This document shows positions 1-64,000 of a DNA stretch of 64,000 nt, in pieces (the first letter of the stretch is position 1; every line of letters begins with the position of its first letter). The notes under the pieces are model-generated. The model had not been told where the DNA came from, ran no database searches, and worked only from the letters and a program-made list of their open reading frames with translations. Position numbers and translations under genes: made by a program. The DNA is from Ginglymostoma cirratum (taxonomy: Eukaryota): the NCBI GenBank assembly GCA_024137785.1, contig JAHRHZ010000077.1, forward strand, positions 19,224,239 to 19,288,238, in the 5' to 3' direction.

Positions 1-87
1 CCTGCTCCTATGATGCTGCTTGACCTGCTGTGTTCATCCAGCCCCATGCTTGTTATCTCGGATTCTCCAGCATCTGCAGTCCCTTTT
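1..87 (+). mobile_element. Penelope-like element terminal repeat (pLTR) fragment, cut by the window edge
   Basis: Shares the diagnostic variants (TTGACCTG, CCCCATGC) with the copies at 8655-8870 and 17674-18064. Confidence 0.8.
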
Positions 88-399
88 GTGTATGAGATCC
101 CTAGTTGTTTTCCTTCACGCACCTGTACAATATCTTGGAAAATTATTTTCTTCATTTATAGTGACATAATAGCAAGCTGCTATTGTTGTTTATCCTACAA
201 TTTATTAAAATCACATGCCATTTCAAAGTGTTTTTGTTATGATAGTAAGTAAAATCATACTTTCCTTTGTATGGATAAAATGTAAACAAGATATCCAACA
301 TTTAGCAAGCCTGAAATTAGATTTACCTGGGGGAGAAAAAAAGCTCTTGGGACTACAGCTCAGACCTACTGTCTGCAGCTGTCAATATAAAACTGAAGA

Positions 400-715
400 A
401 AGCACTAAAGGGAATGCAAAACAGGAAGTTATGCAGTTGTCTCGAGCCTTGCTCAGGTCCCATCTGGAGTGCGCTGTGAAATTTTGGGCATTGCACTTCC
501 GGAAGGATGTAATTAACCAAGTTTGGAATGGGTTTAGCACTGATTCACCAGAAAGATATCAGGACTTAAATCATGAGAACAAGCTGTTTAAACTTCTTTA
601 CATTCTCCTAAATTTAGAAGAATGGGAGGTGATCTAATAGAGATATTTGAAATTATTTTCAGAGTTAGATGCATCAGTTTATTTCCTTGGTGGTAGGTTC
701 TAAAAAGGCATGACC
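400..715 (+). mobile_element. Old CR1-type LINE, ORF2 C-terminal fragment
   Basis: QLSRALLRSHLECAVKFWALHFRKDV resembles the CR1 motif LYKxLVRPHLEYCVQFW. Confidence 0.7.
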
Positions 716-721
716 TTAAAC

Positions 722-1068
722 AGCACGATAGCCTTGTGTTATTATCTCTGGAATGTTAATCCAGAGACCCAGTAAATCTTATGGGGCCCTGGGTTCAAAT
801 GCTGTCACAACAGAGGGTGGAATTTGAATTCAATAAAAATCTGAAGTTAAGATCTAATGATGGCCACTAATCCGTTGTGGATTGTCGGAAAAACCAATCT
901 GGTTCACTAATGTCCTTTAGGGAAGGAAACTGCCATCCTTACCTGGTCTGGCTTACATGTGTCTCCTTACCAACAGCAATGATGCTTAAGTGCCTTTTCA
1001 GCAATCAGGGATGGGCAATAAATACTACCTTAGCAAACCTCGCATCCCGTGAATTAATCATTTAAAAA
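722..1068 (+). mobile_element. tRNA-derived SINE, family B (degenerate)
   Basis: Core GGTTCACTAATGTCCTTTAGGGAAGGAAACTGCC and tail GGGCAATAAAT are shared with 36681-37022 and 47057-47415. Confidence 0.8.
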
Positions 1069-1304
1069 AGAATGAAATCTGGTAGCAATTTTCAGACAAA
1101 ATATAGTCAAATCTAGAATCCTTCTTTAAAATGGTTTGGGCACCACTGATAACATTTTTTTACACCAGATTTTTTTTTGTTACCAGTTCAGTTTTTCTTG
1201 GGTATAAGTTAAGAGACATAGGTCAAGTGGAGTTCAGGTATACATCAGCCACGATCTGATTGAGTGGCAGAACAAACTACAGTGATAAATTGCCTATACC
1301 TGAG

Positions 1305-4235
1305 CCATAGAACCAAAGAAAAGTTACAGCACAAAAAAATTATTCAATTCATCATGCCTGTGCTAGCGAAATAAACTAGTTGCCTATTCTAACCTCATTT
1401 ATCAACAGCTGTAGCCTTGCATGTTATAGTGCTTCACATACAGATCCAGGCACGCAAAACTCCAACTGTGGCCTAACCAGTATGACATAGCTCAAGAATT
1501 GCATCCCTGCTCCCATTTTCAATACCTCACCCAATGAAGGAAGGCATCCCATATGACTTATTAACACGTTATGTACCTGTTCTGCATCCTTCACAAACCT
1601 GTGGACAAACACTCCAACGTCCCTCACCACCTCTATGCCTCTCAATATGTCCCCTATTGTTGTGTATTCTCTTGTTTCGTTTGCCGTCCCAAAATGCATG
1701 ACCACACAATTCTTTTGATTGAATTCCATTTTGCCACTTTTCCACCCAATCCACCAAACCATTGATATTTTCCTGCCATTAACAACCAGCCCCTTCACAA
1801 TAAATTACCTGGGAATTTTTTTTTTGATATCTGCAAATTTCCCAGTCATGCCTCACACATTAATTATTTAGATTTCGATATATACTACAAACAACAAGGA
1901 ACCCAAAACCATGCCCTCTGGTACCACTAGAAACCACTTTCCATTTGCAAAAACATCCATCCACCAGAACAATTGTTTCTTGTCACTGAGCCAATTTTAG
2001 ATCCAGCTTGTTACAATTTTTCCTGTTTCCCATGGGGTCTTCTGATCTTTCTTAATAGTTTATTACCTGAAACCTTGTCAAATGCCTTACTAAATTCCAT
2101 GTAGGCAATAACCACTGGATTCCCCTCAACCTCCTTGTTACTTTCTCAAGAGATCCATTAAGTTATGTGATCCAACCTTCCCTCAACAAAACCAAGCTGA
2201 TTATCCTTAATCAATCTGTACCTCTCCAAGCAATAGTTAATCCTATCTGTCAATTTTGATTCCAGTAATTTGCCCACCAATGAGTTCAAATTGACCTGTC
2301 TATAATTATTCGGCCTATCTTTCCTCTCGTTTTAGAATAATGGTACAGTTTTACAGATGTCCAATCTTCTGGTGTCTTGCCTGTATCTCATGAGGTTTGG
2401 GAAAACGAGCATTCACAATTTCCTCCTGTTTCCTCTAACAGTCTAGGATACAATTAATCTAGTCTTGGTGATTTATCCATCTCCAAGGGAGATCAGTCCT
2501 TCTAGCACTTGCTGATTTGTTGTGCCTATTTTGTGTAATATTTCACACTCCTTTTTAACTAAATTTCTCCAACAGCCCTCTCTTTTATGAAGACAGAGAC
2601 AAAATACTCAGTAAGAAACCAACCACGTCTTCTGCATCCATGTTCATTACCATGGACATCTCGGATAGTTCCAACCCTTTCCTTAGTTATCCTGTTACTC
2701 TTAATGTAACAATAAAACTTCTTTGGATTTTCCTTAATTTTACCAGCCTTTGTTTTTTGTATCCTCTTTTTGCTTTCTTAATTTTCTTTCTCACATCATC
2801 TTGTACTTTAGATACTTCTCTAAACTCCCCAGAGCAATAGTTTATTTAAGATTGTGATAAGCTTTATTTTCTGCTTTACCCTATCCCATATGCTACTGGA
2901 TAACCAGAGGACTGTAGATTTGGCAGTATGACTCTTTTTCTTTATGTAGACAGTCTACACTGTGCTTGCTGAGTCTTGCTCTAAGTGCCTCCTGCTTATT
3001 GCCATTGACTTTCCTTCGAGCAGCTGAAACTAGTCAACTTTTGCCAAATCATCTCTCAGCTTTTTAAAGCTTGTCTTTCCCCAATTTAGAAGTTTTACTC
3101 CTATTTTATGTCCCTTTCCATAATTATGCTAAGTTAAACTGTATTATAATCACCATCTCCAAAATGGTCACTATCTGCCACTTCATCTACCTAGCTTCAT
3201 TTCTCAAGAATTAAATCTAGAATCCTGTCCTTTTTCATCAGGCTTGTTACATGCAGGCTAAAAAAGGTTCTCTTGTTTGCAGTTCAAGAATTTTGTGTCT
3301 TCTGCGCCTTTCCCAAGCTAGCATGGAGATACATAAAGCTCAGTTTGATCACAATAAAGCCTAAACTTCCATTAGCCTTCCTAATAACTTGCTGTTCTTG
3401 CACATTAGACTTCAGTGATTTATTAACCAGAACCTCGAGGTCCATTTATACATCTACACTTTCCAGAACTGCTACACTCTAGTTGTGGGCTAACCAACAT
3501 TTATTACTGTTTCAAACTAACCTCACTGCTCTTGAACTCTATGCCTTGGCTAATAAAGGAATGTATCCCATATGACTTCTTAACCACTTTATCTACCTGA
3601 CCATAAAGAACCTTACCTTAATGCACACAAAGGTCCCTCTGATCCTTGTTGCTTCCTAGGGTCCTATTATTCGTTATGTATTTCCATGCCTTGTTTGTTC
3701 TGCCCAAATGCATCAATTCATTTATCTGAATAGAATTGAATTCCATTTACCACTGATCAGGCCATCTATATACTCCTGTAGTTCAAGGCGATCCTCCCTC
3801 ATTATTTACCACCCCAACAATGTTTGTATCATCTGCAGCCTTACTGATCAACCCTCCTATATTCAAGTTTAAGCTATTTATACACCACAAACAGCAAAGG
3901 CCCCAACACAGATCCCTGTGGGACCCCACTGGACATAGATTTTCAGTCAGAAAAACATCTCAACCATCACCCTCTGTTTCCTGTCACTCAGACAAATGTG
4001 GATACAATTTGCCAAATTTACTAGGATCCCATGGGCTCTTACCTTTGTTATCAGTCTGCCATGTGGAACTTTATCAAAAGCCTTGCTGAAGTCTAAGTAG
4101 ACCATCCCAAAAGCCCTGCCCTCAACTACAAATTTGGTCACCTATTTGGAAAATTCAGGTAGGGCCTTGTTTTAACTAAACCATGCTGACTGATTTTGAT
4201 TAATCCCTGCCTCTCCAAATGCATATTAATTCTTA
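1305..4235 (-). mobile_element. Cluster of degenerate CR1-type LINE fragments
   Basis: Minus-strand remnants VYLDFSKAFDKVPHGRL, WQNGIQSK/MEFNQKNCVVMHFG and LVRPQLEFC; 3' tail near 1305; many stops and frameshifts. Confidence 0.8.
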
Positions 4236-4377
4236 ATTAGTTAATTATTTAATTAATAACTTGTTTATATTTCTTTTTACATATTACACTTTACCACCAA
4301 TCTATATACTACATTAAGACTTGACAGTAGAATAATTATCAGATACTCACTCCTGATACACAAGCAGCTGTGTCAGG

Positions 4378-4470
4378 GATAACAAGGTGTAGAGCTGAAT
4401 GAACACAGCAGGCCAAGCAGCATCATAGGAGCAGGAAAGCTTGATGTTTCGGGCCTAGACTGATGAAGGG
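4378..4470 (-). mobile_element. PLE pLTR (inverted arm plus an 11-nt CTGATGAAGGG stub)
   Basis: GATAACAAGGTGTAGAGCTG...TTTCGGGCCTAGA followed directly by CTGATGAAGGG. Confidence 0.8.
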
Positions 4471-7266
4471 TTTTTTTTTAAAATTTCAAAAATATACTTC
4501 AGTTCATAAAAATATCTTTATGTACATACATAGTCACAAATGCAGTTCAGTTCTGTGCAGTAGCATATCAAGGAAACAAAAACATTTGATTTTGACTCTA
4601 TCCAACTAACCAAAGATATCTTTTACATATACAAGACAATATTTACATGCATTTGAGACACGAGGAGGGTCTGATAACAGACCCCAGACAGTGGTCTTTC
4701 CCCATCGCACCTTGGCAGCACTTTCCCCAACCTTTTGTGCGTCTCTCAGCATGTAGTCCTGGCCCTTGGAATGTGCCACTCTGCAACACTCAGTCAGGGG
4801 CAACACATCGTTCTAGAAGACCAACAAGTTTCGGGCAGCCCAAAAAGTGTCTTTCACTGAGTTGATGGTCCTCTAGGCATAACTGACATTCATCTTGGTG
4901 TGCCTTTCTGTGAACAGATCATAGAGCACAGAGTTGTGTGGCACGGAGCTGCTTTTGACGAACCTCAACAAAAACCACTGCATCTTTCTGCAGACTTATT
5001 TGCAGAAGCACATGGCAGAAGAAAATATGTGACAGTCTGAATTCCCCCCACAGCTGCTTCGAGGGCAGCACGTGGTGGCGCAGACCAACTGGGTGTACAT
5101 GAAGGACACAGGTAGTGCCCTTCTCACCGCCAGCCAAGTGATGTGTTTGTGCTTATTGGAGAGTTCCGGTGCTGAGGCATGCTGCCAAATGACTTCGACA
5201 GTCTGCTCAGGAAACCATGCAACCGAATCCATCCTCCTCCTTTACCTGCAGGGTCTCGGGGATTCAATCTGCTGATGAATTCCTGATGGACTTACAGTCA
5301 AAGATGCTTTTTCTTTGCAAATTTCTTCATGAAGGATAGGTGGTATGGAATGGTCCAACTGCTTGGAGCGTTTTGCAACAATGAGGCCAGTCCCATCCTT
5401 TGCAATATCGGGGACATTCTGAACCTCAGTACGTAGTGATACTTGTTGGTTGCTTACTGGGGGCTACGCACAGTTTGATGCAGCCGCACACAAAGGTGGC
5501 CATCAGGATGAGGGCAGTGTTAGTTATGTTCTTCTCACCCTTATCCAGAGTTTTGTACATGGAGTCCCTGCAATCAAGGTTCATCTTTAGACCTCCAGAT
5601 AAAATGAAAGATGACTTGGATGACTGCAACGATGCACTTTCAGGAATGGGCCACACCTGTGCCACTTACAACAGCAGAGAGTGCCTCACATCTGATGACC
5701 AAGTTTTTATCTGCTGTGGAGAGGGATCAGTGCTCCCAAAAGACCAGCTTCTGCTTCACTTTAGCAATGCATTCCTCCCGAGAGTTTGCACACACCCTAG
5801 GCCTCCGAAACAGCACCTTCAGGTAATCTGTCCTGATGGTGAAGTGGATAAAGGATTGGTCAACCCAGTTTCCAAAAAACATGGACCTCGCTCTTGACTC
5901 AATTTACTTTGGCTCCCGAGGCCAGTTTGAACTGGTCGCAGATGCTCATGACACAGTGGACGTGAGCAGAAAACAGCCCCCCATTTCAGGATCACATCCT
6001 TCCTGATGGACTCAGCAAAAGGCTCTATACAACACATAAACAAGTTAGGAGACAGTGAGTCGGCCTGCCTGACTCTGGATCTGATCAGGAAGCTTTCTGA
6101 TTCCTATCCATTGATTGAGGCTGCACCATCGATGTTGGTGTAAAGCAGTTGGGATCCAGTTGCGAATTCTCTCCCCAGAGTCTATTTTGAGATCATATCC
6201 CACATGTACATGTGCAATATCCTGTCAAAGGCCTTCTCCTGGTTCAGGCTGATGAGACAGGCATCCACCCCACTGTCCTGCATTTAGGTAATTATGCCCC
6301 TGAGGAGCAGAAGGCTCTTAGAGATCATCCTGCCTGGTACAACACAGATTCGGTCAGGTTGAATCACTGATCCCCGAGCAGACCTGACATGGTTGACGAT
6401 GACCTTAGATAGGATCTTGTAATCTGCATTTACAAGTGAAATTGGTCACTAATTTCTAGTTTCTTCCTTGTCCCGCTTCTGCTTGTAGATGATGGTGATG
6501 ATACCTTTCCTCATCGATTTGCACATGCTACCTTACAGAAGCATACTGTCGTACACCTCCACCAGGTCCTGGCCAATCAAGTCCCACAGAGCCGAATATA
6601 ACTCAGCCAAGTAAGCCTTTGCTTTTCTAAGGACTAGTGGGCCTTTGTCAGCTCATCCAAAGATAATGGCTGATCCAGCCTCTCCCGCATGCTGTTATCT
6701 AAGACCTTCATGACAGAGGACAGGTACAACAGAGAGGCTGCGCTGTTTGTGGACTTTGTGTCAAACAGATTGGCATAAAAGGATTTGCTGATCCTCAGTA
6801 TGTCAGACTGATGACATGACCAAGCCATCTCTTCCTTCAGGCTACTGAGTACAGACCTCTTCTTGTGCACCATCTGGAAGAAAAAATGCGAGCACATCTC
6901 ATCGTGCTCCACGGTGCGGACCATACACCAGAAGTTTATCTGAGAGGCCTCCAAGACAAAAAGCGAGGCTCCTCTGAGACATCGACCCCCATTGTCTGCA
7001 GCAGGAGTAGGTTCTGCATGTTTTTCTGGAGTTTGGACAGTTTTCCCATCTCTCTCTCTGGCCGTCTGAACACCTTTGAGGATAAAGAATTTCTTGATGT
7101 TCCACTTGACTATTTTCCACCAGTCTGATGGAGTCTCAAAGAGGGACTTCATGGTGAAATCCCTTTTGAGCTCCTCAATGTTTTCTGGGATCAATGGTTT
7201 CATGTTCAGCTTACATGTGTTCTTGTAGGCCTGCTGGTCATCCTCTATGTGATGGTTGGCCAACAA
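4471..7266 (-). mobile_element. 5'-truncated, disabled Tx1/L1-clade LINE (ORF2 linker, RT and C-terminal Cys region)
   Basis: Minus-strand ORF2 remnants: KLNMKPLIPENIEELKRDF, PISLVNADYKILSKV, LNQEKAFDR, SGVRQADSLSPNLFMCCIEPF and Cys-rich CPRSSCGG. A-rich 3' end at 4471-4500; frameshifted. Confidence 0.88.
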
Positions 7267-7969
7267 AATGCATCGGAAATCAGAAATCTAATAGATGCTA
7301 CCTTAAACATATGTTGTCTGGCAGTTAATCAGCCTTTTGTTAATTGAAGCTAAGAACTCTCCCTAAAGAGGTACTCTTTACTGACTGATTATAATAGTAG
7401 TGTTTCCCCAGATCTTATAACTAGGTTAAAATTTATATCATGATATCATGGGCACAACTGTGCATGTAACAGCAGCCAATTTTGGCAATAGGAACATACA
7501 CTTCATTTTTAGAAAGAAATCCCTGCAGTTTGAACACTTCCTATCATAATCATCTGTTGCCCATCTCATCCACCTCACCACTTAACAACTTCATATCCCC
7601 AAATTTCACTGTGGAGTCACATGAAACCTGGGGCAATAAAATGGGTTCACACTGAGAAATCATTTGGAAGCTCCTGGTGTAGATGGTCATGGGTATGCCA
7701 AGCTGGAGGGAAAAGCATGACAGCTAGAAGTAGAGTATATTCGATCAGGAACTGAGTTGGAAAGATTACTGAGGTAAATGCTGCAAGCCAATATTTGTGT
7801 GTGGTGCAAAGGGAAGAACTTGAACTTTTGTACGCGGCATAACTGTGGATCTGTGTTTTGCATTTGTACTGTAGAGTAGTCGGCTTTAACATATACATCC
7901 TGCACCAAATGATTGGACAATGATTTCTAAACATCACCAGATTCCTGCTGTACATTAGGTAACTTATAG

Positions 7970-8590
7970 TCATAAGGTTATACATTACAGAAACAGACCC
8001 TTTGATCCAACTCGTCCGCGCTGACCGGACATTCCGATGCGAGCTAGTCTCATTTACCAGCATTAGGCCTATATCCTCTAAACTCTTCCTATTCATATAC
8101 CATCCAGTTGCCTTCTAAATATTGTAATTGTACCTGCCTCCACCACTTCCTGTTTGCTCGTTCCATATATGCACCAATCTCTGCGTGAAAATGTCCCTTT
8201 TGTAAATCTTTCCCCTCTCACCATAAATCTATGCCCTCTAGTTTTGGACTCCCCCACCACAGGAAAAAGACCTTGGCTATTCCCCCAGTCCACACCCCTC
8301 AGGATTTTATAAGCCATTACAAAAGTCACCTTTCAGCCTCCAAAGTACCAGGGTAAAAAAATGCCCAGCCGATTCAGCTTCTTCCTTCAACTCAAACCTT
8401 CCAGTCCCAGTAACACCTTTGCACCCTCTCAAGTTTTACAGCATTCTTCTTACTGAAGGGTGACCAGAATTTTGCAATAGTATTCTAACAGTGGCCTAAA
8501 TCACTATTCTATACAGCCACAACATGACATCCCAATGTTCTGAACAACGAAGGCAAGTATGTCAAACACCTTCTTTACATCCCTATTTTA
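7970..8590 (-). mobile_element. CR1-type LINE 3' end (HER1-like)
   Basis: YKILRGVD...GESKTRGHRFMVRGERF followed by a CR1 3'UTR. Confidence 0.85.
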
Positions 8591-8654
8591 TCTGTCACTT
8601 CAGCCAGTGAATGATGGGAAAACGGCTTAGATGGCCATGGCAGGATATGAGGTA

Positions 8655-9506
8655 AAAGGTACTGCAGATGCTGGAGAATCCGAGATAACAAGCATGGGGC
8701 TGGATGAACACAGCAGGTCAAGCAGCATCATAGCCTGCTCCTATGATGCTGCTTGACCTGCAGGATATGAGGTAACAAGCATGGGGCTGGATGAACACAG
8801 CAGGTCAAGCAGCATCATAGGAGCAGGAAAACTTGACGTTTCGGGCCTAAACCCTTCATCAGAAATGGGATGGCATTTTTGCAGGAGGGTGGGTGGGAGG
8901 AGGTGTATTCCAGGTAGCTGTGGGAGTCAGTGGGCTTGAAATGGACATCTGTCTCTAGGTGGTTGCCCGAGATGGAGACAGAGAGGTCCAGGAAGGAGAG
9001 AGAAGTGTTAGAGATGGTCCAGGTGAACTTCAGGTTGGGGTGGAAAGTGTTGGTGAATTGGATGAACTGTTCGAGCTCCTCGTGGGAGCACGAGGCGGCG
9101 CCGATGCAGTCATCAATGTAACGGAGGAAGAGGTGGGGTTTAGGGCCAGTGTAGGTACGGAAGAGGGATTGTTCCACATAACCTACGAAGAGGCAGGCAT
9201 AGCTTGGACCCATGCGGGTACCCATGGCCACACCCTTTGTTTGTAGGAAGTGGGAGGAATTGAAAGAAAAGTTGTTGAGGGTGAGGACGAGTTCGGCTAG
9301 GCGGATGAGGGTGTCGGTGGAGGGGGATTGGTCCGTTCTGCGGGACAGGAAGAAGCGGAGGGCCTTTAGGCCATCAGCATGGGGAATACAGGTATATAGG
9401 GACTGGACGTCCATAGTAAAAATGAGGTGTTGGGGACCTGGGAATTGGAAGTTCTGGAGGAGGTGGAGGGCATGGGTGGTGTCACGGACGTAGGTAGGGA
9501 GTAGCT
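8655..9506 (-). mobile_element. Young, internally deleted Penelope-like retroelement: RT fragment fused to pLTR, 13-bp TSD
   Basis: ORF 8815-9414 is stop-free with PLE RT motifs DVQSLYTCIPH, GVAMGTRMGPSYACLF, RYIDD and FLDLSV. TSD AGGATATGAGGTA at 8642-8654 and 9507-9519. Confidence 0.92.
8831..8866 (-). ncRNA. Minimal type I hammerhead ribozyme motif in PLE pLTR
   Basis: Minus strand reads AUUU-CUGAUGA-A-GGGU-UUAG-GCCC-GAAAC-GUC-AAGU: intact core, stem II, 4-bp stem I and palindromic ACGU stem III. Confidence 0.7.
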
Positions 9507-10199
9507 AGGATATGAGGTAGTTTGGTTTCCAATATTTGTATTGGCATTGCATGTATTGTTCACATGAAAACACCCTACTCCATATTTGGTGTGGAGATCC
9601 AAAATAATTCAGCAAAGTGTGGTTGATTTTTATAGTGAGCAGTGGTAATGATGCGCTTGGTCTAAAACACTTGTTTTAGTATCTATCACGAAAGATATTT
9701 ATATGTATATCTTTGACTGAAATACCGTTGTGAAACGTACACCTTTTAAAAATTTTCAAATGTTTTAACGCTATGGCGTTCAGTCATGAAATGGTCCAGC
9801 ACAAAATCCTGATATAGTTTTAAAAAGGTGGGTCAAAAAACACAGAGCCCCTGATCCCAGTTTTTGTGGCATTGACACAGAAGGGCCAGTTCAACAGAGG
9901 CAAAACTTCTTTGCGCAGACTTGTGAAGCTCTTTTGTCAGGTTTGTGATGAAACAGAAACGTGATCTTTAAAAACTCATTCAGGAAACTTCAAACAAACC
10001 TGAAGATTTTGAATACCTGCATCGGGTCGTATGATCGGTTTCTATGTCATAAAATATAGTGATTATGTTTTGCCAGAGTTTTGTTCCGTCTCCTCTCGAT
10101 TAGCCAAACTCCTCCTCTTTCCTCAGCTACCCTTTAATATCTGACCTTTGTTCAAGCAAGTCTTGTGAAGAACATTCAATATTCTAAATGTGTTCAAGA

Positions 10200-10800
10200 A
10201 ACATTAGCATTTCATATTTAGATTTGCGGAAGTGGCTCCAAAAAAATACAAACACACCCCGACAACTCATCACCTTGCACTTCCTGCCCACACACGGGCA
10301 GCCTTATGTTACAGTGCAGGGGAACCAGCTAACGTCATCCCGGAAGTAATTCGTGGGGCGACGTCGAGAGCAGAGGGTTCTCAGCTTTCAACGGCTTTGG
10401 GGGCGATGGCGACTACTTTCGTCTCGGTGCCTTTGAAGAAATCGTCCGAAGTGGACCTTGCGAAGCCGCTCTCCAAGTTTATCCACGCCACTTACCCGAG
10501 TGGGGAATCACAGGCCGAGTACATCAAGGCGGCTGAAGAGCTGAACAGCCTTCGGAAAAGTGCCGTCTGTCGGGCGCTCGACAAACACGACAGTTCTCTC
10601 GAGATTTTGTTGAGGTAAGTTTGTCCTGGACCGGAGCCTGTGGAAAGTTTTTCTTTAAATGTATGTCTAAGGGAAGGGAGGAAGGTGGGCGAACAAACAG
10701 TGGAGGGGCCCAGATGAGTCTATACGCAGATGGGTCGCTGACTTGTCGTTTGAAATACGCAGTTCCAGCACCGACTCGCCTTTGAGGGCCTTATCCTAGA
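10200..10800 (+). promoter_or_regulatory. PDCD6IP promoter/5'UTR in a CpG-enriched segment with ETS and half-CRE motifs
   Basis: CpG density is visibly higher than in the flanks. GCGGAAGT at 10226-10233; ACGTCA at 10332-10337 next to CCGGAAGT at 10340-10347, just upstream of the ATG. No TATA box seen; TSS not determined. Confidence 0.65.
10406..10614 (+). CDS. PDCD6IP: PDCD6IP/ALIX coding exon 1 (Bro1 domain N-terminus)
   Basis: ATG in strong context (GCGATGG). Encodes MATTFVSVPLKKSSEVDLAKPLSKFIHATYPSGESQAEYIKAAEELNSLRKSAVCRALDKHDSSLEILLR, recognisable as the ALIX N-terminus. Donor AG|GTAAGT at 10614/10615; 209 coding nt, phase 2. Confidence 0.97.
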
Positions 10801-11337
10801 TTGGCCCAATTCATGATTTTGTTAATTTGTTTTCTAAAAATGGAAAGCTTCAAATTAACTTACATCTTTTATCCAGGGAACGGGATCATGCAAGCTTACA
10901 GTAAACGCTAGAAACTTGCCGAATATGTTTTTAAAGTTGTGGTCATCGGTTTGTTCGGCGCACAGCTTACAGTTGCCTTTTCATCGGCATAAACTGGCTG
11001 GACGAAATGGCCTGTTTCTATGTTACATGTCTTGTATGTCCTCATGGGCTAGCTGTTGTAGGTCCTTGTGCTCGATGGCAACTTTAATCGTAGAAAGTAA
11101 TCTTGAGCCGCCTTCTAAATGAATGTTTACGTTCTCGATTTTATGAGTCAGGTTTCGGGGGGAGAAAATGAAGGAGAAGTGGATGTATGTTACTGCCTTG
11201 GAGTTGTAAAATAGTCCGGAAATTAGTCAAGTTTATGCCGAATCTGTCATATTGCGGGCTTTTGACTTTGCAAGCGAGCTCCATTTTCAATATTCAAGCA
11301 TGCCACCTTTTGTAGAGATTTTTTTACTCATAGCCAA

Positions 11338-11705
11338 ACTGTGGATGTTGGAAATCTTAAACAAAGAACAGTAGAAGAGAAACTGTACTCGTGAGGCTGC
11401 AGAGGAAAACAGTTAACGTTTCATGTTTAGTGACCCTTGGAGAAAACTGAAAGTAGCTGGGAAAGAAAGGTACCCTGTATTTATGCTGATGATGGGGTGG
11501 AGAGGAGAGGAGAGTCGAGTCGGGTGGGTTCTGTTTCCATATATTCTACTCTCTTTTTCCTATCCCTCCTTCATCAATTTGAATACCACCATATCCGAAC
11601 TGCTTTCGGTTTTGATGAAGTGTCACGGAACTTGAAACGTTAACCTTGTTTCCTCTTCACAAGCTCTGACTGCCTTGCTGAGCTTCTTTAATTCTTTGTT
11701 TTTCT
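11338..11705. mobile_element. Old inverted pair of pLTRs from a second PLE family
   Basis: AAACAGTTAACGTTTCA (~11407) and TGAAACGTTAACCTTGTTT (~11633) are inverted; degenerate TTGATGAAG...TGAAACGTT core. Confidence 0.6.
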
Positions 11706-12399
11706 ACTTTTTCTTAAAAAGCGCCCCACTTTTCTTGACTAAGTGCCGCAGGATCTTTCACGCACGTCTGGACAGAGGCTGTTAAATCAACTATCTGAAA
11801 GACCAGACTGCTAACGTTGCGTCCCTCTTACCAGTGGAAATGATATACTGAAGTCTTAGCTGGGTTTTGAATCTCGTGATTTTAAAATAAATGCTGTAAT
11901 GGAACAAATCATCAAGGGGTCAAAAATTGATATTTTCTCTGTATAATTACTTCTGGCTGAACCGTATTTATAGATCACTTAGAATATAAAAGATTTGTGA
12001 AGATATAGTGATTTGAATTGACATTTGTCATCTTTCTCATGGGCAGTGGGCAATCCTTTGGTCTTAAATAGACTTTAATAACTACAGAACAAAACTGCAC
12101 TCTTTGTCTTCTTAAGAGCAGCAGGTGCTTTCACAATGGGATGCTGTCAGCAATTGTGGAGATTAACAAGATGTGTGCTGATAATTTAAGTTTGGAGGCC
12201 TGTGATCAGTGTGCATAATGCTGGTGAATATCTAACTCTTTGTTTCATCTTGTAGGTAAATCCACTGTTCGACTTGTATTTTCTGGTTTCATGTTTCAGC
12301 TTCAACTCTGTCCTTGTTGCTCATGATTTTTATTTGACAGTATCTTCTTAAACTTCAGATTCTTTGCCACAAGTTTTGGTATTCCAGTATTGTGTGTCG

Positions 12400-12810
12400 T
12401 AATGCTGACTCAAACTTGAAAGTTCTACAATCAAGTCTCACTTCAAGACTCAAGTGTAAAATCTGGACTGAGATTCCAGTGCGGTACCAAAGGAGTGCTG
12501 CATTATCAGAGTTTCCAGGTGTTTGGATAAGGTGTTATTCAGGGTATCAGCTGCCTTCCCTGATGCAGGTGGAAGATCCTGTGACACAAATTCAAAGCAG
12601 ATAGGGGTTATTTCTTAATCACCATAGTTTTTTTTGAAAAAACAACTATCTACTCCTTGTTGGTTGGGGGTGCGTGGGCTTTGTGCTAAATTGCCTGGTG
12701 TATTTCCTGCCTTCCAATGGCGATAGAACTTCACAATCAATTATGTATTTTGTTTGAAGTGGTTTGGGACCACCAGTGTTTGTGTAAGAAGCTATATGAG
12801 TGCAAATCTG
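12400..12810 (+). mobile_element. Degenerate Deu-domain-like SINE
   Basis: GGAGTGCTGCA...TTTGGATAAG...AAGATCCTGTGACAC...AAATTGCCTG resembles the DeuSINE core as I recall it. Confidence 0.5.
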
Positions 12811-13725
12811 TCTTCCTGGTCCATTATGTCACCTCAGTCAATCATGCCTCATGATTGTCCACTTCAGCCCATAGAATGGAGTTGATTTTTGTTCGAAGAC
12901 CGTGACTGATGTTTTGTGAGTTTCACAACATTAACATCCTGAAGTGAACTTAGAGTTAGTAATTCTACAGCAGGTTTGATCAGTTAGTGTAGTTTGTTGA
13001 TTTGGATTAGGACGCGTCACCTATCACTCAAGGCTAGGATTTTCCCAAGTGGGTGTTGAATAATGTTGTAATCTGTAGCCTGATACCAATAAATCAGAAG
13101 GCAGGAGTTTACGATGGCCTTTTGTGTTCATCTGTTTAAGTTTACTTGGTCAATTTGCAGTAATGTTTATGTATCTTACGGTGTCAATAACAAAGTGGCC
13201 CTAAGGGGCATGGATCCTGAATGAGATTTTGTAGTCATGAGCTGAGGCAGCAATAGTTGTTGTTGAACTTTGAATGTGAACACCTGTGAGATCTCCTTTA
13301 AAGTCTTTTTTTTTTGTGATGGGCATGACCCAATGGATAGTTGATCCTGCAACCCCACTCCTACCAAGACTAGCAATGAATGCCACCCAATCCCCTTGCT
13401 TAATGACTCTCAAGTGCTAGATTTCAAAGTGTGTCAAACTCTGGAGAATTAATAATAAATTGTGTCATACAGGAAACAATACCGATCTATACCCTTGACT
13501 CTGACATGTTATTTATGTTCTCTGGGCTTATGTAGCATGGTCTATTTGTAGTTTTCATCATTGCCTTTACTATGTCAGATTAAAAAGACATTTTTGTAAG
13601 GAGGTTGAGACTGATTGACTGACTATAAATTTAAAACATTCATTCTGTGGACATTTACCTAAATGTATGGGGATAAGGCAGGAAAGTGGAGTTGAGGATT
13701 ATCAAACTAACATGGTCTAATTCTC

Positions 13726-14012
13726 ATAGAATCCCTACAATGTGGAAACAGGCACTTCGGCCCAACAAGTCGACACCGACCCTCGGAGCATCCCATCCCC
13801 CATAACCCACCTAATCTACACATCCCTGAACACGATGGGCAATTTAGCGTGGCCATTTTTGGACTGCATGAGGAAACCGGAGCACCCAGAGGAAACCCAC
13901 GCAGACTCTGAGAACGTGCAAACTCCACGCACAGTGGCCCGAGGGTGGAATTGAACCTGGGTCCCTAGCGCTGTGAGGCAGCAGTGCTAACCACTGAGCC
14001 ACTGTGCTGCCC
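13726..14012 (-). mobile_element. V-domain tRNA-SINE (HE1-like)
   Basis: Minus strand has a tRNA head with A box TGGCTCAGTGG and B box GGTTCAATTCC, V-core GTGGAGTTTGCACGTTCTC...GGGTGCTCCGGTTTCC, and a CR1-like tail. Confidence 0.88.
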
Positions 14013-14431
14013 TAAAGGCATGCTGGGATTGGATCATTGAATGGGAGAGCAGACTCAATGGGTCAAATGGGCTACTTCTGCTCCTTTACGTATTTGCGGT
14101 CAAATATGTTACAGGTTTCATTTTACTGTTGTTACTGAATACATGCACGTAAAAGTGATATTCAATGATTTAAGAACCAAATTGATCATAAGCATAGACT
14201 TTTTAAATGTATGACTCTGTCAGACTACAGGTTTAGAAACAAGTGAATGCTGTTTCTTTTGAGTTGTGGGAATTGAGATTTTTAAAAGGAAGAAGTGGGT
14301 TGATAGTTAAAAGATTCAAACATAAATTTTCAAAACATCCATGGAATGTGCTAGTTGCTGGTTTGGCCAGCATTTATTGTTTGCTCATCCCTGATTGCTC
14401 TGGAGAAGTTGGTGATGAGGAAAAGGATTCT

Positions 14432-14710
14432 GAGATAGTAGGAACTGCAGATGCTGGAGAATCTGAGATAACAAGGTGTGGAGCTGGATGAACACAGCAG
14501 GCCAAGCAGCATCACAGGAGCAGGAAAGCTGACGTTTCGGGCCTAGACCCTTCTTCAGAAATGGAGGAGGGGAAGGGGGTTCTGAAATAAATAGAGAGCG
14601 GGGGGGGCAGAGAGGAGACAGACCGGTCAAAGAGGCGGGGATGGAGCCAGTAAAGGTGAGTGTAGGTGGGGAGGAGAAAGGTCAGCCCAAGGAGGACGGA
14701 CAGGTCAAGT
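14432..14710 (-). mobile_element. 5'-truncated PLE (pyrimidine-rich 3' region plus pLTR with hammerhead core), 14-bp TSD
   Basis: TSD AGGAAAAGGATTCT at 14418-14431 and 14711-14724; minus strand CUGAAGAAGGGUCUAGGCCCGAAACGUC. Confidence 0.88.
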
Positions 14711-16302
14711 AGGAAAAGGATTCTCTTGATTATCAGCTGCAAGTCTCTCTTCATACTCCTCCATTACTTCTCTCGATTTGCTTTTTCACCACCCCATCTG
14801 AACCTTCTATATTCAGCCTGGTCCTCGACTGTATTTTCTACTTGACATCTATTGTGAACACACTGTTTCTTATTTATCATAATTTCTACCTCCCTTTGTT
14901 CAGGAAGCTTTGGGTTTTCTGGCAGTATTGTTGCCTTTTAAGGGAATAGAATTTGACTGTGCCTGCCCCATCCTTTGAAAGTATCCCATTGTTTAGCAAC
15001 TGTTTTGTCTGCCAACCTTTAACTTCAATATTTTCAAACCAGCTCTGTTCTTAGTCCCCTGATATTGGTTTTCTCCCAGTTAATTATTCTTAAGTCTGGA
15101 TTGTTCATTATCCTTTTCCACTGTCACCCTTAGCCTCATGTAGATTCTGTCAATGGCACTTGATGTAACTGGCTCACCTCATTTCAAAGAACCAGCTCCA
15201 GCAGGGCGTCCTTTACTATTGAGTAATTGAGAAGTGTAGGTTTGTGTCTTAGCTTATGTGAATGTTTATTGATGACTTTTAGTTGCAATAATAGTGTAAA
15301 GAATTACACTTTCCTTTTGAGTTGGTCACAGGGGCCTTGGATCTCATTTTAGCAGTTGTAAGCCTATGGAATGATGTGCCAGCAAAAGCAGTTTGTGATA
15401 CATCAATGGGCTTCTTTTCAATGATGCCTGCATTGAGGGTTAGGAAGTCAATTTAAGATTAAAAATACCAGGTGATCAACTCTATAGAGCTGAATGGGTT
15501 GTGTGCTAATCAGACTGAAAAGGTCATCAATGGAATGCAACTAATTAGCTTCGCAAAGTATGTTGTTACTTAATACAATATTCTAAAATTTCTATCATTT
15601 GACTTAAACCATTTGGTTTATTTGATCCCTTTGCTTGATGTTAAATAGATTTGGCAAGTTGTATTTTACTTTATAGATCATGCATCCTTTTAAACTTGTT
15701 TTCCTGTTTAATATCTTCATTCGTGTGGCCTGACATCAGTTGTTGTGATATTGCAAAAGTTTCCGAGGAATGGTTTCTCTCCACACCCACTGCCTGCCTC
15801 CCCAACCAGCTGACTTCTAATAAAGTGCATTCAGGATTGGAAACTGTAGAATATCTCAGTCTACACCTTGTCCAGAACTCCTGGTGCACCATTTAATGAT
15901 TGAATTGTTTGACTCCTATTTAAGTGTTGAACAGAAAGTACTGACCTTGCTCATTAAATGTATTTCTTTTGATGAGACGGGTAGAAAAGGAGAAATATTT
16001 TGAATTGCAGGATATCATTGGAAATGTGGTCATCTAGTTGGTGACAAAAGGTAATTCCGGTGGTAATTTCCTTGCTGTCTTATAATGACAACAATTTTAA
16101 AAGCAGGATCATCGTCAGCTACTCTTAGTTGAGAATTTCCCACCCACTCTGGCATTGATGATAAGGAATTAGTATTTCAAAAAGGCACAGTATCTCTGCT
16201 TTATTCTCTGTGAATCAAGTAATATTTTATTTAATGGAGACTAACACTTGAGTGATCGTTATTTGCTCATTAAATAATTTGCTTCTACGTGTTGTTCTCT
16301 TT

Positions 16303-18470
16303 TAATTCATGGAATGTGAACTTTGCCAGCTTTAATTATCCATCGCTAATTGCCCTGGAAAAGTTGTGATGAGCTGCTGTCTTGAGCTGTTGCAGTCCAT
16401 TTCATGTAAGCACACGCAAGACTGTAGAGAACACTCGAGGATTTTAACCTAGGAACACTGAAGAGATGACGCAGTTCCACAGCAAGATGGAGTGGCTTGG
16501 AAGGGAATTTACAGGTAGTGGTGTTGCCATCTGCTGCTGTTATTTTTTTGGGATGGTAATAGTTAGGGGTTTAAGAGGTGCTATCTCAGGGGCCTTGGTG
16601 AGTTCTTGTAGATGTGCATAGGTGATGGAGGAAGTGAATATTTCTGGATGGACTACTTTCTTCCGGTTGCTGTCAAACTTTTGAGAATTGGTAGAATGGT
16701 ACTCATCCATCTAAGTTAACGATATTCCATCACACTCGTGACTTGTCTTGAAGATTGAGGACAGACTTTGGAGAATTGAGGTGAGTTACTTGCTACAGGC
16801 ATATGACCTGCTCTTATAGCCACAGTTCTTGTATGACTCATCTAGATTACCTTCTGGTCAGTGGGATTCCCTAGGATGCTGATAATGGGGGATTTGTCAA
16901 AGGGGCAGTTGTTCCGTTTAATATTGGAGATGTTCATTGCCTGGAACTTGAGGTGTAAATGTTACTTGCCACTTGTCAGTCCATGCCTGAATTTTGTCGA
17001 AACCTTGCAGCATTTAGACACTGCTGCACTCAGTATCTGAGGAATTGGAAATTATTTTGAACATTCATCAATGAACATCCTCACTCTTGACCTGAATTTT
17101 TATGGCTTTGTTAAGAAGCAGTTGAAGATGGTTTTACCTAGGACACGGCCAGGAGGCCCAGGTTGAAGTCCTGCTTGCTGCAGAAGTGTGTAATAACTCT
17201 TAGGAATAGATAGATTAGAAAATATCTGCCCCAAGAGGCACTGGCAATGATGTTCTGGAGCTGACGTAACTGACCTCCAGTAGTCATAACCATTTTACTT
17301 TGTGCCAGGTATGACTCCAACTAGCGGAGAGTTTTACCTGATTCTCATTGACTTCAGTTTTGCAAGAACTCTTGTGCCCTACTCGGTCTTTTGCAGCCTT
17401 TGTCAAATGCAGTGACTCTTGGCTGGCATCTGGAACTCCAGTCCTTTACTTCATATTTGAACTAAGGCTGTAAGCAGGTCAAAGGTTGAGTGGGCTCTGG
17501 CAGGACTCAAACTAAGTGTCATGAGCAGATTATTGCTGAGAAAGCAGCCCCAGATAGCACTGTTGATGACACTTTCTATCCCTTTTACTGATGGTGGAGA
17601 ATAGACTGGGGCGGTATTTGGCCAGGTTGGATTTGCCATGCTTCCTGTGTACATGCCTGGGCAGTTTTCCATGATAACAAGCATGGGGCTGGATGAACAC
17701 AGCAGGTCAAGCAGCATCATAGGAGCAGGAAAACTTGACGTTTCAGGCGTCAACCCTTCATCAGAAATGGGGGAGGGGAAGAGGGTTCTGAAATAAGTAG
17801 GGAGAGAGGGGGAGGCGGATAGGGGATGGATAGAGAGGAGAGGATAGGTGGAGAGGAGGCAGACAAGTCGAAGAGGCGGGGATGGAGCCTGTGAAGGTGA
17901 GTGTAGGTATGGGGGTAGGGAGGAGATAGGTCAGTCCAGGGAGGACGGACAGGTCAAGGGGGCGGGATGTTTTCCTGCTCCTATGATGCTGCTTGACCTG
18001 CTGTGTTCATCCAGCCCCATGCTTGTTATCTCGGATTCTCTAGCATCTGCAGTACCTTTTATCTCTGGGCAATTTTCCATGTTGTGTAGATGCCTGTGAT
18101 GTAGCTGTGCTGGAACAGCTTGGCCAGGAGAGCAGCAAGTTGTGGAGCTCACACACTCAGTACTATTGCTGGACTGTTGTCAAAACTCAATGTCTTTGCA
18201 GTTATCCAGTGCCTTCAACCATTTCTTGACGTTGCATGGAGTGAATTGAATTGGTTGAAGACCGGCATGTGATGCTGGGGATCTCAGAAAAACGCAGAGA
18301 TGGATTATCAATTTGCATTTCTGGCTGAGGATTGTTGCAAATGCTTCAGCCTCCTGTTTTGATGTTTTGGGCTCCCCATCACTGAATTTGAAAATATTTA
18401 TGGAGCCCCCTTCTCCAGTGAGTTGTTTAATTGTCCAGTACCTTAGGAGCATGACTGCAGAGCTTGGATC
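16303..18470 (-). mobile_element. Degenerate CR1/L2-group LINE (family B), interrupted by a PLE
   Basis: RT remnants VKGIESVINSAI..FLSNNLL..HSTFDLLTALVQ and LQPIQFTPCNVKKWLKALD; 3' tail shared with SINE family B. Confidence 0.75.
17674..18064. mobile_element. Young PLE insertion with inverted pLTR arms, 17-bp TSD
   Basis: TSD CTGGGCA(G/A)TTTTCCATG at 17657-17673 and 18065-18081; arms are reverse complements; hammerhead core on the minus strand at 17733-17768. Confidence 0.9.
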
Positions 18471-18477
18471 CAATCAG

Positions 18478-18567
18478 AATGAAGGATCTAGGCCTGAAAC
18501 ATCAAGCTTTCCTGCTCCTATGATGCTGCTTGGCCTGCTGCGTTCATCCAGCTCTACACCTTGTTAA
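18478..18567 (+). mobile_element. PLE pLTR fragment
   Basis: ATGAAGGATCTAGGCCTGAAACATCAAGCTTTCCTGCTCC...TTGTTA. Confidence 0.8.
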
Positions 18568-18569
18568 CC

Positions 18570-20275
18570 AACTGTGAATGTTTGTTTCTACAGGTATTTA
18601 AAGAGAAGATGAATCATGAAAACTAATCTAGGTCCCTTTCTATCAGAAATGCAGGAATTTATAACAAGGAACGAAGAAATGGTTTACAAACTAAATTTAA
18701 ATGTTACTTCTTCCTTTACAAAGGAGAACACGAATGACGCACCAACAATGATGGGGAACACAAGATTTAGTGAGATGGAGGAGGAACTGAAGCAGTTTTT
18801 CATTAGTAGAGAAATAATATTGAGGAAATCAGGTTTGAAAGCCAATAAATCCCCAGGGCCTGATAATATAATCCCAGAGTACGTAAGAATATGGCCCTAG
18901 AAATAGTGGACGTATTAGTCATCTTCCAAGATACTTTAGACTCTGGAATACATCCTGTAGGTTGGATGATAGTTAATGCAACCCACTATTTTAAGAAGGG
19001 AGCTAGAGAAGAAGCAGGGAATTACAGAACAGTTAGAAAACAGTAGCAAAATCAGAATAAAAGCATGCATTTACAAAAGGGAAATCATGCTTGACAAATC
19101 TTCCTCTGAGATTCTTCAAGGATGCAACCAGTAGACTTGATTGGCAGAGCCAGTCAATGTGGTTTATTTGGACTTTCAGAACATTTTTTTTTTGTCCCAC
19201 GTGAAAGATGAGTGTACAAAATTAAAGTGCATTGGATTGGGGGTAGTGTATTGAGATGGATAGAAAATTATTTAGTAGATAAACAGTGGGAATAAATGGG
19301 TCTTTTTTTCTGAATGGCAGGAAGTGACAAATGGATACTGCAGGGATTGGTACTAGGACCCAAGCTCTTAACAATATTTGTTAATGATGCAGATGAGGGA
19401 ACTAAATGTAATATCTCAATTTGCAGATGATTCAAAGCTGGTTGGAAAACTGTACTGTGACGAGGCTACAGAGATGTTAGTGATTTGGATGGGCTGAATG
19501 AGTGGTCAAATGCATGGTTGATTCAATATAATGTGAATAGAAGTGAGGTTAGCCTCTTTTTGGTAGCAAAAATTAGGCCAATATTATGTCGCAATAAATT
19601 GAGAGAGGGAAATGTTCAATGAGACCTGGGTGTCCTTGTGCAGCAGTTGCTGAAAGTAAACATACAGGTACAGCAGGCAGTAAAAAGACAAAAACTGTAC
19701 ATTGACGGGCATAATGAGAGGATTCCAGTTCAGGAGCAGCGATGCCTTAACTGCAATTATACAGGGCATTAGTAAGACCACACCTGGAATATTGTGTGCC
19801 GTTTTGGTCTCTTTATCTGAGGAAAGATGTTCTTGATTTGGAGAAGTGCAGCAAATGTTTACCAAATTGGTTCCTGGGATGGCAGGACTTGCATATGAAG
19901 AGAGTTTTGGGTTGGTTAGGGTTGTATTCACTGGAATTTAGAAGAATGAGGGAGGATCTCCTAGAAACCTATAAAATTCTAACAATATTAGACAGATTAA
20001 ATGCTGGAAGAACGTTTCCAATTCTGGTAAGCCCAGAATCAAAGATCATATTTTAAGGGTAAGGGGTAAATGTTTTTAGGATTGTGATGAGAAATTTCTT
20101 CACCCAGAAAATGGTGAGCCTGTGGAATTCATGATCACAGAAAGTGAGGGCAAAGCATCGTTTTCAAGAACGAGGAAGATATAGCTCGTGGGGGGTGGGC
20201 CACGATCATGTTGAATGTCGGAGCAAGCTTGAAGAGTTGATTGGCCTACTCCTGCTCCGATCTTCTGTGTTTCTG
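18570..20275 (+). mobile_element. Degenerate CR1-type LINE (RT through 3'UTR)
   Basis: LKANKSPGPD, VYLDFQ, ISICRxF/FADD-like region, LYSLEFRRMREDLLETYKIL and a CR1 3' tail. Confidence 0.85.
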
Positions 20276-20368
20276 TGAGCACTTTGCAAGGTCACAGGGT
20301 TGCATTTGACCTTTTCGTTTCTGGTACCAGACCTGCTGGTTCTTCCAGTTTAATTCCTTCATTGAGAC

Positions 20369-20580
20369 ATGATGTGGAGATGCCGGCGTTGGACTGGGTG
20401 GACGAGGCCAGAAATCTCACAACACCAGGTTACAGTCCAACAGGTTTATTTGACAACACAAGCTTTTGGAGCCTCTGTCTTCCTTTTAGGTGTTAGTGAG
20501 AGAGGTAGTATCAGGCACAGCATTTATAAGTAAAAGTCAAAGTTTCACACTATTGATGAGCATGTACTAAACGAATCTTG
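20369..20580 (-). mobile_element. pLTR of a third PLE family (degenerate)
   Basis: ATGATGTGGAGATGCCGGCGTTGGACTGGG...ACAACACCAGGTTACAGTCCAACAGGTTTATTTG; decayed hammerhead-like segment at ~20460-20492. Confidence 0.6.
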
Positions 20581-21289
20581 AGACAAGCAGCTCTGCTGTT
20601 ACTGAGGGCAGTTGGGAATGACCTACATAGCATGGCCAGAACAGGTAAGTACAGCAGATTGATTGCTTTCATTATTAAAGATAGTAATGAACTAGATGGA
20701 ATTTTATGACAATAGTTGCATAGTTTTCATTAGATTTTTAATGCTAGAGTTATTTAATTGAATTCAGATTCCATTGCATGACGTGATGGAATCAAGCCAC
20801 GTCCCTAGAGAGTGATCTAGGCCTCTGGATTACAAGTCATGCGACTTCACCACCTTCCCTTTTTAAAATGAGTAGAATTTCAGTGCTCTGTGCAGGCACT
20901 GCCCGAACAGTTGTTTTTAAACAGACTTTGACTTGTAGTGTTTTATATATTGAAAATAACACCAGTAATATAATTTTGCAAGCTCAATTACAAGCATCTT
21001 GTTATCTCATTATAGCAACTCGTTTTGTTGTAAAATTGTTGCAGTTCAAGCCTGTAGCAATTTGGTCAGTTTTAACTCAGTTTGGTCACATAAAGTATAC
21101 TTGTTTGTAATAAAGAATTGAACATTGATTGTAAAGGACTGTTAAACTATGTTGTAGGCTGAGAGACCGATTTGTTTTTAAATCGGTAAGAGAATGAAGG
21201 ATTATGGGGATGAGGTAGGAAGTGGAGCTGAGCATTATCAGAATGCCTTGATCTCAAAGTATACTAGCCTTTTCTCCTACATCGTACGG

Positions 21290-22205
21290 TCAAAGGACAT
21301 CTCTGCAGGAGTTTAAGGATAGCATCCTGAGGATAGCATCAACCATCTTCACTATATAAACAATTGTCTTTGTAATAATGTTAAAGCTCTTGTTGTAGCC
21401 TTCTACCTCTGGACCTCAGAGGCCTGGCGTCAAGCTCCAGATATGTATTGTAATTAAATATATCTATAATACCAGAGGTTGGATTGTTCACAGTTGGTTG
21501 CACAACGTTCAGCAGTATTCTCCATATCCGGATGTTCAAGCAGTTATTGTCCAAATGAATTAGTATCTGGATTTCAAGTTTGGACTAATGTGGCAAGTTA
21601 TATTCATGCCATACAATTCCAAGAAGTGAACATCTCCCAGAAAACAGGAATCTAACATTTCTTCTTGACACTTCATGCTATTATTATTGCTAAATCCTCC
21701 CATGATCAGTATCTTAGGGAGTACCACAGATCAGAAACCGAACTCTACTATCTGCAAATGGTTTGGTTTTAAAAAAAAATGAGGTAACAAGGCTTGGAAT
21801 TCAGTGGTAACTCCCATCCTGACTCCTCAAAGCCTGTCACCCAAGTGCATGGCATAAATTTAGGAGTATGATGTAGTAATATACTTGCCTGAATGTTGTT
21901 CAGACAGTATTCAATCATGAAGCTTGACACCACCCAATACAAAGAGGCCCATTTGATTTGCACTACATTGAACATTCACTTACTCCCTGCCACACTGATG
22001 CACGGTAGTGGAACTCGCGAAGGCTTCTTGGACAGCATCTTCCAAATCCAGAGTTCCTACCATCTGGCCAAGGTTGGCAGAAATATAAGACGACACCATT
22101 TGCAAGTTCCCCTCCCAGCCACACCCAGTTCTTTCTTGGTACCACCTTGAGAACAGTTGACTTGGTCTAGCCAGCAGCATCCATACGCTACGAATGTATT
22201 TTTTT
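21290..22205 (+). mobile_element. Degenerate family-B LINE, 3' part
   Basis: Plus-strand counterpart of the 16303-18470 element: TGGCAAGT..ATTCATGCCA and AAGCTTGACACCACCCAATACAAAG. Confidence 0.65.
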
Positions 22206-22754
22206 TAAAATGAAAGCACTCTGGTTTATTTTGTTATGGTATTGTAATGTTCGTTACCAACTCTCCTGCATTCAAGAGCTTTTGCTTATTGGACCTTCCC
22301 TCCCCAGCTTAGTTGATACTGATTTCCTTTTGTACTGTATATTTTCTTGTCTGTTAATGTGCTTTGCTTTTGTGTAACTTTAGACTTTCGATACCTGATT
22401 GTGCTGTGGAGCCTGTTATACTGCACATCTCTTGTAAACTAGTGACTCATAACTGATCTGTGGAGTTACCTTGATCTAACACTCAACAATGCTCAGTTGT
22501 GTGGTAGTGAGAATTGATAACAAAATTTTGAATAATTGCTCAATTGGAGATAAACTTTCAGTGTTTTGTGCAAAGTTTTTGGCATAATTGTTGTGAGATA
22601 CTTTTCTACATGTAGAATTGTACAGGTGAATCTGTTGTTTTCATATCTTTTTAAAAATGTCATTCCAGTTTTTCTACATACATTGAAATAAGGGGCAAAT
22701 GATACTTATGCTGAAACTAGCCAATTAAACTCTTCATTTGATCATGTGATTCAA

Positions 22755-24490
22755 ATGTTTCTGTCAAGCCAGCATGTGTTGCCTAGCCCTAATTTTCTTT
22801 GAGTGGGTAGTTAATCATGAGCTGCCACCTTGTAATGCTGCGTTCCTTGTGGTGTAGGTAAACCCATACAGCATTTTGACTGATGTTTGCAGAATTTTAA
22901 TGTGGAAAAAATAGTGATCTATTTCCAAGTTGGTTTGATTATATGATTTGGAAAGTAGGTTACAGGTGGTTATGTTCCCCATGCGTTTGTCACTGTTGGC
23001 CTTGCAGATTGTAGAGGGCAGGAATTTGGAACGTACTGTCAAAGGCCATTGCCTGCTGCTGCAGTGCGTCTTGTAGTTGGCCCATATTGCTGTCATGATG
23101 TGAAGGTTTAACACCAAGTTTGGGTTGCCAATCAAGTGAGCTGCTTAGTCGTGATGAGATTCTTGTGTGACAGAGTAGCACTGACTTTGGAAAGCCAGGT
23201 GAGTCCCCTTCAGAGCCTCTGACTTGCTCTTGGAGCTACAGTATTTTACGTGGCCAGTCAAGTTGAGTTCCTTGTCAGTGGTGACCTCAAAGACGTGATA
23301 TGGGCTTCAGTGATACCAGAACTGTTAGATGGCAGAAAGGTATAGTTAGACCCTCTCTTCTTGGAGATTATCTTGTGACACAAATGTTATTTCCCATTTA
23401 TCAACCCAAGTCTGAATGTTGGCTCATTATCTGAGGATTTGATAGATACCATTCATACTACAATCATAAACATCGGGAAGATGTTAATGAGGCAACTGAA
23501 GGTGATCAGGCTCAGAGTACTTTGTACAGTTCTAGTCACCCTGCTTCAGAAGGATTTTTATAAATTGGAGAGGACTCCGAAGAGATTTACCAGGATGTTG
23601 CTGGGACTGGAAGTTTTGAGTGAGAGAGATGGGCTCAGACTTATTTCACTGGGGTGTAGCAGGTTGAGGGGTGAGCTTCTCGGTCTGTAAAATCATGAGG
23701 CGCGTAGATGAATAGCAGAGATAGTAGGAACTGCTGATGCTGGAGTCTGAGATAACAAGGTGTAGAGCTGAATGAACACAGCAGGCCAGGCAGCATTCGA
23801 GAAGCAGGAAAGCTGACGTTTTGTATCTCGACCCTTCAGAAAAGCTGAATAGCAAGGGTCTTTTCCCATCGTTGGGGGACTTCAAAACCAGGGACCATAT
23901 TTTTAAGGTGAGAGGAGAGAGATTTAAAGACATGAAGGGCAATTTTTTTTTTTTTCTTTTTTAAGACAGTGGTTTGTATGTGGAATGAACTGCCAGAGGA
24001 AGTGGGGAATGCAGGTTCATTATGGACCAAATGCAGGGAATTGCGACTAGTTTCAGTTTGGTTTGGGAAAATGGTCAGCGTGGACTAGTTGGACTGAAGG
24101 GCCTATTTCCATGCTGTATGACTCTGACTCTATGATCTTGCCCTGAGGAACTTCTGCAGCGATGATTATCAACAGACATGGTTGACCACCTTTCTTCTGT
24201 TTAGTATGCATCCAGTGAAATGATTTTCTTGCTTCTCATTGACACTGACACTGATTTTTGTCTGTTTCCTTGATGATGCCACACGTCATCCATGTGAGCT
24301 CGCTGTCAAAAATGAACACTTTCCTCACTTCTGGAATTTGATTCTTTTGTCTGTGTTTGGGCTAAGTCTGTGCTGAGGTCTGGTGTCGAGTGGTCCTACT
24401 GGACCATGAATTGATCTTCGTTGAATGGGTTATTAGTGAATAAGTGCCACTGGAAGCATTATTGATGAAACCTTCCAGTAGTTTTAGATG
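22755..24490 (-). mobile_element. Degenerate family-B LINE with a nested CR1 3' end (~23510-24135, +) that itself contains a PLE pLTR (23718-23845)
   Basis: Three nested layers; the pLTR is flanked by 9-bp TSD TGAATAGCA at 23709-23717 and 23846-23854. Confidence 0.75.
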
Positions 24491-24871
24491 CAATGGCTAT
24501 CGGTTAGAATGGTTTTGCAACATAAGAACATAAAGTTATAGCATGGGGGAGGCCATTTGATGCATTGTGTTGTGGCAACTGAAAATTAGGTATCTGCTTA
24601 ATCCTTCTTTCCAGCCTTGGTCTGTAGCTCTGTTACTTAGAGCACTCGCCTAACCAGTACTTTTCAGAATGTGATGAGGGTTCTCATCTCTACCACCATT
24701 TTTGCAACAATGAGTTGCGTAGCCCTGGTGCCTTCTGTGTGAAAGGATTCCTCTTAACTTCTCTGCCATCCTTCATACACTTGGTACAACTTAGTTCAAT
24801 GCCCCGCAAGTCATTGAATTTGCTGCGAAAATACGTCCTTTCTTACCACACTACATAGGCAATTCAAATTT

Positions 24872-25212
24872 TAGAATCGTAGAATCCCTAAAGTGCAGAA
24901 AGAAACCTTTCGGCCCATTGAGTCTGCACTGACTCTTGGAGCATCCCACCCAAACCCAGCATCCCCAGTCCTATCTTGTAACCCTGCGTTTTACCATGGC
25001 TAACCCACATATCCTTAGACTCTATGGAGCAATTTGGCATGACCAATCTACTTAACCTGCACAAATTTGGACTGAGGAAACTGGAGCACCTGGCAGAAAC
25101 CCACACAGACATAGGGACAACATGCAAACTCCACACACCACCCAAGGCTGGAATTGAACCTGGGTCCCTGGTGCTGCGAGGCAGCAGTGCTAATCGTTGA
25201 GCCACCATGCCG
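24872..25212 (-). mobile_element. V-domain tRNA-SINE (HE1-like)
   Basis: Same architecture as 13726-14012. Confidence 0.85.
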
Positions 25213-27049
25213 CTGTATTTTATAATGCACCTCCCTCGGCTGCCAAATATGAAGACCTTGGATTTAAGCTTTCCCTATGGTTAAGTATATGTTCCTGGAA
25301 AAACAAAACCTCCACTGTATCTCCAAAGTGTAGTTGCACCCTTCCTGTAAAGTATTGTGTTCTAGTTTTGACGTTACTACTATTTTATGCTATTGTAGCG
25401 TAGCTTTTTTGCCCTTATATTCTGTCCCAAAAGAGTGATGAAAAGTGCTAGCTTCAAGGACCTGTAGACGCGTACTTGAAGATGTCTCTATCTTTTAGAT
25501 TTTCTTGTATCCCTACTATTTCTTGGACAAACCCTTGGTCTTAAACCATTGCCCTCAAACTTAAATATGGGCAATTAGACGTGTGTTTAAAAAAAAAAAG
25601 CTGCCTGAAACTGGCAGGGGAAAGTCAGTGGATAAGTACTGGTAGGCATTTCAGATATTTCATTAAACTTGGCAAAGCTTTTTCCTGACAAAAAGGACTC
25701 AATGGAAATTTAACAAAATAGATACAACTTTTTGTGTAGTAACTAACAGTTGTTCTGACAGTGCTAAAACAGCCAACAGCATTATGCATATAATTTAGTT
25801 TGTTACAGAAAGTGTGAAACAGCTTACAGAAAGGGAAGGCAGATCAGTCAGATGTCAAACTCTGTTTAAATCAATCACTTACAAAGAAATACATTTGAAG
25901 CCCTAGAGGGAGGTTAAGGGGTTGTGCTCAAATCTGAAAAATAAATTACTGGAGATTTTGTGTAAAAGACAAAGGTGTCTTTGTTCCTTGGAATAGAGAT
26001 TTCTGTAATGGGGCACAACAGTGTTGAAGAACAATCTTCAGAGAGCTCAACAAGTCTCCAGTATGCCAGTGGTACAGTGAATAGAGAAATTTAAGATGGT
26101 TTTAAGGAAATATGATAGTGGGAAAGTAATGGATTTGGAATGAGAAAGGAAGCGCAGAATCAAAAAAGTGAACAGAAATAAATAGTAAGAAAACATTATC
26201 ACAGGGAAAAGAAGACCCTTTGAGGTTGAGAGGCACAGAGGGAATTAGATTTGTGTAAACTCTTTCACACCCAGAAGTATCTGAAAGCCCTTTGTAATCC
26301 ATAAAGTACTCATCAAGTGGAACATTAAAGTCAAAGTAAATTTCTTTCTTCCATATGTCAAAACAAAATGCTGTTGACTTTAATTCGTGTACTTGCATCA
26401 CTGTTGTTTGTGTCAAATTAAAGCTATGTAAACTTTAATTTCAGACGTTGTGTAAAAACGATTTTGGTTCATATTTAACCTTAAGAATTGAACTGTGTTG
26501 CTCCTGTGTGAAGAAAATGGATTTTTGTTTTATACCTTAATGGAATAGACACACTTGAGATTCTAAAAGGTTACTGAAAATTTTAGCGTTAATATTTCTT
26601 CAATTAAATCAACCACTTAAGCAGTGCAATTTGTTAATTTCTCCTACACCTGTGGTATCTTTGTAAAATGTTTCACCCACATATTTCTGTGGGTTGCATC
26701 CACAGAGTCTTGATATAATAACATGGGTGATCAAGAGCCAAATAGTAAAATTGAAAGCTATGGGATACGAGGGGCGGCAATGGTATGAATACTAAATTTT
26801 CTGACCGATAGAAAATGGAAAGTTGTACTGGCTGTTTCCCTGATGGTAGGGAAGTTACGTAGTAGTTAATGCACTGAAAATTCACTGTTTTCAATTTGCC
26901 TTAATATTTGGACTTGAGGAGTAGGAGCAATTTCAAAATTCACATAATATGAAACCCTGAGAGAGAGTACATTAGTGAGTATGGTTAGAATCCTTTTGAA
27001 TAGGACTTAGGCTGATGGAATGGGGAGATATGAATTTCAAAATACTTGC

Positions 27050-28280
27050 GATGTATTCGGGAAGAAAGAATGCAAAGAGTAAATAAATGGGAAAACTTTA
27101 AAGGGAAGATGCTGGAGGAGATGTCTTGGGTTCTTATGTTCAAATATTTGAAAATGACAGGATAGATTAACAAAGCGGTTAATAAAGTGCATTAGGTACT
27201 AAGGGCTTAGTTTGGTGCACTGCTGATGTCCGTGCCACTGGATCAGGAGGCCCATTAAGTGGCTAATTGGGAGGAAACAGCAAGTGGAGATGAGGGGGTG
27301 TCTTTCAGGTTGGTTACATGTGATCAGTGGGATTAGTATGGGGCCACAACTGTTTACAATTTAATGACTTGGAGGAAAGAATTCAAATGTACTGTAACCA
27401 AATTTGAAGATGACCCAATAAGTAGCAGATTTGTGAGAGGGATACAAACAGCTCACATAGAGGTATTGATAGGTTAGGTAAATTGACAGAAAGTTGGCAA
27501 AACCAGCACAATATAAGAAAATGTGAAGTCTTTCTTTTTGGAAAAAGAGAACAAAAGAACAGTATTTAAAAGGAGAAATCCTGCAGAAAGCTGCAACACA
27601 GTGTGACTTGGGATACTTGTGTGTGAAACACAAAGCTAGTCCGTGGGTGTAGCATGTAATCAGGAAGATTAATGGAATGTTTGCCCTTTTTCATAAGGGT
27701 TGGAGTTTGAGTAGAGAAGTCTTATTGCAACTGTACAGTATGCTGGTGAGACCACATCTGGAGTACTGAGCAGTTTTGGCCCCCTTTTTAAGGAAAGTGG
27801 TCATTTCATTTGAGGCAATTCTGAGAAGGTTCACAAAGATGATTCCTGGTACGGAGGGTTTTTTTTTTTGAGCAAAGGCTAAATAGATTGGGGCTCTACT
27901 CGCTGGAATTTAGCTTCGAGAGCCTATAAGAAGCCCTTAAGATACTTCAGGCGCTTGAGAAGGTAAATGCTGAGAGGATGTTTCTCCTCATTCTAGAGTC
28001 TACGACCAGAGAGCATAGTCTCAGAATAAAGACAGAAATTGGGAGGAATTTCTTCTGAGGATTGAGTGTCTTTGGAACTCCTTATCACAGAGCTGTGGAG
28101 GCAGTTATTATGTATGTTTAAGGCTGAGATAGATATCTTTGATCACCTCTCTGATCAAAAATTTGTGGGGATAACGCAGGAAAGTGGATATGAGAAATTT
28201 CAGATCAGACACGATCCTATTGAATGCTGGAGTAAACTAAAGGCATACTCCTATTCCTGTTTCTTCTCGCCATGGGATCT
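27050..28280 (+). mobile_element. Degenerate CR1-type LINE
   Basis: CTGGTGAGACCACATCTGGAGTACTG (LVRPHLEY) and a CR1 3'UTR. Confidence 0.8.
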
Positions 28281-29747
28281 TACTATAACTGAAGTTTAGT
28301 GCCATGTATACTGAGTGGACAGTCTGGTCAAGTCTGAGATGTGCTTTGGTTGTAGGTGTTATTCTTCAAGTGTAATTTACACTTAATATCAACAGCAATT
28401 TACCTCTTGCTTCACGGCTATTTATATTGATGTTGGTTTGATTGCTCTCACACAAACAATAAAAAGTGAACCTTTGTTCTCATGGGGTCTTTAATAAATT
28501 TGTTCTCTTTTGTTGGTCTCCCTGTGAATTGTAACACTAAACACTATTGTTGAAAGCAGTTCCTGTGTTCGATGGTCCAAAAACGGGTCCAATAACTGAA
28601 TTCTATCTCTGATTCTTTGGGAATAAATTTTTGTCACCTTTGCTCCATCAACATGTCTTCAGTTATCTTGCAACCTAGTCAATGTAGAACACCACATCAC
28701 AAATCTCTAAATATGCTTTGTATATCTTTGAGTTTTGTACACACCACCTATTTATAGTTTTTTGTTCAGCCTGATCCAACTGTGTGCAGAGACTTTATTA
28801 TACCTGGAACTAGTCAGATTTGAAGAACGAATATTGTATCTCAGACGGAGTTTCCTGAGCCGTTATATTGTTTCAGAGCTCTGAAATTATTCAATTGAGA
28901 TTCTAAATCCTTTTCTTTGATTTTAGCTGCAGATTTTCGTCTGATTAGCAGCTCCCAAACACACTTAAGTTCTGTGGGCTAAGTCTTAACCAGAAGCATT
29001 GATCTGGAACCTCCTCAACTATGCTAGTGAGATTCTTGATGGCATAGATTTACTAGCACATCGTTGTGTGGTTCTGGACAGTCACACACAGCTGCAGCAA
29101 CCTTTACATTTGTTGTGCGCTCCTATTGTACAGACACCACTAGATGATCTGAGTCGTTGTTTCACTTAAAACCTGAAGGTTCGATGTCCCTTTCAGTTAG
29201 GGTCTGACAGAAAAGATATGAGCTTTCATACCAAGGATTCTATTGCAGGGTATTTCTTTAATTAATGAATGGCAATGAAAATATTCAACAATTAATTTGT
29301 AGCTAGCATTCATTAATTTGGATAATGATAGTTGCGAAACATCTTGCTGTATTCATCTGTGTGTGGCTGCAATCAAACAAACATAACGTTACCTGAAGAC
29401 TTTAGATTTCTGTGAATTGCTTGAAGCACTGTTACATTTGGGGTTTTTTTTAACTCTTTTTTATTTCAAGTAGTGCTACTTTGAGAAGCTTTCTGTGAAG
29501 TCCTAGTGCATAAAGTTACAATTGATCAATATTAGGCTTCCAATTTAAAGGCTTTATCCAACTGTCTTGGATACACTAAACTGATGTTTTGGATAAATCT
29601 TAGAGCAAGGCCTCATCTGCTGTTTTTAGTATAAAAGATAACATTGTACTGTTCAATAAGGCTGGGAACAATTACATCTCAAAATAGCTGAACGTATACT
29701 GAGCATGCAAAATCTGTTTTGTCCTGACCGATTTGCTTCTCTTTCAG

Positions 29748-29802
29748 GTATTATGATCAACTGTGTGCCCTTGAGCCCAAGTTTCCATTCTCAGAAAATC
29801 AG
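29748..29802 (+). CDS. PDCD6IP: PDCD6IP coding exon 2
   Basis: Acceptor tttgcttctctttcag|G; encodes (R)YYDQLCALEPKFPFSENQ; donor CAG|GTATCT; 55 nt, in frame with exon 1. Confidence 0.96.
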
Positions 29803-29899
29803 GTATCTAAGTCAATCTGTTTAAGTAGCTGTTTTGTACTGACCTTTACAATCATTTCTTTACTGCATATTTGGAGTACTTCGAAGCAGAATTTACTAT

Positions 29900-30230
29900 G
29901 TTGCCTACCTCCTTGTAGTGGTGTTCCTCCTCTGCTTGACATAAAAGACCCCATTGCCTGATTGAAAGAGAAGCAGGCAGATTTTGCCATCGAGCTGGTG
30001 AACATTTATCTGTTGACACTGCTGAAGACCTGAAAAAACTGTAAACTCAGGATAAAATGCACTGGCATAATTGAGCCAGAACTTCTTGTTTTGGGTCCTT
30101 GTTATTTGTAAGTTGGCTGCTGTACTGGCCTGCAGGATAACAAGCAATAATTTTTAAAAGTCACTTAGTGGCCTTGAAGTACATTAGAATTATTCATGGT
30201 TGTGAAAAGCCTTTTAAAAATGTAATGTAT
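29900..30230 (+). mobile_element. Highly degenerate Deu-domain-like SINE
   Basis: ATAAAAGACCCCATTGC...GAAAGAGAAGCAGG...AACATTTATC...AAGTTGGCTGCTG. Confidence 0.45.
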
Positions 30231-30874
30231 AGTTGCTGAAAAGAGTCATTATCTCCTTCCCTTAGAATTCATGGAGATACCTTATGTCTCTCAAAACCTT
30301 CCGTCTGTAGTCTTCAGAATTTATTTCTCGTGTTTCTGTTGCTCTTGTTATCCTTGGTATTAGAATTTGATACTTGGATAGTAATTTACTTTTCTCTGTA
30401 TCCCTAAAAAATGCAAAGAAATATTTAATGAGAAAAGGTTTCAGTTTAATACTTAAATATATGAATGTCATATATTAATTGGGTCTTCCTGTGATGTTAA
30501 AGCATTAAACCTATAGGCTTGGAGAAATAGCCAATTATCATGTTGATTTTTAATTTTTTTAAATAGCTGAATGTTAGCTAGCATTACCCAGTTTGGCATT
30601 GGCACCCATTTTATGGATCCTCAGCTATTCCCATGAGAATCGAGAGACTTGAGAATAGGATGGGAAAGTGGATTTGAGGTAGAAGACCAGGCATCATTCT
30701 ACTGAATGGCATGATTGGACCTACTCGTGCTCCTATTTCCTACATTCTTTTCGGGCACTCGGGTGCAAACTTACAGCTTTATTAAATTTACAGAAGATGA
30801 ACCCACAATATGAGATAACAAGGCGTGGGGCTGGATGAACACAGCAGGCCAAGCAGCATCATAGGAGCAGGAAA

Positions 30875-31274
30875 NNNNNNNNNNNNNNNNNNNNNNNNNN
30901 NNNNNNNNNNNNNNNNNNNNNNNNNNNNNNNNNNNNNNNNNNNNNNNNNNNNNNNNNNNNNNNNNNNNNNNNNNNNNNNNNNNNNNNNNNNNNNNNNNNN
31001 NNNNNNNNNNNNNNNNNNNNNNNNNNNNNNNNNNNNNNNNNNNNNNNNNNNNNNNNNNNNNNNNNNNNNNNNNNNNNNNNNNNNNNNNNNNNNNNNNNNN
31101 NNNNNNNNNNNNNNNNNNNNNNNNNNNNNNNNNNNNNNNNNNNNNNNNNNNNNNNNNNNNNNNNNNNNNNNNNNNNNNNNNNNNNNNNNNNNNNNNNNNN
31201 NNNNNNNNNNNNNNNNNNNNNNNNNNNNNNNNNNNNNNNNNNNNNNNNNNNNNNNNNNNNNNNNNNNNNNNNNN
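30875..31274. other. Assembly gap (400 N)
   Basis: Run of N. Confidence 1.
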
Positions 31275-31309
31275 TTTCTGATGAAGGGTCTCGGCCCGAA
31301 ACGTCAAGC
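31275..31309 (+). ncRNA. Minimal hammerhead ribozyme motif, sense to the PDCD6IP pre-mRNA
   Basis: UUU-CUGAUGA-A-GGGU-CUCG-GCCC-GAAAC-GUC-AAG. Confidence 0.68.
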
Positions 31310-31706
31310 TTTCCTGCTCCTATGATGCTGCTTGGCCTGCTGTGTTCATCCCGCCCCACGCCTTGTTATCTTGGATTCTCCAGCATCTGCAGTACCTTTT
31401 ATCTCTGAACCCACAATATGAACTGGATGTATAATCAGCAGTGTGCTCTTGGTAGGACTGAGTCTTGAGAATATCGTTTGTCACATCTCTGTTCAGGAAA
31501 TCTTTTGTTCTTGGGTTAAATGTTAGTCTTGGAACGTACTCGTAGATTAACTCAAAATTATCGAGACGTTTTCTCCTACAAAATCTGTCCGGTCTTAAAA
31601 TATGCTCGCTTCAATAAACCGTGCATAATTATGCTAAGTGAGGAAATGATCATGTTAACTCCTCTAACTCCTTTCCTTTCTTAATGAAGATTATACTGCT
31701 TATGTA

Positions 31707-31802
31707 GTTCTGAGGAAGAGTCACCGGACCTGAAACATTAACTCTGTTTTTTCCTTCACAGTTGCTGCCAGACCTGCTGAGCTTTTCCAGCAACTGTGTT
31801 TT
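31707..31802 (+). mobile_element. pLTR of the second PLE family
   Basis: TTCTGAGGAAGAGTCACCGGACCTGAAACATTAACTCTG...GCTGCCAGACCTGCTGAG; flanked by repeated ATACTGCTTATGT, a probable TSD. Confidence 0.75.
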
Positions 31803-31927
31803 GATACTGCTTATGTTATCGTGACTGGTTCAGAAAATAGAATGAAATTCCACCAATTTACAGTAAATGTGTAGAATTGAAGGCAGATGAGTTTAAGTTC
31901 CTTAATCAGTGAAATTGCCAAAAAAAC

Positions 31928-32800
31928 TATAGACCGTAAGAAGTAGGAGCAGAATTCGGCTGTTCAGCCCATCACGTCTGCTCTGCCCTCTACAGGAAAG
32001 AATTTGACAGGTCCACTGCTCTGAGAGAAGAAATCCCTCCTCCTCTGTTTTTAAATGTGCGGTCCGTTATTCTGAGGTTATGTCCTTTGGTCCTAAACTT
32101 TACCACCAGGGGAGACCTCCTTTCTGCATCTACCCTGCCTAGTCCCTAACAGCCTTGTATATTTCAACAAGGCTGCCTTTCATTTTTGTAAATTCCAATG
32201 AGTACAGGCCTACCTACTCAATAGCTCCTTTTTAACATGGTCTCTACATATCTAGTATCAGTCTAGTGAACCTTCTCTGGGCTTCTTCCAATGTGAGCAT
32301 ACCTTTCCTTAGATAAGTATGATACACAGCATTCCAGCTGTAGTCTAACTAATGCCTTGTATAGTTTTAGCAAAAATCTCAACTTTTATGCTCCATCCCC
32401 TTCAAAATAAAGGCCAGCATTGTATTTGACTTCACCAGTCCCTATTGAACATGGATGCTAGCTTTTTGTGATTCATGGATTGGGATTCCCAAATCCCATT
32501 GTTCTGTAGCTTTCTTCAATTTTGCTCCATCTCCTCTCTTCATTTTGCCCAAGTGCATAAGCTCAGGTTTCCCCATATTATGTTTCATCTGCCACATTTT
32601 TCCTGCTTAACCACCTATAATCCCTCTGCAAAAGTTTTTTGTCATCCTATCTACTTGCCTTCCCATACTATTTTTGTCACTCGCAAACTTGGCAACAGTA
32701 ATTCAGTTTCTTCATTTAAGTCATTGATATATGTATTGTACATAATATGGTCTGAGCACTGATCTGTGGTACTCCACTCGTGTCAAGTTGCCATCCTGTC
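31928..32800 (-). mobile_element. Degenerate CR1-type LINE, 3' part
   Basis: CR1 3'UTR (AAGAAGTAGGAGCAGAA..GGC..TTCAGCCCATC) and ORF2 C-terminal remnants. Confidence 0.75.
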
Positions 32801-33094
32801 ATAAGTGAAAGCCGATTCCAAAGAGAATTGTTGCCTACTCATAGTGCTGCAGTGAAATGTAAGGTTCCCTTTCTGATAGCTGTGTTTACTAAATTGCTTC
32901 ATCAGAGGCTGAAGATGAACTAGTTGAATGGCTGAAAAGATTTTTGTTTATGGACATGTAAGATGAATCAAAAGGAAGATGTTACTTAAGACTTATCTCA
33001 CAAAGAAAATGGTGATCTCTGCAGAAAATCACATACCACCTTGGGTATAGCGCGCTCATTCAAGAATACAAATGTAGTAGATCTCAATAAAAAG

Positions 33095-34620
33095 CATTTA
33101 GCTATTTGTCGGCATTGGTTCTTGAACATTTTAGGCCAACAGTTCTTGCCCATCCTAATTGCTGTGGAAAGGTTGGTGATGAGCTGCCTTGAACAGTTGC
33201 GGTCCTTGGTGTAGGGATACCCACAGTGCTGTTGGGAGGGGAGCTCTGGGATTTTGACCCAGAGACCGTGGAAGAACAGTGATGTCATTTCAGGTCAGCA
33301 CATCGTGCCTTGGAGGGCAACTTGCAGGTAGTGGTGTTGTCATAAATCTATTGCCCTTGTTCTTCTCAGTGGCAATGGTCACAGTTTAGAAAGTGCTTTG
33401 AAAGCACCCTTTGGTGAGTTACTGCAGTGTATCTTGCAAGTAGAGAGTAGATGGGGTGCGTATCAGTTGGGTCACTTTGTACTGGATGTGTAGCGGGTTT
33501 TTTCTTTTGTGTTGCTGAAGCATCCAAACAAGTGAAAAATACTTCATCACACACCTGTTTTGTGCCTTAGAGATGTGGTCAGGCACTGGGGAGAAGGGAG
33601 AGCAGTTCCCCACCACATAATGTCTAGCTGCTGACCACTTGTAGCCACAGTATTCATACGGCTGGATGAGTTCAGTTTCTGGTCAACAGTAACCCTCAGG
33701 ATGTTGATAGTGGGATGTTTGTTGATGGTAATGACATTGAATGTCATGGTTGATGGTTAGATTCTCATTGTCTTGTTGGAGATGGTCATCGCTCAGCACC
33801 TGTGTGGTTGGAATGTTTACGTGCCTCTTACCAGCTCAAATCTGGATGTTGTCTTGCTACATATGGACATGGCTTTCTTCAGTATCTGTTGGGTTACAAA
33901 TGTTGTTGATCATTGTGCAATCATGAGCAAACATTCCCATTCTGACCTTTTTATTGAGTAAAAGTCATTTAAGCAGCTGAAGATGATTAGGCCTACGACA
34001 CTACCTTCAAGAGTAGGGGGTTGTTCTTGTGGTGCACTTGGAGTGTTCCTACTTCTGGGCCAGAGACTTGGATTCAAGTCCCATTTTGAATCCACACATT
34101 ACAACACATTCCTGAACAGGCTAGTTTTAGCATAAGTCCTAAGCCCGAGGCAGTTGACCTTCAGCAGTTACAACCTTCATCCTTTCTGTGAGGTATGATT
34201 CTGATCAGTGGTGAGTTTTCCCCTTGATTCCTGTTTACGCCAATTTCGTCAGAGCTCCTTGACACCGTACTCAGTCAAATGCTGCCTTGATCTCAAGGAG
34301 AATCACTCTAATCTCGAGTCTGGAATTTAGCTCTTTCTTTCATGTTTGGATCAAAGCCCTAATGTGATCAGAAGCCAAGTGGCCCTGGCAGAACTTGGGA
34401 GGGTCGGTGTAGACTCAGTGAACTGAATGGCCTCTTCCTGCATTGTTGGGAGTTTGGTACTATAGCCAGAATGTTGTAAGTGTTCCTAGTGTTTGCAGGA
34501 TCCAGTGCCTCCAACTCTTTCTTGATGCGACGTGGAGTGAATTGAATTGGTTGAAGACTGGCATCTGTGATGCTGGGGACCTCCGGAGCAGAACACGATG
34601 GATCATTCAATCAGCACTTT
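33095..34620 (-). mobile_element. Degenerate family-B LINE
   Basis: PEVPSITDASLQPIQFTPRRIKKELEALD and TINILRVTVDQKLN; tail TTGCCCATCCTAATTGC. Confidence 0.78.
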
Positions 34621-35859
34621 TCGTTGTTCTGCTACTATGTCTGGGCTAGAAGATCAAGCTTCAAGTTCCTTTTTTCAGATATATCTCGTAGCATTTCTGT
34701 ACAGGTTGATCAAACAACTGCAGGAATTTGATTGTGCCTTACTGTACCGCTACTGACCTAGTTATTAACATTAACTTTATCTTTAACTAATCCTTCTAGT
34801 CCAAAACTGCTTTGTGTAGTATTTCACTATAGCAACCTATTACTGGAGATTCCCCAGAGGTTTCCTGCTTGGTGATCACAGCTTTGAAGCTCTGCAGAAA
34901 TTTTGGGGAAATGTCGAATGTCATTTGTAAGGCCTTTTTTCATCTGGGAATTTTCCATACTCCCACAGTGAGGCAGTAGTGCTAATCACTGAGCCACCGT
35001 GCCACCTGTGTATATAGAAATTTTCATGAACGTAAACAATATTTACATAGATTTCACAATCAGCTGTGTGACTCAGCTGATTTTTGAAGCCAATCAAACC
35101 CATCTGCCAATTAAAACCTTCATGTAAGAATTTAAGTTAAAGCTGGAAATTTGTGGGCATGGCTTCCAGTTTTTGCATCAATTATTCTTCAGTTAATTGT
35201 ATATAGTAATATTCATTATTCAATATGAATGATATTACAAACTTAAACATGGTGTTTTTAAGATTGAATAATCAATTAATAAGCATTCTTGTATGTAGTT
35301 TGAGAAAATTAGATTGCATTTATGTGACATACATTGAAACATTTAAATCTGAAAATCACATTTGTCATACAGAATTGACTTGGAGGCTTTAAAACAAAGT
35401 TGTTTCAGCATGAACCCATTTTACATGTTAAAATTTTTCAAAAACCCAACAAAAACCCCTTAAATTTATTTGATTTGTTTAAACAAGTTGCTGGACCTCT
35501 CCTGTATGCGAATTATGGAAAGTACTGAACATGTTCTTGTTCAGATACAAAAATCCAGCCCTTTGCGACCAAATTGGAAGTTTTTGAAGAACTCATGTAA
35601 GCCAAGAAAAAGAAGACAGGATATCCCAAAACCTGTTGTAAAGAATGTTTTTTTTTAGTGCTATGATTGTTACATAGGCAAATAGCCATTGAACTCGTAG
35701 CCAGACTCCCCAAACAGAACTAAAATTTTAGGACCAGGAACATACACACTTTGTTGGAGCGATTAAGATTCAGCAATGTTGCTGTGGATCTAGAGTGGCA
35801 CACAGATGAGACCCTATAAGGCTATATTTACAATTCATAATAATTATGATAATAATTAT

Positions 35860-36075
35860 TAATAAATGCATTGAACTCGACCCCATATACATTCCACTAC
35901 GGAGGAAACCCAGAAGTGAGGCAATCCATCGCAACGGACCCCAGAGTTCCCACCTGGTTTTAACAACACACTGACACTTCATCGGAGGCTGCACTGAGGA
36001 TGTTACCAAGCATGGTAACAAAACGTCTGCGGAACAACAAACCAGCTCGGCGAGCCAACCAACCTCAACATCACC
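35860..36075 (+). mobile_element. 3' end of a fourth PLE family with a hammerhead-like fold
   Basis: INKCIELDPIYIPL-like C-terminus, then CTGCA-CTGAGGA-T-GTTACC-AAGCAT-GGTAAC-AAAAC-GTC-TGCGG. Confidence 0.7.
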
Positions 36076-36515
36076 CTGGGCCTTGAGATCACAAATCTAG
36101 TAACATTGCCACCATGCCATCTCCCCATTGCATTTAGACCTGAACTTTGGAGAAATTCCACCTATGCAACCTTTGCTTTCCATTCATTGCAACACTTCTG
36201 CAGTTAATGATTTCCTCAACCACTTCTCCACTTTCATTCTGCGGCCCCCATAAAAACCATTGCTTTCTTACTGTAGTGTTACCCCTGATACTGCCCTCAT
36301 CACTTGTTCCTAAGGGGCATGTTCATAGTAAGTGGTCAGCTTAAACCACCCATACTGTTTCCTTCATCCTTGCCTCCAAGAACAAGTGTGAGGTGTTTAC
36401 GGATTTTTTCATTTCTAAGATTGAGACACTCTGATCAGCTGCCTATGTTGCTTCTCTTCTCCAAGCCCAAAGGAGCCCCCCACTACACTCGGACTAGCTT
36501 CAGACTCTATACATG

Positions 36516-36595
36516 CGTTTAGTTCACAGGGCGGCGCAACATCGAGGGCCGAAGGGCCTGTTCTGCGCTGTATTGTTCTATGTTTCTATGTTCTT
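36516..36595 (+). mobile_element. Extremely 5'-truncated CR1 (3'UTR and microsatellite tail only)
   Basis: GGGCCGAAGGGCCTGTTCTGCGCTGTATTGTTCTATGTTTCTATGTTCT. Confidence 0.75.
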
Positions 36596-36680
36596 TACAA
36601 GCTTTTTGCTTGTCGTTCCTCAGGCTGTCATCTTGGCAATACAATCCACACCCTGCTCCCTTAATTCTGCATTTACTACT

Positions 36681-37022
36681 GGGAGGCGATGGCCTAGTGG
36701 TATTATCGCTGGACTGTTAATCCAGAGACCCAGATAATTGTCTGGTGCCCAGGTTCGAATCCCGTCAATGGAATTTGAATTCAATAAATATCTGGAATTA
36801 AGAATCTAATGATGACCGTGAATCCATTGTCAATTGTCGAAAAAACTCATCTGGTTCACTAATGCCCTTAAGGGAAGGAAACTGCCATCCTTACCTGGTC
36901 TGGCCTACGTGTGACTCCAGACCCACAGCAATGTGGTTGACTCTTAACTGCCCTCTGGGCAGTTAGGGGTGGGCAATAAATGCTGCCTAGCCAGCGACGC
37001 CCTCATTCCGTGAATGAATAAG
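36681..37022 (+). mobile_element. Full-length tRNA-derived SINE, family B
   Basis: A box TGGCCTAGTGG, B box GGTTCGAATCC, shared core, and tail GGGCAATAAATGCTG...TGAATGAATAA; CpGs retained. Confidence 0.9.
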
Positions 37023-37222
37023 CTAAATTCCAAACCTTGTACCTTCCTGTTTCTCAGGATGGATACAGTTACTGGTGTTTTCATTTCATGTACTGCCTTC
37101 CTCCCCTGTGAATCTGCCATCATCACCTCTCTCAAAAACAAAATAGGCCCTTGGCTGCTCTGTCTTTGTAAAACATAGATCCATTTCAAATCCCTTTTTC
37201 CGATTCATAGTCTTTGAATTTT

Positions 37223-37341
37223 GGTCTAGGCCCGAAACGTCAGCCTTCCTGCTCCTCTGATGCTGCTTGGCCTGCTGTGTTCATCCAGCTCTACACCTTG
37301 TTATCTCAGATTCTCCAGCATCTGCAGTTCCTACTGTCTCA
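37223..37341 (+). mobile_element. PLE pLTR, 5'-truncated within hammerhead stem II
   Basis: GGTCTAGGCCCGAAACGTCAGCCTTCCTGCTCC...GCAGTTCCTACTGTCTC. Confidence 0.85.
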
Positions 37342-38404
37342 TCTTCCTTACAACTCCATTTTTGAACTGCCTACCATTAGGTTTCCACCCTTTATAACTG
37401 TACCAGAATTACTCTTCTTGTGGCCTATAAAGGTTTTTAAATGGTTGCAGTCCTGCCTTCTGCTAAGTTTATACAGAATCTTTTAATATAATAAAATATT
37501 GCAGGTAGCTTCACAGAAGTTAATCTGATTAAGAATGATAATTCAGCTAGTTTTAGGAAATAAAAGCTTGACTGAAGAGTGACCTTTCAAAAAGAATTTT
37601 TGAAAAAGGGGGGGAAAATGTGTAGATATTTGGCAATCAAATTCCAAATATTACAACCCGAACGATTGATGCTGCGTCAATTATATCAGGGGTGACCATA
37701 CACTCTGGTCATGCAAGGGGCTGGGTTTGAATGGCTATTGGGCTGCACTGCGTTACATGGACAGAAAAGAATGCAGCTATGGAGAGATTTGGACACGATG
37801 AGTATTTTGAATTTCTGATATTGGTAAGTCCAATTCTTTAAGAAAAAGCACATTAGTCTTCAGGATTTTGTGACAGGGTGCAGAGTTTAAGCACATGACA
37901 AGTACTTCTGGTCGAGACATTTAAATTTATTGGCTCTTTGATCACAGGCAGATCAAATGTTCTGTCCTTTTGAGAGTGTCATTCTAAAATGAACAGCTTT
38001 GTTTTTATTTTCATTTTCATTTTTTTAGGTGTGAAAACTTATGATATTGGGCATATGATTTGTTTGACCTGGATTTAAAAAAAATACATAGCCAAAAAAG
38101 AGCTTTTAAATAGTTCAATTGTTTTGGTAACTTTTTGTCTCCTTTAGTTTCACTGACCACAGCTGCTTTCCAACTATCATGTAATAAGTGTAAGGAAATT
38201 ATACACTAGCATCTACGCATCCAGCTTTGACCATGCAGGACACCTTCATGGGAATTTCATTCACAAAAAGGCTATTAATTAGTAGTGTGGTACAAACGTG
38301 AAATGTTTACCTTTTTAAGAGTTGATGTTTCAAGAAACCTGACAAGCTGTGACACTTTTTTTTATTCTTTCTTTTCCCCCCCCGCTCCCCAATTTAAAAA
38401 AAAG

Positions 38405-38474
38405 CTTTGCTTAACATTCACCTGGAAAGATGCGTTTGATAAAGGGTCGCTGTTTGGAGGATCTGTTAAACTTT
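38405..38474 (+). CDS. PDCD6IP: PDCD6IP coding exon 3 (KGSLFGGSVK loop)
   Basis: Encodes LCLTFTWKDAFDKGSLFGGSVKL; acceptor aaaag|CTT, donor T|GTAAGT; 70 nt. Confidence 0.95.
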
Positions 38475-39915
38475 GTAAGTACTTATTTCACGGTTTCCCT
38501 AGAACAGTATCTTATTTTAAAAAAAAACCCAAGCTGAACTTTTCTTCTCTGCCACTTAATTGTTTTGTTTACTGTTTTATTCAATCAGTCACCTCTTTTC
38601 CTCCTTCTCCTCTATCCCCTTGTTTTTTGAAAATTCTCACTATCTTTGCCTGTGTATCTTGCTATCTCCTCTTTTGCCCTTTTTCTGCTGATAGGCTTCA
38701 ATTTCATTGCTCCAGAAGCCCCAGAAATTCTCTCATTTACTTTTAATATTTCCCCTTCCTACTCCCTGTTTTTGCTTCTGTAGAGAAACACTTGACCTGC
38801 AGTTGTTTAAATAATCTTTTGTTCCCTGCTCACAGTGACATTTTGTATTATTTCGGGACACCAAACTCTGATGAGGTGACTGCTTGAAAGAATGCCATTG
38901 CCGTTGTTCGGTCTGCAAATGTGACTCCATGCTTCAGATTGCCTCGCACTCGAATTCACCTCCGACTTCCAGTTTGAGCTTCCTGTCCTCGCCTTCCTAC
39001 ACTGTTGCTAAAAAGCTTAACCTAAGCCTGAGGAATATTACCTTTTTTTATAAAATAAGCACTTTGCAGGCTTCCAGAGATTGAATGTTGTATTCAGCGA
39101 TTTGTGATCATCATGTTGATCCCTTTGTTTTGGAAAATGTCTGCCAAGAATTCTGCAATCCCGATTTATACTTAATTTGAGGCCATCTCTTAATTCTCAC
39201 TCCACTGCCATGTGATTTTTCACTTGCGCTTTCATTCCTTTGGTCGTTTAATTTCTCCTGCTTTCCATTGTATTGAAAACCTTTGTTTGTCCACCCCTCC
39301 TTCAGTGCATCTTTACTTGTTTGGAGCCTGTTAGAGATCTAATTTTGTCCTATTCTGAAATGTTGACAAAGTTACTTTCTCCTCATGTGCCTTCTGACTT
39401 GTTTATTTCCCATATTTTCTGTTCTGCCTTTGGATTTCCAGTTTATGCAGAGTTTTGCTTCTTTATAACTGAGCCATAAGCAGTATGAATTACTGGTAAC
39501 TAATATCAACAGCACCGAAAATGTGCTTTGACAAGTTGTGGAGTTTGTTTTTGTCAGATTTTAGTTATCTGTGTAGAATTTAAAAGATAAAATGTTGAAT
39601 TTTGTTCTTTTTACTTTATCACTTCTCTTTCTAAATTCTATCTTTATTTCCCTTCACTTCATGTTTTGTATCTTATTTGACATTGTCTTAACTATTCCTA
39701 GGATAACTACTTAAACTTAGTGCTTTCAATAGATCAAAGCATCCTTGGCTTTTCATAATGTTAGAGAATAAAAAGGAAAGAGATGGACAATCATCATTTG
39801 AGTGACCTAAAATCTCTCTGACTTCACTTTTTTAAGAAGCAAATTCAAGACTGGGAATGGGAATGTTGCTCCAGATCAAGATGGTGTGCATTTTGTAATG
39901 GAACCTATGGTTGGT

Positions 39916-40879
39916 CATAAGACCATAAGACATAGGAGTGGAAGTAAGGCCATTCGGCCCATCGAGTCCACTCCGCCATTTAATCATGGCTGATGGGCAT
40001 TTCAACTCCACTTACCCGCACTCTCCCCGTAGCCCTTGATTCCTTGCGAGATCAAGAATTTATCAATCTCTGCCTTGAAGACATTCAACGTCCCGGCCTC
40101 CACTGCGCTCCGTGGCAGTGAATTCCACAGACCCACCACTCTCTGGCTGAAGAAATGTCTCCTCGTTTCCGTTTTAAATTGACCCCCTCTAATTCTCAAG
40201 CTGTGCCCACGGGTCCTAGTATCCCCACCTAACAGAAACAACTTCCCAGCGTCCACCCTTTCTAAGCCATGCATTATCTTGTAAGTTTCTATTAGATCTC
40301 CCCTCAACCTTCTAAACTCTAATGAATACAATCCCAGGATCCTCAGCCGTTCATCGTATGTTAGGCCTACCATTCCAGGGATCATCCGCGTGAATCTCCG
40401 CTGGACACGTTCCAGTGCCAGTATGTCCTTCCTGAGGTGTGGGGCCCAAAATTGGACACAGTATTCTAAATGGGGCCTAACTAGAGCTTTATGAAGTCTC
40501 AGAAGCACATCGCTGCTTTTATATTCCAACCCTCTTGAGATAAATGACAACATTCCATTTGCTTTCTTAATCACAGACTCAACCTGCAAGTTAACCTTTA
40601 GAGATTCCTGTACTAGCACTCCCAGATCCCTTTGTACTTCGGCTTTGTGAATTTTCTCACCGTTCAGAAAATAGTCCATGCCTGTATTCTTTTTTCCAAG
40701 GTGCAAGACCTCGCATTTGCTCACGTTGAATTTCATCAGCCATTTCCTGGACCACTCTCCGAAACTGTCTAAATCATTCTGCAGCCTCCCCACCTCCTCC
40801 GTACCACCTGCCTGTCCACCCAACTTCGTATCATCGGCAAACTTCACCAGAATGCCCCCAGTCCCTTCATCCAGATCAT
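39916..40879 (-). mobile_element. Young 5'-truncated CR1 LINE with an uninterrupted ORF2 C-terminus, nested in a family-B LINE
   Basis: Stop-free from DLDEGTGGILVKFADDTKLGG through LVRPHLEYCVQFW to the stop at 40002; TCTTATG-type tail at 39916-39935; host LINE resumes at GTTCCCATGC (40879). Confidence 0.93.
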
Positions 40880-41469
40880 GTTCCCATGCTTCTCTTGCCC
40901 TTGTTCTTGGATATGGTAGAGATTTTGGGTTTAGAAGATGCTGTTGAAGGAGTGTCCGTGAGCTGCTGACATACATGAATGGTACACCTTGCTGCTTCTG
41001 TGCACCCATGGTGGTGGAAATGTTGATTAATGTCATGTTCAGGGTTCAAATCAAGCAGGCTGCTTTATGGTTAATGGAGATGAGCTTCTTGACTGTTCGT
41101 GGATTTGAATCTCCAGACAAGTGAGGATTCCATCTCATTTCCTACATGTAGAATTTGGACAAACTTTGGGTCAGCAGGAGGCTGTTTGTTGCCTATGACC
41201 TGCTTTTGTAGTATCTGTAATTTTGGGGGTAGTCCAGTTCAGTAACCCTTAGAATGCTATTACTGCAGGATTCAGCAATCGCAATGATATTGATTATCAA
41301 GGATGTGGTTAAATTCTGTCTTTTCAGTGCTGGGGTCTAATATAAATGCTAAATGAGACCTGATATTAAAATACTGTACATAAAGTACAACCAAATGAAT
41401 GAGTCACTTAAGTGCAACAATTTTCAGCTATTCTTCATTACCAGCAGAATTCTTCTGAGAACAAAATAT

Positions 41470-41650
41470 CCCATCAAAATATCAAAATTGGACAGAGGTT
41501 CACCTGCACATCCATCAAGTCCACCGTGTCTGCTACTAAGATGGGGAGTTCCACTCCCGAACATCCTAAATGCCCTCTTATTTCAAGGACCGCAACTTCC
41601 CCCCTCTTCAGTGGTCGGAAGTGCACTTGACTACATCTCTTGCGTTTCTT
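41470..41650 (+). mobile_element. Old PLE ORF fragments
   Basis: QRFTCTS (GIY-YIG-proximal) and FKDRNFP-like remnants. Confidence 0.5.
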
Positions 41651-41714
41651 ACAGTCTCTTTGTGTGAGATAACGTGTCCATTGTGCACGTTTGTGGCCAG
41701 TCAGTGGAGATAAT

Positions 41715-42006
41715 GCACCATGAGGGAAATAGGGGTTATATTTTTCAGGTGAGAGGAGAAAGATTTAAGAAAAACGTGAGGAGTAATTTTTTATTTTTAG
41801 ACGGTATGTGGAATGAACTGCCAGAGGAAGTGGTGGATGCAGGTTCATTTATGACTTTTAAAAGACATTTGAATAAGTATATGAATAGGAGAGGCTGGAG
41901 AGACATGGGCTAAACACAGCCAAGCAGGACTAGTTTGGTTTGGGAAAACGGGTTGGCGTGGACTATTTAACCGAAGGGTTTGTTTCAATGCTGTATGACT
42001 CTGACT
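41715..42006 (+). mobile_element. CR1 LINE 3' end
   Basis: QVRGERFKK...WNELPEEVVDAG...FKRHL, with tail TATGACTCT. Confidence 0.82.
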
Positions 42007-42221
42007 CTTTACTGAATGATTTGATTGACAAATACAGTTGTCAGTTCTGTAGCTAGGATACAGTCAAGAATTTCTTCATTCACTTTAAGAATAGCCAGTT
42101 CTGATTGTGTCACAAAGGCAATGAAGTATCACAGGCATAAAGCAGGCCTTTGTCCAGAAGGCTAATTGCTCTTGCATTTTCAAGGTAAAGGTTAGTAATT
42201 ACCCAAATAGCTTTTCTTTAT

Positions 42222-42577
42222 TTTTGTATGGGATGTGGACATCACTGGCAAGGCTGGCATTTTCTCCCCATCCTTAATTGTCTTTGAACTGAGTGGTTTA
42301 CTGTGGTTTTTCAGAGGGCAGTTAAGAATCAACCATGCTTCTGTGGACCAGGGCAGGTAGGGGCAGTAGAGTTCCTTTGCTAAAGGACATCAGTAAACTC
42401 GGTGGGTTTTTATGACAATTTGACAATGGTTAGGTTATTGCTATTTGATCAGCCATTTAATTCTTGATTTTATTGAATTCAGATTTCCTAGTTGCGACGG
42501 TAGGATTCAAACCCATGTCCCGAGAATGTTAGCCTGGGGTTCTGAATTACCACTACGCTGCCACCGCTACCTTCCCC
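42222..42577 (-). mobile_element. Family-B tRNA-SINE (older variant)
   Basis: Reverse complement of the family-B core (GGGCAGTTAAGA..CAACCA, CTAAAGGACAT.AGT) and a tRNA head. Confidence 0.75.
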
Positions 42578-42933
42578 AACCAAGTTGGTCTGTATTTGGG
42601 AAAACCTTTCTCTGCAAATCTGGTGTATTGCCAAATTTGCTAACACAATTTCTTAGACAATTGAAGTGAAAATTATTGCCCATATGTTTAGTATGAAAAT
42701 TTGGTGCTTTACTGAAATCTTTGTGCCACCACTGGGTTGGAACTTTCCTGTTACTTATTCTTGAGTGAACAGTTACATTTAAGACATTGTATTTGGTACA
42801 AAAAGATTCGACAGATGAAACGGAAATTAGTTCCTTGTAAAATTTGTTATCGGAATCTGTAATATTCAAAAACTATTCGTGTTTAAGGAATTGTAGCTAT
42901 TGTACTGTTCTTATTTCTTGTATTTGATTGCAG

Positions 42934-43061
42934 CCTTTGCGAGTTTGGGATTTGAAAAGACCTGTGTTTTGTTCAATATTGGAGCTCTTGCCAGCCAAAT
43001 TGCATCAGAACAGAATCTTGAAAATGATGAAGGGTTGAAAGCAGCAGCTAAGTATTACCAG
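42934..43061 (+). CDS. PDCD6IP: PDCD6IP coding exon 4
   Basis: Acceptor ttgcag|CC; encodes (S)FASLGFEKTCVLFNIGALASQIASEQNLENDEGLKAAAKYYQ; donor CAG|GTATGC; 128 nt. Confidence 0.96.
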
Positions 43062-43344
43062 GTATGCAGACGTTATTGTTGCAGTCTCATTGCTTTTATT
43101 TGTGACTTATTTGTTTTGTTTCTACCCTTACTGTCTCATCACCAGTCTTCGTCACAAGTTTCCTCCTTGTCTTCAGGCTCTGTATTGAGCGATTCCTCAC
43201 CCTTGATAATTTTGATTTAGAGTTAGTTGCTCATCTCCACCTTTTCAAATGCTTTTGTATCTTTTACTGTCTCCTGGTTATGCTTTTGGGGTTCCCTCAA
43301 TTTCAATACCTGGACTTGAGGAAGTGCAACCTTCGAATTCTGGA

Positions 43345-43572
43345 ACAAGCACAACATGCTGGAAAATGACAGCAGGTCCAGCAGCATTTTTGGAGAGAGA
43401 AACAGAATTCATGTTTCAAGTCTGTGAACGACTCCTTTACTCTGAAGAAGAGCCAGAGTGGAATTGAGACATTAACTGTTTTTCTGTCCCACAGATGCTT
43501 CCAGACCTGTGTTTCTTCAGCATTTTCCATGTTTGTTTCAGATTTCAAGCATCCACAATATTTTGCTTTTCT
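43345..43572. mobile_element. MITE-like inverted pLTR pair, second PLE family
   Basis: ATGCTGGAAA..CAGCAGGTC..GCAGCAT versus AGATGCT.CCAGACCTG..CAGCATTT; central CTGAAGAAGAG core. Confidence 0.7.
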
Positions 43573-44839
43573 TAGAATCCTGCAATCTTGCAGGACAAGA
43601 AGTGTCAATTTAGGTCATTGTGCCTGTGGAAGGAGCTATCCAGTTAGACCTGCAGTTTCTCTTATTGTATGATTATTCAGTTCACTTTTGAAAGTTGCTG
43701 TTGAATCTGCTTCCTTCGCCCTGATGCAGTTTTGGATAATTGAAGTTACTACTATCAGTGTCCTTTTTGTTTTGCATCTTTCTGAACTTTGCTTACAAAT
43801 TTACTTCTTTACGTCTTTCTCATTTCCTATTGGCTTGCAGTGTATAATTCCTCTTTTTCTTTAGTCTACCCAAATAACTTCAGTCTTTGAATCCTCGAGC
43901 ACAAACCTTTCCAGGGATGTAACTATATTTGGTCAATGCTGTCACCACCCTATTCCCTTAATCCTTTCTATACTTTTAAAAAGCATTTTCCTGAACACTT
44001 GTCAGGAATATCAAGGTTCACATCCTCCGCTTGTTTGAAGCAGACATCATCTGTTTTGGTATCGTTTCATAATCCCATGTGGCATCTTGAATCTGAAACA
44101 CTGCAACCGTACTAGCAATGCTCTGTGCATTTGTGCATGACAAACCTACCTGAAAATATCTTGTATTTCTTTCCAAAACAGCAAAGGACCATGGGTGATG
44201 GAAATCTGAAATAAAAACAAAGTACTAGAAGTACTCAGCAGGTCAGGAACTTGTACTCGACTCCATTTTTCTGTCATGACATAGATCAATTTATCCACAT
44301 TGACGGGAAGAATAGAGAACTGACCTACTATTTAATTGGGGAATATGTGCAGAACTTGATGGTACAGAAGGATCTGGGTACCATGGTATATGAGTTGCAA
44401 GAAGTTTACACCTGGATATGACAAATTATTAGGAAGGCAGATGTAATGTTGGTGTTTATTGCAAAGCAAAACAAGTAGAGCAATGAAGCACTGAAGTGTT
44501 GATGCAGTACGTGGTCGTAGTTAGATCACATTTGAAGTAGATTTCTGGAGTCAGTGGGATATCTTGTAAGGACAGGTTGGGCTTGTGGCCCTTGGGGGTT
44601 AGAAGAATGAGAGTTGATCTTTTTGAAATCTATAAGATTCGGTGGAGACTTGACAGGATGGATGCTGAGTAGATGTTTCTTCTTGTAGGGCCGATCTAAA
44701 ATTAGGAGTCGTAATGTAAAAATTAGGCATCAGCCTTTTACAAAACATGACATGCTTTTTAAAGCTCTGGTTTAGGAAATTTAAAATTTCCATCGTGTTA
44801 TATTTCTTTATTTTAGCTGTAAGTTTGTACAAAGCAGTC

Positions 44840-45325
44840 ATTGAGATATACAGCATGGAAACAGACTCTTCGGTTGAACCTGTTCATGCCGACCAGATAT
44901 CCTACACAAGTCTAGTTGCATTTGGCCCAGCTCCCTCTAAATCCTTCCTATTCATATAACCGACCTAGATGCCTTTTAAATGTTATAATCTTATCAGCCT
45001 CCACCACTTCCTCTGGCAGCTCATTCCATACACGCACTGTCCTATGTGTGAAAAGGTTGCCCCTTAGATCTCTTTTCCAATCTTTCCCTTCTCACCTTAA
45101 ACTTGTGCCCTCTAGTTTTGGACTCCACCACCCCGGGTAACAGGTTTATTTACCCTATCCATGCTCCTCACGATGTTATAAACCTCCAATAGGTCATCCT
45201 TCAGCCTCCACCCCAGCCTACTCAGCCTCTCCCTATAACTCAAACCCTCCAACCCTGGCAACATCTTAGTAAGTCTTTTCTGAACCCTTTCATGTTTCAA
45301 AACATCCTTCCTAGAGGAGGGAGAT
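44840..45325 (-). mobile_element. CR1 LINE 3' end
   Basis: ERVQKRLTKMLPGLEGLSYRERL plus 3'UTR. Confidence 0.85.
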
Positions 45326-47056
45326 CATGAGCCAAGCTTTCAATTTCTTTTCTTATTTTTCACTCATCTGTTATGAATTATAAATCTGTCTTGGAAAGAA
45401 CTTGGAACACGTTATAAAAATATTATTAAAAGATAAAATACTCAACATACACAGCATAGTGACATTCCTGAAGTTCATCAGGATTCCAAACAGCCAAAAT
45501 GGTGGATTTGGGGAAAACAAACTTATAATCCTGAAATCCATATAAGAAATTTTCAGTTACCGATGAACAGTAACTCTGATCATCTGTGTTAAAATCAAAA
45601 TAACACGCTGCTTAGTTGTCAGCTGTTGGTGGAATGTATGTTGAATTTGATGTGTGTCTCAGTTTCTGGCTTCTAGAATCCAGTTAGGCATACCACTGTT
45701 AAGGAGAATGTTCTTTAGGTAGACAAAGTTATCAACTTGTAGCAAACATCTCAAAGAATTATTGCATCTTCGTGTTTACGGAATGTTGATGTTGCAAATC
45801 CCCAGTGTGTTTTTTGAGGATAACAAATCTTTATTTCTCCAGAGGTGCTTAACGGCACTCGAGGGAAAGGCATCTCTTGCTGTTACCTTGAGTCATCCAA
45901 TCAATATTGCATCAATTTGGTCCTTGGTCTTTGACAAGTTAGTGACCTTGACCAGGTTTCTAACTTGGCATCACTGGCCCACAGCTGTTAAGGAGCAAAC
46001 AATTTTCTTGTTCCTGCTGCTGCTTTCTGTTAATTTATGCTGATGACTGGAAGTTACGTGGATTTATTCATAAGGATTGATGACTTAATTGAGATGCTAG
46101 TGGACTCCATTTCCCATATTAATGTTTACACACGTGAATGTTGTGAGGGAAATTCTTCACTGTCAAAAAAAACCTCTTAAAGCCATTTTCTGGCCAAGAT
46201 GGTAGTTTGTAGAGAAATGAGGATTAAAGACTGACATGCTTCAAATTTGCTTTTGATTTTAGACTTTACCTATCTCTGGGTAGAAAGTAGTATCTTGAAA
46301 TTTGATTTTGATGACAAGCTGAAATCAGGGGCCAACTACAAAGATTCTGTGATATAAATTCACTTTCTGCCTCTCCGATATTCCTTTCTGCTTTGCTGAC
46401 CTGCCATATTAGGGCGTTTCTAGATTTGAATGAAGCTATTTCAAAAATGATACTTGTAATATTTACTAAAAAATATTTTAAGAACTGCAGTAGTTTTCTA
46501 TGTCTCAGAATTGCAGAAGCTAAAGTATTGCTTTTACTGCCCTCTGGTGCTCAAAGTGTGAATGTGGAAAAAAACATCATTAACAATGCTAATACTTAAA
46601 ATCAGATTTTTAAAATCTTTATTCCTGCTAATGTTACTCATGAGCATAAAACCTTTATTTTTGTTTCTTTATTGTTACATAATTAATTGTCTCTGTCTGA
46701 TTTTATGTTTGCCATTCATTCTTTTTCTTGCTCTACATCTCCCTTGGACTTTATTTTCTCATTCATGGTTTACATTAGCCATCTGTCCTTGTTTTCCTAT
46801 TTCTCCCCCGCCAGTTTTGTTCTTGATTCTCTTTCACTTGACTCAGTCCTCGTAATGTTACCTACTTTCTATTTAAAGTGACCATAGAAAAATGGGCATA
46901 AGCTGGAAAATTTCAAAGTTGTTGATTTTCTTTATCCCTCATATCATTTGTAAGTAAATTAACATTTGAAAGATGTATTGATATTTTAAATGTGAAACTG
47001 CATTTTTCTTTCTAGCGGGTTAGTGAATTTGCATTATATGAAATCAGACCAGTATA

Positions 47057-47415
47057 GGGGAGGCTTTGGCCTAGTGGTATTATCACTGGACTATTAATCC
47101 AGAGACCCAGATAATGTTATGGGGACCCGGGTTTGAATCCCACCATGGCAGATGGTGGAATTTTAATTCAATAAATATCTGGAAGTAAGAATCTAATGAT
47201 TACCATGAATCCATTGTCAATTGTTGGAAAAACCCATCTGGTTCACCAATGTCCTTTAGGGAAGGAAACTGCCACCCTCACCTGCTCTAGCCTACATGTG
47301 ACTCCAGACCCACAACAATGTGGTTGACTCTTAACTGCCATCTAGGCAAGTAGGGATGGGCAATAAATGCTGCCTAGCCAGCAACACCCTCATCCCATGA
47401 ATGAATAAAGAAAAA
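47057..47415 (+). mobile_element. Full-length tRNA-derived SINE, family B
   Basis: Close match to 36681-37022. Confidence 0.9.
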
Positions 47416-47786
47416 GACTGAAAATGAGTTCTGAAGTCTTACCCAGAGGGAGAGAAGATGGCAGTTTTGCCCCTAGCCTGCAGTATCATTCGCTTAGACC
47501 AGTGCTGATCTCTATCTCCAATTAGTTTGCCCACCATTGCTCTATATCTCTTGATAACTTGTATAGTAGTCTATCAATCTCAAACTTAAAAACTTGGGGA
47601 AAGAAAGTCCAGATTTCCACTTTTTTAGATGTGGAACAAGTGATTCTTGATTTCCCTCATCTGTAATGTTCAGGTTTTATAACGAGAAGCTGTAGTCATA
47701 ACGAATTGGAAGTAATCCTAACTTTTCCAAGTTTGATCCTGTGGGCTGATGGATAAAATATTCATTCTTTTCCTTCATTGCAATAG

Positions 47787-47940
47787 CTTGCCAGTGGAGT
47801 TTTCCAGCACATCAAGGATACTGTATTGTCAACAATGAACCGAGAGCTCACGATGGATACCTCTCCGGATACAGTTGGGACCCTCAGCCTAATTATGTTG
47901 GCTCAAGCACAGGAGGTATTTTTCCTTAAAGCAGCAGCTG
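47787..47940 (+). CDS. PDCD6IP: PDCD6IP coding exon 5
   Basis: Not in the ORF track; translated by hand as LASGVFQHIKDTVLSTMNRELTMDTSPDTVGTLSLIMLAQAQEVFFLKAAA (Bro1 MLAQAQE motif). Acceptor caatag|CTT, donor G|GTAAAT; 154 nt. Confidence 0.96.
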
Positions 47941-49904
47941 GTAAATATGACTACCTGAATTTTGTACTGTTCATACTGATGTTAAGGAATTTAATTCTTG
48001 TTTAATATACATTTTAATTTAATATTTGGAATAATTTCATTTTCATATGCTTACTTCTGAAGCAAATTAAAAAAACGCAAGTAAATTTTAGCCTTCCATT
48101 TCAGTGACACAAATTATCATGTGCAGAATCATTTTGTTTTCAGTATTTGGCTTTTTAGCTGTGCAAATTAAAATGGTGCACTTAACAATTTGTCATTTTT
48201 TCTCCCGTAATGCTCTCCTCCCTGAAGTATACTTGGATAGATTTTTAATAACTTGTAAATGTATAAAAAGCCCCCAGAAGCACCATCCTCAAGATAGGTT
48301 TTAAAGCTGCCATGGACTCTTGTTTCAGAAACTATTGTTTTGGAGTGTTGACAAAGCAAGAATTAGCAGGGTGCATTTATGGAGATAGTTGCAGAGTATT
48401 AAGAATCCCATCATAGATTGGTGTTGGGTATCCTAACAAAGGATTGGCAGCTCGCCAGGTTTCGACACTGAGGTGGTGTCCAGGATTTGGAGTTTGAGAG
48501 ATTAAGGTAGGATTCATTAAATTCGTGAAGAAAGTGGATGACAGGTATGGATTATAAGTTGGTGAACCAACGAATTTCAGAAAGAAGGCAGCAGGAGTCA
48601 CCAATGTTAAATTGACAAAAGTGGGCAAAATTAGGCAATTATGAATTTCAGGTTTGAAGATTTTGAGAGCTCTGAATTGTAATAGGATTTAAAAGTATTG
48701 AGGATCTGCAAAAATTAAACATGCAGGACAACTGATCTGGAGCTGAGAAGGAACCATGTAATGCTCAAAGTAGAGAATCTGATACTTGCTGGACAATAGA
48801 GGCAAGAAGGATTCCAGTCAAGAAGTGAGTGCAAATCTGGAGGTGCAAGAAGAATTGGCTGTTAGACTTATGTTTTATTCATGGGATGTGGGGATATTGC
48901 TGGCTAGCATTTATTAGCAATTGCAAATTGTCCAGAAAGTGCTAAAAAGTTAAGCATATTGCTATGGATCTGGAGTCACATGCAGATGAGATGAGGAAAG
49001 GACAGTAAATTGCCTTCCCTAAAGGACATCAGTGAACCCAGATGGGCTATTTCCATAAAACCTATTCAACACTCCACATTTAAATGAGAGCTACCGAAAC
49101 CGAGGAACAGCTTTCCAGTTTGGATCAGCTTCATGTTGATTGCTCATTTCCCACAAATGGACTTGCAAGCTTGAGTTCTAAGTTGCCTTCTAAACTGTGT
49201 ATACATTTGATTTGTAATGAGCTGCTCAGTTGGTGACAACTGTGATTTGACAGAGACACATCGTATATGCCTCCAACTGAATATTGCTTCAAACTGGAAA
49301 TGAGTTTAAAATAAGAAATTAATAGGATGATGGGAGCTAAATTGTGCTATCATTTGAATTGGAAAAGAATTTTGTTTGCATTTTCTATTAGGTTTATGCC
49401 TGCTAAAATGTCAGTAGTACTCGCAAAGCTCTGAATAATTCTGACCTCTCGTGAAAAGATGAGAATATTAACTGGACTGAATTTATTGCTGTCTGGCTGA
49501 ATGAACATTAATGAGCAGCTTGCCATCTTAGCACGTCAATGTAATTTTGAACTTAAATGTTCAGATTCTGGAGGAATTTTGATATCAATTCCTTGTAACT
49601 GGATTACATTTATGGGTTATGCGATTTAAGCAGATGTGGACCTTATTTTGTTTTGAAGCCTATTTTGATGAAATTTAAAGAAACACGTAATATTTAGTCT
49701 GTAAGCGATGCTGTGACTCGTGTTTAAAAACTCACTCTTTAACTACATTGCTTGGTTATTATTTTATTTTCAGTGGGCTAATGAAATAGTGGTTGGTGAG
49801 GAAACTTAATCTCTAGTGCAAATTGGATCCATTGTACAAAAGAAGTGGGCATTGATGGACTTCTTTCTCATGAACTGCATAGAAACATGGGCTTTGGGGA
49901 GAAA

Positions 49905-50470
49905 GTCATCAAGGTGTAGTGTACAGAAAAAGGCCCTTTAGCCCATCAAGTGTGCACCAGTCAAAGACGACCGACCAACTATTCTCAATTTGTTTACCAT
50001 CACTTGACTCATAGGGTTGTATGTCTGGCATCACAAATGTGCATCTAAATACTTCTTAGAAGCAGAAACTCTCATGCCATTTATTGCCCTTGTAATCAAA
50101 GAATTCCAGATTCCCACCACCCTCTGGGTGGAAAAAGTCTTCATTCGTGTCTGCTCAAAACCCCCTGCCCCTAACTTAAATCTATGCTACTGATCAGTGA
50201 TCCCTCCAACGAGGGGAGAAGTTTCTTCCTGTCTATCCTGTTGATGCCCCTCATAATTTTACAGATCTTAATCATGTCAACTCTCAATCTCCTCTCTTCC
50301 AAGGAAGAGAGTCCTAGTCTATCCAATCTGTCTTTGTAATTAAATCTCTCCAGCTCAGGCAACATTCTGGCTCCTTGCAGTTACAAACCTGCTGTCATGT
50401 GGATTCCATGTGTGCTATCTTCCAGTCCTCTGGCACACCACCTGTTGCCAGAGGGGCATTGAAAATTATT
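49905..50470 (-). mobile_element. Degenerate CR1 LINE, 3' part
   Basis: MLPELERFNYKDRLDRLGLSSLEERRLR. Confidence 0.78.
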
Positions 50471-51162
50471 GCCAGTACTAGCTGATCATTCTGGTGTTCT
50501 GATTTAAATTTTAGTCACCTGTTAGGCAAGAGTTTAATAAAACTTCCTTTTGAGTAAAGTAAATAACATACGCATGCGTGATATTAAGTTGTTTGGACTT
50601 GAAGGGGCCAACTTACCAGGATTTGGAGACTTTGTGCAACCGTGGTACCTCAAATTCACCAGTCTTGTCTCTTGAGAATGGTATTTTTTATCTAATTATA
50701 CTTTTTCACTTTGTGAGCCATTTGACATACGTGCTGCTACAACTTCTAGTTCTGACTTTGTGTTTCAAATATCATTACAGAAAAGTCCAGCCGTTCATGG
50801 TTGCCCCTTCATGAATTTGATTTTCGGATTACTTGCTGTGTACTTTCCCCCACACTGCAGCTCTCTTTGCTCATCCACAGTTTTCCCAGGAGTAAACATA
50901 TGCACTGTGCCCCTCTCATATTGTTTTTGTATGTTCATTGATTGTATGCGTTCAGCCATTTTCACCATGTGTATCACATTCTCCAGGAAAACCTCTTTCA
51001 TTAATGGTAGTATTTACTGTATATCAGCAATTCTGGGACACTTTCAAGTGTTTTTAGTAGAGCCTATTTAGATTATGTTGGGGTGTATAAAGGATTGTGC
51101 GTGATCGTGATGTTTGAAGTAATTGACTTATGCTTAAATTATTACTAACAACTGTCTTGCAG

Positions 51163-51263
51163 ATAAAATGAAAGATGCAGTTATAGCTAAACTTGCCAAT
51201 CAGGCTGCTGATTACTATGGAGATGCCTTCAAACAGTGCCAGTTTAAGGAAAATTTGCCCAAG
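51163..51263 (+). CDS. PDCD6IP: PDCD6IP coding exon 6
   Basis: Encodes (D)KMKDAVIAKLANQAADYYGDAFKQCQFKENLPK; TACTAAC branch consensus at 51143-51149; acceptor ttgcag|AT, donor AAG|GTAAAT; 101 nt. Confidence 0.96.
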
Positions 51264-51939
51264 GTAAATTCAAACTATATATGCAGTCATGACACCAAAT
51301 TATCAATTAAATGGTGGTCAGAGTTACCAAGGTTTTGTGTGCAGAAATAAAACTGATTTCAAGGGTTTATTTGTTTTTCCCCAATTCCATAATAGTTTGT
51401 TACTCAGTTTTATGCAATTTAGCAGTGAATTTAAAACAAAAAGCATTTCAATGTGTTTTAAATCTCTTGAATCTTAGTTTTATCGTGAAAATTTCTCACT
51501 GCATCAAATCTTTTCAAAAAATACTTTAAATTGCTAAGATTTGGTTTTGCATTTCTGATAATCAAGTATGGTGATGATCACCCCTTTTTAATGGAGCAGG
51601 GTGGTGGGAGAGAAAAGATTCTCGTTGAGATAGTTAGGTCAGTCCAATACAATGTGGATTATCAGTAACAGTCTCTTGAAAAATTGGGTGGCATGACTGC
51701 AGACCATTTAATTGTTCCACTTCAACTGATAGAGTTAAGTTAACTTTCTAACTGTAATTTTGAATAACTATTTATTTTCTTCAAGGAATAAAGTTTAAAC
51801 ATTTCTACACCAAACTGGCTATTGCTGTATATTGAGTTGATGTCAAAACAGCTATTCTTGTAGATGAAATACAGGGCAAAAGCTACTGTGTCTGTGCATT
51901 TCTTTACAATGTAATTATGTAGGTGCCTCTGCTACTTGC

Positions 51940-52620
51940 CTCCTTTACCTAAACCCACCAAACCGAATCTGCTTTGAGGCACTATTCTCTTACGGTCCAA
52001 ATTTATATCTTTCACTTGTTTCTCTGCCATTTCTGCTGAAACCTCCATTGTGCTCATCGTGTTTGACAGTTTACTCCTTTGTGCTTTTTTGACTCTTTCC
52101 AGTAAAAGACTGACCACCCACATTCCCTTCCCAGCTCCTGTTGATTGAAAGGATTAACCATTCTTTTTTCACGTTCTGTCCTCTTTAAAACTTTTGCTGT
52201 TGACTGCCTCTGTGCAAATTGACGTACGTTTAAGCAACTCCTTGATTTTTAAATTTCACATCCTGGTTTTCAGATTCCTTCTTGGCTTCACCAGATTACT
52301 GTTATCCTGTGCACTCCTGTCATACTTCACAATCCATACTTCTGGCACGGTCTCTCTTGCATCTTTGATCTGAATGACTCTGCTATTGTTTGTCATGCCA
52401 TCAACTCACTGGGCACCCATCTCCTCCTAAAATTTCCTTCCCTAAGATCTGTGCTCTCTTTCTTAGAAGCTTATTAAAACCTACATCTTTGTCTAAGGAT
52501 TTGGCAATCTTCCCCTAGTATTCTTTGCTAGAATCATAAAATGGTAGCTCAGCATATAATTCGGTTTCATAACTTTCCTGTAAAGTGTCATGGTTTTTTG
52601 GTTTTAAAGCCACTACATAG
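51940..52620 (+). mobile_element. Old L2-like LINE fragment
   Basis: GCTGAAACC.CCAT, GATTTTTAAATT..CATCCTGGTTTTCA and TTAAAACCTAC.TCTTTG resemble L2 3' ends. Confidence 0.5.
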
Positions 52621-53289
52621 TTGTTTTTTAAAATTAATTAGATTACAGGTTAAACATAGAGTGAATATCAATAAAATTGATAATTATTTGGGCAAAGGGG
52701 CCTGTATCCTCTAGAGTAAGAAAGAAAGATGATCTTGCTGGAACACGCAAGGTTGAAAGCACTTGACATCTGGATGCAGAGAGTTTGCTTGCCTTGGCTG
52801 GAGAGTTTAGAATTCAGGGGAGTCACCTCAGGTACTCAGGTGGCCCTTTAGGAATGATATGAGGAGAAGTATCTTCACTCAGAGGATTGTGACTCTTTTG
52901 GAATTCACTAAATGCTCAAACATTAATCAATTTTTTTGATTTGAAGGATATGCAGGTTGGGAAGGAAACTAGATTTAAGCTTTGAGGTCAGCGAAGGCAA
53001 AGCAGGTTACAGGTTCTGTGGCCTACTTCTAATCGTAATGTGGTGGTGATGTTATAGTCGCAGCCAGTGTTATTACCGACATATTTAAGTTGCATTATAT
53101 GAAACATGGAAGGCTACAGAAAACACCTAGTTACAAGACATGGACCCTGTAATGACAGTTCTAGTGTAATGCTTGCCAATCAGGAAAGCTAATTAATGAA
53201 GTGTTAGGAATTGCTGATTTTAAATATCCCATAAAACAAATGTCAAAACAAGTTGAATATTAATATGCGATTGTAAATCTTTTTTATAT

Positions 53290-54560
53290 GGGTTAGTTTC
53301 CTAGAAATAGTGGATGTGTTGATGGTTATCTTTCATGGTTTTATAATCTTTCAAACAGTTCCTGTGGATTGGAGAGTAGCTAACGTAACCCCAATAATTT
53401 AAAGATTGAGAGAAGACAGTGACCTATAGACTAGTTAGTCTGACATTGGTAGAGGAAAATGCTAAGAGTCCATTTTCAAACATTTGAAAGCAGAGCACTT
53501 GGGGAAAACAATGACAGACTTGGACAGAATCACCATAGGTTAATGGAAGGGAAATCATGCTTGACAAATCGACTGGAATTTTTTAGGAGGATGTAACTAG
53601 TAGAGTTGATGAGCATAGCCACTGTTTGTGGTTTACTTGGACTTTCAGCTGACTTTGATTAGGTCCCACGTAAGAGATCAGCACATAAATTAAAGCGTAT
53701 GGAATTTGGGTAGTGTACTGAAATGAATTGAGAACTGGTTTGAAAATAGGAAACAGCAGGAAGAAATGGGTCTTTTGCCTGAGTTGCAGGAAGTAATTAG
53801 CGGGATACTGCTTGGTGCTTGGACTCAAACTATTCACATTAATAATTTAGATGTGGGACTGAATGTAATATCTCCAAGTTTGTAGATGACAGTGCTGGGT
53901 GGGAAGATTAACTGAGGCAGAGGCAGCAATGGTTCAGTGTTGTTTGGAAAAGATAAGTGAACGGGCAAATACGTGGTAGATAGAGTATAATGTGGTGATC
54001 CACTTTAATAGCGGGGAGGCAATAGATGCAATGAGACTTGGGAGTCCTTGTATGCTCATTGCTGAAAGTAAGCATGCAGGTACACCAGGCATTTTTAGCC
54101 TTCATACAAGAAAAATGAGTGTGGGAGTAGGAATATATTGCTGCAATTGTACAGGATCTTGGTGAGACAGCTTGTGATAACAAGGTGTAGAGCTGGATGA
54201 ACACAGCAGGTCAAGCAGCATCAGAGGAGCAGGAAGGCTGACGTTTCGGGCCCTTCTGAAGGAGGGTCCTTGCCCGAAACATCAGCCTTCCTGCTCTGAT
54301 GCTGCTTGGCCTGCTGTGTTCATCCAGCTCTACACCTTGTTATCTCAGATTCTCCAGCATCTGCAGTTCCTACTCTCTCTGGAGTATTGTGTATAGTTTT
54401 GGTCTCCTTACCTGAGGGAGGGTGTTCTGGCTATGAATGGATCAAAGGGTGTGGGAGAAAGTGAGAACTAGGTTTTCGGTTTGGGTGACCAGCCGTGATC
54501 ATGTTCAATGGTGGAGCAGGCTCGAAGAACCAAATAGCCTACTACTGCTTCTGTTAACTA
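53290..54560 (+). mobile_element. Degenerate CR1 LINE interrupted by a PLE hairpin
   Basis: GGAAATCATGCTTGACAAATC (KSCLTN), GTTTACTTGGACTTTCAG and TCCAAGTTTGTAGATGAC. Confidence 0.82.
54176..54380. mobile_element. Near-perfect palindromic PLE-derived element (inverted pLTRs plus ~35-nt tail)
   Basis: 54176-54251 is nearly the reverse complement of ~54272-54344, with a short spacer. Confidence 0.9.
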
Positions 54561-56196
54561 GGTTTTTATATTTCTGTCTTGGGAATGCTTTATTTATCCT
54601 TTTGTTCAACCGCATAAATGTGTTTGGAAGTGACTTGAAAAAATATGAAACTACAGTTTGGGTTTTCTCAATAGTTCTAAATGCAAATTTAGTAATTTAG
54701 TAAACATCTTAAGTTTATAAAAAGATTAATGTTAGTTGATCATGATCAGCATGTTTCAACATTGTATCTTAAGCATCAAATTTATATCTACCTAGAAGAA
54801 TTTTTAATCATGAGCTCCATAAAATGGATATTGCAGAATTGTATTTTATATATTGTCATCTAACTAATTCATTGAAAAGTGATTTCCTTTTAATTACTTC
54901 AATAATGATTTTTGCTAAGTCTTTAATTGAGGTTTTAGGACCTTAAATAAGTGAAAAACCTATTTGGTTTCATTCATTTCATGTGTGCAACTACATGGTG
55001 TTGTGTTCTGCCATTTTTGTGAGATTTCAAATAAAGTATGAACTGTTGGATTTTTCATATCTCTTCCACCTTTTTTGGTCTTTTAACTTTCTCATTACTA
55101 TTTATCTTGCAGACTAACCAACTCCCTGACCAGACTCATCTTTATGATCCCTTGAATGAGGTGTTCACTCTGTCCTGTCCCTACCTTTCTCTCTAATGTA
55201 GTGTGGACACTGCAGCCTATTGTAGTATCTACAAAACAATTCCACATGTTCACAGTTATTACAGAATGCTGTCTGGGCTAGGTTTCATTCTTTTCTGAAC
55301 TTCAGTCCACCAACAGAAAATTATTACTATGCTTGAGCAATTTACTCGCAATTTTCAATAACGTTAAAAGCTGTAACATTAAATGGAAATTCATAGCTCT
55401 GAAAATAGGCAATTAAATATTTAATGCACTTTTGAGCACTAATTCAAAACAAATCCACAGGCAGGGACTGATTGTTGTTCCTAGTTAGAATATTGTCTCA
55501 TTGCAAGAACTGGATTTGGATTAACTGAATATTGCTGAAGAGACACTTTTATCTTCCACCAATTAAAGCCCTTTCGTATTTGTTTTGACAGTTATGGTAT
55601 AAAATGATGCAGATTTCTATTTCAGTAAAAGAAAGCCAGAGTATGCAATTATCATGTTCACATTGGTTCGGCCAGAAAGTGTTCATCTGAAGCAGGAGTT
55701 TGTCTTGTTAAGATGACAGAGTAGATTTCTCCACGTGGTATATCTGAACGTAATTACTGGCTCTAAATGTTGATCGATTAACTCTGGGGTCTGAAGAACC
55801 AGCACTATTTAATTGCTGTTGAATAATTGGCTGATAAAATGAATTTCAGAACCTCTTGTTTGAAGGGATCGTACGTTAATCCTGTTTAAATAGATTGGCT
55901 GTCTCTGGTTTTAAGAATCCTATGTCAAATGTGTTTGATTACATTGAATCCAGTTTGTAGTAGGCATAGGCCTATGCCACAGAATACTACCTAATTTGGC
56001 AGAGACAGAAGAGAAGTTTAAAGACACAATCCAATCAGCCATGATGTTATTGAATGCCAGACCATACTCAAGGAGTCAAATAGTCTGCTTTTCCTGATTC
56101 CTAAGTTGATGTTAACCTTAGTATTTTTGAGGTATTCTACAGGTGATAGTTCAACTTGTGATATTAAAATATATCCATTACGTACAATATTGAACT

Positions 56197-56538
56197 GGGG
56201 TGAAACAGGGTGGCTCAGTGGTTAGCACTGCTGCCTCACAGCACCAGGGACCCGGGTTCGATTCCAGCCTTGGGCAGCTGTTTGTTTGTGTAGAGTTTGC
56301 ACGTTCTTCCCATGTCTGTGTGGGTTTCTGCTGGGTGCTCCAATGATGTGCAAGTTAGGTGGATTGGCCATGGTAAATTGTCCATAGTGTTCAGGGATGT
56401 GATGGTAAGGTGCATTAGCTATGGGAAATGCAGGAATGGGGGAGGGGGATGAGTCTGGGTGGGATGTTCTTCAGAAGGTTTATGTGGATTTGTTGGTCCA
56501 AATGGCCTGTTTCCGCACTGTAGGGATTCTATGGATTC
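56197..56538 (+). mobile_element. V-domain tRNA-SINE (HE1-like)
   Basis: TGGCTCAGTGGTTAGCACTGCTGCCTCACAGCACCAGGGACCCGGGTTCGATTCC, V-core, and tail GGGATTCTATG. Confidence 0.88.
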
Positions 56539-57428
56539 TAACTGCTAGATCTGTCTTGAATACTTTTATTTCATTAAATTTGCCTGCTCAAGTGAGTGGT
56601 ATTGTAGTTCAGAAAAAATGGTGAATTGGTAATCTGACCAGATTTTTATTGCCCAAATGATTGGCAGCAAAAAACTGTAACCTTAACTGAGGAACTTGGT
56701 TGACTTGGAAAAGTTTCCACTACTAGTGGCATGTACTGGCTTGGATTTGGTACTCTGTATTTAGACGAGGGTGAATTGTGGTGCTTGTAAGTTGCATGCA
56801 AGCAAATTGTTAAAATTAAGCTCTGAAAGCAAATGGGTCAGTTATAAAACTGAATATAAAATGTTCAAAATATTGCTGAAATTTTCTCAGGCAGATGAGT
56901 CTCAACATCTAATTCTGTCCGATGGAGACCTTAACTCAGCTCCTGCATTTGTTTCCCCATTTGAATCCCTTTTTTTGTCTTTCCTATTCTCAGTTGAGAA
57001 AAGGATAATTGACTTCAGGTTCACATCCTATTACATGATTGTATTGATTTTTTGCAACAGGTACTTGCCTGGAGTCTAATAAATAATTGGACAAGTTGTC
57101 TTGAGCGTTATGTAACTTTAAAAATGTCACTACTTTTAATAATTGGAGATTGAGCTTTTATTTTTGGTAAGTGACTCATTTGTTGCCAGAATATTAATAA
57201 ATGTGCTTTTAGCAAATAGTTTATTTTTAAAGGATACAGTTGTTTTCTTTCTTCAAAATTCAAGCCATTCATAGTCACTTGATCGCCCAACTTACATTTC
57301 AAATGATTTAATCTATCTGACTTCCTAAAAACCATTAATGTGATTCTAATTTCCTCTCTTCTCTCCTTCTCTTTCCTTCTTCCCTTGTTGTCTGTGGTTG
57401 TTTGTGGTTGGACTTCTCCCCTGGTCAG

Positions 57429-57443
57429 TATTTTTATTTCCAG
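57429..57443 (+). CDS. PDCD6IP: Alternative 15-nt 5' extension of exon 7 encoding YFYFQ
   Basis: Upstream acceptor ggtcag|TATTTTTATTTCCAG is in frame. It matches, as I recall it, the K->KYFYFQ insertion of the long human ALIX isoform. Confidence 0.8.
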
Positions 57444-57560
57444 GAGGTGCTACCTGTTCTTGCTGCAAAACATTGCATGATGCAGGCCAATGCAGAGTAT
57501 CATCAATCCGTTCTTGCTAAACAACAGAAGAAGTTTGGTGAGGAGATTTCCAGATTACAG
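57444..57560 (+). CDS. PDCD6IP: PDCD6IP coding exon 7 (short form)
   Basis: Acceptor ttccag|GAG; encodes EVLPVLAAKHCMMQANAEYHQSVLAKQQKKFGEEISRLQ; donor CAG|GTAAGT; 117 nt. Confidence 0.96.
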
Positions 57561-57614
57561 GTAAGTCTTCTCTATACACCTTAAATGCATTGTTCAGTAT
57601 CTTTTTCCCCCACC

Positions 57615-58650
57615 TTTTTTTTTAAGATAAAAAACTTTCAATGTCCCCACAAAGCACCATTATAATCCCTCACTCATATATATACACACACACACCATAA
57701 ACTCGCATATGAAATGGGTTTAGTCAGTCAAGTGAGCTGGAACCAATATTTGCAAAGATTTTGACCAAGAACTTTTTAAAAAAGATCCCCAATAGCTGCC
57801 ATCTCACACAAGTGTTGTTCTGTTTGAAGTTAACTGCCCTCTGCAGTGCACAACCTCCTGTAACCCCATTAAGAAATGTTTACCATTGAGTTTTGGTGTT
57901 TCTCTGCAATTAAAGGATACATTTCCAAGTTTGAGTGTTTTTTTTTTCATGTCTTTGCAATTAAACAAAACTCCCTATCTTTGTAAATGAGGACCCTGTT
58001 AACCATGCCATCTCATGTGACCATTCTGTATCCTTCATCTTGAACACAGAAAAAGCCATTTATGATATGTAAGAATTTTTGCTCACTACTTTCTGCATCT
58101 GACATGGGGTTGGAGGCAGGGGGACCTGTCTCACCATTCACTTCCACCAATACTTTGTAATATGATCTAGTCTTCGATCCATTCCTCTGATTGTTTTTGT
58201 ACTGTTTAGTCTGCTCAGTGACATCCTGCCTTTGCCATTGTGTTCAACAAAGTACTTTCTCTCTCTGAATGTGCTGATGCTATATGATATGGCCTTATGT
58301 TAGTTTAAGTCCAAGGGTTGAAGATCTTAATATCACCCACATGTTTGTTAGAGTTCATTTAACAAATTAAAGCCAACTGCGATCCAAATGTCACCACAGG
58401 GATCTTTTATCCATTGCCACTGTCCTTTCGTGGCCTTCAACAAATGCAAAGAACTCATGGCCTTGGTTGTCAATGAGATCGTCTATTCATTGCCTCACCT
58501 TCCCCTGTCCATACCCACAATGCATGCCAACATTCCTATAATCTTTGCTTGAATATTTCTTAGTTTATCGCCTGTCTTCTCCAGTGCCTTGTTTTAACTT
58601 GTCCAATGCATTTCCCTTCTAAATGTTTTCCTTATTTATCAGGAGAGGAG
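57615..58650 (-). mobile_element. Possible very old L1-like 3' fragment
   Basis: T-run at ~57614 and weak resemblance to L1 ORF2 C-terminal sequence; not translated reliably. Confidence 0.3.

Positions 58651-58653
<3 letters not shown>

Positions 58654-58681
<28 letters not shown>
58654..58681. repeat. Poly(T) tract, 28 nt
   Basis: Direct reading. Confidence 0.9.
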
Positions 58682-59594
58682 CAAATTCCACAAGGAAATC
58701 TTGGGATGTATTTTGCATCCCTGTTGTAATATTTGGGTTGCACTTTACAAGGGCAATACAGATATTTTGTGCATTAAGTTGTGTCTGCTATTTGACATCT
58801 TTGAAGTCCTCCTTAATTATTCTGCTGGAATTTTTTGGGGGGGCCCCATTATACACTTCTTTAGTCAACTACTCATTTTTGCTTCCTTTCAGCTGATTAC
58901 GTATTCCCATTTACATAGTCCTTTTACTATCAGGCACATTTATTTTGTGAATAGATATTCTACGTGGCATTTTATCATATGCCTTTAAAAATTGAAATTT
59001 CCACCTACTGCAAAATCATCAATCCTCTCCATTGCTTTATCAAATTAATTTTTAAAAATTCATCAATCACAAATTGCCTTTAACAAGTTTGTGCTGGCTT
59101 TTCCTTACTAATCGGTGTTCTCGAAGTGAAAATTCTTCTATGGACAGTAATCTCTGGTAGTTTCCAATGATGGCATTATGCTGATTGGCATCTGGTTACC
59201 AGGTTTACCCTTTTTGCTTTCTGCACGTAACAGTGCCCATTTTCAGACCTCAGTCATAATTGTAATATCCAAAGAAGATTAAATATTGTGGCCAGAGCTT
59301 CTGCCGTCTCAGTCTTGCTTCCCTCCCCAACCTAGAATGCCTGTCATTTTGAAACATGAGTGCACTGTCAGAAGATCAGTGGGGTTTGTTTAAAAAAAAA
59401 ATTGTACCATGAAGCCTGAATGAGGTCCAGATCACTTGAACCTATGTCTCATCTGAAGTCTGGTAGCACATTTTCCTCTGTATCTGACCAGACTAACCAT
59501 CTGGTGAATAGAAGGAGATTGCTATGGCAATGCAAAGTACAGTTTTCTGGAGTTAAGTGGGGTTTTGTGAGAGAGCAGAATTGGAAAACGGTCA

Positions 59595-60130
59595 TGAATT
59601 AGGTGGATTGGCAATGCTAAATTGCCCCCTAGTATCCAGGGATGTGCAGGTTAGGTGGATTAGCTATTGTAAATGAAGGGTTGTGGGGATTGGTCTCGAT
59701 GGAATCCTCTTTAGAGAGTCACTGCAGACTTGATGAACTGAATGGCCTCTTTCCACACTCTAAGGAGTCAGTGATTCTATGATCATCGTGTGTTATTGCA
59801 CCATTAAACAAATTCACATTTATAAAAAGGAAATAAAGGGGGTGGCACTATGGTGAGCATTGCTGCCTTGCAGCATCTATGATCTGGGTTTGATTCCAGC
59901 ATTGGGTGACTGTGTGGAGTTGGCATGATATCCCTGTGTCTGTGTTGGTTTCCACCAGGTGCTGTGGTTTCTTGCCACACTCCAAAGATACGTGAAAATT
60001 AGATGAATTGGCCATGGTCGTTGTAGGGTTATGGAAATTGGGTGGGGGTGTGTCTGGGTGGGACGTCCTTCATAGCGTCGGTGCAGATTCACTGGGCTGA
60101 ATGGTCTACATGTGCATTGTAGGGACTATG
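59595..60130 (+). mobile_element. Two V-SINE copies (3' half at ~59595-59780; degenerate full copy at ~59838-60130)
   Basis: AGGTGGATTGGC..TGCTAAATTGCCCC; tRNA head plus CTGTGTGGAGTTGGCA core. Confidence 0.78.
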
Positions 60131-60277
60131 AAATAAAAAGGAGTTCTAAAGAAACTCAGCAGGTCTAGTAGCATCTATGGAAAGAGAAACAGTATTTCTA
60201 GTCAGGTACAACTGTTCTTCAAACACTTCTTTAAAATTTTAGGAGATGATTGAATTGTGTGCTGTGATGGATGGATG

Positions 60278-61492
60278 TTGTAATCTTTGAGCAAGTTCAA
60301 AATGTGGTTCAGAAGGGATAACTGGCTTCATAAATATGGGCAAGGAATTAATTGCCAAACATTCATTAAATCATTGGTCAGGCCTCAGGTGGAGTACTGG
60401 GCATTTTCTCAACTTCATACAATTCCTTTTTGGATCTAATACTATCCTTAATTTATTTTGCTCACCATGGGCAGACTATTATTCCTGTTGTGTTCTTTCA
60501 CCCAAAAGGCATGTGTAACTGCTGCAATGCAGTTTTTAGTTCCTTAAATATTTACCTTTGCCTATCCACTATCATACAATTTAATATTGGTTACCAAGTT
60601 TATCATAAGCAACTCATCCCTCATTGCTTTATCATTTCCTTCAGACAGATTTAGACCTCTAGCTTTGGATTAGATTATTTCACTTTCTAACCCAATGAAG
60701 AATACTAACATGTCATGATCACTTTTTCCTAAAGGACCTCTCACAACTACAGTATTAATTAACATTTTTCATTCCACAAACCAAATCTATGCTCTTCAAA
60801 GTACTAGTCTTAAAAATCCATCTTGTGCACACACCAGGACTTCATCTGCCACAGTACTGTTGCTAATGCAATTTGCCCAGTCTATGCATAGGTTAAAATC
60901 ACTCATGATTATTGAAACATGCTTGTTGCGTGCATTTTTAACATTCCGTCCAATCCCATCTCCTACCTCACCTGGCACCTTCCCAGAATTAGTGCCAAAG
61001 TCTAAAGAATCAGAATCACTCTTTCTGACACTATTCCTCCAGCCATACATCCATCTAGTCTATTCTTCTTTAACTGATATCATTGGCAAATCCCTTCAGC
61101 TAACTGGTACGTTATCTGTGGCAGTGTCTCAACCAAAATCAAGTTGCTAACCAATGGGCACATTCTTCTTGCGTACCTTAAAGCATTGTTCACTTGTGAA
61201 CAGTTTTAAGGAGTTATAAAGCAAAAAGCTGAGAAAGTCTCCCTTTGTCAGCAATACTCAATTTCTTTCATCTTTCCACGTAACTAAATTTCTTCTTCCA
61301 TATCATCCTGGTATTTCTTCAGCACGTTCGCTGAAGCCTTAACATCGTTCCCAAATCCCAAAATTTTCAACAGTACTCCACCTGAGGCCTGACCAATGAT
61401 TTAATGAATGTTTGGCAATTAATTCCTCGCCCATATTTATGAAGCCAATTATCCCTTCTGAACGACATTTTGAACTTGCTCAAAGATTACAA
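60278..61492. repeat. 122-bp inverted duplication (60278-60399 and 61371-61492) bracketing an inverted segment
   Basis: Arms are reverse complements with about 3 mismatches by eye. Confidence 0.92.
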
Positions 61493-62060
61493 AGTTAGGG
61501 CTATGAGCAGCTTAGAATTCAACAAGAGAAGACATTAGTGCATGAGAGTAAACCTGCAAGGAAGATATAAACTGACTGTAAGGAACTATGTAAAAAAGGA
61601 AAAGATTAACCAAGCCAAATGTAGGTCCTTACAGGAGATTGATAATGGAGAACCAGGAAACGGAACAGAAGAAAGTAGCAGAAACTTCCCAGAAGTGCTA
61701 GGGAAGCAAGGGTCTTTTGGGAAGGAACTTAGTATTTGGTTTAAAAAAGAAAGGGTTTACGAAATAAAAAGGTTTGAAAATTGATATTCCCTAGGACCTG
61801 ATGGTCTGCACCCCTGAGTAGTAAATGAGGTGGCCATGAAAACTGTGGTTGCATTATCATCTTGCGAATTTGTGTTGATTCTGGAAGGGGACAGATGTAA
61901 CTCTACCATTTTAAAAAGTAAGGGGAGAAAACCAGGAATTATAGACTGGCTGGTGTAACATCTTTGCTAAATCATAAAGAATGTGATAACAGGACATTTT
62001 GTGTGTAATATGATTGGTATTACCTCAGTCATGGATTTAATGAAGAGAAATCATATTTTA
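61493..62060 (+). mobile_element. Degenerate CR1 ORF2 fragment, continuing from the inverted piece at 60400-60935
   Basis: GAGCAGCTTAGAATTCAACAA, GAGAGTAAAC and CCTAGGACCTGATGGTCTGCACCC. Confidence 0.75.
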
Positions 62061-62069
62061 AAAATTGTA

Positions 62070-62222
62070 AAGTTGACGTTTCAGGTTGGGACCCTCCAGA
62101 AGAAGGGTCCCGACCTGAAACATCAATTTTCCTGCTCATCTGATGCTGCCTGGCCTGCTGTGTTTCACCAGTTCCACACTGTATTGTCTCTGACTCCAGC
62201 ATCTGCTGTTCTTGCTGTCTCT
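62070..62222 (+). mobile_element. PLE pLTR with a short 5' fold-back
   Basis: TTGACGTTTCAGGTTGGGACCCT..AGGGTCCCGACCTGAAACATCAA hairpin, then the pLTR body. Confidence 0.8.
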
Positions 62223-62804
62223 AACAAATCATAAAGACCATTTTTTGTATCTTTGTGTGTTGTCTTCCAAATCCATCTTTTCTCCAACCCCACGCTTGAA
62301 CTATCCAATCATAGTAGGACACCATCATAGTATTGAAGTTGACTTGTCAAAGTCATAAATTATCTGTTTCTGTTTTGCACTCCCCCTCATTTCCTCAAGT
62401 ACTTTCCAATACTCAACATGATTGATTACTCCAATTCAAAATTTGCATCATTGTTGTAAACATAGATGCTCATACACTCAGGTTAATATCTTGGGTAACA
62501 ATCCTGTTTATTGCGTGCCCAGTATATACTTTGGGTTTAATGTGAACAAATAGCAAAAGATAATGAAATAACTTTTCAGTGGTGTGTAATTAACCTTTTA
62601 TAATACACCAATTCTAAAACTAGGTTTGATGACACTGAACAATAACTTGTCAGATTGCTGTAGTTTCATTTCTTACCTTTTCTTTCTTTGAATCAAAGGT
62701 ATAAACTGTAGCCATAGTCTATAAGCATAAATTAAAAACAAAAACCTTCAAGTTTTAGCTACTCGAGAAAAATGAACTCATAGTTTTCTATTTCTATAAT
62801 TCAG

Positions 62805-63027
62805 CACGCATCTGACTTAGTGAAGACAGTTGGCTCTCGATATGATGAGTATATCAATGTGAAGGACCTGTCGGACAAAATTGCTCGTGCCTTAACTGCA
62901 GCAAAAAAGGATAATGATTTCATTTACCATGACCGTGTTCCAGATGTTAAAGACTTGGAACCCGTAGGAAAAGCCACATTGGTGAAGCCTACTCCTGTCA
63001 GTGTCCCCATGAGTCAGAAATTCACTG
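62805..63027 (+). CDS. PDCD6IP: PDCD6IP coding exon 8 (end of Bro1 domain, KKDNDFIY motif)
   Basis: Acceptor attcag|CAC; encodes HASDLVKTVGSRYDEYINVKDLSDKIARALTAAKKDNDFIYHDRVPDVKDLEPVGKATLVKPTPVSVPMSQKFT; donor G|GTAAGT; 223 nt. The Tyr of NDFIY counts to residue 319, the number of the known phospho-Tyr319 of human ALIX. Confidence 0.96.
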
Positions 63028-63329
63028 GTAAGTTCACGGTGAGAGAACCCTACAAAAGTGTGCACCTGAAACCAATCTTATTTTGTTTCCTATTTGGTAA
63101 CTGCAGCATTATTGATGTTTTGAGAGGCCTTGATAGAGTAAATGAGGGGAAACTATAAGGGGCGAGTGGAAAAAAATACCCTGTGCCAGCCTGTTGGAGA
63201 CACTGCTAGACTCATACTGTAGAGGTGCATATTCAAAAAGAATAGGAAGCTCGGTAAAGTTGGAGGAATAGCACTTAATCAAGGATACCATTTGTGTAAT
63301 TCTTACAGATGACCTTAGTTCAGGTGATT

Positions 63330-63910
63330 AGAATGTAGAATCGGTTTGGGTGGGGATGAAGAATTGAAAGAAATAATTCACCAGCAGGAGTGGTGTTCAA
63401 GCCCCCGAACAATGATGACAAAGCAGGACAACATATACAAGAAGCAAAGTGATAAAGAAATGGCAATAAGCATGGGTGACTTCAATAAACTGGAAAAATA
63501 AGATTGGCATGAATAGCCTGGATGAAGAGTTTATAGACTGTTTGAGTTTATTAGAACAGCACATTTTGGAACTGACCACAATAGAGGTTATATTAGACTT
63601 TGATATTATGTAATGTGACAGGATTAATTAATAGCCTTAGATAGCAGAGACCACATATGATTGAATTTCACATCCACTTTTGAAAGTGAGAAGACTGGGT
63701 CTAGGTCAAGTATTTTCTACTTGAATAAGTAGAACTAGGTGGGCAGGACAGCCAAGCTAGATGAAGTAAACTGGCATACGAGGCTAAGGAACAGATTGAT
63801 AGGATCAGTGACGTTTATTTCAAAGGGATATTTCAGAATAACATTCCTACGATAAAGATACATTATAATAGAAGGACTATCTATCATCCATGGTTACATA
63901 AAGAGGTTGT
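63330..63910 (+). mobile_element. Degenerate CR1 endonuclease-region fragment
   Basis: ESVWV, MGDFN and CATCCATGGTT remnants. Confidence 0.7.
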
Positions 63911-64000
63911 TCACGTTGGCATGAGGACAAAACAGCAGAAGCGGTCTATTGCACGAGTCCAAAATGTTAAAATGTACTTATAGCCCATAATCAAGAAGGC

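Follow-up and report, generated by a model that had tools for sequence, protein, structure and literature searches.

Minimal hammerhead motifs in an abundant Penelope-like retrotransposon of Ginglymostoma cirratum, and hints that its copies tend to begin just 5′ of the motif

The window analysed here is a 64,000 nt stretch of Ginglymostoma cirratum DNA (contig JAHRHZ010000077.1, positions 19,224,239 to 19,288,238). A preliminary description had placed minimal hammerhead ribozymes at the termini of Penelope-like elements (PLEs) in this window, and the four intact CTGAnGA-A-stem II-GAAAC-GTC cores it named are found, together with every decayed copy (Table 1). The core nucleotides C3-U4-G5-A6-N7-G8-A9, G12-A13-A14-A15.1 and U16.1-H17 are present in all four, and stem III is, as had been described, the palindrome ACGT without a loop; the core ending at 17764 has a G10.1-U11.1 pair and an altered loop. 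A loose core pattern gives 19 matches in the window and 7.39 ± 2.75 in shuffled sequences, none of 100 shuffles reaching 19. An Rfam scan of the window found no hammerhead, even at E ≤ 5, and its miRNA matches were rejected as below gathering scores and driven by hairpins. Sequences of a second, older hammerhead family, absent from the preliminary description, are also present.

Table 1. Hammerhead-related features of the window (positions of the window; negative and positive offsets are relative to the predicted cut site)
Feature	Position	Strand	Remarks
Tail of another copy	1..95	+	cut by window edge
Truncated copy from -17	4378..4460	-	lacks CUGANGA; ACAT
Tail, then a short inverted stub, then another tail	8649..8834	-	one insertion with the 8831..8866 hammerhead; flanked on each side by the 13-bp target duplication TACCTCATATCCT
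Intact minimal hammerhead, core 8835-8862	8831..8866	-	stem I AUUU/AAGU, stem II GGGU/GCCC, stem III ACGU; cut predicted to fall between 8835 and 8834
Fragment of PLE reverse transcriptase, 214 aa	8863..9504	-	RVT_1 E 6.4e-7; 99.4% to natural full copy
Second, older hammerhead family, further match	11610-11685		plus weaker matches
5′-truncated pLTR copy of older subfamily, intact core 14531-14558	14429..14709	-	~12-bp target duplication; stem I of just 2 contiguous pairs
Head-to-head pair of a pLTR copy (core 17737-17764, -) and an inverted tail 17969-18067 (+) from +3	17673..18067	-	~14-bp target duplication
Truncated copy from -24	18479..18566	+	lacks C3-G5; ACAT
Decayed copy	23713..23838	-	broken core
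Head-to-head pair flanking a 400-N stretch (30875-31274)	30812..31408	+	~13-bp target duplication; inverted tail 30812-30874; direct copy from -30 (31275), intact core 31278-31305 (+)
Decayed second-family (D) hammerhead copy	31704..31802	+	stem I AGUU/AACU, 5-bp stem II, U17; matches natural copy L127 at 92.6% (E 8e-36)
Truncated copy from -18	37223..37349	+	lacks CUGANGA
Head-to-head hairpin of two decayed copies	54176..54381		arms -12..+64 and -29..+101
Old head-to-head hairpin	62076..62222		broken core

The reverse transcriptase (RT) fragment was fused to the adjoining hammerhead by an internal deletion of ~1,110 nt at a CCCATT microhomology, and the deleted part is present in other copies. 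Elsewhere in the genome the full open reading frame (ORF) has 1,037 codons, with an RVT_1 domain (561-704) followed at the C terminus by a GIY-YIG domain (935-1012), both above gathering scores. The element unit runs from a hammerhead through a ~100-nt tail, an ATG at +139, the RT/GIY-YIG ORF and a pyrimidine-rich 3′ region to a second hammerhead and tail, the 3′ end of the tail lying at either +64-66 or +99-103. Locus L341 is a complete pLTR-ORF-pLTR copy, whose cores at 880 and 4402, 3,522 nt apart, flank the ORF. The RT peptide has 149 other places at 100% identity among the 150 scored of 57,657 candidates; very long “open frames” among these candidates are N runs. The best named protein matches are from Chiloscyllium punctatum (80% and 77%), in keeping with a shark source, and a PDB sequence search with the ORF gave no matches. 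RT next to a core in the window and the domains of the full ORF bear out the reading as PLE termini with minimal type I hammerheads. Thus these motifs very probably (about 0.85) lie in the pseudo-LTR (pLTR) of a Penelope-like retrotransposon that is young and very abundant, with cutting predicted in dimers only and the scattered copies likely inert leftovers of insertion.

By its ORF features, the element would be of Neptune type. It shares with endonuclease-bearing (EN+) PLEs of that type the RT, a CX2-5CxxC linker (CNRRKCYTC, i.e., CX4CXXC, in P0001) and the C-terminal GIY-YIG (Craig et al. 2021, PMC8557442; Arkhipova et al. 2013, PMC3846280); it should be noted that this linker is common to Neptune and Nematis (PMC8557442). 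Partial tandems, inverted 5′-truncated copies, an optional 30-40-bp tail, microhomology deletions and target duplications are also shared with Neptune-type elements, whereas the sharp 5′ break of the shark copies at the edge of stem I, described below, has no mention in the available text of these two papers. Poseidon_Ac (PAc) of the green anole resembles the shark element in having two internal RT starts 3′ of the hammerhead that set the tail, and in uncut RNA as the main substrate (Frangieh et al. 2024, PMC11167929). However, the PAc ORF begins within stem II while the shark ATG is 139 nt past the cut site, and Poseidon lacks the Zn-finger linker that the shark element has.

Base pairs were compared among de-duplicated copies from all fetched loci, a set enriched for the searched patterns, and were counted by parsing, since MAFFT, run on 16 copies, had set family E one column out of register. 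Stem I pair 1 is U-A in 129/131 copies of family A and C-G in 14/18 of family E; pair 2 is U-A, as against A-U in 13/18 of family E; pair 3 is U-G in 123/131 (A), G-C in 15/25 (D) and C-G in 13/18 (E). Helix I by family reads UUU/AAG, GUU/AAC and CAC/GUG. Stem II pair 3 changes from G-C to A-U (13/18), and the stem III palindrome is ACGT in families A-D and AGCT in family E. Subfamilies B and C have only 2 contiguous pairs in stem I, pair 3 being paired in 1/28 and 0/6. Covariation in stems I and II had been set beforehand as a test, and stems I, II and III do covary across three families (ACGU versus AGCU in the last); therefore the master elements were selected. All 131 family A copies have an extra A between 9 and 10.1, and their 10.1-11.1 pair is G-C in 120/131 and G-T in 10/131.

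These features are those of the minimal hammerheads of metazoan PLEs: type I, no loop 3, a palindromic 15.2-16.2, G10.1-C11.1, an extra nucleotide between 9 and 10.1, a short helix I, presence in both pLTRs, mainly solo copies genome-wide, and several families per genome. Helix II differs, at only 4-5 bp in the shark. The motif, its extra nucleotide, the palindromic stem III and the dimer model were published by Cervera and De la Pena (2014, PMC4209133), who described such motifs in the fish elements Xena, Poseidon and Neptune. The suggestion of an under-described system is thus not supported, as earlier publications cover the class, with fish Neptune elements and solo copies across the genome among what they describe; sharks are not named for it in the passages of PMC4209133 drawn on here, and the supplements may list shark motifs.

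The predicted need for a dimer agrees with the loop-less ACGU stem III and with the model in PMC4209133. In nearest-neighbour folding of the 8862 copy, computed without tertiary energy, the active form has -4.0 kcal/mol versus -9.3 kcal/mol for the alternative in the monomer, and -6.3 versus -28.8 kcal/mol for a stem II duplex in the dimer, so that the active hammerhead form is not favoured in either model. In Xenopus, dimers showed cleavage in 1/9 (Li et al. 2026, bioRxiv 10.64898/2026.07.22.740005), and in the anole PLE the hammerhead needs protein in order to cut, most of the substrate is RNA that has not been cut, and the tail is defined by two RT starts (PMC11167929).

The genome-wide scan proposed in the preliminary description gave 72,071 matches to the exact family core in 4.36 Gb and none to the reversed control; generic cores number 133,973 (control 485) and the AGCT-palindrome version 7,458 (control 61). 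Counts given for other vertebrates in PMC4209133, obtained with that paper's own descriptor, are ~4,000 in the coelacanth and ~9,000 in Xenopus. Because N makes up 45% of the letters in the 1-Mb sample, per-Mb estimates are uncertain. Nearly all inserted copies are without a same-strand partner (67 close same-strand core pairs were found, for one spacing range), and substitution in their core (3.1%) is like that in the tail (3.3%; 4 subfamily-diagnostic sites dropped, 6.1% with them). The CpG within ACGT has a changed C in 8/50 copies and a changed G in 16/50. Since inserted copies decay neutrally and lack partners, the scattered copies are likely mostly inert: the very large load that had been predicted stands as a count of motifs, and is not supported as a load of active ribozymes.

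That the dispersed copies nevertheless form a host-relevant load, for example by cutting pre-mRNAs in trans between copies, is very improbable. Apart from the number of generic cores, it could draw on one intact sense-strand copy, at 31278-31305, inside a BRO1-domain gene, and on contigs of putative RNA runs from a related organism, where the family is covered in 4/4 runs (the kind of run is guessed, and the contigs carry no end or strand information) and no recurring splice joint appears among the matches listed. However, of the four intact cores in the window three are not on the sense strand of the host gene, and the one that is has no intact partner; the core of inserted copies is no better conserved than the tail, a 4-bp helix III with a 2-4-bp helix I would offer little stability in trans, and the two arms of a head-to-head pair fold onto each other. 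Short tandems with two hammerheads, 250-280 nt long and from PLE ends, do occur elsewhere in this genome and are similar to non-LTR retrozymes (Li et al. 2026), but each has a different junction, as from independent template jumps, with two or three units, and an amplified family is not evident. A retrozyme-like tandem, in which each of at least two units holds a complete hammerhead, was not found in the window.

The 5′ ends of copies are concentrated just before stem I. Homology is lost at -31 in 15,451 of 64,578 cores (24%), with T there in 79 of the first 100, and at -32 in 5,899 of the remaining 49,127; only 35,229 cores reach -35. This places the break 3 nt (3-4 nt) ahead of the core, and an extra T is often present. 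Of 89 tail matches in the window and an evenly spaced sample, 25 start at -34..-29, and among loci chosen by the tail-ORF junction alone, 10/28 template jumps leave from -30..-33. The upstream region is missing in 11/20 family E copies, 9 of which keep just CAC/CGC, 7 with a preceding T; start positions of family D were dropped, as a reference without the upstream region biases them. These ends give a new hint, that copies tend to begin just 5′ of the motif and rarely at the predicted cut site. The pattern, read from DNA junctions, suggests that stem I is where the element RNA starts, and that this RNA mostly goes into copying without having been cut.

It is improbable that the break was instead made on DNA, by a GIY-YIG endonuclease favouring ATT in its own pLTR or by AT-rich microhomology piling junctions at the TTT run. 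The anole element does show cleavage at 5′-ATT-3′ at the ORF-pLTR junction (PMC11167929), and several shark junctions have T/A microhomology with the target duplication. Yet family E breaks in the same register though the sequence there is CAC, and microhomology alone predicts a ~1.1-1.5-fold pile-up, against the observed loss of 24% at -31 versus 0.6-1.5% at -1 and 0. Starts at the cut site make up ~1% of copies, 2-3x neighbouring positions, and are confounded. PMC4209133 put forward a model by which the hammerhead cuts efficiently in vivo and sets a unit-length (circularisable) RNA; the genome would then under-record cutting because RT crosses the cut seamlessly. The slight excess of starts at the cut fits it (three-mismatch counts out of 67,153 anchors: +1 = 398 and +2 = 375, versus 0 = 108, +3 = 125 and -6 = 131; 3,438 with non-A at +1, mainly a G subfamily variant, were left out of junction counts), as do true junctions in 19/30 inspected loci with a base other than C at the cut and locus L185, which jumps from exactly +1. 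The model is nonetheless unlikely: +1 starts are ~1% of copies versus 24% at -30, +2 reaches the level of +1, both are inflated by insertions/deletions of A (~17 and ~29 of the first 100) and by hairpin microhomologies, and many -30 ends have an intact core, which cut RNA cannot yield.

In the reading preferred here, the 5′ edge of stem I would be where element RNA begins. The likeliest origin of this end, at just short of even odds, is a promoter start at the -31 purine; exonuclease trimming to the stem is rather unlikely, and DNA nicking by the endonuclease, as the origin of the 5′ end of copies, more unlikely still. The commonest 5′ end is U(-30), not the purine at -31. A splice acceptor is ruled out as its cause, there being no AG. 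G precedes ATTT in 58 of the first 100 copies; a copied cap is not established by this, because in many cases the G is supplied by an inverted arm, by the target duplication or by a re-primed TGA. The hammerhead of D. virilis Penelope follows an intron instead of lying at the start (PMC4209133, PMC2377424). Reverse transcription would be initiated within the tail, in the way demonstrated for the anole element, and run off the RNA 5′ end, adding an untemplated base. The cDNA, if inserted at once, would give solo and hairpin copies of ~97 or 133 bp, and otherwise would jump to another template position, giving partial tandems. Within a single pLTR-ORF-pLTR transcript the two cores would be joined by pairing of their ACGU palindromes, probably helped by the element's protein, with cutting at GUC|A in a small share only of the copied RNAs, by which the message would lose its first 31 nt.

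The shark is thus a vertebrate whose genome has more than 10x the hammerhead count given for Xenopus, missed by Rfam, which carries more weight for annotation than for host biology. The role of the hammerhead in endonuclease-bearing Penelope elements has been called unclear (PMC8557442). Tens of thousands of young copies lead to the testable prediction that element RNA begins at -31/-30 and is seldom cut. Tentatively, the genome may be a fossil read-out of Penelope RNA, in which unrelated families have the hammerhead at the 5′ end of the message, reverse transcription from the tail to stem I yields a strong-stop cDNA like that of retroviruses, which is inserted or jumps, and the small peak at GUC|A records rare germ-line self-cleavage. 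If so, the ribozyme would be a self-decapping switch and not the maker of unit-length RNA.

The preliminary description had listed four intact hammerhead cores and six decayed or truncated copies in the window. Sequence pattern matching finds the four intact cores where they had been placed and 6/6 of the other copies; the motif was correctly recognised and is real. Each intact core consists of CTGAnGA, a single extra A, a stem II of 4 pairs with a 4-nt loop, and GAAACGTC. A loose core pattern has 19 matches in the window vs 7.39 expected, and an Rfam scan of the window reported no hammerhead. Target duplications of 12-14 bp flank element insertions in the window. Copies of an older second hammerhead family (D), some of them hairpins, are also present. 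Positions below are numbered from the predicted cut, with +1 the base directly after GUC and C3 at -27.

Features of the window
Feature	Position	Strand	Remarks
Intact core, 8862 copy	8835-8862	-	upstream of BRO1-domain gene
Intact core, 14558 copy	14531-14558	-	antisense to BRO1-domain gene
Intact core, 17764 copy	17737-17764	-	antisense to BRO1-domain gene
Intact core, 31278 copy	31278-31305	+	sole intact core sense to BRO1-domain gene
Family D copy	11398-11685
Family D copy	31708-31802
Family D copy	43336-43557
LINE RT C-terminal fragment, 347 aa	40002-41045	-	weak RVT_1; presumably CR1/L2-type
Fragment related to this LINE RT	209-637
Fragment related to this LINE RT	1424-1804
217-aa frame	6634-7287	-	no Pfam match for the frame; presumably part of L1/Tx1-type ORF2
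BRO1-domain gene	~10289 to beyond 63155	+	spans most of window; taken to be PDCD6IP/ALIX
Run of N	30875-31274

A 214-aa RT fragment (RVT_1 match) precedes the 8862 copy, joined to it via a ~1,110-nt deletion at CCCATT. The tail, the ~100-nt segment after the hammerhead, runs on into an ORF at 1,769 places in the G. cirratum genome. At locus L057 an ATG at +139 opens an ORF of 1,037 codons with RVT_1 and GIY-YIG domains and a CX4CXXC linker, a type described as a mark of Neptune and Nematis (PMC8557442). A second locus, L341, alone among 12 stretches examined together, holds a complete unit, a partial tandem with cores separated by 3,522 nt. Among named proteins, the closest relatives come from Chiloscyllium punctatum (80%, 77%). 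Each of the 150 RT matches scored, out of 57,657 candidates, shows 100% identity, and the PLE family is therefore young.

The exact family core has 72,071 matches in the 4.36-Gb assembly (control 0), the generic ACGT core 133,973 (control 485) and the AGCT core 7,458 (control 61). The latter marks a third family, E (loci L321-L340), with an AGCU palindrome and a CAC/GUG stem I. The hammerhead numbers given by Cervera and De la Pena are ~4,000 for coelacanth and ~9,000 for Xenopus (PMC4209133). An even sample of 100 10-kb stretches, with 551 kb of its 1 Mb readable, has 4.1% family coverage and 74 tail matches. The proposed very large genomic load is borne out as a count, but that load is probably inert for the most part. 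Stem I retains a basal U-G pair in a sub-lineage that has G in the +1 position (GUC|G), to which most of 3,438 genome-wide matches belong.

Stem covariation is found between families in all three helices: UUU/AAG, GUU/AAC and CAC/GUG in stem I, GGGU/GCCC, GGGUC/GACCC and GGAG/CUCC in stem II, and the palindromes ACGU or AGCU in stem III; since the loci were enriched by search patterns, these describe families, not frequencies. Among 50 alignment-selected copies (even sample plus window), divergence is 3.1% in the core vs 3.3% in the tail without four subfamily-diagnostic sites (6.1% with them), and the palindrome CpG is frequently lost. Together, covariation between families and a core as divergent as the tail within copies indicate that master elements were under selection for the hammerhead fold and inserted copies were not.

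The 5′ ends of copies are concentrated where stem I begins. The base at -31 is non-A in 15,451/64,578 cores (T 79, C 13, G 8 in the first 100 listed), and that at -32 is non-C in 5,899/49,127 (G 58, A 27, T 15 in the first 100 listed); homology reaches -35 in 35,229 cores. In contrast, tail anchors of the youngest subfamily differ at -1 in 383/67,153 and at 0 in 1,037/67,153. Of 89 starts (even sample plus window, hairpin arms counted separately), 25 fall within -34..-29 and another 25 farther upstream; 22 fall within -27..-10 and 17 within 0..+15. At loci chosen by tail-ORF junction, 10/28 template jumps depart from -30..-33, one duplicate row and spacing-search rows having been dropped. In family E the break falls at this register too, CAC replacing TTT, with T in front in 7/11. 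An RT that reaches a physical RNA end and runs off it would be expected to leave an untemplated base in a fixed register. Two clusters of 3′ ends, at +64-66 and +99-103 (even sample), both at TATCTC, match the tail of 30-40 bp and the pair of internal RT starts shown for the anole element (PMC11167929). Runs of 100 or 400 N recur at centres of head-to-head (mutually inverted) PLE pairs or inside young copies, at many loci and at 30875-31274 of the window.

At the predicted cut site, three-mismatch start counts are 108 (0), 398 (+1), 375 (+2), 125 (+3) and 131 (-6). With A indels removed and pattern acceptance allowed for, +1 and +2 each account for ~1% of copies, 2-3 times other positions, and 19/30 inspected loci with non-C at 0 have true junctions at +1. 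Hairpin microhomologies confound this excess, and we lean slightly against reading it as a true cleavage footprint.

In computed folding the monomer is not stable and the active dimer is not favoured; a dimer requirement and low activity of minimal hammerheads have been described (PMC4209133; review PMC6765202). The two cores of a head-to-head pair lie on opposite strands. Same-strand core pairs 250-280 nt apart, the one spacing range searched, number 67 in the genome, and many close pairs are [-30..+220-267][-30..tail] units with differing junctions. Six short tandems (L200, L179, L173, L269, L289, L284) carry two or three hammerheads at 250-280 nt spacing, built from the first 220-270 nt of the element; they are possible births of retrozymes. 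Introns of the BRO1-domain gene hold most hammerhead copies of the window, and the sense copies other than 31278 are without CUGANGA or without the palindrome.

Beside the observed anatomy, counts, covariation and end positions of these hammerheads we set a mechanism in which the element RNA would start at stem I, the RT would run off the RNA end and then jump, and hammerhead cutting would be rare. D. virilis Penelope differs, an intron sitting between start and hammerhead (PMC2377424). Protein assistance of cleavage and use of uncut RNA have been reported for the anole element (PMC11167929). The hammerhead class is published, and the earlier suggestion of an under-described system is not supported: Craig 2021 and Arkhipova 2013 describe tandem, inverted and tail structures, and Li 2026 derives retrozymes from PLE ends, one chondrichthyan included. 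No paper among those listed by the literature searches, which covered open-access main texts, concerns shark PLE hammerhead counts or 5′ ends at stem I. The map of copy ends is a useful lead, and the short tandems are good substrates for testing dimers.
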